Shown: positions 1-64,000 of the stretch, one piece after another
How the letters are laid out: each line of letters starts with the position of its first letter
Numbering within the stretch: the stretch's first letter is position 1
From: the human T2T-CHM13v2.0 reference genome, Homo sapiens
DNA: 64,000 bases
Assembly: GCF_009914755.1 (NCBI RefSeq)
Contig: NC_060935.1
Reading direction: 5' to 3' (one strand)
Made by a program: the position numbers and the translations under genes
Notes under the pieces: generated by a model
The model's input: only the letters and a program-made list of their open reading frames with translations
What the model was told of the DNA's origin: nothing
Databases searched by the model: none

Positions 1-1341
1 TGTATGAGAACCTCACATCCACTATAATTCTAAATTTATTTTATTAGATTATAAGAACTAGTTAGAAACTTATTAAAACATTTTTAAAATGAAAATCAAT
101 CTCTATAAGGAAATCAAAACTGTAATTATTTATAAACACTTTGAATTTTTTATGAAGACTTATTAACTAGGTTGTAATGGCTACTTAAAAATGACCGGTA
201 ACATTTTTTAGAAAGTTTTAAAAACTGAACTTAAAATATAAGAAATAATAAGATTTTTAAGTATATTTTATTTCTGAGTCAACTGTTGACTTTAAAAAGG
301 GCCGACAACCGTGCAGTGCAGCTTTCTGTAAGAACCTCAGTGAACACACATGAGAAAATGTAGCTTAAAAAAAGGTTCACTTTTTAAAGGACATTACTGA
401 TGTCCTAAAATATACTAGGTATATATTGTTGCTTGGGTGTTTGAAGTTGTTTGGATGAAATAAACTTGGGTTCAGTCACAGAATACAAGATTGTCTACTG
501 ATTTCAGATGATAATGTGTCTGGAGAAGATGAGCCTTCTCAAAGGCAATTGCAGAAAGACAAGATAATTTTGAGGGCAACATTTTTTTTTTCTAGGATGG
601 ACGAAAACGGAAAAAAAGTAGTAACAATGAAAAAGATGTTTATAACATTTAAAAAACCCTCAAAACTGACTATAAAGGAAAACCATTTTAACAAAAGCTA
701 AAACTACATGCATTTCAAACTTATGCAGTGTATTTAAGTCACACTGGCCCCTTAGATGTCCCTACAAGCGCTGCAGACGTCGGGGAGGCCTGTGGAGTGA
801 CCGGTCCTCACCTCCTCCGGCTCTCAGTGCCCCATCTGCCAGCTGTCACAGTGCTGGTACACTCTAACAAGACCTCCCCGGGGCTCAGGGATAAACAGAG
901 AGAAACACAGTAATACTATGATACTAGAAATACTGGCTTTTAAAGTATGGTACTGTTTATTATCTTACGACAGGAAGTCCTGTCGTATCTGAGATATGGC
1001 TCTGAAAGAATTCTTGGTCTAGGTATTTCCCATCTCTAGAGGGCGGTGATATATTTGAAGCAATCACTTAATTACAAGAGCTCTCTCCTCCTGTACCCTG
1101 CCACATTTATTGTCAATAACTCAGAATTTCCTAAGTGATAAGGGATGGCTCTCTGTGTCTTCTGACCCCTCAGAGAGCTCACAGTGGTGTCTTTGGATGC
1201 CTGCATCCTGTCCTGCCTCCTCCCCGCCTTACCGTGGGGCTCACACAGTCAATGGCCATAGAAGAGCCACTGCAGTCCCACCTGGATTCATAGCACCAGG
1301 AAAGGAGCAGGCCTCTTTCAGCCAGCCAAAGAAACACTTAC

Positions 1342-1764
1342 CCCTTATTAGGGAAGCTGCACAACAGACTAAAACCGGATCCAGGAAACAGTGGACAGGG
1401 GACTCAGGTGGGTGTGGAGTGTGCGCCTCACTCCCCAGGAAAGCAGCGCTAGGGCCCTTTCCCTCAGAACTCTGTGGCGTGCATTGCTTCTGGCCAAGGA
1501 GGGGAAAGTTCTTTCTGGCTCTCCTCAAAGTCTTATTACAGACCTTCCTGGAATTGCTTATACATCTTCTTGGCCCCTTTCAGCTTCACTCTGGTGATAC
1601 CAGTAGGTCACTGACCCAGAACATGGCCCCTGAACTCTGGTCTTGAGGTGGTGGTGGTGGCGATGGGCTTTTTGGGGTCAACTGACTTTTACTTCCTTCC
1701 AGGCAAGGTCACTGAACATGTGAAAATATGCTGGCTTTCCACCTAGTGAGGAGCTACATTATCT
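1342..1764 (-). pseudogene. Possible second decayed exon downstream of the PYD exon (weak TRIM B-box/coiled-coil-like remnants)
   Basis: Minus-strand acceptor (ctgctctcactcAG) ending at 1765 and G|GTAAGT donor at 1341-1336; 423 bp. Frames contain stops. Fragments 'GAMFWVSD' and 'RVKLKGAKKMYKQFQEGL' loosely resemble a TRIM B-box/coiled-coil start. Confidence 0.2.
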
Positions 1765-1829
1765 CTGAGTGAGAGCAGGACATTTCACCTTTGAAATGGC
1801 AAGTGGAAAGAACAGGTGGAGGTAATCAA

Positions 1830-1831
<2 letters not shown>

Positions 1832-1878
<47 letters not shown>
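1832..1878. repeat. (CA)n microsatellite
   Basis: About 23 uninterrupted CA units. Confidence 0.97.
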
Positions 1879-1880
<2 letters not shown>

Positions 1881-2063
1881 CTAATGAGGAACAGGAGGAA
1901 AAGGGATGGTGGGCAAACAGTGGAGGGAAGTGAAGGGGTGGGTGATGAGGAGGTGAAAGGAAAAAAAGGATCTAAAGGGAAAACTAGAACTGAAAGAAGG
2001 CAGGATGCAAAGGGAGAACAGCAGAGGGTGGTTGCCGCAAACACAAATCCTTCCCACACTTAC

Positions 2064-2312
2064 CACACACACAGGCCTTTCTCTGCATTTGCTTCCCCAA
2101 GCTCTTCATGGTCATCTTCTTCCTGTGGCTGAGGGCCTTGTCCCAGGTCTTCATCACCTCGCCCCAGGGTATCTGGGAGGACCTCTCCATGGATGGGTCC
2201 TTCAGGAGGAACCTGAGTTTCTTCTCTATGTCAGCTCCTCCAGATTCTGTAGCAGTGGCTCACACAGGTGCTTTGGCCATGCCTTTCCAAGGTTGGCCAT
2301 AGGCACTAGAGT
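2064..2312 (-). pseudogene. Decayed pyrin-domain (PYD) exon, NLRP10/pyrin-like
   Basis: Acceptor ttctgctgtttcttctgttccctctAG ending at 2313; G|GTAAGT donor at 2063-2058; ATG at 2280. With two frameshifts it reads MAKAP/CEPLLQNLEELT*/EKKLRFLLKDPSMERSSQIPWGEVMKT, matching the PYD pattern LL..LEEL....KK[LF][KR]F.L.D and QIPW.EV. Exon ends in phase 1. Confidence 0.6.
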
Positions 2313-2419
2313 CTAGAGGGAACAGAAGAAACAGCAGAATGATTTAGTAGAGAAGTCACCCTCTCTCTAGTCAGAGAAAGGGCTTCTGGAATCAGCTGTG
2401 TGACTTCCTTCTCTCCATG

Positions 2420-3060
2420 CCCTCTGCCATTTTCCTGACCCCACCTGGGTTACCAAACAGGCTCCTGACTGGTCTCCCCAATCCCCATTCTTGCCCTCGT
2501 AACGAATTCTTTATATTGTGGCTATACTAAGCTTTCTAAAATGCACATCTAGTTATTTCATTTCACTTCTTAAAATCCTCAGCACCTCAGGATAAAATCA
2601 CAATTTCTCAGCAAAATTTACTAGGCTCTGATAGCTTCACCTCAGGTGACCCATCCAACCTCAGTGCCATTACTTCCCTTCAATGTTTCACCTTCCCTTA
2701 AGCACCTAAGAATAGGCCCTTCTTTCTCTTCCTGTCTGAAATTTCCATAAGCTGTTCTTCCATTTCTCTGAAAGTCTTTCTCCTTCATTTAGTAAACCCC
2801 TATTCACACTTCAGCCCCCAGGTTAGGGTTAGACATTACCTCCTCCAGAAAGCCTTTTCTGATCCCCAGAGATTAGGATGGTTGCTCCTTGTAAGTTCTG
2901 CCATCCCAAGATGACCCCATGTTAGTATTTACCACTGTGTTGATTAGATTGTGAACAGCTTGAGGGGACAGAATGTCTTATACCTAAGTAGGCCCAACAT
3001 TGAGAATACTATGGAGTACACATAAGGTGCTCAAAAAATGTTGCGTGAACGAACCATTAA
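2420..3060. mobile_element. Ancient L2 fragment
   Basis: Degenerate L2 3'-type sequence, e.g. 'cattacctcctccagaaagccttttctgat' and 'aggtgctcaaaaaatgttgcgtgaacgaa'. Confidence 0.55.
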
Positions 3061-3300
3061 TCGACAAGTGACTCGTGGTGTCTCCATCCCACTGCTTCCT
3101 CTCTCTCACCACCATCTTCACTGATAATGTCATGTCCTTCAACAATGATCAACATTGATAATGTCGTGTCCTTCCTCCCACCCCACGGGTGCTTCTCACT
3201 TAGCAGCATCTTCATCATTCATATTGTTCATCTCTTCCTTTCTGAGGTGATTCTCTCATCAAGCCCTCTATTCAAATGGTAGCCAACATTGTACCAATGA

Positions 3301-3716
<416 letters not shown>

Positions 3717-5287
3717 AGGCTCAGGACTTTTAAATCAGACAGATTGGGTTCTGAGTGGTAATGACCTTAGGCAATATCTTCATTTCTTAGTCCGTTAGTG
3801 GGTAATTCCACGTATTTCCTGGTGTTGCTCCTAAAGGAGACAAAATACCTGAAGTCTTATTACACATACTAGCTAAGAGTGCCAACTCAGTAAACTAATT
3901 ATTACTTTATTCTTGGCTACTGAATAAAGTGTTCCTGTTTTTCAAGATCACCCGCTACTCCCCTTCAAACCGTTTCATCCCATCTAGGGCCTTGCTACAT
4001 AAAATATCCTTCATAATTTATATCATCTAAGTCTCCTCAAGATGAAAAACACACTAAATACGTCCTGTCTTCAAAACAACCAGCACAACATTCTACATGT
4101 GTCAGGCCCTGCCTCAAGTCCAAATCTCATCTACCCTCCCCCGACAAGCCTATTTTCTGAAGGAGCATTATCTCTACTTGTTCTGTAGCCCAGGGCTATC
4201 TCACTTATATCTGAGCACTAGAAAGAAACTGTTCTGGTAAACAAAACTCCTAATTCTTCACATGCTGGAACTCTCTACTGAATTCAAGTTTTGATCAATC
4301 TCTGCTTCTTGAAGAAAACTTTTTGGATCCTTTGCTTCAGTGAAACCAACATTTGAGTTCTCTTGTTTATGGGAGAGTCCCTCTTCATTACTTACCCTAA
4401 ATTTAGAGTCTATTAGGCAAATATTCTGACTTTTAATTCTCTTTCTACATGTTCTCCTGCTGACTCAAATCTGATTTTGAAATGAGGTGGGTTATAAACA
4501 TATAAGGAGTAGATGCAAGCTTTTTCTCCCACTCATCTGATGGCTTCATCGTGCACCTGTAGGTACCGATGCCACTGAAATCTAAATTTCTATCCAAGGC
4601 TTCTTCTCCAAGCCTCAGAGTTGAATATATAAACAGCATTAGGAAACTTTTCTTTTGTATATCTCAAGTTGAATTTGGCAAAAGTAGAACTTCCTACTTT
4701 GCCTCAATTATCTATTTTGGTTAGTTGCAAGACTTAAGGTGCAATCACCCTATTTAGAAACCAGGGAATCATCATGGACCTGGACCTTCCTTCATCCAAT
4801 TGATCATGAAGTTTTAACAAGATTATTTCCTAAATGTTTCTGAGACCTATTCTCTTTTCCATCACTAGGTCATGGTAGACTCTAACTTCTAGTTCAAGTC
4901 CAAGGAACCCCTCTCATCACTCCATTTGCAGAGGAAAAACAATTCAAATATGAGCTGTCCAAGGATGCACAGCAATCGGCTTGTAGTTATAGGGGTAGGG
5001 CTTATTGAAAGAGGCTAAGCAAAAATACACTGAGAATAAATGCTGTTTTTTTTTTCCTTTGTCCACTTTTGTATGGGGTAATCATTTCTTTCTTTTTAGA
5101 ATGGTAAGCTCTAGAGGATAAATATTTGGATGAAGGCCATAGGAAGAGGGGCCACAGAGGCCTGTTTAATAGAGACTTCAGGTCTGAGATACAAATGAGT
5201 CCTCCCAGCTCACAGTTGGTAGCTCAGTTCATGACATTATCTAGAGTTTGCACCAACATTCAGCTAGTATTAAAAACTTTGCTCACA

Positions 5288-5555
5288 ACTATTGCAAGGA
5301 CAGAAAACCAAACACCACATGTTCTCACTCATAGGTGGGAATTGAACAATGAGAACACTTAGACACAGGGTGGGGAACATCACACACCGGGGCCTGTCTT
5401 GGGGTGGGGAGATGGGGGAGGGATAGCATTAGGAGAAATACCCAGTGTAAATGATGAGTTAATGGGTGCAGCAAACAAACACGGCACAGGTATACATATG
5501 TAACAAACCTGCACGTTGTGCGCATGTGCCCTGGAACTTAATGTAAGAAAAAAAA
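5288..5555 (+). mobile_element. L1PA 3'-end fragment (mirror at ~38908-39175, - strand)
   Basis: L1 3' UTR 'gttctcactcataggtgggaattgaacaatgagaacac...aaacctgcacgttgtg' followed by an A-tail. Confidence 0.9.
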
Positions 5556-6344
5556 ATAATTCTGCTCAGGAGGAACATCTCTGTGTATCTTCTTGCTGAG
5601 CCTGTGGTGGTAATAGGTAACAGGCAGCTACTTGAGCTCCTGGAGTTCTTAGATGCGGGCATCTCTTTTTCAGAAGATGCAACCAATATTTTCTAACAGG
5701 ACCTGGAGAATCATTTTATTTTAAAATCCCTCATAGTTCCAATGTTTAGATCACCTGTGGTTCTGTCGCTATTTTTTTCCACATTTTTTTTTAGTTATTT
5801 GGTAGTTTCTTGGCATGCTTGGTGTGTGAGTGTGAATGGATAGTGATTTTATATGAAAAAATTAGAGACTGTTCTCTGAAACTGTTACGTTTCTCTAGAA
5901 AGAATTCAGGCAGATAAGTGTACTGGCAGATCTTGATCCATCTAAGAGGACGCTTAACTTTTGCTAGTGCTAGCGTTGATCTTTTTCTGGGTTGTCCTTA
6001 CTCCTAGAGTACAGCCCTTCTAGTGTTTCAAAGCTTCCTAGTGTTTCAGTGTTTATTTACAAGGGTTGCTCTACCTCCTCAGGCCCTGACCTCCAGCCTC
6101 TGACTCCCCAGCACCATCAGACTGCTAGTCTTTGCATAACTGTTTAGCTTCACAGCTGCTGCTTTCAATTCAGGTGCTGAGAATCTTGCCCTGAACATGC
6201 ACAGTTTAGGAATTGGCAAACTCCTCAAGGGGAATCGGGACGCTGAACTTTGGCCCAGTTTTCTCTAAGGCTGCCTCTTCTATCTCAGGTCTCAGACTCC
6301 ATGGTATCCCTGAACTGCAACTTCTTTATTCCTAGCCTGCTGGG

Positions 6345-6791
6345 TTTCACTCGCGTCCGTGTGAAGAGACCACCAAACAGGCTTTGCGTGAGCAGCAAGG
6401 CTGTTTATTTCACCTGGGTGCAGGCGGGCTGAGTCCGAAAGAGAGTCAGCGAAGGGAGATAGGGGTGGGGCTGTTTTGTAAGATTTGGGTAGGTAAAGGA
6501 AAAAGGGGGTTGTTCTCTGGTGGGCAGGAGTGGGGGGTCACAAGACGCTCAGTGGGGGAGTTTTTGAGCCAGGATGAAGCAGGAGAAGGAATTTCACAAA
6601 GTAATGTCATCAGTTAAGGTGAGGACCAGCCATTTTCACTTCTGTTATGGTGGAATGTCATCAGTTAAGGCAGGAACAGGCCATTTAAATATCACTTCTT
6701 TTGTGATTCTTCAGTTGCTTCAGGCCATCTGGATGTATACATGCAGGTCACAGGGGATATGATGGCTTAGCCTGGGCTCGGAGGCCTGACA
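6345..6791 (-). repeat. HERV-H 3' LTR (LTR7 family)
   Basis: Minus strand begins TGTCAGGCC at 6791 and ends GGACGCGAGTGAAA at 6345; preceded by the polypurine tract. Confidence 0.95.
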
Positions 6792-9700
6792 TTCCTGTCT
6801 TCTTATATTAATAAGAAAAATAAAACATAATAGTGTTGAAGTGTTTGAGCAGTGAAAATTTTGGGGGGTGGTATGGAGAGATAATGGGCGATGTTTCTCA
6901 GGGCTGCTTTGATTAGGGGCAGCGTGGGAACCTCGAGTGGGAGAGATGAAGCTGAAGGAAGATTTTGTGGTAAGGGGTGATATTGTGGGGTTGTTAGAAG
7001 AAACATTTGTCGTATAGAATTATTGGTGATGGCCTGGATATGGCTTTGTATGAATTGAAAAAAGAGCAGAATAAGACAAGGAGAACAACAGGTATTAAAG
7101 GACTAAGAATTGGGAGGACCCAGGACATTTAACTAGAGAGTGCCTAAGGAGGTTCAGCATAGCCCTGCCAGCAAAGATTATTTACTTTAGGAGGGAGTTA
7201 AGAGTGGCAGTTTGGGGATAGCACCATGAGATATCAGCTGTGATGGCTTGGAGAGACAGTGTAAACCGGCAGTGTAAACAAGAGCAGGGCATTTATGAGT
7301 AGTTGAGAATGGTGAATAGGAGTATGACTAGACAGAAGATAGTAGGGATGACAAGTTTTTTTTTTTTTTTTTTTCGGAGGGGGTCGCAGTCCAAGTTGGT
7401 CTGGTGTCTGGAATGAGACTGGGGCCTAATAAAAAGGAGCGTCTATAGAGGAGTTCAAATGGGCTGTACCCTGTAGCATTCCGAGGACAGGCCTGAATTC
7501 TGAGAAGGGCAAGTGGTAAAAGTATTGCCCATTCCTTTTTAAGTTGGTGACTGAGCTTGGTGAGGTGAGTTTTTAAAAGACCATTAGTTCACTGAATACT
7601 AAGAGCCTGAGAAACTGCTTGGGTGATTTGACTAACAAAGGCCGGTCCGTTATCGGACTGTATAGAGGTGGGAAGCCCAAACTGAGGAATTATGTCTGAC
7701 AGAAGGGAAGAAATGACTGTGGTGGCCTTCTTAGACCCTGTGAGAAAGGCCTCTACCTATCCAGTGAAAGTATCTACCTAGACCAAGAGGTATTTGAGTT
7801 TCCTGACTCGGGGCATGTTGAGTAAAGCCAATTTGCCAGTCCTGGGCGGGGGCAAATCCCCGAGCTTGATGTGTAGGGAAGGGAGGGGGCCTGAATGATC
7901 CCTGAGGAGTAGTAGAATAGCAGATGGAACCCTGAGAAGTGATTTCCTTGATGATAGATTTCCACGATGGAAAGGAAATGAGAGGTTCTAAGAGGCGGGC
8001 TGGTGGCTTGTTGTATAGCATAGCTTGCCTTTGCTGGTGTGTGGCGATTAGGCCTGGTGGAACTGCCATCAATAAATCAAGCGTGATCAGGGTGAGGAAC
8101 AGGAAAGAAGGAAATATGGGGAAATGGGGTGAATGTCAGGTGGATCAGAGAGATACAGTCATGAAGGTCAGGTGTGGTATCCGGAATAATGCGGGAGGCC
8201 GGATTGAAGTCTGGGCCGGGAACAACGGTAATTGTGGGAGACTCAACAAAGAGTGAGTATAGCTGAAGGAGCCGGGAAGCAGAAAGTATATGCATCAGGT
8301 GTGAGGAAGAAAATAGGTTTTGGAAGTTTTAAGAACTATAGAGAGTGAGTTGAGCATAGTTTGTGATTTTGAGGGCCTCTAAAATTATTAAAGCAGTGGC
8401 AGCCACTGCACGCAGACATGAGGGCTAGGCAAAACAGTAAGGTCAAGTTGTTTGGACAGAAAGGCTACAGGGTGCGGTCCTGGCTCTTGTGTAAGAATTC
8501 TGACTGCACTAACCATGCCCAGGAAGGAAAGGAGTTGTTGTTTTGTAGAAGGGATTGAGGTTTGGGAGATTAGTTGGACATGATCAGCAGGGAGAGCACG
8601 TGTGTTTTTATGAGAATTATGCCGAGATAGGTAACAGATGAGGATGAAATTTGGGCTTGACTGAAGCAATGGGAGCTGTCTGTGAAGGCTTGTGGCAGTA
8701 CAGCCCAGGTAATTTGCTGAGCCTGATTGGTGTCAGGGTCAGTCTAAGTGATGAAGGGTGCAAGGGGATAGTAAAGAAAGCATGTTTGAGATCAGACAGA
8801 ATAATGGGTTGTGGAGGGAGGTATTGAGGATAGGAGAGTATATGGGTTTGGCACCACGGGGTGGAGAGGCAAAACAATTTGGTTGATAAGGCACAGATCC
8901 TGAACTAACCTGTAAGAAAGACTTGTCTGGTTCTAGGACAGGTGAAATGGGGGAACTTTAAGGGGAGTTTATAGGCTTTAAAAGTCCATGCTGTAGCAGG
9001 TGAGTGATAACAGGCTTTAATCCTTTTAAAGCGTGCTGTGGGATAGAATATTGGCATTGAGGGGGGTAAGGGTGATTAGGTTTTAATAGGATGGTAATGG
9101 TCATGTGATCGGTTGCCAGGAGGGGAGTAGAGATGTCTTATACTTGTGGGTTAAGGTGGGGGGATACGAGAGGAAGATGCAAAGGAGGCTTTGGGTTGGG
9201 AAGAAGGGCGGCAATGAGATGTAGCCCAGGAATAGACAGGGAAGCAGATAATTTAATTAAAATGTCTCGGCCTAATAAGGGAGCTGGGCAGGTGGGGATA
9301 GTGAAAAAGGAGTGCTTAAAAGACTATTGTCTAAGTTGGCACCAGAGTTGGGGAGTTTTAAGAGGTTTAGAGGCCTGGCAGTCAATACCTGCAACAGTTA
9401 TGGAGGCAAGGGAGACAGGCTCTTGAAAAGAAGGTAATGTGGAGTGGGTAGCCTCCTTATTGATTAAGAAGGGGATGGACTTACCTTCCATTGTGAGAGT
9501 TACCCAGAGCATCTGTGATGGTCCTGTAGGCTTCCGAGGTGATCGGGCAATGTCAGTCTTCAGCTGCTAAGCCGAGAAGATCTGGGAAGGAGTCAGAGAG
9601 TCTTGGGCCAGAGTTCCAGGGGTTCTGGAAGTGGCTGCCAGGTGAGTTGAACAGTCTGGTTTTCAGTGGGGTCTCGCACAGATGGGACACGGCTTAGGAG

Positions 9701-11167
9701 GAATCCTGGGCTGTGGGCATTCCTCGGCCTAGTGGCCAGATTTCCAGCACTTGTAGCAAGCTCCTGGGGGAGGAGGTTCTGGAGGAACCCCTGGCAGCAG
9801 CAGTTCAGGCCATTTGGAGTTCTTGTGTGCTGGAGATGTGGCTGGGGTTTCTCTCACAGTGGAGGCAAGGAATTGCACTCAGAAATATGTTGCTACTTGG
9901 CTGCCTCTACTCTATTATTGTACACCTGGAAGGCGAGGTTAATTAGATCCTGTTGTGGGGTTTGAGGGCCGGAATTTAATTTTTGAAGTTTTTTCCTAAT
10001 GTTGGGAGTGGACTGGGTGATAAAATGCATATTAAGAATAAGGCAGCCCTCTGGCCCTTCTGGGTCTAGGGCAGTAAAGCGTCTAAGGGTCACTGCTAAG
10101 CGGGCCATGTACTGGGCTGGGTTTTCATCTTTACCTTGGGTAGTTTCTTTCAGCTTGTCATAATTAACAGCTTTGTAAGCTGCCTTTTAAAGCCCTTCAA
10201 TTAGGCGGGAAATCATGTAATCTCGCCTAGCTATACCTGGGGAATCTGCCTGATAGTTCCATTGGGGATCCTCTCGAGGAACTGCTCTAATGCCTTCCTG
10301 GAGGTCTGGCTCATGAAGCTGGTGGTTATCAGCATGAGATTGGGCTAGAGAAAAAACTCATTCTCGTTCACCTGGGGAGAGGGTAGAAGTCAGGATGACA
10401 TTTAAGTCACTCCAGGTTAAATTGTAGGACAGAGTAAGATATTGGAATTCCTGTATGTATTTAGTGGGGTCTGATGAGAAAGAGCCTAAACGCTGACTGA
10501 TCTGAGAGAGGTCTGATAGAGAAAAAGGTACATGTACCCTGACTATGCCTTCAGCTGCAGCCACTTCTCTAAGAGGAAATTGTTGGGCAGGTGGGGAAGA
10601 GCTAGTCACGGAACTAAACTGTAAGCTGGACTGGGTGTGAAGAGGGGAGGTGATAGAAGGATTACAGGGTGGAGGAGTGGAGGCTGAGGAAGAATGGGGA
10701 CCTGGCTTGGCCTGGCGAGGAGCAGCCTGGGGAGGAGGGGAGAAGTCAGATGGGTCTGTAGAAAAGGAAGATTAGAAAGACTCAACTATGCTTGGGATTG
10801 GGACTGAGAGGACAGGAGGGAGGGAAAGAAGGAGGATTTGGGATGAGTCACACTGGGAACAGAGACTAGGGAGGGAACAATGTGTAAAAGAATGCCTGGA
10901 CGTCAGGCACCTCAGATCATTTGCCTATTTTACAGTAAGAATTATCTAGATCTTGTAGGATGGAAAAATCGAAAGTGCTGTTTTCTGGCTATTTGGAAAC
11001 ACTGTTGAGTTTGTACAGGGGTCAGGCGGCATTGTAGAATAAAATAAGGCATTTAGGTTTAGGTCAGGTGTGAGTTGAAGGGGCTTTAAGTTTTTGAGAA
11101 CACAGGCTAAGGGAGAAGAAGGAGGAATGGAGGGTGAAAGGCTGCCCATAGTGAAGGAGGCAAGCCC

Positions 11168-11460
11168 AGAGAAAAGAGAGAGTAGAGACATGGAGAGAAG
11201 GGGTGGGGGGTGCTTGCACCCAGGAAAGTGGAGAAGGGGTAGAGACACGGAGAGAAGGTGTTGGGGGGTTCTTGCCCCCCAGAAAAGCAGAGAAGGGGTA
11301 GAGACACAGAGAGAAGGGGTGGGGGGTTCTTGCCCTCCAGAAAAGCGGAGAAGGGGTAGAGACACGGAGAGAAGGGGTGGGGGCTTCTTGCCCTACAGAA
11401 AAGCGGAGAAAGGGTAGAGACACGGAAAGAAGGGGTGGGGGGTTCTTGCCCCCCAGAAAA
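11168..11460. repeat. ~59-bp tandem repeat (about 5 units) in the HERV-H leader/pre-gag region
   Basis: Repeated unit AGAAAAGCGGAGAAGGGGTAGAGACACGGAGAGAAGGGGTGGGGGGTTCTTGCCCCC. Confidence 0.9.
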
Positions 11461-11765
11461 GTGGTACTTGCCACTAAGGGTGAAAGACCAAGGCAGGCAT
11501 CCCTGTGTGGTCAGACACCTCTGAAACATGGATGAATAATCAGGTGTCCCCGTGTGATTAAACACCAAGGGAAGACTGTCTTCCCGAGTCCGTGACCGGT
11601 GCTGAAGTTTTGGGTCCACGGATAAAACTCGTCTCCTGTCTCTACGAGAAAAGTAAAGAAACTGAAATTAAGAGAAGGGAGAGATTGAAGTGTGGTGCCA
11701 AGATTGAAAGGAGCAAGAGGTTGAGGGATAGTGAGAGAGGTTGGAGAAGCGAATAAAAAGAGGCC

Positions 11766-11773
11766 ACTTACCT
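11766..11773 (-). promoter_or_regulatory. HERV-H leader splice donor
   Basis: Minus-strand AATCAG|GTAAGT about 150 nt downstream of the 5' LTR, where the HERV-H major donor is expected. Confidence 0.65.
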
Positions 11774-11897
11774 GATTGAAAATTGGTGTGATGTTCCTTG
11801 GGCTAGTTGGTCTGAGGACTTGAGGTCGTAGGTGGATCTTTCTCACAGAGCGAAGAGCAGGAGGATAGGGGATTGATCTCCCAAGGGAGGTCCCCTG

Positions 11898-11915
11898 ATC
11901 CGAGTCATGGCACCA
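11898..11915 (-). other. Primer-binding site complementary to tRNA-His
   Basis: TGGTGCCATGACTCGGAT on the minus strand, just after the 5' LTR. Confidence 0.92.
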
Positions 11916-11918
11916 AAA

Positions 11919-12366
11919 TTTCATTCACGTCCATGTGAAGAGACCACCAAACAGGCTTTGCGTGAGCAACAAGGCTGTTTATTTCACCTGGGTGCAGGCA
12001 GGCTGAGTCCGAAAAGAGTGTCAGCGAAGGGAGATAGGGGTGGGGCCGTTTTATAAGATTTGGGTAGGTAAAGGAAAAAGGGGGTTGTTCTCTGGTGGGC
12101 AGGAGTGGGGGCTCACAAGGTGCTCAATGGGGGAGTTTTTGAGCCAGGATGAGCCAGGAGAAGGAATTTCACAAAGTAATGTCATCAGTTAAGGCAAGGA
12201 CAGGCCATTTTGTTTTCTTTTGTGGTGGAATGTCCTCAGTTAAGGCAGGAACAGGCCATTTAAATATAACTTCTTTTGTGATTCTTCAGTTGCTTCAGGC
12301 CCTCTGGATGTATACATGCAGGTCACAGGGGATATGATGGCTTAGCTTGGGCTCAGAGGCCTGACA
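11919..12366 (-). promoter_or_regulatory. HERV-H 5' LTR (LTR7 family), promoter pointing leftward
   Basis: TGTCAGGCCTCTGAGCCCAAGC start at 12366; followed by the PBS. Confidence 0.95.
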
Positions 12367-12920
12367 CTGAGAATGCTACAAGCTCCCACTACCTTTCAAC
12401 TTGGTCTTTGTTGCACATGCCAGGACTAAGCAAATGCTCTGAGGGCAAAAGCAGAGGCAAATGTGGGGCTTGCATAGCTGCACTAGTGTACATTCTTTCC
12501 AGCAATCTTCCCTTCAAGTCCCACTTGGATTGTTTTTTTCTTTAACAACTTTGGTTGCTTTAAGTATTTTACCTAGCTTCTATGTTTACTATTGATTGGA
12601 AGGTTAGTACAAGCTCCTCCATTGTGCTCAGATGTTGGAGATGTAGCTTCTGCTTATCCACAAGTGTCCCAAAGCCCCAAGGGACTGGTTTAGGATTTAT
12701 CCTCTGTCACCTGGATGATCACACCAGACTTCTAACTGGTCTCTGCTTATAGGCTTACCCTTTCCAATCCATGCTAACTCAGGAAAATGATACATCTGTT
12801 GTATTTTTCCAAAATTTCTTATAGTATACATTTCTCAGATAATAAACTATGGCTTCTGGCTTCCCCTCTCTACCTACAGTGCTGCAGACTTGGTTCAAAA
12901 ATTAGGAACTGGCAAGCCAT

Positions 12921-13165
12921 GCTTTGGGAGGCCCAAGTGGGAGGATTGCCTGAGGTTAGGAGCTCGAGACCTGCCTGGCCAACATAGTGAGACCCCATCT
13001 CTAGAAAAAAAAATGAGCTTGGCATGGTGGTGCACTCATATAGTTCTAGCTACTTAGGAGGCTGAGGATCACTGGATTCCAGGAGTTCAAGGCTGCAGTG
13101 AGCTTTGATTGTGCCACTGTACTCCAGCGTAGGTGACAGAGCAAGACCTTGTGTCTAAAAAACAA
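12921..13165 (+). mobile_element. AluJ-like element, 5'-truncated (mirror at ~36868-37113)
   Basis: 'ctttgggaggcccaagtgggaggattgcctgagg...gcaagaccttgtgtctaaaa'. Confidence 0.85.
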
Positions 13166-14349
13166 ACAAAACACAATTAAGAACTGAATTCCTAAAGTAT
13201 CCAGGTACTGTATGAGCAGTGAGCCAAGATGAATATGCACAGTTCTGGTCATTGAGTCTAGTATAATGAGGATGATAGAACTATGAAAGATAACGTCAAA
13301 GTTGTAATTTTTATGATGTAATCATGCCCCTGACACTACAGGAGCCTAGATAATGGCATGGGCCTAGTTAGTACAATCCCCTTGCTGGGCTAGAGTCAGC
13401 AATGAGCTGTAATAGGAAGTCATTGTCTGTCAATACTGACACAAGGAACATTTACCGAGCATTTACTATGTTCTAGGAACTGTTCTGGCTGATCTGGAAG
13501 GGCAGATAAAGAAGTCTACCCTTTGCCCTCAAGGGGTTTGCAGTCTATTAGGAGACAACCCTGCCAAACAGTAACATACCAGGTTGTTTGAAACACATCA
13601 ACAACAAAACAACAACGCCAAACAAAACAGAAACAGGAGCAAATCTATTTTTTTAAAGAGTTGAGAAGAATAGCACAAATACATAAAATGAAAAAGAAGA
13701 ACAATCTTCAAAATAGAAAATGGATTTTATTATGAATTTTTATAAATAAACTTCACAAAACAAGGTGTACAAATGGACCATAAACACATGAGGTGATGCT
13801 CAGCATCTTTAGTCATCAGGGAAATGCAAACTAAAATCCCAAAATTCCACTCAGAAACACTAAATGGCTAAAATAGAAAAGGTGAGAAAGAATGAATGTT
13901 GGTGAAGTTGTGGAACAATGGGGACGCTGATGCTGGGAATGTAAACTGATTCAACCACTTTGGAAAAAAATATTTGGCAATTCTTAGGAAGTTCAACATA
14001 TATTTATCCTATAGCCCAGACATTTCAGTCTTAGGTACTCACCCAAGAGAAAGTGGTTGCTTGAGGGCCTGAAGGGAGAACTGGTAGGGGGTGCTTTATG
14101 AGTGTTGTCAGTTAGGCCCTGGGCTTGCGATCCGAGGAGGGAAGAGGAGAGAGGCTGATTTTGGTATCCTGAGATTCTTCATGGACCCAAGAAGCCAAAG
14201 TGAAATCCTGAAGTGGGTTGAAGGGGACCAGGAAACTCGAAGGCTTTCTTTAGGTGCATCTGAAGAGATCTGCTGCTTGCTTTGTTCTTTACTACCAGAC
14301 TTGGGCCAACAGAGACCACTTTGTCTTCTAGCATCTCTGGGACTGCTCC

Positions 14350-15111
14350 TGTTAGGGGAAGAAGGTATCTGAGTTACCTAAGGTGAATCCATACGGGTCT
14401 GCAGCAACCTCAGTTCTTATCTCTTCAGAGCAGCAAGAATTCGACTAAGAGGCATAAGGCAAAAAAAGACCGAGGCAAGTCTCAGAGCAGGAGTGGAAGC
14501 TTATTAAACAGCTTTAGAGCAGAAAGTAAAGTACACTTGGAAGAGACTCCAGTGGGTGACTTGAAGGACAAGTGCCCTGCTTAACCTTGATCCTGGGACT
14601 TTATATTGTGGCCCATTTTTGGCATATTGCACCCCTTTCCCATGATTCTTCCCTTAGGGTAGGCTGCCCACCTGCTAACACCCTCCTTATGCTTGGGAAG
14701 TGAGCATGCGCAGTGTGTTTAGGAAATTGTACTCATGTCCATCTGAGGCTTTCTTCCCTTTTCTGGTGGAATGCCTCCGGAAGGTCATACTCTGCCATTT
14801 TCTCTTAAGGCACATGCCTGGACTCACTTGCCCAAATCCTGAGATTGTATGGGAAGCTGATTACCAATCTCCAGTGTTTTTATCTGTTTGGGAAGTTGCC
14901 TCTCCCTGGTGCCTGAGTTCAATGAACACTTTAGTGTGGCAGCTATGGACCCTCAGGAGATTGTCTTTCCTCACTGGCTGCCAAGTTCTCATTTTTAGAG
15001 AGGCAGTGTGGTAACTGCCCAACCATCACTTGCTGGTCGCCTGACCTTCCTGGGGGATTGGGGGTAGAGCCCTCTCCTGCCTGGTTCATGTCTGTCTAAC
15101 TACCTGTAACA
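14350..15111 (-). mobile_element. ERV1 solo LTR, MER50-like
   Basis: TG...CA termini, ~760 bp, 4-bp TSD CTCC; minus strand starts TGTTACAGGTAGTTAGACAGACATGAACC. Confidence 0.75.
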
Positions 15112-17979
15112 CTCCCATTTGGAGTCCAGGAGCAACTTGAGCGTCAGTGATAAAGATTCTGTGTTAGCAGGCCCAGCAGTCAGCAATGATCAGTCAGAAG
15201 AAACTGAACACTTACCAGTGACATGCAGAGGGGAGGGGAGAAAGATGACAACTTGGACGAAAAGTAAATTCTATTAAAAAAAATGTGAGGGGCCAACACT
15301 TTCTGAGACCAAAACACGATTTCTCTTATCAACAATTTAGTGAGTGAATTGAGATCCAAATTTGATTTGACAAATACTTCAAAACAAAAAGCAGAAATAT
15401 AAGAAACCACGAGGAAAAAGAAGGGACGTGGCAGATAAATCAAGAATAACAAAATGTAAATTACTAGAATTTCACAAGGAGTAAAAGGTATTCGTGGAAG
15501 TAAGACAATAATTAAAGAATAGTAGATTATTTCTTGAATGTAATAAAAGGCTCACTGTTTCAGGTTAAACCATGCTTTCTCAACAGGAGTGATAATGTCC
15601 CTAATGGGGCAGAATCTGGTTCTCGGGGGAGTGAACAGAAATCTCACTCCCTTTATGTGCAGAGCACAGATGCCGTACATAAACAAATACACACTATATC
15701 TATGCTATTAAAATTTTATGGGGAAGCGATTAGGGAAAAATGTCTGAGAAGTCTCCTTAAGTGGGGGTTGATTAAAACAATGGAGAAATACTGGACTAGA
15801 GTGATGAGGAAAAAGAAACACCGAGGCATCTGTCAGTACAAATGTTGAACTCTAAAGAGGAAGAGAAAAATCTGACAAACAAACATACAGTTAAAAAGAA
15901 CATATTATCTACAGAAGAAGAATGATGCTGGAATTAGACTTTTTATCTCCAACGCTGGAACGGACAGTGGCATAGCAGTTAAGGACTACTGAGAGAAAGG
16001 ACTACAGCCCAACAATCCTGGACCCAGCTGAGATGTGGCCCCTCTGTTAGGTTGAAGGAAAGATACACAGCAATTCAGACAGTTTATCTCCTGTGTTCCC
16101 CAACAGAGAAACCTATTTGAGAGAAGACTTTCCAAACATTGTCACTGATGTGAACCTGAACAACAATTGGTGGGAATGTGAAGAAAAGAAAGGAAATGGA
16201 GGCATGTACTGAGGCTGGGACTAAATATTTCAATAATTTCTTATGTGTATAACAGAAAAAGAAGTTTAGACTTCAGGTAAAGTTCAGTTGTAAATAAGGA
16301 CTCAGAAATTGAAGGAACTATCTGTGAGATACATTTGACTAAGACTATTGAACTAAAATTAACAAAATATCCTGGCAAAACCTGGAAGTTAGGAATAGGG
16401 GATCAGTCAAAAGTGAAAAAGAATTAAGAGCATTGCAAAACTCTTGTTTTCAAATAAGTACTAGAGAAACGTGTTCTGATCAGGAAGGCAGAGAAAGCGC
16501 AGGTAACCATTTAATGGGGTGGGTAATCCAAGTAGAATTTCAAGTTAGGTACAAAATGGAGTATATAACAACTTGATAAAAACCAAGGGCAGAAATAACA
16601 ATATAAAATAAAGAAGATGCGAGGAATGTACAGTAAAAAAGTCATTACACCAAATGTGTATAGACTAAATTCTAGCATTAAATAAATTTTGAAATGTGGG
16701 TGGGTGAAGGGATCACAGGAATAAGAAATAAAATCAGGATGAACATAATCCATGCCCAGAGATTTTGATTCATTTGATCTGGGGTAGGTCCCAGACATTG
16801 GCATCTTATAAAAGTTTGGTAGAAAGGTCTTGAAATATCCAGCCACAGTTAACAATCACTGAACTGGAAAATCACTCTTAGCAGATTCCAGAACTGGAAC
16901 TGTTATTGATGCCTGTGTCTCGAGGTGCCTAGAAGCCAGAATACCTTTGCCATGTTCTCCCTCAGAATCTTGAGATTTATTCATTTCTCTTCAGGTCCTG
17001 TATAACTTGTGATATCGCAATAGCAGCGGAAACATTTTTCTCTGTCTCATCACATTGTTTTTCTAATACACTTCTCCAGGTTTTGTCTTGTGTGTGTTCC
17101 CCTATACTTGGACTTATGTAATCAAGAAGTCTGGTGCTTTGAAAAGCAATTAGTGTTTAAATAAATTATGTCTACTTTTATGTCTCTGAGTTGGTACTCT
17201 ACCATCAGCTCAACATCTAATCCAATTAACCACATACTGTTTCCCTGGATTTTTTTCTTTGTCTCACTTTGTGCCTTCACTTGGAGGCAGAACATAGTGA
17301 ATGCCCTTGTCATTTCCCCTGAGGACATAGGCAGTACCCGTAGTACTACCTCTAAGAAGTGTTTCAAGTAGAAATTCACTTATATGATACATTTAGTATT
17401 TCATACTGATCCTCCCGGTATTATCCTTTTATTTCTGTTGAAATTATATGCAACCACTTTGTGTATCAGTCTTCAAGGTTTGGTTTAACACTGTTTCTCA
17501 ATTCTTTCAAAACACACAAAACATCTTCCTTTTCAGTAACACTTATAGCTGGTCTCTGAGATTTTTCTTCTTTTCATTTGTTAGATTTCTTTAGGTCTCA
17601 GTCATTGAGTCTGATAAGACATTTCACAACATATTTAAGATCTGACTAGCTTTTCATTTATGTTGAATGTTTCCTCTCATTTGGTTTTTCAAGAAAATCC
17701 TGTTCATTCTCTATGCCCGAAGCAGTGCATTTAACAATTCTTCAGGTGCTTCTAATGTATAGTCAAGTTTCAAAAATCTCTAGGGAAGTTCTTCTAAAAC
17801 TTTGGGTTTTGGAATTATTAGGAAGACTTTGAAAAACACAGATCTCTGGGCTTCACCACTAGAGTTTCTGATTCAGTGGTTTGAGGTCCAAATTTGCATT
17901 TTTTTACAAGTTCCCAATTGAGGCTAATGCTGAGCACACACTTTGAGAAACTTGAAGGTGTTTACTGATTTGAAAAATA

Positions 17980-19093
17980 CAGTAAGCACTCACTAACTGT
18001 GGTCAATAGGTTCTTCAAAACAATGACTTCAAGCGAAATGAGGTATAATAAAATCAATTTTATCATAGGTTAATTGATATGAACAAGAGTCACAAAAACA
18101 TCACTAAATTTCTAAATAAAGATTCAACACACTTTGAGTATTAAACCTTGAAATAAATGTGAGTTATACACACATTTAAGAAAGCTTAATAAAACCAAGT
18201 AAGATTATTATTTACCCAATTTTCGGTGAATCAGTGAGTGACAGCGGTTGTAGTTGTCGTAAGTTAAATCAAGGAATAAATGTTTGCAAAGAAAAAATTA
18301 TAAGGAGCTCTTCCTACTACTACACAGTTAAAAACCAACAATGACAGACACGGCAGGCTGATCTATTTTGTACTCTGATCATTATTGTCTTGCATTTGTA
18401 TGATTACCACATATTTTATGAATTTTTATTTGTCAATAATTTGTATTCATTCATTCATTTTCCAATCCGCTGATTCCTCTTTGGAGTGGCAGGTGGCTGG
18501 AGCCTATCTCGGCAGCTCAAGGTGTGAGGAAGGAACCAACGCTGGACAGGACCCCATCTGGGGTTCAGGGCACACCCTCACACTAGGACCATAGAGATGT
18601 CACTTCACCTAATGTGCCCACCTTTGGGATGTGGGAGGAAACAAGAATATCCAGAGACAACCCACACAGACATAGGGAGAATACGCAAACTCCACACAGA
18701 CAGTGGCCCCGGCAGAAGTCAAATTCTTTTCTCATTAATGTTATAATAAAATGATGTTAGGTGAGGCTGGGCACAGTGGCTCATGCCTGTAATCCCAGCA
18801 CTTTGGGAGGCTGAAGCGGGTGGATCACTTGAGCCCCTGGGCTTTTGAGACCAGCCTGGGTAACATGGTAAAATTCCATCCTCTACAAAAAATACAGAAG
18901 TTATTCAGGCATGGTGGTACACACCTGTAGTCCAAGCTACTCAGGAGGTTGAGATGAGAGGAATGATTGAGCCCAGGAGTTTGAGGTTGCAGTGAGCCAT
19001 GATGGCACCACTGCATTACAACCGGGGTGACAGAGTGAGACCCTGTCTCAAAATGAAAAAAGAAAAAAAAGGATGTTATTTGAGAACCTGCTG
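17980..19093 (-). mobile_element. MER6-like TcMar-Tigger DNA transposon interrupted by an AluJ (~18765-19070)
   Basis: CAG...CTG termini with TA target duplication; internal 'ggggccactgtctgtgtggagtttgcgtattctccc' on the minus strand. Mirror at 30941-32054. Confidence 0.8.
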
Positions 19094-19319
19094 TATTTGC
19101 AATGTAAGAATCACCTTAAGAAGGACATAGAAAAATACAATATATTGCTTTATAGATACATTTTGTCACTGCGCCAGGGACAAAAGTGATGTCGCTGATC
19201 TGATTTACATTGAAATAAATGTGAGCCATACATACAATTAAGAAAAATTAATAAAAACAAGCAAGGTTAATATTTACTCAATTTTTCGTGAATCAGTGAG
19301 TGACAGCAAACAGAGGTCA

Positions 19320-19460
19320 TCTATAAATGAATCCCAACTGGGTGGGGCCCCCTTTGTGGAGAGTTGCAGCTTTAGGAATTTAATCATCTTGATGATTATT
19401 GCGATTAGTTAGGAGCCCATTATCATAAAGTAATCAACCATAAGGTGATTGATTATAAAG
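19320..19460 (+). promoter_or_regulatory. Upstream diverged copy of the SSU72L promoter module with DUX4-like sites
   Basis: Aligns with 20045-20211; GAATTTAATCA 19376-19386, TAAAGTAATCA 19426-19436, TGATTGATTA 19446-19455. Confidence 0.6.
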
Positions 19461-20044
19461 TGACATGATTATCCTTATTGTTTGGAACCCCTTTCATAAT
19501 TTAAAAATCTCTTCATTTTCTTAATAAATTTTACAAACTTTTAAAGAAAAATAATTCTAAACATTGTATTTCAGTACCGAGAACTAAGACACAACTGTAC
19601 CTGAAGGCATAATAAAGTAGGCAGGGGCTTGCAGCAATTGCTGCCTTCTCTGGAGAATCATTATGATTTCAGTAATATCAAATGCAGAAAATGTTGTGTT
19701 GAATAACTCTTAAAATACCATAAGCAGATATGTTGTTGAGAATGGGATTTTTTTTGTATTGGTGAAAAATTTTGTGAATTTCTGGACAAAACTATATACA
19801 ATGGTCCTGTGATTTATGCAATTGCATTTCTCGAACACTATGAAAATTAAAACAAGCAACATCACTTGTAATTTATAATTAAATGGGGTGCAGCCTTGGA
19901 CATTGTCAATATGTTTATCATCCAATTTAATGTCTGAAGGTCACTGGAGAGTCCTATGACATGCTTGCAGGTAGCTTAATTGTCTTGGCCATTGTCAATA
20001 GCAGCCCCCATTCACTAGGAGAACCACCAGAGCAAACTCCAGAT

Positions 20045-20240
20045 TTTAAATGAATCCAGATAGGGTGGTGCCACCTTTGTAGAGAGTTACTGCTTTAGGT
20101 AGTTTAATCATCTTGATTGTTCTTGTGATGAGTTAGGAGACGATTATCACAACCTAATCAATCCAGAAGTCATGAAGTCTCCACCCACTAATTAAGGTGA
20201 CTCAATATAAACCTGCCTCCTGTGCCTCCACATTAGCTCG
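20045..20240 (+). promoter_or_regulatory. Putative proximal promoter of the left SSU72L gene
   Basis: TATAAA at 20206-20211, ~130 bp upstream of the ATG; one-mismatch DUX4-type sites TAGTTTAATCA 20100-20110 and CAACCTAATCA 20150-20160. Confidence 0.6.
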
Positions 20241-20336
20241 TTTGGAAGACCTGGGTATAGGTGGTCGTCTCCTCGGCTCCGAGACCCTGCAGCAGCTGAG
20301 GTGCCTGTGTCTCTCTGGTTCCCAGTGGCCACCATC

Positions 20337-20921
20337 ATGCTCTCCTCCACACTCAGGGTGGCTGTGGTGTGCGTGAGCAATGTCAACAGGAGCATGGAGG
20401 CCCACAGCATCCTCAGGAGAAAAGGGCTAAGTGTCCGGTCTTTTGGAACTGAATCTCATGTGAGGCTACCAGGACCAAGACCCAATCGTCCTGTAGTTTA
20501 TGATTTTGCAACAACATATAAGGAGATGTACAATGACCTCCTCAGGAAAGATAGAGAATGCTACACCCGCAACGGAATCTTACACATCTTGGGAAGAAAT
20601 GAGAGAATCAAGCCCGGTCCAGAAAGATTTCAGGAGTGCACTGATTCCTTTGATGTCATCTTCACCTGTGAGGAGAGTGTCTATGACACAGTGGTGGAAG
20701 ATCTGTGTTCCAGAGAACAGCAGACCTTTCAGCCTGTGCACGTGATCAACATGGACATCCAAGATACCCTGGAAGATGCCACCCTGGGAGCTTTCCTCAT
20801 CTGTGAGATTTGCCAGTGCCTGCAGCAGTCAGACGACATGGAAGACAATCTGGAGGAGCTGCTCTTGCAAATGGAGGAGAAGGCAGGAAAAAGCTTTCTT
20901 CACACCGTCTGCTTCTACTGA
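20337..20921 (+). CDS. SSU72L: SSU72-like RNA polymerase II CTD phosphatase, intronless retrogene, 194 aa (paralog number unresolved)
   Basis: MLSSTLRVAVVCVSNVNRSMEAH...FLHTVCFY is colinear with the 194-aa human SSU72; CX5R catalytic motif and DIQD acid loop retained; ATG at 20337 with A at -3. Confidence 0.93.
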   Translation: MLSSTLRVAVVCVSNVNRSMEAHSILRRKGLSVRSFGTESHVRLPGPRPNRPVVYDFATTYKEMYNDLLRKDRECYTRNGILHILGRNERIKPGPERFQECTDSFDVIFTCEESVYDTVVEDLCSREQQTFQPVHVINMDIQDTLEDATLGAFLICEICQCLQQSDDMEDNLEELLLQMEEKAGKSFLHTVCFY

Positions 20922-21704
20922 ACATCTGGGCTGGCTTTGTCCCCTTCCTCAGTAAGAACTTAGGCATGGGACTTTAGTCCGGATTTATTGTGAGAAGCAT
21001 CTGCAAAGACCTTCCACTGAGTACTGTTTGTGTTACTTTTGTACACATCACCTGAAAAGAGACTATTACCAAGAAAATATTTTATGGGAAATGAGAAGGA
21101 CTAACATTTTTAAAAGCACTGAAAAATGGTTGGCATTGTGCTAGGTGCATTACATGGCATAACTAATTTCATGCTTATATCATTCTACAAGGAAGCTAGC
21201 CCACCATGACGCCATTTTCCAGATGAGCAAACCGAGCTGATAATGGACTGCTGGAAAAATGATTTGTTTAAGGGTATTCAGCAGATAAATAACATTGTAT
21301 AGATAAGCACCTTTTAAATAAAATTCCTTTTCTCAATTTGAGTGGTTTTTTTTTTAAATTTTTTAATTTTTTAAGTTAGTTGAGACCAATGGAGTGTGGT
21401 ATGTTAACTTAAATGTTGTTCTTCTTTAATAAGAGTATAATATTACATGTTTGAACAGATAAATGTTTTTACATATAGATTATATCTTTTTTACTAATGC
21501 TCACTTTAATAGGTAAAATCCAAGTTGGATAATGAACTACATATGATTGTAAAATTTGGAATTATCTGCTCAAATCATGTCATCAAATTAAATGAAATAA
21601 AAAATGTAAATAAAAACTATATTCTTATTTCTGTTTGGGGGATGCATTTCAAGCCACTAAGCGACATGCTTTTGTTTAAACCTTATGAATTACACTGAAA
21701 AAAA

Positions 21705-22410
21705 GGGATCTTTCATAGTGAAAATTTTATTAGGTTTAAAATGTTCATTGGTATGAACATTGAGAACATCAGGTGATAAACCTAATGATGTTTTCAAGGA
21801 GAAACAATTGAAACTCTTTTTCATAATCCTTGGTAGTGGCACTAAACCATGTTTACTAATAGGAGAAAAATAGATCAGAAGTAGTTGTTCATAGTTATAT
21901 TAATTGACATGTTATCTATTGAACTAGACTTATTACGGCAACTTAAAATAACAGCAGAGATTAGCTCTCAAAATGAGTTTATTTGAATGAAGGTCTGGAA
22001 TCAGGAATACACCGGGTATAACAAGTGACAGGTGTATCCTGAGAGGTTAGGGTAAGGGGAAACTTTTAAGGCAAAAAGAAGTCCACAGAAGCTGCTTTGA
22101 AATAAATTTATTGGTCACAGAATCTCATTGCAGGAGTCGGCATTAGCTTCTTGGTGGAGACAGCCATTGCTAGGCATGTGTTCTTGTGAGAACATTTTAT
22201 CTGGAATGCTGCAGTCTTGAAGATAATGCAGTTATAGAAATATGTGTGGCCATGCAGAATGAGCAAAGTGTGTAAGACCTGCTGATGGTGTAAAGCATGT
22301 AGGATGTGCCATAATCTCTCGTGGGTTTTAGAGAGTCCTTGTGATTGTTTTTATCTCAAATACACAAGCATGGGCTCCCCTCCTTCATGACCTTCCAGCT
22401 CCACTTCATC
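21705..22410 (+). repeat. More diverged inner extension of the left arm, including a truncated ERV1 LTR
   Basis: Reverse-complement match to ~27430-28150, roughly 80-85% identity by eye. Confidence 0.85.
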
Positions 22411-23347
22411 AGCCTTCTCCACTGTGAATTTATCCTTTTTCCCATTTTCCATGCTGGACTGTTTAGAAAAAGTCCCTATGTGCAGCCCACATTTAAGGAG
22501 TGGGGACTTGTGCCCTACTTCCTTGTGGGTGGATTATCCATGTAAATTATATGGACTTACTCCTCACAGATGTGTCTATTCTCCCCCTCATTAATGAATT
22601 TATTCAATTATTTCTTCATAGCAGTATGGAATCTTGGATATTTATTTTTCTATGTGGGATTACAATTCGATCCTGCTTTGTTTTGTTGCTCAAACTTTCT
22701 GTTTTGGCCATCGCAAGCACTTTCAGTTGCCTCCTGGGCCCTTTCATGTGCCCCATCGTGGTGTTTGTTTGGTTTTACTTCATTTTTCGTGGAAAAGGAA
22801 ACACTCTGGTATTATGAGATGCCCCAGGTTCATCTTATATATTTCCAGCCTCAGAATCAACAATTTCTCCAAATAATCCTGTTTGTATTACTGGAGGACG
22901 ATGAGAGTAATCAAACTCAAGTGTGCTTGATGCTACTAAGGTACCAGTGTTTTCTGTCCTGCCTCCTTCAGCTACATTTAAATTTTTTCCCTTTGTCTTA
23001 ATTTTCAGTTTGATTGTGAGGCATCTACATACAACTTTCTTTGTTTTTAAGCCTCCTTGAAGTTCTGTGAGCTTTTTCAATCTGTAATATTTTAGCTTTT
23101 TCCCTAATTTGAATAATTTCACAATTATTGCCTCAAAAACAAAAATCAGTCCCATTCTTTCTCTCATTTCATTTTGAGACCCAAACTACACATCTGTTAG
23201 ACCTTTTGATATTGTTCCTCCAGTACCTGAGGATCTCTTTCTTTTCTTTTTGTTCTTTTTTTCTCACTTCTTCAGTTGGATAATTCTGCTGATAGACCTT
23301 ATGGTTAATTTTTAGAAGTAGGATTACTGTGGTCAAAGAGACGTATA

Positions 23348-23530
23348 GGCCAGAAGCAGCAGCTCATGCCTATAATCCCAGCACCTTGAGAGGCTGAGGC
23401 AGGAGAATCGCCTTGAGGCCAGGAGTTCAAGACCAGCCTGAGCAACATAGTGAAGCCCTATCTCTACAAAACAATAAAAAATAGAAATTAGCGAAGTGTG
23501 GTGGCACACACCTGAGTCCTAGCTACTTAT
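23348..23530 (+). mobile_element. Partial AluJ
   Basis: Alu left monomer plus the start of the right monomer. Confidence 0.8.
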
Positions 23531-23959
23531 AAGGCTACTTGGAAGACAGAGTAAACATGTTTTTAAATTTATTAGATATTCAAGATGCCCTCCATAGAGC
23601 TTGTAACAATTTTCATTACGACGGGCAAACATGCCTTTTCCCTCACAAACTTGCCAGCAGGGTATAGTGTCAAGCTTTTGAAGATTTGTCAATCTGATAG
23701 TTTATCAGGTGTGGTTGCACATCTGTTAACATAGCTGCCAGCCATTCTCTCTGCTGAACACGCGTGCCATTCCATCATGATGTGCAGTCTATTACCCATC
23801 CCCTTCTATCCAGGGACATTGCCTTACGACTCGCTTCAACCAACAGACTGAGCTTGAAGTATTACATGCTCTGCTTCATGGATTAGACTTGTGTAAAACC
23901 ACAAACAAGCCACATGGTGATTACACAATCCAGGTCAGACCTTGGGGTAGATCGGATAT

Positions 23960-24165
23960 GGCGCCGGGAGCTGTGGCTCACACCAGTAATCCAAAATACA
24001 AAAATTAACCAAGTGTGGTGCTGTGCACCTGTACTCCCAGCTACTTGGGAGGCTGAGGCAGGAGAATTGCTTGAACATGGGAGGCGGATGTTGCAGTGAG
24101 TGAGCCAAGATCGCACCACTGCACTCCAGCCTGGGCAACAGAGCGAGACTCTGTCTCAAAAAAGA
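23960..24165 (+). mobile_element. Alu with an internal deletion of the left monomer
   Basis: 'gtggctcacaccagtaatcc' joined directly to 'aaaatacaaaaattaacc' and the right monomer. Confidence 0.85.
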
Positions 24166-24179
24166 AGAAGAAGAAGGAG

Positions 24180-25655
24180 GCTCTCCCTCTCCCTCTCCCT
24201 CTCCCTATCCCTCTCCCTCTCCCTCTCCACGGTCTCCCTCTCCCTCTCCCTGGTCTCCCTCTGATGCCAAGCTGAGGCTGGACTGTACTGCCGCCATCTC
24301 GGCTCACTGCAAACTCCCTGCCTGATTCTCCTGCCTCAGCCTGCTGAGTGCCTGGGATTGCAGGCTCGCGCCGCCACGCCTGACTGGTTTTTGTATTTTT
24401 TGGTGGAGAAGGGGTTTCGCCGTGTTGGCCGGGCTGGTCTCCAGCTCCTGACCGCAAGTGATCTGCCAGCCTCGGCCTCCCAAGGTGCTGGGATTGCGGA
24501 TGGAGTCTCGCTCACTCAGTGCTCAATGTTGCCCAGGCTGGAGTGCAGTAGCGTGATCTCGGCTCGCTACAACCTCCACCTCCCAGCCGCCTGCCTTGGC
24601 CTCCCAAAGTGCCGAGATTGCAGCCTCTGCCCCGCCACCACCCGGTCTGGGAAGTGAGGAGCGTCTCTGCCTGGCCGCCCATCGTCTGGGATGTGAGGAG
24701 CCCCTCTGCACAGCCGCCCAATCTGAGATGTGAATAGCGCTTCTGCCCGGCCGCTACCCCGTCTGGAAACTGAGGAGTGTCTCTGCCCGGCCGCCCAGTC
24801 TGGGAAGTGAGGAGCGCCTCTTCCTGGCAGCCATCCGGTCTGGGAAGTGAGGAGCGTCTCTGCCCGGCCGCCCATCGTCTGAGATACGCGGAGCCCCTCT
24901 GCCAGGCCGTGACCTCGTGTGGGAACTGAGGAGTGTCTCTGCCCCCCCGCCCCGTCTGAGAAGTAAGGAGCCCCTCCACCCAGCAGCCGCCCTGCCTGGG
25001 AGGGAGGTGGGGGGCAGCCCCCGCCCGGCAGCCTCCCTGTCCGGGAAGTTGGGGGCGCCTCTGCCCGGCTGCCCCGTCTGGGAAGTGAGGAGCCCCTCTG
25101 CCAGGCCACCACCACGTCTGGGAGGTGTGCTCAACAGCTCATTGGGAATGGGCCATGATGACGATGGTGGTTTTGTCGAATAGAAAGGGGGGAAATGTGA
25201 GGAAAAGAAAGACAAATCAGATTGTTGCGGTGTCTGTGTAGAAAGAAGTAGACATAGGAAACTCCATTTTGTTCTGTACTAAGAAAAATTCTTCTCCCTT
25301 GGGATGATGTTAATCTATAACCTTACCCCCAACCCCGTGCTCTCTGAAACATGTGCTGTGTCCACTCAGGGTTAAATGGATTAAGGGCGGTGCAAGATGT
25401 GCTTTGTTAAACAGATGCTTGAAGTCAGCATGGTCGTTAAGAGTCATCACCACTCCCTAATCTCAAGTACCCAGGGACACAAACACTGTGGAAGGCCACA
25501 GGGTCCTCTGCCTAGGAAAACCAGAGACCCTTGTTCACATGTTTATCTGCTGACCTTCCCTCCACTATTGTCCTATGACCCTGCCAAATCCCCCTCTCTG
25601 AGAAACACCCAAGAATGATCAATAAATACAAAAAAAAAAAAAAAAAAAAAAAAAA
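24180..25655 (+). mobile_element. Full-structure SVA retrotransposon (probably an older A/B-type)
   Basis: (CCCTCT)n hexamer 24181-24260, antisense Alu-like domain, GC-rich VNTR ~24640-25125, SINE-R, AATAAA and poly(A). TSD AAAAAAGAAGAAGAAG(AAG)GAG at ~24158-24179 and ~25650-25668. Confidence 0.96.
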
Positions 25656-26149
25656 GAAGAAGAAGGAGAATGAGAAGATTGGACGTGGGAAGTGAGGAGG
25701 GAGAGGAAGTAAAAGAGAGGAAATAAAACAATTACAAATAAAGCTATTAACATACTTATAATATTAAGTTTTTTTATGAAACAAAGTATTTCCCTCATTT
25801 TTTGAGTGTTTTGTTAGTCTTCTTATGGTAATTTTAAAACGGAAGAAAAAACACACATACACAAATACAGAAAACCAAACAAAAATAAAGGAGTTGCTTA
25901 AGAAATTATTATAAGGCATACATCATGTAATCAAGAAATAGAAATTTGTCAGACACACCTAAAGCAATGTTCATTTGACTGGTCCTTATCACAATATCCT
26001 TCTTTCTGGCACAACTCACTTTTATAGTTCAGATTCATCTTCAAATCTTCCTGAAATTTGTATCCAAATGTCATTTTTCATCTTCAATAACCATGTGAAC
26101 ACCCATTTGCCTCTTTCTCTGGCTACTTCCTCAAGAAATCATTGTATTT

Positions 26150-27350
26150 CCATTACAGTAAATCTAAGTCTTTATTTCCCACTCTACATAGTATATAGTC
26201 AGATACGCGAGGTCACCATTACGACTTCCAATCAGAGCTCCCCTCCCTCTACCCAATAAACCAATACTAGAGGTGTTCAACAACCTAGAAAGTCTTCTTA
26301 CCATATCTGCCCAACATATCATCGTGCCCCATACTTCCCACACCCTGGATTTTTAGTGATTATATAAGCTCTCACTTCTCATGCTTCCTCACAACCAACT
26401 ACTGCCACAGTTCTTAGGAATTCCAGCATCCACACAGATTATCCACCCAGCACCCTCAAGACTCTCACTTCTTCTCCAATTGCACTTGTCTACACCCCAC
26501 CAGAGATACCCATGGTCAGAGTCACCAAGAACCTCACCACTAGATCAAAATCTGAAACAGTCATGCCCCAACTATAAGACCACATCTTTCCATTCACTTT
26601 TGCTTCTTTATTTAAACTATAAGGGCTGTTTGACCATGCATTGTGCCACAACCCATAGATTCCAGCCCAATCCCTATGTATTTACCCTTTCTGGTCCAAA
26701 ACCAGGTTTCATGGTTTATCACTATAATTACACCCTTTCAAACTCCCGAAGCATTTCTGCACCTTGCTCTTCTGTCACATTTGCATTGTCCATGTCCAAA
26801 CAGACAGAAAAGAGAAACTCAACCACCTTGTCATGTTTTTCCAAATGGATTGACTGGAAAAAGTAGTATCTATGGGACAGTCTCACTTTTATCTTCAGAA
26901 GAGCTCTCACAAAAAACTACACTCAGGTTTGTATTCCCATATTTTAAAACAATTATCTATGCCAAATATCCTCACCCCATCCCCAATCATGATCCTGACT
27001 GCCCACTGCCAGCTGATGGCCTTATCTTAAGCCACATTGACAGAATAGAGAGAAACTATCAGTGAGGAAACACCTCACTGCCCTACCACCAAAACTTTCA
27101 CTTATATATTTGGACCAAGCCACCCTTAAAATCAGAAATCTGAGAGTGATTCAAAAGTCCTCCTTTTCTCATCAAGAAGTCTCTCATGTCAGCTCTAACA
27201 TCCCTCTGCAATGTGTCCATTCTTCTGCCTTTTGACAGACACTTCCCTCCCCCAAGCTTCCAACCTCTCCTCTGTGAACTACTGTACCAGTGGGTTCCCC
27301 ACTTCCACTTGCCTCCTGCTACCCACACTGCAAGAGGAAAAAGAATATTT
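26150..27350 (+). mobile_element. Probable ancient L2 ORF2 fragment
   Basis: C-rich degenerate sequence with faint resemblance to the L2 endonuclease/RT region. Confidence 0.35.
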
Positions 27351-27383
27351 TCTTACAACTTTGAAAGTTTCTGATACCAAAAA

Positions 27384-27909
27384 TGTGAAAGTTGTTACTA
27401 CCAAGATGAAGTCCAGTATCGTCAGATCCAGGTGAAGTGGAGCTGGAGGGTCATGAAGGAGGGGAGCCCATGCCTGTATATCTGAGATAAGAGCTATCAC
27501 GACTCCCTAAAACCCACAAGAGATCATGGCACATCCTACATGCTTTACACCACAAGCAGGTCTTACACACTTTGCTCATTCTGCATGTTCACACATATTT
27601 CTGTAACTGCATTATATTCAAGACTGCAGCATTATAGATAAAATGTTCTCGCAGGAACACATGCCTAGCAATGGCTGTCTCTACCAAGAAGCTAACGCCA
27701 ACTCCTGCAGTCAGCTTCTGTGACCAATAAACTTTGTTTTAAAGTAGTTTCTGTGGATTTCTTTTTGCCTTTAAAAGTTTCCCCTTACCCCAACCTGTCA
27801 GGATGCACCTACAACTTGTTATACCTGGTGCATTCCTGTTTGCAATCCTTCGTTTAAATAAACTCATTATCTTTGGAAAGCTAATCTCTGCTGTTATTTT
27901 AGGTTGCCA
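27384..27909 (+). mobile_element. ERV1 (MER4-group-like) solo LTR
   Basis: Starts TGTGAAAGTTG, contains AATAAA, ends 'gttattttaggttgcca'; a truncated inverted paralog lies at ~21935-22410. Confidence 0.6.
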
Positions 27910-29113
27910 TAATAAGTCTAATTCAGTAGATAACATGTAAATTAATTCAACTCTGAACAACTACTTCTGATCTATTTTTTCTCCTATTAGTGAACATGTT
28001 TTAGTGCCACTACCAAGGATTATGGACAGTGTTTCACTTGTTTCTCCATGAAAACATCATTAGGTTTATCACCTGATGTTCTCAATGCTCAAGTCAATAA
28101 ACATTTTAAATTTAATACAATTTGAATCTCTCAATATGAGAGATTGCTTATTTCACTGTAATCTGTAAGCCTTAAATAAAAACATGTGGCTTAGTGGTGT
28201 GAAATCCATCCCCCAACATAAATAAGAATATAGTTTTTTTTTAAAATTTTTTATTTGATTTGATTTGGTGACCTATTATTTGAGGAGATAATTCCAAATT
28301 TTATGATAATCTGTGGTTTGTTATCCAACTTGGGTTTTTTTTTTTCAGTGTAATTCATAAGGTTTAAATAAAAGCATGTCGCTTAGTGGCTTGAAATGCA
28401 TCCTCCAAACAGAAATAAGAATATACTTTTTATTTACATTTTTTATTTCATTTAATTTGATGACCTATGATTTGAGCTGATAATTCCAAATTTTACAATC
28501 ATATGTAGTTCATTATCCAACTTGGATTTTACCCATTAAAGTGAGCATTAGTAAAAAAGATATAATTTATATGTAAAAACAGTTATCTGTTCAAACATGT
28601 AATATTATACTCTTATTAAAGAAGAACAACATTTAAGTTAACATACCACACTCCATTGGTCTCAACTTACTTAAAAAATTAAAAAGAAACCACTCAAATT
28701 GAGAAAAGGAAGTTTATTTAAAAGGTGCTTATCTATACAATGTTATTTATCTGCTGAATACCCTTAAACAAATCATTTTTCCAGCAGTCCATTATCAGCT
28801 CGGTTTGCTCATCTGGAAAATGGCGTCATGGTGGGCTAGCTTCCTTGTAGAATGATATAAGCATGAAATTAGTTATCCCATGTAATGCACCTAGCACAAT
28901 GCCAACCATTTTTCAGTGCTTTTAAAAATGTTAGTCCTTCTCATTTCCCATAAAATATTTTCTTGGTAATAGTCTCTTTCCAGGTGATGTGTACAAAAGT
29001 CACACAAACAGTACTCAGTGGAAGGTCTTTGTAGATGCTTCTCACAATAAATCCGGACTAAAGTCCCATGTCTAAGTTCTTACTGAGGAAGGGGACAAAG
29101 CCAGCCCAGATGT

Positions 29114-29698
29114 TCAGTAGAAGCAGACGGTGTGAAGAAAGCTTTTTCCTGCCTTCTCCTCCATTTGCAAGAGCAGCTCCTCCAGATTGTCTTCCATGTC
29201 GTCTGACTGCTGCAGGCACTGGCAAATCTCACAGATGAGGAAAGCTCCCAGGGTGGCATCTTCCAGGGTATCTTGGATGTCCATGTTGATCACGTGCACA
29301 GGCTGAAAGGTCTGCTGTTCTCTGGAACACAGATCTTCCACCACTGTGTCATAGACACTCTCCTCACAGGTGAAGATGACATCAAAGGAATCAGTGCACT
29401 CCTGAAATCTTTCTGGACCGGGCTTGATTCTCTCATTTCTTCCCAAGATGTGTAAGATTCCGTTGCGGGTGTAGCATTCTCTATCTTTCCTGAGGAGGTC
29501 ATTGTACATCTCCTTATATGTTGTTGCAAAATCATAAACTACAGGACGATTGGGTCTTGGTCCTGGTAGCCTCACATGAGATTCAGTTCCAAAAGACCGG
29601 ACACTTAGCCCTTTTTTCCTGAGGATGCTGTGGGCCTCCATGCTCCTGTTGACATTGCTCACGCACACCACAGCCACCCTGAGTGTGGAGGAGAGCAT
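29114..29698 (-). CDS. SSU72L: SSU72-like RNA polymerase II CTD phosphatase, intronless retrogene, 194 aa (second copy)
   Basis: Identical to 20337-20921 except one nucleotide (R28K); catalytic motifs intact. Confidence 0.93.
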   Translation of the reverse strand: MLSSTLRVAVVCVSNVNRSMEAHSILRKKGLSVRSFGTESHVRLPGPRPNRPVVYDFATTYKEMYNDLLRKDRECYTRNGILHILGRNERIKPGPERFQECTDSFDVIFTCEESVYDTVVEDLCSREQQTFQPVHVINMDIQDTLEDATLGAFLICEICQCLQQSDDMEDNLEELLLQMEEKAGKSFLHTVCFY

Positions 29699-29794
29699 GA
29701 TGGCGGCCACTGGGAACCAGAGAGACACAGGCACCTCAGCTGCTGCAGGGACTCGGAGCCGAGGAGACGACCACCTATACCCAGGTCTTCCAAA

Positions 29795-29995
29795 TGAGCT
29801 AATATGGAGGCACAGGAGGCAGGTTTATATTGAGTCACCTTAATTAGTGGGTGGAGACTTCATGACTTCTGGATTGATTAGGTTGTGATAATCGTCTCCT
29901 AACTCATCACAAGAACAATCCAGATGATTAAATTACCTAAAGCAGTAACTCTCAGCAAAGGTGGCACCACCCAGTCTGGATTCACTTAAAATCTG
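29795..29995 (-). promoter_or_regulatory. Putative proximal promoter of the right SSU72L gene
   Basis: TATAAA on the minus strand at 29824-29829; perfect TAATTTAATCA at 29925-29935; CAACCTAATCA at 29875-29885. Confidence 0.65.
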
Positions 29996-30574
29996 GAGTT
30001 TCCTCTGGTGGTTCTCCTAGTGAATGGGGGCTGCTATGGACAATGGCCAAGACAATTAAGCTACCTGCAAGCATGTCATAGGACTCTCCAGTGACCTTCA
30101 GACATTAAATTGGATGATAAACATATTGACAATGTCCAAGGCTGCACCCTATTTAATTATAAATTACAAGTGATGTTGCTTGTTTTAATTTTCATAGTGT
30201 TCGAGAAATGCAATTGCATAAATCACAGGACCATTGTACATAGTTTTGTCCAGAAATTCACAAAATTTTTCACCAATCCAAAAAAAACCCATTCTCAACA
30301 ACATATCTGCTTATGGTATTTTAAGAGTTATTCTACACAACATTTTCTGCCTTTGATATTACTGAAATCATAATGATTCTCCAGAGAAGGTAGCAACTGC
30401 TGCAAGCCTCTGCCTACTTTAATATGCCTTCAGGTACAGTTGTGTCTTAGTTTTCGGTACTGAAATACAATGTTTAGAATTATTTTTCTTTAAAAGTTTG
30501 TAAAATTTATTAAGAAAATGAAGAGATTTTAAAATTATGAAAGGGGTTCCAAACAATAAGGATAATCATGTCAC

Positions 30575-30715
30575 TTTATAATCAATCACCTTATGGTTGA
30601 TTAGATTATGATAATGGGCTCCTAACTAATTGAAATAATCATCAAGATGATTAAATTCCTAAAGCTGCAACTCTCCACAAAGGGGGCCCCACCCAGTCGG
30701 GATTCATTTATAGGT
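30575..30715 (-). promoter_or_regulatory. Upstream promoter-module copy of the right SSU72L gene
   Basis: Perfect TAATCTAATCA on the minus strand at 30598-30608; GAATTTAATCA at 30648-30658. Confidence 0.6.
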
Positions 30716-30940
30716 GAGCTCTGTTTGCTGTCACTCACTGATTCACCAAAAATTGAGTAAATAATAACCTTGCTTGTTTTTATTAATTTTTCTTAAATGT
30801 ATGTATGGCTCACATTTATATCAATGTAAATCAGATCAGGGACATCACTTTTGTCCCTGGTGCAGTGACAAAATGTATCTATAAAGCAATATATTGTATT
30901 TTTGTATGTCCTTCTTAAGGTGATTCTTACATTGCAAATA

Positions 30941-32054
30941 CAGCAGGTTCTCAAATAACATCCTTTTTTTTCTTTTTTCATTTTGACAAAGGGTCTCACT
31001 CTGTCACCCCGGTTGTAATGCAGTGGTGCCATCATGGCTCACTGCAACCTCAGACTCCTGGGCTCAATCATTCCTCTCATATTGATCTCCTGAGTAGCTT
31101 GGACGACAGGTGTGTACCACCATGCCTGAATAACTTCTGTATTTTTTGTAGAGGATGGAATTTTACCATGTTACCCAGGCTGGTCTCAAAAGCCCAGGGG
31201 CTCAAGTGATCCACCCGCTTCAGCCTCCCAAAGTGCTGGGATTACAGGCATGAGCCACTGTGCCCAGCCTCACCTAACATCATTTTATTGTAACATTAAT
31301 GAGAAAAAAGTTTGACTTCTGGCGGGGCCACTGTCTGTGTGGAGTTTACGTATTCTCCCTATGTCTGTGTGGGTTGTCTCTGGATACTCTTGTTTCCTCC
31401 CACATCCGAAAGATGTGCACATTAGGTGAACTGACATCTCTATGGTCCTAGTGTGAGGGTGTGCCCTGAATCCCAGATGGGGTCCTGTCCAGCGTTGATT
31501 CCTTCCTCACACCTTGAGCTGCCGAGATAGGCTCCAGCCACCTGCCACTCCAAAGAGGAATCAGCGGATTGGAAAATGAATGAATGAATACAAATTATTG
31601 ACAAATAAAAATTCATAAAATATGTGGTAATCATACAAATGCAAGACAATAATGATCAGAGTACAAAATAGATCAGCCTGCCGTGTCTGTCATTGTTGGT
31701 TTTTAACTGTGTAGTAGTAGGAAGAGCTCCTTATAATTTTTTCTTTGCAAACATTTATTCCTTGATTTAACTTACCACAACTACGGCCACTGTCACTCAC
31801 TGATTCACCAAAAATTGGGTAAATAATAATCTTACTTGGTTTTATTAAGCTTTCTTAAATGTGTGTATAACTCACATTTATTTCAAGGTTTAATATTCAA
31901 AGTGTGTTGAATCTTTATTTAGAAATTTGGTGATGCTTTTGTGACTCTTGTTCATATCAATTAACCTATGATAAAATTGATTTTATTATACATCATTTCG
32001 CTTGAAGTCATTGTTTTGAAGAACCTATTGACCACAGTTAGTGAGTGCTTACTG
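30941..32054 (+). mobile_element. MER6-like DNA transposon with nested AluJ (~30964-31270)
   Basis: CAGCAGGTTCTCAAATAAC start, TA TSD; mirror of 17980-19093. Confidence 0.8.
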
Positions 32055-34925
32055 TATTTTTTAAATCAGTAAACACCTTCAAGTTTCTCAAAGTGTGTGC
32101 TCAGCATTAGCCTCAATTGGGAGCTATTAAAAAAAAATGCAAATTTGGACCTCAAACCACTGAATCAGAAACTCGAGTGGTGAAGCCCAGAGATCTGTGT
32201 TTTTCAAAGTCTTCCTAATAATTCCAAAACCCAAAGTTTTAGAAGAACTTCCCTAGAGATTTTTGAAACTTGACTATACATTAGAAGCATCTGAAGAATT
32301 GTTAAATGCACTGCTTCGGGCATAGAGAATGAACAGGATTTTCTTGAAAAACCAAATGAGAGGAAACATTCAACATAAATGAAAAGCTAGTCAGATCTTA
32401 AATATGTTGTGAAATGTCTTATCAGACTCAATGACTGAGACCTAAAGAAATCTAACAAATGAAAAGAAGAAAAATCTCAGAGACCAGCTATAAGTGTTAC
32501 TGAAAAGGAAGATGTTTTGTGTGTTTTGAAAGAATTGAGAAACAGTGTTAAACCAAACCTTGAAGACTGATACACAAAGTGGTTGCATATAATTTCAACA
32601 GAAATAAAAGGATAATACCGGGAGGATCAGTATGAAATACTAAATGTATCATATAAGTGAATTTCTACTTGAAACACTTCTTAGAGGTAGTACTACGGGT
32701 ACTGCCTATGTCCTCAGGGGAAATGACAAGGGCATTTACTATGTTCTGCCTCCAAGTGAAGGCACAAAGTGAGACAAAGAAAAAAATCCAGGGAAACAGT
32801 ATGTGGTTAATTGGATTAGATGTTGAGCTGATGGTAGAGTACCAACTCAGAGACATAAAAGTAGACATAATTTATTTAAACACTAATTGCTTTTCAAAGC
32901 ACCAGACTTCTTGATTACATAAGTCCAAGTATAGGGGAACACACACAAGACAAAACCTGGAGAAGTGTATTAGAAAAACAACGTGATGAGACAGAGAAAA
33001 ATGTTTCCGCTGCTATTGCGATATCACAAGTTATACAGGACCTGAAGAGAAATGAATAAATCTCAAGATTCTGAGGGAGAACATGGCAAAGGTATTCTGG
33101 CTTCTAGGCACCTCGAAACACAGGCATCAATAACAGTTCCAGTTCTGGAATCTGCTAAGAGTGATTTTCCAGTTCAGTGATTGTTAACTGTGGCTGGATA
33201 TTTCAAGACCTTTCTACCAAACTTTTATAAGATGCCAATGTCTGGGACCTACCCCAGATCAAATGAATCAAAATCTCTGGGCATGGATTATGTTCATCCT
33301 GATTTTATTTCTTATTCCTGTGATCCCTTCACCCACCCACATTTCAAAATTTATTTAATGCTAGAATTTAGTCTATACACATTTGGTGTAATGACTTTTT
33401 TACTGTACATTCCTCACATCTTCTTTATTTTATATTGTTATTTCTGCCCTTGGTTTTTGTCAAGTTGTTATATACTCCATTTTGTACCTAACTTGAAATT
33501 CTACTTGGATTACCCACCCCATTAAATGGTTACCTGCGCTTTCTCTGCCTTCCTGATCAGAACACGTTTCTCTAGTACTTATTTGAAAACAAGAGTTTTG
33601 CAATGCTCTTAATTCTTTTTCACTTTTGACTGATCCCCTATTCCTAACTTCCAGGTTTTGCCAGGATATTTTGTTAATTTTAGTTCAATAGCCTTAGTGA
33701 AATGTATCTCACAGATAGTTCCTTCAATTTCTGAGTCCTTATTTACAACTGAGAATGAACTTTACCTGAAGTCTAAACTTCTTTTTCTGTTATGCACATA
33801 AGAAATTATTGAAATATTTAGTCCCAGCCTCAGTACATGCCTCCATTTCCTTTCTTTTCTTCACATTCCCACCAATTGTTGTTCAGGTTCACATCAGTGA
33901 CAATGTTTGGAAAGTCTTCTCTCAAATAGGTTTCTCTGTTGGGGGACACAGGAGATAAACTGTCTGAATTACTGTGTATCTTTCCTTCAACCTAACAGAG
34001 GGGCCACATCTCAGCTGGGTACAGGATTGTTGGGCTGTAGTCCTTTCTCTCAGTAGTCCTTAACTGCTATGCCACTGTCCGTTCCAGCGTTGGAGATATA
34101 AAGTCTAATTCCAGCATCCTTCTCCTTCTGTAGATAATATGTTCTTTTTAACTGTATGTTTGTCAGATTTTTCTCTTTCTCTTTAGAGTTCAACATTTGT
34201 ACTGACAGATGCCTCAGTGTTTCTTTTTTCTCATCACTCTAGTCCAGTATTTCCCCATTGTTTTAATCAACCCCCACTTAAGGAGCCTTCTTAGACATTT
34301 TTCCCTAATCACTTCCCCATAAAATTTTAATAGCATAGATATAGTGTGTATTTGTTTATGTACGGCATCTGTGCTCTGTACATAAAGGGAGTGAGATTTC
34401 TGTTCACTCCCCCGAGAACCAGTTTCTGCCCCATTATGGACATTGTCACTCCTGTTGAGAAAGCATGGTTTAACCTGAAACAGTGAGCCTTTATTACATT
34501 CAAGAAATAATCTACTATTCTTTAATTATTGTCTTACTTCCACGAATACCTTTTACTCCTTGTGAAATTCTAGTAATTTACATTTTGTTATTCTTCATTT
34601 ATCTGCCACGTCCCTTCTTTTTCCTCGTGGTTTCTTATATTTCTGCTTTTTGTTTTGAAGTATTAGTCAAATCAAATTTGGATCTCAATTCACTCACTAA
34701 ATTGTTGATAAGAGAAATCGTGTTTTGGTCTCAGAAAGTGTTGGCCCCTCACATTTTTTTAAATAGAATTTACTTTTTGTCCAAGTTGTCATCTTTCTCC
34801 CCTCCCCTCTGCATGTCACTGGTAAGTGTTCAGTTTCTTCTGACTGATCATTGCTGACTGCTGGGCCTGCTAACACAGAATCTTTATCACTGACGCTTAA
34901 GTTGCTCCTGGACTCCAAATGGGAG

Positions 34926-35686
34926 TGTTACAGGTAGTTAGACAGAGATGAACCAGGCAGGAGAGGGCTCTACCCCCAACCCACCAGGAAGGTCAGGTGA
35001 CCAGCAAGTGATGGTTGGGCAGTTACCACACTGCCTCTCTAAAAATGAGAACTTGGCAGCAGTGAAGAAAGACAATCTCCTGATGGTCCATAGCTGCCAC
35101 ACTAAAGTGTTCATTGAACTCAGGCACCAGGGAGAGGCAACTTCCCAAACAGATGAAAACACTTGAGATTGGTTATCAGCTTCCAATAAAATCTCAGGAT
35201 TTGGGCAAGTGAATCCAGGCATGTGCCTTAAGAGAAAATGGCAGAGTATGACCTTCCGGAGGCATTCCACCAGAAAAGGGAAGAAAGCCTCAGATGGACA
35301 TGAGTACAATTTCCTAAACACACTGCGCATGCTCACTTCCCAAGCATAAGGAGGGTGTTAGCAGGTGGGCAGCCTACCCTAAGGGAAGAATCATGGGAAA
35401 GGGGTGCAATATGCCAAAAATGGGCCACAATATAAAGTCCCAGGATCAAGGTTAAGCAGGGCACTTGTCCTTCAAGTCACCCACTGGAGTCTCTTCCAAG
35501 TGTACTTTACTTTCTGCTCTAAAGCTGTTTAATAAGCTTCCACTCCTGCTCTGAGACTTGCCTCGGTCTTTTTTTGCCTTATGCCTCTTAGTCGAATTCT
35601 TGCTGCTCTGAAGAGATAAGAACTGAGGTTGCTGCAGACCCGTACGGATTCACCTTAGGTAACTCAGATACCTTCTTCCCCTAACA
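34926..35686 (+). mobile_element. ERV1 solo LTR, MER50-like
   Basis: TGTTACAGG...CTAACA with GGAG TSD; mirror of 14350-15111. Confidence 0.75.
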
Positions 35687-37667
35687 GGAGCAGTCCCAGA
35701 GATGCTAGAAGACACAGGGGTCTCTGTTGGCCCAAGTCTGGTAGTAAAGAACAAAGCAAGCAGCAGATCTCTTCAGATGCACCTAAAGAAAGCCTTTGAG
35801 TTTCCTGGTCCCCTTCAACCCACTTCAGGGTTTCCCTTTGGCTTCTTGGGTCCATGAAGAATCTCAGGATACCAAAATCAGCCTCTCTCCTCTTCCCTCC
35901 TCGGATCGCAAGCCCAGGGCCTAACTGACAACACTCATAAAGCACCCCCTACCAGTTCTCCCTTCAGGCCCTCAAGCAACCAATTTCTCTTGGGTGAGTA
36001 CCTAAGACTGAAATGTCTGGGCTATAGGATAAATATATGTTGAACTTCCTAAGAATTGCCAAATATTTTTTTCCAAAGTGGTTGAATCAGTTTACATTCC
36101 CAGCATCAGCGTCCCCATTGTTCCACAACTTCACCAACATTCATTCTTTCTCACCTTTTCTATTTTAGCCATTTAGTGTTTCTGAGTGGAATTTTGGGAT
36201 TTTAGTTTGCATTTCCCTGATGACTAAAGATGCTGAGCATCATCTCATGTGTTTATGGTCCATTTGTACACCTTGTTTTGTGAAGTCTTATTTATAATAA
36301 TTATTAATAAAATTTATTTTCTATTTTCAAGATTGTTCTTATTTTTCATTTTATGTATTTGTGCTATTCTTCTCAACTCTTTAAAAAAATAGATTTGCTC
36401 CTGTTTCTGTTTTGTTTGGTGTTGTTGTTTTGTTGTTGATGTGTTTCAAACAACCTGGTATATTACTGTTTGGCAGGGTTGTCTCCTAATAGGCTGCAAA
36501 CCCCTTGAGGGCAAATGGTAGACTTCTTTATCTGCCCTTCCAGATCAGCCAGAAAAGTTCCTAGAACATAGTAAATGCTTGGTAAATTTCCTTGTGTCAG
36601 TATTGACAGACAATGACTCCCTATTACAGCTCATTGCTGACTCTAGCCCAGCAAGGGGATTGTACTAACTAGGCCCATGCCATTATCTAGGCTCCTGTAG
36701 TGTCAGGGGCATGATTACGTCATAAAAATTACAACTTTGACGTTATCTTTCATAGTTCTATCATCCTCATTATACTAGACTCAATGACCAGAACTGTGCA
36801 TATTCATCTTGGCTCACTGCTCATACAGTACCTGGATACTTTAGGAATTCAGTACTTAATTGTGTTTTGTTTGTTTTTTAGAGACAAGGTCTTGCTCTGT
36901 CACCTATGCTGGAGTACAGTGGCACAATCAAAGCTCACTGCAGCCTTGAACTCCTGGAATCCAGTGATCTTCAGCCTCCTAAGTAGCTAGAACTATATGA
37001 GTGCACCACCGTGCCAAGCTCATTTTTTTTTCTAGAGATGGGGTCTCACTGTGTTGGCCAGGCAGGTCTCGAGCTCCTAACCTCAGGCAATCCTCCCACT
37101 TGGGCCTCCCAAAGCATGGCTTGCCAGTTCCTAATTTTTGAACCAAGTCTGCAGCACTGTAGGTAGAGAGGGGAAACCAGAAGCCATAGTTTATTATCTG
37201 AGAAATGTATACTATAAGAAATTTTGGAAAAATACAACAGATGTATCATTTTCCTGAGTTAGCATGGATTGGAAAGGGTAAGCCTATAAGCAGAGACCAG
37301 TTAGAAGTCTGGTGTGATCATCCAGGTGACAGAGGATAAATCCTAAACCAGTCCCTTGGGGCTTTGGGACACTTGTGGATAAGCAGAAGCTACATCCAAC
37401 ATCTGAGCACAATGGAGGAGCTTGTACTAACCTTCCAATCAATAGTAAGCATAGAAGCTAGGTAAAATACTTAAAGCAACCAAAGTTGTTAAAGAAAAAA
37501 ACAATCCAAGTGGGACTTGAAGGGAAGATTGCTGGAAAGAATGTACACTAGTGCAGCTATGCAAGCCCCACATTTGCCTCTGCTTTTGTCCTCAGAGCAT
37601 TTGCTTAGTCCTGGCATGTGCAACAAAGACCAAGTTGAAAGGTAGTGGGAGCTTGTAGCATTCTCAG

Positions 37668-38115
37668 TGTCAGGCCTCTGAGCCCAAGCTAAGCCATCAT
37701 ATCCCCTGTGACCTGCATGAATACATCCAGAGGGCCTGAAGCAACTGAAGAATCACAAAAGAAGTGATATTTAAATGGCCTGTTCCTGCCTTAACTGATG
37801 ACATTCCACCACAAAAGAAAAGAAAATGGCCTGTCCTTGCCTTAACTGATGACATTACTTTGTGAAATTCCTTCTCCTGGCTCATCCTGGCTCAAAAACT
37901 CCCCCACTGAGCAACTTGTGACCCCCCACTCCTGCCCACCAGAGAAGAACCCCCTTTTTCCTTTACCTACCCAAATCTTATAAAACGGCCAGACCCCTAT
38001 CTCCCTTTGCTGACACTCTTTTCGGACTCAGCCTGCCTGCACCCAGGTGAAATAACCAGCCTTGTTGCTCACGCAAAGCCTGTTTGGTGGTCTCTTCACA
38101 TGGACGCGAGTGAAA
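37668..38115 (+). mobile_element. Solo LTR7 (HERV-H)
   Basis: TGTCAGGCC...GAGTGAAA with perfect 5-bp TSD CTCAG (37663-37667, 38116-38120); same insertion site as the left-arm provirus. Confidence 0.96.
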
Positions 38116-39588
38116 CTCAGCAGGCTAGGAATAAAGAAGTTGCAGTTCAGGGATACCATGGAGTCTGAGACCTGAGATAGAAGAGGCAGCCTTAGAGAAA
38201 ATTGGGCCAAAATTCAGCGTGCTGATTCCCCTTGAGGAGTTTGCCAATTCCTTAGCTGTGCATGTTCAGGGCAAGATTCTCAGCACCTGAATGGAAAGCA
38301 GCAGCTGTGAAGCTAAACAGTTATGCAAAGACTAGCAGTCTGATGGTGCTGGGGAGTCAGAGGCTGGAGGTCAGGGCCTGAGGAGGTAGAGCAACCCTTG
38401 TAAATAAACACTGAAACACTAGGAAGCTTTGAAACACTAGAAGGGCTGTACTCTAGGAGTAAGGACAACCCAGAAAAAGATCAACGCTAGCACTAGCAAA
38501 AGTTAAGCGTCCTCTCAGATGGATCAAGATCTGCCAGTACCCTTATCTGCCTGAATTCTTTCTAGAGAAACGTAACAGTTTCAGAGAACAGAGTCTCTAA
38601 TTTTTTCATATAAAATCACTATCCATTCACACTCACACACCAAGCATGCCAAGAAACTACCAAATAAGTAAAAAAAAAAAAAGTGGAAAAAAATAGCGAC
38701 AGAACCACAGGTGATCTAAACATTGGAACTATGAGGGATTTTAAAATAAAATGATTCTCCAGGTCCTGTTAGAAAATATTGGTTGCATCTTCTGAAAAAG
38801 AGATGCCCGCATCTAAGAACTCCAGGAGCTCAAGTAGCTGCCTGTTACCTATTACCACCACAGGCTCAGCAAGAAGATACACAGAGATGTTCCTCCTGAG
38901 CAGAATTATTTTTTTTTCTTACATTAAGTTCTAGGGCACATGCGCACAACGTGCAGGTTTGTTACATATGTATACCTGTGCCGTGTTTGTTTACTGCACC
39001 CATTAACTCATCATTTACACTGGGTATTTCTCCTAATGCTATCCCTCTCCCATCCCCCCACCCCACGACAGGCCCCAGTGTGTGATGTTCCCCACCCTGT
39101 GTCCAAGTGTTCTCATTGTTCAATTCCCACCTATGAGTGAGAACATGTGGTGTTTGGTTTTCTGTCCTTGCAATAGTTGTGAGCAAAGTCTTTAATACTA
39201 GCTGAATGTTGGTGCAAACTCTAGGTAATGTCATGAACTGAGCTACCAACTGTGAGCTGGGAGGACTCATTTGTATCTCAGACCTGAAGTCTCTATTAAA
39301 CAGGCCTCTGTGGCCCCTTTTCCTATGGCCTTCATCCAAATATTTATCCTCTAGAGCTTACCATTCTAAAAAGAAAGAAATGATTACCCCATACAAAAGT
39401 GGACAAAGGAAAAAAAAAACAGCATTTATTCTCAGTATATTTTTGCTTAGCCTCTTTCAATAAGCCCTATCCGTATAACTACAAGCCGATTGCTGTGCAT
39501 CCTTGGACAGCTCATATTTGAATTGTTTTTCCTCTGCAAATGGAGTGATGAGAGGGGTTCCTTGGACTTGAACTAGAAGTTAGAGTCT

Positions 39589-42500
39589 TCAACATACTGA
39601 TTTCATATATTTGGATATATACACAGTAGTGAGATTGCTGGATCATAGATAGTTCTATTTTTAATTTTTTTATGACTGTCCATACTGTTTTCCATAATAG
39701 TTATACTATCTAACATTCCCACCAACAATGTGCAAGGGTTCCCCTTCTCCCCATTCTCTCCAACACTTTTTATTTTTTGTCTTTTCGTTAATAGTCATTC
39801 TAACATGTATGAGGTGATATCTCATTGTGGTTTTAATTTGCATTTCCCTGATGATTAATTTTGTTGACCTCTTTCTTTTCTTCATTTACCTATGGGCCAT
39901 TTGTATGTCTTATTTGAGAATTGCCTATTTAGGTACTTTGCCCATTTTTTAAGAAGTTTATTCCCTACTATTGGGTTGTTGGAATTATTTATATATTTTG
40001 GCTATTAACCCCTTATCAGATAAAGGTTTGCAAATATTTTCTCCCATTCCATAGATTGCCTTTTTCTTCTGTTATTTCCTGCCTATGCAGAAGTTTTTCT
40101 AGTTTTAAATAATTCTGCCAATTTTCATTATTGTTGCCTATGATTTTGGATTCTTATTCAAAAAATTGTTGTCCAGACCAATGTCATGAAGCTTTTCCCC
40201 CGTTTTCTATTAGCTGTTTTAGAGTTTCTAGTCTTACAGTTAAGCGTTTAATCCATTTTGACGTAATTTTTGTATGTAGAGTGAGATAAGGATCTAATTT
40301 TATTCTTTTGTTTGTGGATATTGAGTTATCCCAATACCATTTATTAAAGAGACTGATTGTCCCCCTTGTCTGTTCTTGCCACCTTTGGCAAAAGTCAATT
40401 GACAGTAAATGTGTGGAATTATACCTAGGTTCTTTAGTCTGCTCCATTGGTCTTTGTGTCCTTTTGTTAATGTTAGTACCTTGCTGTTTTAATTACTATA
40501 GCTTTATAATATATTTTGTAGTATATTTTGAAGTCAGGTATTATTATACGTCCAGTTTTGGTTTTTGTATTTTATTTTTCATGTTTTACTTGAGAGTGCT
40601 TTGGCTATTCAAGGTCTTATATGGTTCCATAATAATTTTAAGGTTGTGTTTTCTACCTCTGTGGAGAATGTCATTGGTATTTTGATAGGGACTACACTGA
40701 ATCTGTAGATTGCTTTGGGTAGTGTGGATGTTTTAACAATATTAATTCTTCCAATCCATGAATAGAGGCTATCTTCCCATTTATTTGTGTCTTCTTCAGT
40801 TTCCTTCATCAGTGTTTTCTAGTTTTCAGTGTACAGGTTTTTCACTTCCTTCGCTAAATATATTCCTAAGTAACTTATTCTTATTAATGCTATCATAAAT
40901 GAAATTGTGTTCTTGATTTCTTTTTTAGATAGTTTCTTGTTAGTGTATAGAAAAGCTACTAATTTTATGTGTTAATTTTATATCTTGCTAATTTACTGAA
41001 TTTTTATCAGTGCTAACAGTTTTTTGGTGGAGTCTATAAAGTTTTCTTCATATACAATCATGTCATCTGCAAACCAGGGACAATTTAACTGCTTCCTTTT
41101 TGATCTAGAAACCTTTTATTTCTTTCTCCTGCTGAATTGCCCTGGCTAGGACTTCCAGTACTATGCTGACTAGAAGTGGTCAGAGTGCGCATTTTTATTA
41201 TGTTCCTGACCTTTGAGGAAAAGCTTTAAACTTTTCCTCACTGAGTATGATGTTAGCTGAGGGTATGTCTTATATGGCCTTTATTGTGTTGAGGTGCATT
41301 CCTTCTATATGTAATTTGTTGAGAACATTTTTCATGGAAAAAAATGTTGAATTTTGTTAAATACTTTCTCCATCTATTGAGATGACCATATGATTTCTGT
41401 TCGTCATTCTGTTAATATGGTATATCACGTGTATGTGGAACCATCTTTACCCTATGGATAAATCTCACTTGATCTTGATGAATGATCATTTTTATATGCT
41501 GTTGAATTCAGTTTACTAGTATTGTTGAGGATTTTTGCATCTATGTTTATATTTGTTGAGGATGTTTGCGTGTAATTTTTTTGAGACAGTATCTCACTCT
41601 GCTGCCCAGGCTGGAATGCAGTGGTGTGATCATGGCTCACTTCAGCCTCAACTCCTGGGCTCCAGCAATCCTCTTACCTCAGCCTCCCAAGTAGCTGGGA
41701 TTACAGGCATGCACCACCTTGTCTAGCTATCTTTTTCTATTTTTTGTAGAAACTTGGTCTCGCTATGTTGCCTAGGTTGGTCTCAAACTTCGGGGCTCAA
41801 GTGGTCCTCCTGCCTCAGCCTCTCAATGTATCAGGATTATAGGTGTGAGCCACTGCTCTCAGAGTTATTTTCTTTTATTGTATGGTCCTTGTCTGTCTTT
41901 CGCATCAGATAGTCCTAGCCTCATGAAATGAGTTTGGAATTTTGCCCTCTTCAGTTTTTTTAAAGTGTTTGAGAAGGACTGGTTTTCTTTCTTCTTTAAG
42001 TGTTTTGTAGAATTCATGAGTGAAACCATCAAGTCCTGGGCTTTTCTTTTCTTTTAAACAGCTTTAAAGATATAATTTACATATCATACAATTCATCCAT
42101 TTAAAGTGTATCATCCAGCCTAAATGCCCATCAACCAACAAGTGGAAAAAGAAAATGTAGTATATACACCATGGAATACTACTCAGCTATAAAAAGAAAT
42201 GAAATAATGGCATTTGCAGCAACCTGGATGGAGTTGGAGACCATTGTTCTAAGTGAAGTAACTCAAGAGTGGAAAATCAAATATTGTATGTTCTCACTTA
42301 CAAGTGGGAGCTAAGCTAGGAGGATGCAAAGGTATGAAAATTATATAATGGACTTTGGGGATGTGGGAGGAAGGGTGGGAGGAGGTGAGGGATAAAAGAC
42401 TACACGTTGGGTATAGTATACGCAGCTCTGGTAACCAGTGCCCCAAAATCTCAGAAATCACCACTGCAGAACTTATCTATGTAACCAAAAACCATCTGTT

Positions 42501-45500
42501 CCCCAAAAACTATTGAAATGTAATAAAAAATAGAAATAACAAAAATCAATAAAGTCTATAATCCGATGGTCTTAGTATGTTCACAGAGTTACACAACCAT
42601 CACCACAATCAATTTTAGAACATTTTCATCACATAAAAAACTTCATAACCATTAGCAGTCATTCTTCCTCTTCCTCCCCACTCCCACCTATTCTCTTCCC
42701 CTCTTCCCCTAGCCCCAGGCAATTACTTATCTACTTTCTAACTCTATATAATTGCCTATTCTGGACACATGTTTAATATATTATATACATTTCTCCTATA
42801 TAACTGTAATTACATATCCTTTGACCACCATCTCCCTATCCCTACCTCTCCCTTAACCATCCACACCTCTGGTAACCAACATTCTACTCCCTACTTCTGT
42901 GAGATCAAGTTTTTTCTCACTCACATATGAGTGAGATCATCCAACATTTGTCATTTTATGCCTTATCTATTTAACTTAATGTTCTCCAGGTTCAAACATG
43001 TTGCAACTAACAGGATTGTGTTCTTTTTGTTGGCTGAATAGTATTCCATTGTGTATACATACCACATTTTCTTTATCCATTTTTATCTGTCGATGGGACA
43101 CTTAGGGTGATTCCATATCTTGGCCTTTGTGAATAGTGCTGCAATAAACCTGGAAGCACAGATATCTCTTTGATATACTGATTTTATTTCCTTTGGATAT
43201 ATACTCAGTAGTGGTGTTACTGAATCATATGATAATTCTATTTTTAATATTTTAAGGACCCTACAGAGTGTTTTCCATAATGTCTGTACTAATTAACATT
43301 CCCACCAGCAGTGTGTAAGAGTTCATTTTTCTCCACATCCTTACTATTTGTTCTTTTGTCTTTTTGATAATAGCCCTTAAGATAGGTGCAAAGTGATATC
43401 TCATTGTGGTTTTGATTTATATTTCCCTGATCATCAGTGATGTTTAACATTTTTTAATACACCTATTGACCTATTGGCCATTTGTATGTCTTCTTTTGAG
43501 AAATGTTTACTCAGGTGTTTTGCCCTTTTTAAAATAGTGTTGTTTGTTTTCTTGTCATTAAGTTGTTTGGATTCCCTATAAATTTTAGATATTAATGCCA
43601 TATCAGTTGTATAGACTGCAAAGATTTTCTCCCACTTTACAGGTTGTGTTTGCACTTTGTGGATTGTTTTCTCTGCTGTGCAGAATCTTTTTCTTTGAAT
43701 GTAATCTCATTTGTCTATTTTGCTTTTTGTCATCTTTGATTTTGAGGTCATATCCAAAAAAAAATCCTTACCCACACCAATCTCTGAAGCCTTTCCCCTA
43801 TATTTTCTTCTAGTAGTTTCATGGTTTCTGGTCTTATGTTTAGGTCTTTAATCTTCTTTGACCTTTTTTATACATAAGGTGAGATAAGGGTCTAATTTCA
43901 TTGTGCATGTGACTATCTACTTCTTCCTATCCTACTTACTGAAGAGACTCCTTTTCCCAATATGTGTTCTTGGTGACTTACTTGATCGAAAATCTATTGT
44001 CTCTAAGTGCTTGGAATTATTTCTAGGCTCTCTATTTCTGTTTCATTGGTCAATGTATCTGTTTTTATGCTAGTGCCATGATGTTTTGGTTACTATAGCT
44101 TTATTGCATATTTCGCAGCCCCGTAATATGATGCCTTCAACTTTGTTCTTTGTGGTGAAAATTACTTTGGTTATTTGGGGGTTTGTGTGGTTTTATAGGT
44201 CTTTTAGGATTGTTTTTCCTATTTCTGTAAAAAAGTGTCATTAGTATTTTGATAGTGATTGCATTGAATCTGTATATAGTTTTGAGTAGTATGAATGTTT
44301 TAGCAATATTTATTTTTCCAATTTATTCATATGTAATATTCATTTCTTTGTGTCTTCTTCAATTTCTTTAATCAGTTTTTTTTTCATCGTAGAGATATTT
44401 CACCTTCTTGGTTAAATTTATGTCTGGGTATTTTATTTTATTTTTGCAGCTATTGTAAATGGGATAGTTTTCTTGATTTCTTTTTCAGATAGTTTGCTAT
44501 TAACATATAAAAAGACTACTAATATTTTTTGTTGATTTTTTATCCTTCAACTTTACTGAATTTGCATATTAGTTCTAATAGTTATTGGTGGAGTCTTTAG
44601 AGTTTTCTACGTATAAGATAATGTTATTCGCAAACAGGGAAAAATTAACTCCTTCCTTTCCAGTGTGGATGCCTTCTATTTCTTTCTCTTGCCTAATTGC
44701 TCTGGCTAGGACTTCCATACTATGTTGAATACAAGTAGTGAAATTAGGCATCCTTGTCTTGTTGCCGATTTCAGTGAAAAAGCTTTCAACTTTTCCCCAC
44801 TGAGTATAATGTTAGCTGAGGGTTTGTCATATATGACCTTTATTGTGTTGAGATGCATTCCTTCTACACCTAATTTGTTCAGAGTTTTTATCATGAAGAG
44901 TGTTGAATTTTGTCAAACACTTTTTCAGCATCTATTAAAATGATTATATTTTTCCTTCATTCTGTTAATTTAATGTATCACATTTATTGATATTCATATT
45001 TTGAACCATCCTTGCATTCCTGGGATGTATCTCACTTGATCATGGTGAACAATCTTTTCCACAGACTGTTGAAATCAGTTTGATAGCATTTTATTGAGGA
45101 TGACTGTATCTATGTTCCTCAGGGATATTGGTCTGTAGTTTTTCTTCTTTTTTTTGGGGACCTTGTCTGGTTTTGGTGCCTGGGTACAGCCGACCTTGTA
45201 GAATTAGTTGGGAATAATTCCCTCCTCTTTAGTTTTTTGGAATATTTTGTGAAGAATTGGTAGTAAATCTTCTGTAAATATTTGACAAAATTAAGCTGTG
45301 CGGTACTGAGCTTTTTTTGATGGCTTCCTTTTATTATTGATTCAATCTCCTTGCACATTATTGGTCTGTTCAGGTTTCCATTTATTCATAATGCAATTTT
45401 GGTAGGTCCTATGTTTCCAGGAATTTATCTATTTCTTCTCGATTTTCCAATTATTTGGTGTATAATTGTTCATAATAGACTTCAGATCCTCTATGATTTC

Positions 45501-47660
45501 TGCAATATCAGTTGTAACGTCTCCTTTTTCATCTCTCATTTTATTTATTTGAGTTTTCTCTTTTTTTCTTAGTCTAATTACCGGTTTGTCAATTTTGTTT
45601 ATCTTTTCAACAAATCAACTCTTCTTTTCATGTCTCTCTTCTATTGTTTGTCTTTAAACAATATAAAGTAGTCTAGTTTTATAGGTAAAAAAAGGAGTAC
45701 TAATTTTGCGTTTGCTCTTGCTTTTCTATTTTCTTGAGGTAAAATGGTAGGTTGTATATTGGTGCTGTTTCTTCTTTTGTTTTTATTTTTAATTTTTGTG
45801 GATAAATAATCGGTGTATATATTTATGGGGTGCATTATATGTTTTGATACAGGCATGTAATGCATAATAATCACATCATGGAGAACGAGGTATACATCTC
45901 AAGCGTTTATCTTTTTTTGTTACCAACAATTCACTTTTACTCTTTTAGCTGTTTCAAATGTACAATCAAATTATTGTCAACTGTAATCATCCTTTTGTGC
46001 TATCAAAGAGTAGGTCTTATTCATTCTACTTTTTGTATCCATTAACCAACCCCACCTTCTCCCCAACCCCCAATACACTTCCCAGCCTCTGGTAACCATC
46101 CTTCTACTCTCTATGTCCATGAGCTCAGTTGTTTTGATTTTTAGATCCAGCATAAATGAGAACATGCAATGTTTGTCTTTCTTTGCAAGCTTTATTTCAG
46201 TTAACATAGTGATCTCCAGTTATATTCATGTTGTCACAAACAACAGGATCTCATTCTTTGCATGGCTGAATATTACTACTGAATATTAGAATAATAGTAA
46301 TCCATTGTGTACATTACCAGATTTTCTTTATTCATTCATCTGTTGATGGACACTTAGGTTGCTTCCAAATCTTGGCTATTGTGAATAGTGCTGCAATAAA
46401 CATAGGAGTGCAGATATCTCTTCCATATGCTGGTTTCCTTTCTTTTGGGTGTATACCCAGCAGTAGGATTGCTGGATCCCATGGTAGCTCTCTTTTCAGT
46501 ATTTTGAGGAACCTCCAAACTGTTCTCCACAGTGGTTATACTAGTTTGCATTCCCACCAACAGTGTACAAGAGATTGCTTCTCTTCACATCCTCACCAGC
46601 ATTTGTTATTGCCTGTCTCTTGGATAAAAGCCATTTTAACTGGGGTGAGGTGGTATCTCATTGTAGTTTTAATTTGCATTTCTCAGACGAGCAACGCTAT
46701 TGCTTTCATAGGAGGCACCTTTTCATAAGCCCATTTGCCATTTGTATGTCTTCTTTTGAGAAATGTCTATTCAAATCTTTTGCCTAATTTTTAATCGGAT
46801 TTTTAGACTTTTTTCCTATAGCATTGTCTGAACTCCTTGTATACTCTGGCTATGAACCCCTTTTCAGATAGGTACTTTGTAAATATTTGCTACCATTCTG
46901 TGGGTTGTCTCTTCACTTAGTTGAATGTTTCTTTTGCTGTGCAGAAGTTTTTTAACTTGATGTGATCCTATTTGTCCATTTTGGCTGTGGTTGCCTGTGC
47001 TTATGGGGTATTGCTCAAGAAATTTTTGCCCAGACCATTGCCTGGGAGAGTTTCCCCAATGTTTTCTTGTAGTACTTTCTTAGCTTGAAGTATTAGACTT
47101 AACGCTTTAGTCCATTTTGATTTGATTTTTGTATATGGTGAGAGATTCAGTGATACAGCCTAGTTTCTTTTTTCTTTCTTTTTTTTTGCATGTGGATATC
47201 TAGTTTCCCTAGCACCATCTGTTAAAGAGACTGCCTTTTCCCCAGTGTATGTTCCTGGCACCTTTGTCAAAAATGAGTTTACTGTAGGTGTGTGGATTTG
47301 TTTCTGTGTTCTTCATTCTGTTCCATTGGTCTATGTGTCTGTTTTCATGACAATACCATGCTGTTTGGGTTACTATAGCTCTGTAGTATGATTTGAAGTC
47401 AGGTAATGTGGCTCTCCCAGTTTCGTTCATTTTGCTTAGGATGGCTTTGGCTATTCTGGGTCTTTTGTGGTTCCGTATACATTTTAGGATTTTTTTTATT
47501 TGTGTGAAGAATGCCATTGATATTTTGATAGTGATTGCATTGAATCTGTAGGTTGCTTCGGGTAGTATGGACATTTTAACAATATTGGCTCTTCCAATCC
47601 ATGAACGTGGAATATCTTTCCATTTTTTTGGGTATCCTCTTCAATTTCTTTCATCAGTTA
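39589..47660 (-). mobile_element. Cluster of nested old L1 fragments (L1M/L1PB-type), mostly antisense, with an AluJ at ~41575-41860 and a sense L1 3' end at ~42110-42540
   Basis: Minus-strand ORF2 peptide fragments, e.g. 40609-40809, 44706-44894, 47209-47574. Confidence 0.9.
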
Positions 47661-50601
47661 TTTGTTTCCTTCCCCTGCCACTTTCAGAATCTTTATTTTT
47701 GAACTTTGACAGTGTGATTATAATTCATATTGGGGTAATCTTGCTTGGATTTAATATGACATAGATTATTTATATTAAATACATTTTTACTTTAAATATC
47801 TTCAACTTATGATTACTTTATTGGGACGTAACCTCATCAGACATCAAGGAACGATCATATGATAAAGCAAGTAGAGTTAAAATTTAATGAAAGAATCTTG
47901 GTGGTTGACTATATAATTGGTCATCATAATTTTTTTTAATTTTCTGTATATTTGAAACTTTGTATAATAAAATAAGAAAAAATTTATTTACTTGAATAAA
48001 TCATGGTGACTCTTTAAGAATAGCCAATACAGAATAATGGAAATAAAATGATTATAAAGGTTACCAATTCTTGATGTTCTTAGATATCCATTGTTGATAA
48101 ATTTTAATGTATACTGTTATATGTTTTTCATGTGTATGAGCATTTGTGTGTGTGAATGTTTGTTGTTTCCCTAGTATCTATTGCATCTACTATCATTACT
48201 AACATAATAGTTACTAAATCAAGAAAATAATTTTTCATTTTAAGAAGCAAACGTATGAAATTTTCATTGTAGACTATTTGGAAAATATTTAAATATACAA
48301 AGAATTTCCTTTTTTACTCTTGTGTTTATGGTACATTCTGTTTATCTCTTACTTGAACTTTTAAATGCATTTGGAAATCAAACATTTTTATTTCAATAAT
48401 TTATACCCTATTATTTTACCCATATTTCTAACAAGTATTTATCATACTTGAAACATATTTTAACTAGCTGCAAATTACAACAATTTAGTTACCAGTGTAA
48501 CTTTTTCATATTTAACATCTACTGTATTTCACATTTTACAGATTGTCCAAAAAGTAATCTTTTTTACAAGAATTTCCTTATTTTATCTGTTCCTTAATTC
48601 TAGTTATATAGGAGGACCTACATTTTATGTAGTCAAGTCACCAAACATTTTCTCTGGGTGTTTCCCTTCTCTTTTTAACTTCAGGAATTGTTCTGATTCT
48701 AATATAAGTCTATTACTTACTCTGTCTTTATTCCATTTATTTTAGATTTTAAATTGATATATGTAATATTTCAACAATATGTTATTTAAAAATATAATGT
48801 AATAATATTATAATTACCAACAATTACACTCATAAAAATAATTGTTAATATTGAAAACATTTCATTATTTAATCATATTTTCATGTATTTCTATGTTGTA
48901 TAATGATTAGTATATTTTTACTTAATGTTACATGACAAGAATTTCCTTTGGTACAAAATGAACTTCACATATTTATTTAACTTTATTTAATACTGCCTAA
49001 CAGATTTTCACATAAACAATATATTACAAAATATATCATTTTAGCCAACCTATAGATTCTTATTGAATATTTATTTGAGATGATTTGCCAGTATCAATAA
49101 ACTTGTCATAAACATGATTATTCATAAATTTTTGTATGTGCTCTATGTTACTTTTTTATATGGGATAGATTCTTAAAGTTTTCTTATTTACATTTGACAT
49201 GCTCTTGGCCAGGTAGAATATATACAAATTGTAAATACATGTTATGAAAACTAGGATCATTTTTGCTTGTCAACTATACTAAAAATAATTAAATAAAAAA
49301 TTGTCAAATTAAAGATGCCAGTGCGAGTTATAATTTAAATCATAAATTTTTGTATAATGAAAATTATAATTTCTTAATGCAGAATTTTCTTAATGAGGTG
49401 TTATTTCTGCAAAAATGATACCCTTCTTCCAAGAGCTAGAAGTACATGATTAAAGTACCCAAGGCAATGTTTAGCTTTCAAAAAAAAATTCAGCATGAGT
49501 AGAATCCTGAATGGAGTAGGTTAGATATCAATGACACTCTCCCAGCCCAATCAATCTATGACTTTAGACAGAAGCTTGTCATCCAACAAATTCAGGGTTG
49601 TCTTGGTTTTTGTTTTTGTTTTTTAACTAATTGCAAAGAGGGAGACCAGAGGAACAATGGGGTGTCTCAACAAACAAATGAAAAGATTTAGTTATTATAG
49701 GATTTAGGGTACAGATTAGTTTTAGGCAAAATAATCAACATTTTAATAAGGTTAAAATAAAGCAGGGGTATCTCTAAAGAGATTAACATAAATACTGAAA
49801 TCTTATTTTAGAACCCAGCTGCCTGATCTGAGAATGGGTGGCTAAACTCCCCCATTCATCAAAGGTTGGCCTGTGATGTCGTTCTTTTATGAATTTTGGC
49901 TTGAAAATCTTTCATTCCCTATTTAGGTATATGTACTCAAAATTGGCTAGCCAGAGAACTTTTCACTGAGAACAGGATATGTGGACTGAAACTTACCTAA
50001 TAAGCAGTAAGCCATAGAAAAATAGGCAGTGAGAGTATTTGGGGCACAGGAAAAAGAAATTTCAAAAAGCCGACTTCTAAAATTAGATGAAGGAGTTCAA
50101 AGAATAGAAATGGTTGTAGCAGAGTATTTGTGGAGGTGAAGCAGAAGATAAAGTAGATGAGGTGAATAGAAATCTAATCATGTAGGGTCAAGTATGCAAA
50201 TGTTAAGATTTGAAGATAGGATTTATGGATTTTTTTCTGATTGAATCTTGGAAAATTGTTGGGGAGGTATAGGAGCAAGTTGATACTATAAAAGCTGAGA
50301 AGATAATTCAAGGACAGAACAGTAAAGTATCTTCAAATGCTCCTGAGAGGTTAAAACAAGAGGAGGAGAGAAAAATGATCATTGACAATATAAAACCACA
50401 AATTGCACTATTATTTCCCATGTAAAAAAAAAGCTCTATGACATAAAATACGTCACATACCACTATACTCTCTTCAGGAGAAGCAACGAAATTGTTGGTT
50501 GAAATTGTAGGCTGTTAAAAATCATAGAAATGACTAAATTCACTCTAACAGGATTGATAGAAATAAAAAAGTCTGGAAATTTCTGATATTCTTTAAAATC
50601 A

Positions 50602-55570
<4,969 letters not shown>

Positions 55571-55699
55571 GACCTTGTCTTTTGCTAGGCATTCAGCATG
55601 GGTATTGTTCAATCTAGTCAGGAGTTGAGATGGTTTAGGCTTTGTTGTTGTTATAATGATCCTGAATAAACCACATGTTTAATGGCCTCTAGTGTTACT

Positions 55700-56750
55700 C
55701 TCTTAGTCTATTTCTACTGTTATAACAAAATGCCTGAGACTGGACAATTTATAAATAATAGAAACTTATTCCTCACAGTTTTTGAGCCTGGAACGTGCAA
55801 AATCAAGGTGCTTGCAGGTTTGGCATCTGGTGAGGGCCTAGTCTGTTCTTCCAAGATGCCACCTTGAACACTGTATCTTCACAAGACAAAAGAAACAGAA
55901 GAGCAAAAAGGGCCTAGGCTAGTTCCCTCCAGCCCTTTGATAAGTTCACTAATTCCATGTAGGAAGGCTCTGCTCTCACGACTTAATCACTTCCTAAAAG
56001 CCTTGCCTCTTAATATTATCACATTGGTGGTTGAGTTTTAACATATGAATTTTGGGGAATATCTTCAGACCATAACTTTCCATCCTTAGCCCACCAAATT
56101 CATTTCCTTCTCACACACAAAATACATTCATTCCATCTTAATAGCCCCAAAAAGTTATAACTCATTCCAGTACCAATTCAAAATTCTAAGGTCTAGAGTC
56201 TCATCTAAATCACATATGAGTGAGACCCAAGGTACAATTCATCCTGAGGCAAATTTCTCTCCAGCTGTGAGCCTGTGAAATCAAATAAGTTATGTGTTTC
56301 CAAAATACAATGGTGAGACAAGCATAGACTAGACACTTTCATTCCAAAAGGGAGAAATAGCCAAGAAAAAAAAGGGGGGTAATGGGTCCCAAGTAAGCCC
56401 AAATCCAAACAAGGTAAATAACATTAAAACTTTAAGCTTGAGAATAATTTTTGACTCCATGCCCTGCCTTCCAGACACACTGGGGTGGCGGTTGGGTCCC
56501 AAGGCTTCAGGGGACCCGACCTCCATGTCTTTGCCGGATGCAGCCCATGCTGCAGCTTTCACAGGTTGGAGTTCAGTGCCTGTGGCTCTCTCGAGCTAGA
56601 GTTGCACGTTGGTGATTCTACAGGTCTGGAGTGTTGGGAGCAGCCCAGCCCTACAGTTCTCTTGGGCATGACCCAAGTGGAACTGTGAGGTGGCTCCACT
56701 ACGCATTACCCTCTCTGTGTGACTCTGCCCCTGTGGCAGTTCTCTCTGTG
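55700..56750. mobile_element. ERVL-MaLR LTR (MST/MLT1A-like) plus internal fragment
   Basis: 'ttagtctatttctactgttataacaaaatgcctgagactggacaatttata...aatcaaggtg' then MaLR-int-like 'ttgactccatgccctgccttccagacacact'. Confidence 0.8.
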
Positions 56751-56799
56751 GGCACTGCACTTCAGCCTGGGTGACAGAGACTGTCTCAAAAAAATTAAA

Positions 56800-57250
56800 A
56801 AGGCAAAAGATCTGGACAGACATCTCATCAAAGAAGATACACAGATGGCAAAGAAGCATATGAAAAGGTAGTCAACAACATGTCATTGGAGAATTACAAA
56901 TTTACACAACATGAGATACCACTACATACCTATTAGAATGGTGAAAATCCAAAACACTGACAACAGTACATGCTGGGGAGGATGTGGAACAGCAGGAGCT
57001 CTCATTCACTGCTGATGGGAATGCAAAATGGTACAGCCACTTAAGAAGGCAGCTTGGCAGTTTCTTACAAAACTAAGCATACTCTTACCATACAATCCAG
57101 CAATCATGCTCCTGGGTATTTGCCCAAATGAGTTAAAAATGTATGTCCACACAAAAACCTGCAGACAGATATTTATAGCAGCTTTATTCATAATTGCCAA
57201 AATTGGCAATCAAGATGTCCTTCAGTCAGTGTATGCACAGGTAAATTGTA
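56800..57250 (+). mobile_element. Old L1M ORF2 3' fragment
   Basis: Peptide 57028-57288 resembles the L1 ORF2 C-terminus. Confidence 0.8.
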
Positions 57251-57547
57251 AAAAAAAAAGCAAAAATCAAATAATAACACCTAAATAAAAGATATTCAGG
57301 TCAGAAAGGAGGATGTAAACCTGTATTTATTAAGAGATGACATGGCTGCTTATGTAAAAAAAAAAAATCCTAAGAATCTACACAACACTTGGGATAAATA
57401 AATGGATTTAGCAAGGTCAGGGACACCAAGTTTAAAATACAAAAATAAATTATGCTTTATATAAAACCAGCAAATAATTTAAAATACCATTACAAACAAT
57501 TTTATTTATCATAACACTAAAACAAAGCATAAAATATCTAAATTTTA

Positions 57548-57864
57548 TGGCTGGGCACAATGACTCTCGTGTGTTATCCCAGCACTTCAGGAGGCCAAGG
57601 CAGGCAGATTGCTTGCACTCAGGAGTTCAAGACTAGCCTGGGCAACATGGTGAGCCCCATCTCTACTAAAAACACAAAACAACTTGGCTGGGCATGGTGG
57701 TACACGCCTGCAGTCCCAGCCACTCTGGAGGCTGAGGTGGGAGGATCACTTGAAAGCAGGAGGGGTGGCAGGGGCAGTGGTGGAGGTTGCAGTAAGCCAA
57801 GAGCTGAGATCGCGCCAGTGCACTCTAGCCTGGGTGACAGAGCAAGACCCTGTCTCAAAAAAAA
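57548..57864 (+). mobile_element. AluJ element
   Basis: Full dimer with AluJ-type 'caggagttcaagactagcctgggcaacatgg'. Confidence 0.9.
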
Positions 57865-58788
57865 TCTAAATTTTAGCGGAGCTTAACATTTGAATGTGAT
57901 CAGAGAAAGAGACATGGCCCAGCGAGCAAGTTGGTCAGTTGAAAACAAGGCAGTTCTGGAATGGCAAAAAACCTGAGGGTCCCACAGGGCACTCTTGGGA
58001 GTGCTAATTATTTACAAGAGCCAAAGGATCTTGTGGAACACACCCAAAGGATCTTGGAGGATGCTAAGCAGATGTGGGGCACTTTAACAGTCATGCCAAT
58101 GGGTCATGCAGTACTAGCAGAATGTTTAGAAAAACCGTTCAGCTCCAAGAAAGACCATCCTCCTATTTATCCCTCAACTAAATTCACTTGGTGGGTCAAA
58201 TTCAAAATCCAGCAGAAGGCCTCTAAAAGCTCTTCACGGTAAACAGTTTTCTAGCCTCTGCTCGCAGTTCAACCAAGACCAGAGATGGTCAGAGTCCCCA
58301 CCAGCCAAATCATTAGCACCCAATTACTATTATTACCACTAAACATGTCCCTGGAACTGAGAAATATTCTGTGACAAACAAAAAGATATTTCTTAAACAT
58401 AAAACTGTTTCTCCTTTACAAATATGTATATATACAGTTACTTGGACTAATTAAATAAAAAGATATGAAAAGGATACATAAAGAAAGAGATAAGTTTATC
58501 AGCAGGAAGAAGATTAGTGAATAAGATAACTGAAAATTAAACGTGGATTATTTGGTGGCCAAAGAAAAAGAGGGTACAGAATGTTTTTCATAGTTGACCT
58601 TGACTTACAGAAGTAGGGAAAATTGATTTTTAAGTGATATTTAGGTATTCCCATGTAAATATTTAAAATATTATTATTACAAATACAAAAGTTTAAATGG
58701 CTTTTTTGAAAATGTTATAAACTTAATTCAAGTTCCAAAGAAACACTTTTGATAAAAAGTGTTTCTTAAGTAATTAATATGATTTTCA

Positions 58789-58916
58789 GGCCGGGCATGG
58801 TGGCTCATGCCTGTAATCCCAGCATTTTGGAAAGCCAAGATGAGAGGATCACTTGAGGCCAGGAAATTAAGACCAGCCTGGGCAACATAGGGACACCCCA
58901 TCTCTACAAAAAAAAT
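58789..58916 (+). mobile_element. FLAM / Alu left monomer
   Basis: Single monomer followed by an A-tail. Confidence 0.8.
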
Positions 58917-60099
58917 TAAAATATGTAAAATTTTAAGAAGAAAATGGGATTAATTTTCTTTTGAAAATTAATCCCAGATCCCATAAAATGGAAACAGGAA
59001 TAATTGTTGTAGCAATGCTAACACTCTTTTGTTAGGAATAAGTACATGAGCATACTTAAGAAGGGATGGAGATTTAGAGAAAAAGGTGGACTAGGCAGGC
59101 TTGGAGAGCCATAATGACTTGGCCAACATGTACGGAATTGAGGAGATGTTGAAAAGATGGTTCTATATTTGGGCTCCCTGGAATAATAGCAGCCCCTCAG
59201 GCTTTCAGGCCAACAGATAAAATCTCAGTTCCCTGTCACCCATCACTCTGACAGCCTCGTTGTCACTCACCCCATTCTAGCCCAAGAGAACTCCATTTAA
59301 AACAGGTAAGTGATTTTTTTTATTGCTGTGAGTAAAATTACAGTCTAGATAGGAAATGCCCCATCTAGACTAGATGTTATGGGACCTAAAGTAGGTGGCT
59401 GAAAATACTAGTACTATTGTCTGGACTTGGGTAGACAGAGTTGGAGAGACTAAAGCAGTGCGGGGTGGAGCCACTTGTACTGGCTCATCTGTGCATATTC
59501 CTTGCAAACTTCACATTCAGTGATGTCACGTTGATACCTTGAAAATGACCTTGGTGGGAGTACATACACTGCCAAAACTGGCAAACACTACAATGCAGGG
59601 CTTTAATTGATTGACTGATCTTTGTGTGTGTATTTTAGCTGGGTTACCAGCACACCACCAAACCACAGTCATAAATATGGGCTATGCCAGTAGAATGGAA
59701 AATGCTGTCTGGGATGGCAGAATGAGGAGACTCTGGGCATGGGGAACCTTTTTACCTCTCAATGTGCCAAAGAACTCTGACCCCGGAGCCCCTCCAAAGA
59801 AGGTTCTACATTGGCTCTGATCCTGACTACTGTAACTATCCAAGGTATTAAAGGGACTTATTTACGGCTACCCTGCCCTGATACTTCACACTCACCCAAT
59901 ATTTTGTCATTTGGTTGTTTTGTTAAACATTTTGAGGAGTTGCACTGTGCTGTGATGTACTGAGATCTGGAAAAACACAAAGAAAAACTATAATTCTCAG
60001 ACCTCAGAAAGTCTTAAATCAGTTAGGGGAAACATTGCCAGGTAATCTAACATACTCCTATTCCTGAGATAGGTCCTCTGATAATCAGACTTTTTGTGA

Positions 60100-60470
<371 letters not shown>

Positions 60471-61334
60471 GGAGAGATGATTTTTTAAAATACCCTGAAT
60501 AAGGGTAATTATCTCACGAACACAAAGAAGGGCAATGGAAGTTAATTCTCTGAGATGCTGAAGATACCTGGACCGAGACAGGAGAACATTCATGAGGCAT
60601 TTGAGAAGTTGTCTAGATTAGGTTGAGTAGATAAGCAACTACTCAGGTACCCACAATTTCACCCATAGGCCAGGCTCCAGTCATTGGGCTCTTTAACCTC
60701 TCTTCTTTGCCTCCCAGAAGCAAAATCCTCTTTACTCTCAAAGTACCAAATGGCCATCCTTAGCTTAGTAGGTCCTCTTCAGGCTTCTCTTTTCTATTTA
60801 AGATTTACATTGCTTCATTTGATCTTTTCTTCTGGCTGTTACTTTGTCAGCATAGTGGTGCACACTCTTGGCCATCAACCTCCAATGGCATTTTCATATC
60901 TGTTTTGATTTATTCCACCTCCTTCAGAAGGGCGAATTTCTTCGGGGTATTGTATATTTTCATAGTGCTTGTGTGATCACAGGCTGACCTGGTGGTAGTT
61001 GCTGTCCACAGCAGGCACATCCTAAGGAGCCTCTATTGGGCTCTTGTCGCATAATTTTATTTTTGAAACAATTTCAGCCATTACTTAGAGGCTACTGCAG
61101 GAACCAAAATGGAAGTAAATCTTCCTACTCTGGAAACTGAATTTAGAGATGGGGAGAATGGAACCTGAGAGGCAGGGAAAGAATGATTATGTGTACTTCC
61201 TATGTGCTAGATTCTCAGTCAGGCACTGAATAAATACAGACATGCTACAAGTTGTTTATCTATTATACTTCATTATTTCCTGGATCCCTGAACTTCTGCA
61301 CCACGCTCATCTCCTGAGAATGGGGAAGGGCGTT

Positions 61335-61817
<483 letters not shown>

Positions 61818-61917
61818 TGAAGAGAAATAAGAAACACTGAGGCATCTGCTAGTAAAAATTTTGAACTCTAAGGAGAAAGAGAAAAATCTTACAAACATCC
61901 ACTTAAAAAGAACATAT

Positions 61918-62470
61918 TTCCAGCTTCATCCATGTCCCTACAAAGGACATGAACTCATCCTTTTTTATGGCTGCATAGTATTCCATGGTGTATATGTGCC
62001 ACATTTTCTTCATCCAGTCTATCATTGATGGACATCTGGGTTGGTTCCAAGTCTTTGCTATTGTGAATAGCAATAAACATACGTGTGCATGTGCCTTTAC
62101 AGAAGCCTGATTTATAATCCTTTGGGTATATACCCAGTAATGGGATGGCTGGGTCAAATGGTATTTCTAGTTCCATCATGCAAACTATCGCAAGAACAAA
62201 AAACCAAACACCACAGGTTCTCACTCATAGGTGGGAATTGAACAATGAGAACACTTGGACACAGGAAGGGGAAGATCACACACCGAGGCCTGTTGTGGGG
62301 CGGGCGGGGGGTGCAGAGGGAAAGCATCAGGAGATATACCTAATGTAAATGACGAGTTAACGGGTGCAGCACACCAACATGGCACATGTATACATGTGTA
62401 ACAAACCTGCACGCTGTGCACATGCACCCTAGAACTCAACTATAATAAATATATATATATATTTTAAAAA
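61918..62470 (+). mobile_element. Short 5'-inverted (twin-primed) L1PA insertion
   Basis: Antisense part ~61918-62174, sense part ~62174-62450; TSD AAAAAGA(A/G)CATATT; empty site at 15891-15910. Confidence 0.9.
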
Positions 62471-62877
62471 AAGAGCATATTATCTACAGGAGAAGAATGA
62501 TGCTGGAATTAGACTTTTTATCTCCAACGCTGGAACGGACAGTGGCATAGCAGTTAAGGACTACTGAGAGAAAGGACTACAGCCCAACAATCCTGTACCC
62601 AGCCAAGATGTGGCCCCTCTGTCAGGGTGAAGGAAAGATACACAGCAATTCAGTTTATCTCCTGTGTCCCCCACAGAGAAACCTACTTGAGAGAAGACTT
62701 TCCAAACATTATCACTTATGTGAACCTGAACAACAATTCATGGAAATGTAAAGGAAAGAACACAAATCTCTGGGCTTCACCACTAGAGGTTGTGGTTCAG
62801 TGGTTTGCGGTCTAAATTTTCATTTTTTACAAGTTCCCAATTAATGCTAATGCTGCTAGTCTGGGAACACACTTTGA

Positions 62878-63223
<346 letters not shown>

Positions 63224-64000
63224 TGAAATGCTGTATAATAAAATTAATTTTATCATAGGCTAGTTGATATGAACAAGAGTCACAAAAACATCACCAAACG
63301 TCTAAATAAAGATTCAACACACTTAGAGTATTAAACTTAGAAATAAATGTGAGCTGTACATACAATTAAGAAAGCCTAATAAAACCTAGTAAGATTATTA
63401 TTCACCCAATTTTTGGTGAGTCAGTGAGTGATGGCGGTCGTAGTTGTGGTAAGTTAAATCAAGGAATAAATGCTTGCAGAGAAAAAATTGTAAGGAGCAC
63501 CTCCTACTACTACACAGTTAAAAAATCAATAATGACAGACACGGCAGGCTGGCTGATCTATCTTGTACTTTCATCGTTATTGTCTTGCATTTGTATGATT
63601 ACCACGTTTTATGAATTTTTATTTTTCAATAATTTGTATTCATTCCTTCATTTTCCAACCTGCTGATTCCAGTTCAGAGTGGCAGGTGGCTGGAACCTAT
63701 CGGCAGCTCAAGGTGTGAGGCAGGAACCAACGCTGGACAGGACCCCATCCGGGGCTCAGGGCACACCCCCATACTGGGACCATAGAGATGTCACTTCATT
63801 TAATGTGCACATCTTTGGGATGTGGGAAGAAACAAGAGTATCCAGAGAAAAACCACAAAGACATGGGGAGAATATGCAAACCCCACGCAGACATTGGCCT
63901 GCCAGAAGTCAATTTTTTAAGTTAATATTATAATAAAATGATATTATTTGAGGCTGGACACAGTGGCTCATGCCTGTAATCCCAGCACTTTGGGAGACCA

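What the first reader, a model, noticed from the sequence alone, without database searches (positions are those of the whole stretch)
4877..39588. Large palindrome carrying two convergent intact SSU72-like retrogenes
Seen: ~11.25-kb homologous arms at high identity around a ~6.6-kb centre, each with one full-length phosphatase ORF, tail-to-tail. Known: such palindromes support arm-to-arm gene conversion and inversion of the spacer, best described on sex chromosomes for germline genes. Inference: an ampliconic system maintaining extra Pol II CTD phosphatase copies, probably inversion-polymorphic.
Basis: partly seen in the sequence, partly recalled or inferred. Interest (0 to 1): 0.7.

Follow-up and report, generated by a model that had tools for sequence, protein, structure and literature searches.

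The report
DUX4-driven embryonic SSU72 retrogene cluster
The mirror repeat is real, but it is one fold of a six-gene cluster of intact copies of the RNA polymerase II phosphatase SSU72, most with DUX4 binding motifs and all listed in a published table of genes switched on in 4- to 8-cell human embryos, so they likely supply a burst of this enzyme when the embryo's genome first wakes up.

Summary
The inverted repeat is real: 11,253/11,250-bp arms, 6,634-bp spacer, two intact 194-aa SSU72L genes tail-to-tail. It is not a sex-chromosome-type palindrome: arms are 98.25% identical (criterion 99%), the left arm carries an extra 5.6-kb provirus, and a third, direct copy 96 kb away is as close. It is one fold of a 148-kb cluster with three tail-to-tail gene pairs. 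Homogenisation is real but centred on the gene body: the two ancient gene types differ 15-18% upstream, 1% in the transcript, 10-11% downstream. Six of seven SSU72L promoters carry two perfect DUX4 sites; the left-arm gene SSU72L5 has lost both. A published supplementary table lists all seven genes (7 of 42 rows) as DUX4-induced, 4-8-cell-peaking and off by morula. The family forms one clade across Boreoeutheria with catalytic residues kept. A Strand-seq table records an inversion plus probable common deletion at window 37,323-62,754, not at the spacer. Verdict: an unremarked DUX4/zygotic-genome-activation retrogene cluster of likely CTD phosphatases; enzyme activity and function untested.

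The parts
4877..21704 (+). Left arm (a1), 11,253 homologous bp plus 5,575 bp of provirus; a third, direct copy (a3) lies at window-equivalent 101,316-118,319
6345..12366 (-). Broken LTR provirus in the left arm: LTRs 6345-6791 and 11919-12366 (28 of 447 bases differ), 5-bp target-site duplication (one base changed on one side), Gag p30 remnant at 9896-10186; HERV-H-like by recall only; same insertion in a3
19324..19444 (+). Distal copy of the promoter module (81% identical to the proximal one); in L5 the distal DUX4 site (about 19426-19436) is degenerate
20047..20211 (+). Proximal promoter module of SSU72L5: DUX4-like sites 20100-20110 and 20150-20160 (one mismatch each), TATA box 20206-20211
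20337..20921 (+). SSU72L5 ORF, 194 aa, intronless; A-type upstream, beta-type spacer end (recombinant); poly(A) signal at 21317
21705..28338 (.). Spacer S1, 6,634 bp, inverted relative to its two copies S2 and S3; its ends are an older 86% inverted repeat (21515-22408 / 27433-28338)
24180..25150 (+). SVA-like element (CCCTCT hexamers, Alu-like part, VNTR; ends approximate), present at the same site in all three spacers
   Evidence: three SVA_B copies named in PMC13732488
28339..39588 (-). Right arm (a2), 11,250 bp
29114..29698 (-). SSU72L2 ORF, 194 aa, intronless
29925..29935 (-). Perfect DUX4 consensus site, 237 bases upstream of the L2 ATG
30598..30608 (-). Perfect DUX4 site of the most active (CT) flavour, 910 bases upstream of the L2 ATG
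37668..38115 (+). Solo LTR with perfect 5-bp target-site duplication; follows the 5' LTR at 18 of 21 diagnostic sites
39585..39588 (.). a|b duplication junction with 4-bp microhomology; the same junction recurs, reversed, at window-equivalent 101,316-101,319
39585..64000 (+). Block b1 (runs on to 67,153 and SSU72P6): left arm of a second, larger inverted repeat (about 27.5 kb, 98-98.5%) with two further copies
37323..62754 (.). Interval catalogued as a polymorphic inversion (chr11:4,315,323-4,340,754): 3 of 44 samples heterozygous inverted, 20 of 44 with non-simple codes, 21 of 44 reference
   Evidence: PMC10150506 Table S1

Best explanation
The inverted repeat is one fold of a 148-kb cluster of six intact, intronless SSU72L genes whose gene bodies are far more alike than their flanks, likely through gene conversion, and which are likely switched on together by DUX4 at the 4-8-cell stage to supply a predicted burst of RNA polymerase II CTD phosphatase during embryonic genome activation. 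Steps. (1) Shown: intronless copies of the five-exon chr1 SSU72 form one clade across primates, tree shrew and Laurasiatheria; inferred: one old retroposition next to a homeobox-site promoter. (2) Shown: two gene types (A, B) with flanks 10-18% apart; inferred: an old inverted duplication made the tail-to-tail pair a-gene-spacer-gene-b. (3) Shown: three copies of each block about 2% apart, sharing a provirus and an SVA; inferred: great-ape-age tandem amplification, then two inversions (a spacer flip between the paired genes, giving the reciprocal hybrids L5 and P6, then a flip of the block between the now inverted spacers) produced the present mirror. The palindrome is thus a by-product. (4) Shown: DUX4 consensus sites and a TATA box; published table: DUX4-induced, 4-8-cell peak, off at morula; inferred: direct DUX4 activation. 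(5) Shown: CX5RS motif, Asp143 and C-terminal strand kept, dN/dS 0.28; inferred, untested: active Ser5/Ser7 CTD phosphatase working with symplekin in termination and polymerase recycling.
For: Cluster map; all six chr11 ORFs and the chr7 ORF intact. A- vs B-type divergence by zone: 14.7-18.1% upstream, 4.6-5.5% promoter, 0.9-1.0% CDS (2-3 synonymous differences in about 124 sites), 1.0-1.2% 3' UTR, 9.8-11.3% spacer end; the chr7 copy groups with B upstream (bootstrap 100) but is the long outlier in the transcript tree. Site patterns among the three a copies are clustered (124 runs vs 162 expected, 0 of 10,000 shuffles); the longest identical run between arms, 544 bp, covers the CDS (P 0.005). 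Two perfect DUX4 sites in 6 of 7 promoters; the only 2 perfect sites in the 64-kb window lie upstream of L2; consensus and best flavour from PMC4730607. SSU72P2-P8 are 7 of 42 rows in the PMC11735616 table of genes with a DUX4 site near the start, DUX4 values 6.2-7.7, HSV-1 3.0-4.1, 8-cell +1.2 to +4.8, morula -0.9 to -3.5. Clade of 56 of 85 sequences, support 0.997-1.0; C12 in 51, R18 in 50, D143 in 51 of 53 motif-picked members. L5 vs chr7: 12 non-synonymous/459 vs 11 synonymous/123, Fisher P 0.003.
Against: No phosphatase assay, protein detection or loss-of-function for any human SSU72L was found. Copies are 99% alike, so short reads cannot assign expression to a copy: L5 lacks both perfect sites here yet 'SSU72P5' shows the same induction. 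Two perfect sites in the whole window is not itself above chance (16 of 100 shuffles); the argument is their position and retention across A, B and chr7 types. Oocyte values are also positive in that table (as they are for ZSCAN4). The four held supplements of the 8CLC paper PMC8901440 contain no SSU72. Five of 44 samples appear homozygous for loss of the neighbouring block, if I read the codes rightly, so full dosage looks dispensable. No rodent sequence fell in the clade. Family-wide changes near the active site (S13 to M/V, Q16 to V/M/I, K43 to R, N144 to T, H145 to L) may alter substrate choice. The order of rearrangements rests on one haplotype.
Confidence: 0.62

Rival explanations
1. One reading: a germline palindrome like those of X and Y, in which arm-to-arm conversion keeps two extra phosphatase copies and the 6.6-kb spacer toggles in the population.
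For: Arms exceed 8 kb and carry genes; L5 and L2 differ at 1 of 585 CDS bases, share alleles against the other four copies at 2 CDS sites and have three identical runs of 431-544 bp; S1 is inverted relative to S2 and S3.
Against: 98.25% identity, below the 99% criterion; the direct copy a3 is as close to a1 as a2 is and shares the full provirus; the strongest homogenisation crosses A and B types and is confined to the gene; no catalogued spacer inversion among 16 chr11 rows; expression evidence points to 4-8-cell embryos. Testis expression was not examined.
Confidence: 0.1
2. The genes are DUX4-responsive and translated, but the protein is a re-tuned paralogue (other substrates such as cohesin SA2 in cleavage divisions, or a competitor of SSU72 on symplekin) rather than extra CTD phosphatase.
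For: 56 of 194 residues differ from a mammalian parental-type SSU72, with family-wide fixed changes in and near the phosphate loop; long stem branch of the clade; SSU72 has a cohesin role and Ser19 is kept.
Against: C12, R18, S19, D143 and the C-terminal strand are kept; nothing found tests substrates.
Confidence: 0.15
3. Passenger amplicon: DUX4-driven transcription without a needed protein; ORFs stay open because conversion spreads an intact template.
For: Long annotated as pseudogenes; probable common deletion including homozygotes; no rodent member found; among the six chr11 copies amino-acid changes are not depleted (small counts).
Against: dN/dS 0.28 against the chr7 copy (P 0.003) and 0.20 against the parent; catalytic residues kept in 50-51 of 53 family members across many orders; even the smaller predicted deletion alleles leave 2-4 chr11 genes plus chr7.
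Confidence: 0.11
4. Alternative history only: the mirror arose in one step from a two-unit tandem array by an inverted duplication with two template switches inside the gene bodies, with no spacer flip at any time.
For: Reproduces the block order and the hybrids L5 and P6 in a single event; L2 and L3 promoters group together (bootstrap 97).
Against: Predicts S1 closest to S3, but S2 and S3 differ by 0-0.8% over most of the spacer while S1 differs by mostly 1.5-3.8% (0.5-0.8% in three windows); later conversion could hide this.
Confidence: 0.3
5. Assembly artefact.
For: None.
Against: Arms differ at 163 of 9,318 sites plus a provirus/solo-LTR difference with its own target-site duplication; both genes have RefSeq transcripts (hub annotation).
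Confidence: 0.01

Closest known systems
DUX4-target multicopy gene clusters of human genome activation (ZSCAN4, PRAMEF, MBD3L2-5, RFPL4A, TRIM43/53, FRG2)
   Same: Clustered paralogues, DUX4 sites near the start, DUX4 and HSV-1 induction, 4-8-cell peak, off at morula; they share the same published table.
   Different: Encodes a paralogue of a core Pol II CTD phosphatase; I found no paper that discusses it as such.
Large X/Y palindromes (Jackson et al. 2021, PMC8327919)
   Same: Arms over 8 kb, a spacer, genes in the arms, conversion tracts.
   Different: Autosomal, 98.25% not 99% or more, each block in three copies, conversion focused on the gene and shared among six copies, embryonic rather than shown testis expression.
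SSU72 (chr1; PDB 3o2q, 3o2s)
   Same: 194 aa, same Pfam family, CX5RS motif, Asp140/Asp143, identical C-terminal HTVCFY.
   Different: About 71% identical, intronless, own TATA/DUX4 promoter, fixed substitutions near the active site.
Inversion call chr11:4,315,323-4,340,754 (Porubsky et al. 2023, Table S1)
   Same: Same cluster; shows that it is structurally polymorphic.
   Different: Covers the right arm's end and block b1, inside the 34 kb bracketed by the inverted gene-spacer-gene cassettes, not the spacer; Strand-seq only; could partly reflect reads from inverted paralogues.

Membership tests
Large sex-chromosome-type palindrome | Arms at least 8 kb | tested here: met
   11,253 and 11,250 bp; criterion from PMC8327919
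Large sex-chromosome-type palindrome | Arm-to-arm identity at least 99% | tested here: not met
   98.25% by substitutions, 97.9% and 97.0% by BLAST, plus a 5.6-kb difference
Large sex-chromosome-type palindrome | Arm-to-arm conversion makes the arms each other's closest relatives | tested here: inconclusive
   Tracts exist but a1-a2 188, a1-a3 168, a2-a3 200 differences of 10,775; no ape sequence available
Large sex-chromosome-type palindrome | Spacer inversion polymorphism | tested here: inconclusive
   No row for the spacer among 16 chr11 rows; number-guess searches of a second catalogue found nothing; a paralogous 6.6-kb spacer is hard to call; a past flip is inferred under one of two histories
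Large sex-chromosome-type palindrome | Testis-biased expression | not tested
   No testis data seen; the data seen are embryonic
DUX4-target genome-activation gene cluster | DUX4 consensus near the start site | tested here: met
   Two perfect sites in 6 of 7 promoters; L5 has only one-mismatch sites
DUX4-target genome-activation gene cluster | Induced by DUX4; 4-8-cell peak; silent by morula | tested here: met
   Read from a published table, 7 of 42 rows; not copy-resolved; not re-analysed by me
DUX4-target genome-activation gene cluster | Direct DUX4 binding needed for induction | not testable with these tools
   Figure legend says listed genes have DUX4 binding sites near the start; no mutagenesis seen
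Ssu72 CTD phosphatase | Full-length Ssu72 domain with CX5RS motif | tested here: met
   Pfam 189 of 189 positions; motif named in PMC10830811; C12, R18, S19 kept
Ssu72 CTD phosphatase | Catalytic aspartate | tested here: met
   D143 kept in all 7 human copies; that D143 is the general acid is recalled, the two structure papers were not held
Ssu72 CTD phosphatase | Activity on pSer5/pSer7 CTD and symplekin binding | not testable with these tools
   No assay found
Functional retrogene | Intronless copy of an intron-containing parent | tested here: met
   Parent matches in 5 exons on contig C1, copies are contiguous
Functional retrogene | Intact ORF under purifying selection | tested here: met
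   dN/dS 0.28 vs chr7 copy, 0.20 vs parent
Functional retrogene | Poly(A) scar and target-site duplication; synteny across mammals | not tested
   Parent similarity spans only about 10 bases before the ATG to the stop; no other mammalian DNA was available

The most novel reading that the evidence does not exclude
SSU72L is an embryo-specific isoform of the Pol II CTD phosphatase, kept across Boreoeutheria, amplified again and again, and wired to DUX: it resets CTD phosphorylation and termination during genome activation, is re-awakened in FSHD muscle and herpesvirus infection, and varies in dose between people because deletions and an inversion between the gene cassettes remove or rearrange this very palindrome on about a quarter of haplotypes.
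Probability: 0.3. Interest if true: 0.78.

Novelty: new member of a known kind. Interest (0 to 1): 0.52.

Why it matters
As a palindrome it is an ordinary 98% segmental duplication. As a gene family it matters more: seven genes long filed as pseudogenes are among the most strongly DUX4-induced rows of a published table (six of the top eight), yet no paper found discusses them. They would give the embryo's first transcription wave a dedicated CTD phosphatase, make the question of how CTD phosphorylation and termination are set at genome activation directly testable in 8-cell-like cells, add candidate effectors downstream of DUX4 in FSHD, and sit in a locus with apparently common copy-number and inversion alleles. 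The natural promoter pair L2 (two perfect sites) versus L5 (none) is a ready-made test.

Tried and rejected
Spacer inversion in catalogues: PMC13629690 Table S1 was read only in part 1 of 43 and searched with 'chr11' and guessed GRCh38 numbers (offset from recall); no row for this locus appeared, which is weak evidence. A first search of PMC10150506 supplements failed on term format; the row was found (30 of 35 'chr11' places seen, including all 16 chr11 rows of Table S1). The Porubsky preprint's main text has no chr11 or SSU72 mention and no key to the numeric genotype codes. The 8CLC paper's four held supplements have no SSU72. An IQ-TREE protein tree timed out; FastTree was used, and support labels printed after re-rooting are shifted, corrected by split. 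78 of the 120 listed database proteins went into the tree; 42 (splice isoforms, fragments, most unnamed records) were left out, and 15 of 135 hits were not listed. Promoter as a transposon: only the seven loci match beyond the first 40 bases (the tool skips very common words). Pfam on 9 open stretches of the provirus: 1 hit. No structure or complex prediction was run, since solved human SSU72 is about 71% identical. Earlier scan findings were not available. The Han1 genome paper has no mention of the locus.
Full report
Observation. The repeat is there. Self-BLAST pairs 11919-21704 with 38115-28339 (97.9%, 9,797 nt) and 4877-6791 with 39588-37668 (97.0%, 1,921 nt). Homologous arms are 11,253 and 11,250 bp, the spacer 6,634 bp, and the inner arms differ at 163 of 9,318 aligned bases. 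Each arm ends in a 194-aa ORF, tail-to-tail, differing at one base, with a full Pfam Ssu72 match. The left arm has 5,575 extra bases: a broken provirus with two LTRs 6.3% apart, a 5-bp target-site duplication and a Gag p30 remnant; the right arm has a solo LTR at the same site with a perfect duplication, following the 5' LTR at 18 of 21 diagnostic sites. The name HERV-H is recalled, from no call.

The wider structure. The gene has 13 DNA matches in this genome: six on chr11, one on chr7, one on chrX and five exons of the chr1 parent. Tiling 120 kb around the window shows, in window coordinates: a1 L5> S- <L2 a2 | b1 P6> S+ <L4 b2 | a3 L3> S+ <L1 b3, from 4,877 to 152,523. Blocks a, b and S each occur three times at about 98%. 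The finding is the first fold; a larger fold (b1/b2, about 27.5 kb) starts at 39,585. The a|b junction has 4 bp of microhomology and occurs twice. All three spacers carry the same SVA-like insertion (three SVA_B copies in PMC13732488, passages), so the triplication postdates it; with the 2% divergence this suggests great-ape age (SVA age recalled).

Is it a conversion-maintained palindrome? By the criteria of PMC8327919 (passages: arms over 8 kb, identity over 99%) it fails on identity. Over 10,775 three-way aligned sites a1 differs from a2 at 188, from a3 at 168, and a2 from a3 at 200; a3, not a2, shares the full provirus. Exchange is nevertheless evident: site patterns are clustered (124 runs vs 162 expected; 0 of 10,000 shuffles) and heterogeneous along the arm (P 2e-6); the longest identical run between arms (544 bp, P 0.005) covers the CDS and three runs reach 430 bp (0 of 10,000). 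The clearest signal is gene-centred. Comparing unrecombined A-type (L2, L3) with B-type (L4, L1) copies: 14.7-18.1% upstream, 4.6-5.5% in the promoter, 0.9-1.0% in the CDS, 1.0-1.2% in the 3' UTR, 3.4-4.3% just downstream, 9.8-11.3% at the spacer ends. Selection on protein does not explain 2-3 synonymous differences in about 124 sites or 4-5 in 415 UTR bases (binomial P 0.001 and 2e-13 against 10%). The chr7 copy groups with B upstream (bootstrap 100) but stands apart from all six in the transcript: A and B gene bodies were homogenised after chr7 left. L5 (A upstream, beta spacer end) and P6 (B upstream, alpha end) are reciprocal hybrids. Two histories fit: three tandem units, a spacer flip between paired genes, then inversion between the inverted spacers; or one inverted duplication with template switches in the genes. 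S2 and S3 being near-identical while S1 differs leans to the first. Either way the mirror is a by-product.

Polymorphism. Table S1 of PMC10150506 (passages; supplement 2, 30 of 35 chr11 places seen) lists a passing Strand-seq inversion at chr11:4,315,323-4,340,754, window 37,323-62,754. Of 44 samples 21 are reference, 3 heterozygous inverted and 20 carry numeric codes. I read these from recall as copy-number states with leading zeros lost (8 '10', 6 '1000', 5 '0', 1 '1'), i.e. loss of the block on 25 of 88 haplotypes; the three trios fit Mendelian deletion, but I did not see the legend. The interval lies inside the 34 kb bracketed by the inverted gene-spacer-gene cassettes (19,267-30,767 and 64,752-76,190). 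Inversion there would turn the palindrome into direct repeats; deletion between L5 and P6 or a1 and a3 would remove its right arm (inference). Reads from inverted paralogues could mimic inversion. No row covers the spacer. A second catalogue (PMC13629690; part 1 of 43 read, four searches) gave no hit, weak evidence.

What the genes are. Upstream of each ATG lies a TATA box and a duplicated module with DUX4 motifs. Six of seven copies have perfect sites at -237 and at -873 to -911; all seven have a one-mismatch site at -187; L5 has lost both perfect sites; the chrX copy has none. The consensus and the most active flavour, which the distal site matches, are from PMC4730607 (passages). The region matches only the seven loci beyond its first 40 bases. 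This prediction was then checked: the supplementary table of PMC11735616 (whole file read; legend in passages; files 9 and 13 not searched) lists 42 genes with a DUX4 site near the start; SSU72P2-P8 are 7 of them, with DUX4 values 6.2-7.7 (six of the top eight; ZSCAN4 5.6), HSV-1 3.0-4.1, positive at 4- and 8-cell, negative at morula. P2 = L2 is stated in PMC12807706 (passage); the other P-to-L matches are by analogy. Against: expression is not copy-resolved, 'P5' is induced although L5 lacks perfect sites here, oocyte values are positive (also for ZSCAN4), and the four held supplements of PMC8901440 lack SSU72.

Protein family. A search gave 135 proteins at E 1e-60 or better, 120 listed; 78 plus the 7 human copies were treed. 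Fifty-six of 85 form one clade (support 0.997; 1.0 without Acomys) spanning primates, tree shrew, horses, rhinoceros, bats, carnivores and cetartiodactyls, with no rodent. Equus (5 of 5) and Eulemur (2 of 2) paralogues cluster by genus; hippopotamus paralogues (4) do not. Among 53 motif-picked members, not independent, C12 is kept in 51, R18 in 50, D143 in 51, F193 in 53. dN/dS is 0.28 against the chr7 copy (P 0.003) and 0.20 against the parent. Fixed changes near the active site leave substrate choice open. A sheep SSU72L3-like locus is differentially methylated in embryos, and SSU72 siRNA cut bovine blastocyst rate by 18% (PMC13398327, passages); which paralogue was hit is unclear from what I read.

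Novelty. The genes are annotated, a 2024 review still calls such copies non-functional pseudogenes (PMC10830811, section 4), and the DUX4/8-cell and inversion rows sit unremarked in supplements. Searches for SSU72 with retrogene, 11p15.4, DUX4, genome activation, segmental duplication and for the gene symbols (listings and abstract starts only) found no study of the family; subscription papers, bioRxiv supplements and most gene tables were out of reach and may already say this. PMC8038829 (passages), PMC9997556 (passages) and the Porubsky preprint (passages) added little.

Verdict. Observation confirmed; interpretation partly supported. Ordinary as a palindrome, more interesting as a DUX4-wired, concertedly evolving, structurally polymorphic cluster of likely CTD phosphatases: a new member of a known kind. 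Interest 0.52.

Noticed in passing
L005 (window-equivalent 65,785-66,369): SSU72P6, annotated as a pseudogene, has an intact 194-aa ORF and two perfect DUX4 sites in this assembly.
   Followed up: partly
L008 (G000:C23, ORF starts 112,798,706): The chrX retrocopy also has an intact 194-aa ORF, 152 of 194 identical to a parental-type SSU72, but with the motif arginine changed (R18Q) and no DUX4 sites: an independent retrocopy, possibly a pseudophosphatase.
   Followed up: partly
window 39,585-64,000 and L014-L017, L020-L022: A larger inverted repeat (b1/b2, about 27.5 kb, 98-98.5%) around spacer S2; b1 and b3 are 99.66% identical over 58,119-64,000, suggesting a recent long conversion tract.
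   Followed up: partly
window 6345-12366 and 37668-38115: Provirus versus solo LTR at the same site in sister duplications; the solo LTR is a 5'/3' mosaic as expected from LTR-LTR recombination.
   Followed up: yes
L026-L028 (G000:C7 about 125,780,000-125,795,200): The chr7 gene is a 2.8-kb B-type cassette, promoter included, next to two inverted L1 pieces 96% alike: a DNA-level duplication, not a new retroposition.
   Followed up: partly
proteins P0043, P0044, P0052, P0056; P0036, P0050, P0055, P0059, P0060, P0065, P0087; P0054, P0063; P0083, P0095, P0096: SSU72-like proteins of colugo, marsupials, pangolins and deer fall outside the SSU72L clade and form their own groups, suggesting repeated independent retroposition and amplification of SSU72 in mammals.
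   Followed up: partly
window about 50,200-55,570 (+) and 39,586-47,700: A long L1 with fragmented ORF1/ORF2 frames, and older L1 pieces in opposite orientation; the a|b junction lies in such L1-like sequence.
   Followed up: no
window 15,700-19,260 vs 61,700-64,455: A/B homology continues upstream of the gene in pieces at 83-93%, so the old inverted duplication was larger than the 3.3-kb cassette.
   Followed up: no
proteins P0001-P0004: Human-like SSU72L proteins from contigs of about 1 kb (up to 318 member sequences), near the transcript's length, predicted with a 10-residue N-terminal extension; the frame is open for 236 codons.
   Followed up: no

What the first reader, a model, noticed from the sequence alone, without database searches (positions are those of the whole stretch)
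19320..20211. Retrogene promoter built from a duplicated module with paired DUX4-type motifs and a TATA box
Seen: 19320-19460 is a diverged copy of 20045-20211. Each module has two TAAYYYAATCA-like sites 50 bp apart, a TAATCAA element and a terminal TATAAA. Known: TAAYYYAATCA is the DUX4 consensus, and DUX4 activates multicopy cleavage-stage genes, many of them intronless. Inference: these copies may be embryonic-genome-activation genes that supply a stage-specific Pol II CTD Ser5/Ser7 phosphatase.
Basis: partly seen in the sequence, partly recalled or inferred. Interest (0 to 1): 0.8.

Follow-up and report, generated by a model that had tools for sequence, protein, structure and literature searches.

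The report
DUX4-responsive promoter of SSU72L retrogenes
The stretch is the promoter of an intronless SSU72-like phosphatase gene, built from a duplicated block carrying DUX4-type binding sites, and published tables already list this seven-copy family as DUX4-bound, DUX4-induced and expressed in 4- to 8-cell human embryos.

Summary
The duplication is real. Window 19321-19456 and 20044-20181 are 81-82% identical direct copies 723 bp apart, upstream of SSU72L5. The same two-module promoter occurs at only seven places in the genome: six on chr11 and one on chr7.

Each module has two DUX4-like sites 50 bp apart. In SSU72L5 none is an exact match. In the other 6 of 7 copies two sites are exact: TAATTTAATCA in the proximal module and TAATCTAATCA, the reported optimum, in the distal one. 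SSU72L5 alone has mutated both.

The module is not a recognisable interspersed repeat. Homology to the five-exon parent SSU72 on chr1 starts only 10 bp before the ATG, so the promoter is not parent-derived.

- PMC11735616 lists SSU72P2-P8 as DUX4-bound near the TSS, DUX4- and HSV-1-induced, and peaking at the 4-cell and 8-cell stages.
- PMC10514451 shows all seven induced by DUX4 in myoblasts, with ATAC peaks that I map onto the distal modules.

No main text discusses them. All seven ORFs are intact and keep the catalytic Cys, Arg and Asp, but phosphatase activity is untested.

Verdict: real and correctly interpreted, but already in published data. Only the promoter anatomy is new.

The parts
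19321..19456 (+). Distal copy of the duplicated promoter module (-945 to -810 from the RefSeq TSS)
   Evidence: It is present at all 7 SSU72L loci. The DUX4-induced ATAC peak hg38 chr11:4232147-4232525 maps to about window 19,217-19,597 by my inferred offset.
19376..19386 (+). Site D1, GAATTTAATCA: 1 mismatch to the DUX4 consensus at position 1
   Evidence: It has this sequence in 5 of 7 copies; the L3 and L1 copies each carry one further change.
19426..19436 (+). Site D2, TAAAGTAATCA in SSU72L5; TAATCTAATCA, the reported optimal DUX4 site, in the other 6 copies
   Evidence: The optimum is quoted from passages of PMC12376486.
19454..19459 (+). Distal TATAAA; removed by a 15-bp deletion in 3 of 7 copies
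19457..20043 (+). Spacer between the modules, found only at the 7 loci
   Evidence: 7 genome matches at 88-100% identity and none elsewhere.
20044..20181 (+). Proximal copy of the module (-222 to -85 from the RefSeq TSS)
20100..20110 (+). Site P1, TAGTTTAATCA in SSU72L5; exact TAATTTAATCA in the other 6 copies
20150..20160 (+). Site P2, CAACCTAATCA: 1 mismatch, identical in 7 of 7 copies
20206..20211 (+). TATAAA box, identical in 7 of 7 copies; 55-60 bp upstream of the RefSeq 5' end
20266..21336 (+). SSU72L5 single-exon transcript (RefSeq model); AATAAA at 21317-21322
   Evidence: Hub annotation. The inferred DUX4 ChIP peak spans about window 20,096-20,887 with its summit near 20,315.
20337..20921 (+). 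Intact 194-aa Ssu72-family ORF. Parent homology begins at 20327.
29854..29991 (-). SSU72L2 proximal module, with exact TAATTTAATCA at 29925-29935 and CAACCTAATCA at 29875-29885
30578..30713 (-). SSU72L2 distal module, with exact TAATCTAATCA at 30598-30608 and GAATTTAATCA at 30648-30658
11919..21704 (.). Left arm of an inverted segmental duplication. The partner arm is 28339-38115 at 97.9% identity. The arms carry SSU72L5 and SSU72L2 tail to tail.

Best explanation
This is the TATA-containing, CpG-poor promoter of SSU72L5, one of seven near-identical copies of an old processed retrocopy of SSU72.

The promoter is not derived from the parent gene. It holds two copies, 723 bp apart, of a roughly 135-bp module. 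Each module carries two DUX4-type double-homeodomain sites 50 bp apart.

Proposed mechanism:
1. DUX4, present in cleavage-stage embryos and ectopically in FSHD muscle or herpesvirus-infected cells, binds these sites.
2. It opens the chromatin.
3. It drives TATA-directed transcription of the intronless mRNA.
4. Seven copies fire together and yield a burst of SSU72-like protein that keeps the catalytic residues.

Shown by published data: DUX4 ChIP signal at the promoters, strong DUX4 induction, DUX4-dependent accessibility, and 4- to 8-cell expression.

Inferred: that the four named sites are what DUX4 uses, and that the protein acts as a Pol II CTD phosphatase. SSU72L5 has lost both exact sites, so it may respond more weakly than its sisters. 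The data cannot tell, because reads are shared among copies.
For: Sequence:
- The module duplication is established.
- Two sense-strand exact TAAYBBAATCA sites occur in 6 of 7 promoters. One is the reported optimum TAATCTAATCA (motif from PMC12376486 passages).
- The window holds only 2 exact sites in 64 kb, both in the SSU72L2 promoter. Shuffles give a mean of 0.66, so P(>=2 in 1 kb) is about 5e-5.
- The TATAAA is identical in 7 of 7 copies.
- Parent homology starts at 20327.

Published data:
- PMC11735616 Supplementary Table 4 and the Fig. 3G legend list SSU72P2-P8 among genes with DUX4 sites near the TSS. DUX4 overexpression gives 6.2-7.7, HSV-1 gives 3.0-4.1, and the 4C and 8C embryo values are positive.
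- Its ChIP file gives eight consecutive rows on chr11, of which I saw six. Fold enrichment is 5.2-20.8.
- PMC10514451 Table S2: 7 of 7 copies are up with DUX4. SSU72P5 goes from 14.9 to 580 FPKM and SSU72P2 from 33 to 1045. DUXA alone induces 0 of 7.
- PMC10514451 Table S3 has ATAC peaks that I map onto distal modules.

Protein:
- Full-length PF04722 match, E 1e-85.
- Alignment to human SSU72 (3o2s_B) over residues 2-194 with Cys12, Arg18 and Asp143 kept (residue roles recalled).
- 7 of 7 ORFs are intact, and chr7 vs chr11 dN/dS is 0.28-0.39.
Against: - SSU72L5 has 0 exact sites.
- One-mismatch matches are at chance level in the window: 20 found, 16.5 expected.
- Motif columns are not visibly more conserved than the rest. 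Of 73 single-copy changes, 5 fall in 44 of 954 columns, against 3.4 expected.
- By my inferred coordinate offset, the ChIP summits sit near TSS+49. That is 150-215 bp downstream of P1 and P2, not on them.
- The PMC11735616 methods state hg19 for ChIP. I treat the file as hg38 only because its peaks coincide with hg38 ATAC peaks of the other paper.
- The copies are 96-99% identical, so per-copy expression and peak assignment are unreliable.
- Oocyte values are also positive for 6 of 7 copies. ZSCAN4 and MBD3L2 show the same in that table.
- The RefSeq 5' end is 55-60 bp from the TATAAA rather than about 30 bp.
- No SSU72 entry was found in the held supplements of PMC12057663 (1 file) or PMC3836709 (12 of 19 files searched).
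Confidence: 0.85

Rival explanations
1. Induction is indirect or shared. Other paired-like or double-homeobox factors switched on by DUX4 (DUXA, DUXB, LEUTX, TPRX) use these TAAT/ATCA-rich modules. DUX4 only starts the cascade.
For: TAATTTAATCA is also, from recall, the DUXA-type motif. In PMC10514451 Table S2, DUXA-VP64 induces 2 of 7 copies, DUXB induces 4 of 7 weakly (5-8.5 FPKM), and platypus sDUX induces 7 of 7. Related homeodomains can therefore act here.
Against: DUX4 ChIP peaks lie at the promoters. DUXA alone induces 0 of 7. The ATAC change was measured after 12 h of induction. No TAATCC (K50-type) site lies between 18791 and 21823, a span that includes both modules.
Confidence: 0.07
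2. The module is a fragment of an ancient LTR (MaLR or ERVL type), the class DUX4 is known to use as promoters. On this reading the promoter is a co-opted retroelement rather than unique DNA. This concerns origin and is compatible with the best explanation.
For: DUX4 binds and activates MaLR and ERV LTRs that serve as promoters (PMC12376486 passages; PMC3836709 abstract). The layout of direct repeat, 590-bp spacer, direct repeat with a TATA resembles a degraded LTR pair. From memory, parts of the module resemble MaLR consensus; that was not tested.
Against: - Genome-wide searches with either module or the spacer return only the 7 loci.
- The same tool recovers an old interspersed repeat at 67-78% identity from nearby DNA.
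- A profile of 14 modules finds nothing else in 64 kb.
- A 23-nt core pattern with up to 3 mismatches gives 128 hits against 133 for the reversed control.
- NCBI masking lists no stretch of 100 bp or more inside 19320-20211 (hub note).
Confidence: 0.15
3. The motif resemblance is coincidental. A generic germline or retrogene promoter drives the genes, and the DUX4 association is an artefact of multi-mapping reads in a repeated cluster.
For: SSU72L5 has no exact site. Near-matches are at chance frequency. Mapping within 96-99% identical copies is unreliable. The ChIP summits are off the motifs.
Against: Multi-mapping moves reads among family members but cannot create family-wide signal. All 7 copies rise in two independent DUX4 systems. 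Two exact sites in 1 kb is about 5e-5 by chance. ATAC and ChIP peaks recur at mirrored positions on both palindrome arms.
Confidence: 0.03

Closest known systems
Canonical DUX4 target promoters (ZSCAN4, MBD3L2-5, TRIM43, PRAMEF, RFPL4)
   Same: These are multicopy, primate-expanded genes with clustered TAAYBBAATCA sites close to the TSS. They are silent in somatic cells, strongly induced by DUX4 and expressed at the 4-8-cell stage. SSU72P2-P8 sit in the same published table as these genes. The ZSCAN4 enhancer-promoter with four DUX4 sites is described in PMC12376486.
   Different: The four sites arise from duplication of one ~135-bp two-site module. The gene product is a paralogue of a core transcription-machinery enzyme. 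No main text in the library discusses the family: 17 papers hold SSU72L or SSU72P, 3 hold SSU72 with DUX4, and 1 holds SSU72 with genome activation and embryo. None covers this topic.
DUX4-bound MaLR/ERVL LTR promoters (Young et al. 2013, PMC3836709)
   Same: DUX4 sites upstream of a TATA create a promoter for an adjacent gene.
   Different: No similarity to any interspersed repeat was found at the sensitivity available.
Parent gene SSU72 (chr1), the Pol II CTD phosphatase of the cleavage/polyadenylation machinery
   Same: The protein is the same length and has a full Ssu72 domain. It aligns to human SSU72 over residues 2-194 and keeps the catalytic Cys, Arg and Asp.
   Different: The copy is intronless where the parent has five exons. 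The CDS is only 73-83% identical at the DNA level. The promoter and 5' UTR are unrelated. Expression is DUX4-dependent rather than ubiquitous; the parent's ubiquity is recalled, not tested. Three copies carry D140E near the active site.

Membership tests
Direct DUX4 target promoter | Match to the DUX4 motif TAAYBBAATCA close to the TSS | tested here: met
   Two exact sense-strand sites occur in 6 of 7 family promoters. It is not met for SSU72L5 itself, which has only near-matches: 1 mismatch at three sites, and 1-2 at D2 depending on the consensus used.
Direct DUX4 target promoter | DUX4 occupancy (ChIP, CUT&RUN) | tested here: inconclusive
   I read published peak lists only. The PMC11735616 legend states DUX4 sites within -1000/+500 of the TSS for SSU72P2-P8. 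Peaks on chr11 have fold enrichment 5.2-20.8. Their placement on the window relies on my inferred offset, and the genome build is ambiguous. My search of the CUT&Tag file used T2T coordinate prefixes and found no chr11 row, but the methods state hg19 for that file. That search therefore says nothing.
Direct DUX4 target promoter | Induction on DUX4 expression | tested here: met
   Published tables show it. 7 of 7 copies have values of 6.2-7.7 relative to mock in 293T cells. 7 of 7 are differentially expressed in myoblasts, log2FC 1.36-5.18.
Direct DUX4 target promoter | Loss of induction when the sites are mutated | not testable with these tools
   This needs reporter assays.
Processed retrogene | Intronless copy of a multi-exon parent at another locus | tested here: met
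   The contiguous CDS matches five separate chr1 segments spanning about 32 kb.
Processed retrogene | Poly(A) remnant and target-site duplication | tested here: not met
   No parent UTR homology and no A-run were seen after the gene. This is expected for an old copy later spread as genomic DNA. The unit shared by chr7 and chr11 runs from about 19267 to about 21616.
LTR-derived (MaLR/ERVL) promoter | Homology to an interspersed LTR family | tested here: not met
   Searches found none; one search is the positive control. No Dfam or RepeatMasker was available, so a very diverged origin is not excluded.
Ssu72 CTD phosphatase (Pfam PF04722) | Full-length domain with the CX5R loop and the catalytic Asp | tested here: met
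   PF04722 matches profile positions 1-189 of 189, E 1e-85. The motif reads VVCVSNVNRS against VVCSSNQNRS, and DIQD is kept, in the alignment to 3o2s_B. The residue roles are recalled.
Ssu72 CTD phosphatase (Pfam PF04722) | pSer5/pSer7 CTD phosphatase activity and symplekin binding | not testable with these tools
   This needs biochemistry. No complex prediction was run.

The most novel reading that the evidence does not exclude
The seven SSU72L genes are a primate-specific, DUX4-timed dosage burst of an active Pol II CTD Ser5P/Ser7P phosphatase. The burst changes CTD recycling or 3'-end processing during human genome activation. It would do the same, ectopically, in FSHD muscle and herpesvirus-infected cells, where termination is disturbed. 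Individual copies such as SSU72L5 are meanwhile being detuned by loss of their DUX4 sites. In SSU72L5, 3 of 12 copy-specific substitutions fall in the 22 bp of the two exact sites, against 0.28 expected (a post hoc count).
Probability: 0.2. Interest if true: 0.65.

Novelty: already known. Interest (0 to 1): 0.33.

Why it matters
DUX4 control and cleavage-stage expression of this family are already in published tables, so that central claim adds nothing new.

What remains open is biology that nobody has written up. The family was recently reclassified from pseudogene to protein-coding (SSU72P2 to SSU72L2, PMC12807706). It encodes a paralogue of a core CTD phosphatase and is made in bulk exactly when the human embryonic genome switches on. 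It is also made in FSHD and herpesvirus-infection models.

The anatomy given here supplies the constructs and contrasts for a direct test:
- four named sites;
- a duplicated module;
- one natural double mutant, SSU72L5;
- a conserved TATA box.

Tried and rejected
- TE origin. I searched the genome with the proximal module, the chr7 distal module and the spacer. I ran a 14-copy nhmmer profile over the window and a degenerate core pattern against a reversed control. None showed copies outside the 7 loci.
- Selection on motif columns. The count of single-copy changes shows no excess conservation, so I make no selection claim.
- Parent-derived promoter. Rejected, because homology starts at 20327.
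- K50 homeodomain (TAATCC) sites. There are none in the modules.
- The CUT&Tag peak file searched with T2T coordinate prefixes gave no chr11 row. The methods state hg19, so this was uninformative, and I had no look-ups left to repeat it.
- The supplements of PMC12057663 (1 held file) and PMC3836709 (12 of 19 files) hold no SSU72 entry.
- Files 9 and 13 of PMC11735616, and Table S4 (ChIP) of PMC10514451, were not searched or not held. They may contain further peaks.
- The first literature search was too loose and gave nothing specific.

Full report
**What is in the sequence**

Upstream of SSU72L5 (RefSeq transcript 20266-21336, CDS 20337-20921) there are two direct copies of one block.
- The repeat finder gives two adjoining families: 19324-19381 vs 20047-20104 at 81%, and 19379-19437 vs 20103-20161 at 83%. 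The spacing is 723-724 bp.
- blastn gives 100 of 123 identical, E 1e-27.
- A profile built from all module copies places them at 19321-19456 and 20044-20181.

Each copy carries two DUX4-like 11-mers exactly 50 bp apart:
- D1, 19376-19386: GAATTTAATCA.
- D2, 19426-19436: TAAAGTAATCA.
- P1, 20100-20110: TAGTTTAATCA.
- P2, 20150-20160: CAACCTAATCA.

TATAAA lies at 19454-19459 and at 20206-20211. The two TATAAA ends are not in register in a gapless alignment. A short extra match suggests they are homologous if the proximal copy carries a ~26-bp insertion: TAAGGTGATTGATTATAAA vs TAAGGTGACTCAATATAAA, 16 of 19 identical, E 0.08.

None of the four sites in this copy is an exact consensus match. One-mismatch matches are no commoner in the window than in shuffles: 20 found against 16.5 expected.

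**The paralogues decide the matter**

The module occurs at only seven loci in the assembly: six on chr11 at 4.29-4.41 Mb and one on chr7 at 125.79 Mb. Each locus has a proximal and a distal copy. The 587-bp spacer is likewise confined to these seven loci.

I aligned the seven promoters and scanned them.
- P1 is the exact consensus TAATTTAATCA in 6 of 7.
- D2 is TAATCTAATCA in 6 of 7. Passages of the review PMC12376486 quote this as the optimal and most active DUX4 site, and TAAYBBAATCA as the ChIP-derived consensus.
- P2 is identical in 7 of 7.
- D1 is unchanged in 5 of 7.
- The proximal TATAAA is identical in 7 of 7.

SSU72L5 is the one copy that has changed both exact sites: A to G in P1 and TC to AG in D2.

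The window's only two exact matches to the consensus are the P1 and D2 sites of the neighbouring SSU72L2. Shuffles give a mean of 0.66 per 64 kb. Two exact sites within 1 kb is therefore about a 5e-5 event for one ancestral promoter.

Motif columns as a whole are not visibly better conserved than their surroundings. Of 73 single-copy changes, 5 fall in 44 of 954 columns, against 3.4 expected. In SSU72L5, 3 of its 12 private changes fall in the 22 bp of the two exact sites, against 0.28 expected. That is a post hoc count and I treat it only as a lead.

**Origin of the promoter**

The gene is a processed retrocopy. Its contiguous CDS matches five separate segments of chr1 spread over about 32 kb, at 73-83% identity. 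A sensitive alignment to the parent's first exon shows homology starting at window 20327, 10 bp before the ATG. The 5' UTR, the TATA box and both modules are therefore not detectably parent-derived.

I looked for a transposable-element origin, because DUX4 is known to use MaLR and ERV LTRs as promoters (PMC12376486 passages). I found none.
- Genome searches return only the seven loci.
- The same tool recovers an old interspersed repeat at 67-78% identity from DNA 1 kb downstream of the gene.
- The 14-copy profile hits nothing else in the window.
- A 23-nt degenerate core with up to 3 mismatches gives 128 genome hits against 133 for its reversed control.

Without Dfam or RepeatMasker, a very diverged TE origin remains possible. 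I put it at about 0.15.

The promoter is AT-rich and CpG-poor: 36% G+C, with 6 CpG in 999 bp.

**Family structure**

SSU72L5 and SSU72L2 lie tail to tail on the arms of an inverted duplication. The arms are 11919-21704 and 28339-38115, at 97.9% identity.

Across the chr11 copies, the CDS and proximal promoter are about 99% identical. The region 19267-19660, which includes the distal module, splits the copies into two groups that are only 88-89% alike. The chr7 copy sides with one of the groups. This pattern suggests gene conversion over the gene-proximal part.

All seven ORFs, including the copy annotated as pseudogene SSU72P6, are intact at 194 codons. dN/dS between the chr7 and chr11 copies is 0.28-0.39.

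The protein is a full-length Ssu72 domain: PF04722, E 1e-85. It aligns to human SSU72 (3o2s_B) over residues 2-194 and keeps Cys12, Arg18 and Asp143. The roles of those residues are recalled, not tested.

**What is already published**

No main text in the library discusses these genes in this context.
- SSU72L or SSU72P: 17 papers, none on DUX4 or embryos.
- SSU72 together with DUX4: 3 papers, judged unrelated from their listings.
- SSU72 with 'genome activation' and 'embryo': 1 paper, on mouse.
- HGNC notes the renaming of SSU72P2 to SSU72L2 (PMC12807706, passage).

Two supplements hold the answer.

*PMC11735616 (herpesviruses and DUX4).* I saw passages, the Fig. 3G legend, and supplement files 1, 8 and 12.
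- Supplementary Table 4 lists SSU72P2, P3, P4, P5, P6, P7 and P8.
- Values relative to mock are 6.2-7.7 under DUX4 overexpression and 3.0-4.1 under HSV-1.
- Embryo values are positive at 4C (0.9-2.3) and 8C (1.2-4.8), and negative at morula.
- The legend says the genes shown have DUX4 binding sites within 1000 bp upstream to 500 bp downstream of the annotated promoter.
- Oocyte values are also positive for 6 of 7 copies. ZSCAN4 and MBD3L2 show the same in that table. I cannot explain this.
- The MACS2 list for DUX4 ChIP has eight consecutive chr11 rows in the cluster, of which I saw six. Examples are 4233026-4233815 (11.7-fold), 4241953-4242973 (20.8-fold), 4329567-4330582 (18.7-fold) and 4338731-4339644 (12.3-fold).

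*PMC10514451 (DUX family members in human myoblasts).* I saw method passages and Tables S2 and S3.
- All seven copies are DUX4-induced, log2FC 1.36-5.18. SSU72P5 goes from 14.9 to 580 FPKM and SSU72P2 from 33 to 1045.
- DUXA alone induces 0 of 7, DUXA-VP64 induces 2 of 7, DUXB induces 4 of 7 weakly, and sDUX induces 7 of 7.
- The ATAC_DUX4 sheet (hg38) has peaks assigned to the family, including chr11:4232147-4232525 and 4243275-4243848.

**Placing those peaks on the window (inference)**

The ATAC pair above and the ChIP summit pair (4233244 and 4242654) both have a midpoint of 4,237,949. The palindrome's centre in the window is about 25,017-25,022, which is T2T position about 4,303,020. The T2T-minus-hg38 offset is therefore about 65,070.

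With that offset:
- The ATAC peak covers window ~19,217-19,597, which contains the whole distal module.
- The SSU72L5 ChIP peak covers ~20,096-20,887, with its summit near 20,315 (TSS+49).
- The SSU72L2 ChIP peak covers ~29,023-30,045, which contains its whole proximal module.

The peaks thus include the proximal sites, but their summits sit 150-215 bp downstream of them. Low read depth (pileup 15-38) and near-identical copies limit the resolution.

The paper's methods state hg19 for ChIP. I treat the file as hg38 because its peaks coincide with the hg38 ATAC peaks. For example, ChIP 4288929-4289478 overlaps ATAC 4288873-4289161. This assumption should be checked.

I matched old to new gene names by order along the chromosome (and the hub table). 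That gives P5 = L5, P2 = L2, P4 = L4, P3 = L3, P7 = L1, and P8 = the chr7 copy. Only P2 = L2 is documented.

**Mechanism and verdict**

The best-supported reading (0.85) is as follows. DUX4 binds the paired sites of the two modules, opens chromatin and drives TATA-directed transcription of seven near-identical intronless genes. This happens in cleavage-stage embryos and wherever DUX4 is misexpressed.

Induction, occupancy near the TSS, accessibility and stage are shown by published data. Use of the four named sites, and the phosphatase activity of the product, are inferred.

One loose end is that the RefSeq 5' end lies 55-60 bp after the TATAAA rather than about 30 bp.

What is new here:
- the anatomy of the promoter;
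- its non-parental and apparently non-repeat origin;
- the observation that SSU72L5 is the degenerate copy.

Noticed in passing
L018 (chr11 T2T 4343660-4344788, just beyond the window's right end; annotated SSU72P6): The copy annotated as a pseudogene has an intact 194-codon ORF with the catalytic residues. It is DUX4-induced from 40.7 to 715 FPKM in PMC10514451 Table S2.
   Followed up: partly
window 11919-21704 and 28339-38115: A 9.8-kb inverted duplication at 97.9% identity places SSU72L5 and SSU72L2 tail to tail around a ~6.6-kb spacer. The spacer is itself partly inverted-repeated at 86% (21515-22408 vs 27433-28338).
   Followed up: partly
window 19267-19660 vs 19660-21336, and the matching parts of L014-L020: The chr11 copies are about 99% alike over the gene and proximal promoter. 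They fall into two groups only 88-89% alike over the distal promoter, and the chr7 copy sides with one group. This looks like gene conversion limited to the gene-proximal part.
   Followed up: partly
L016, L017, L019 (SSU72L4, L1, L3), codon 140: Three copies carry Asp140 to Glu, three residues before the presumed catalytic Asp143. The chr7 copy has Gln142 to Lys.
   Followed up: no
window 20206-20266: The RefSeq 5' end lies 55-60 bp downstream of the fully conserved TATAAA, not the usual ~30 bp. The true DUX4-driven start may be upstream of the model's first base.
   Followed up: no
window ~21,940-22,400: An old interspersed repeat here matches dozens of loci at 67-78% identity. Many are within ~150 kb of chromosome ends, for example positions near 45-135 kb on several contigs.
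   Followed up: no
window ~30,906-31,513 (inferred from hg38 chr11:4243835-4244442): A third, weaker DUX4 ChIP peak (5.2-fold) lies upstream of the SSU72L2 distal module. It falls over the mirror image of the Alu at 18735-19079, where no DUX4-like site was found.
   Followed up: no
L021 (chrX T2T 112798725-112799288): A further SSU72-related copy, 72% identical over the CDS only, lacks the promoter modules. It is presumably an independent, older retrocopy.
   Followed up: no
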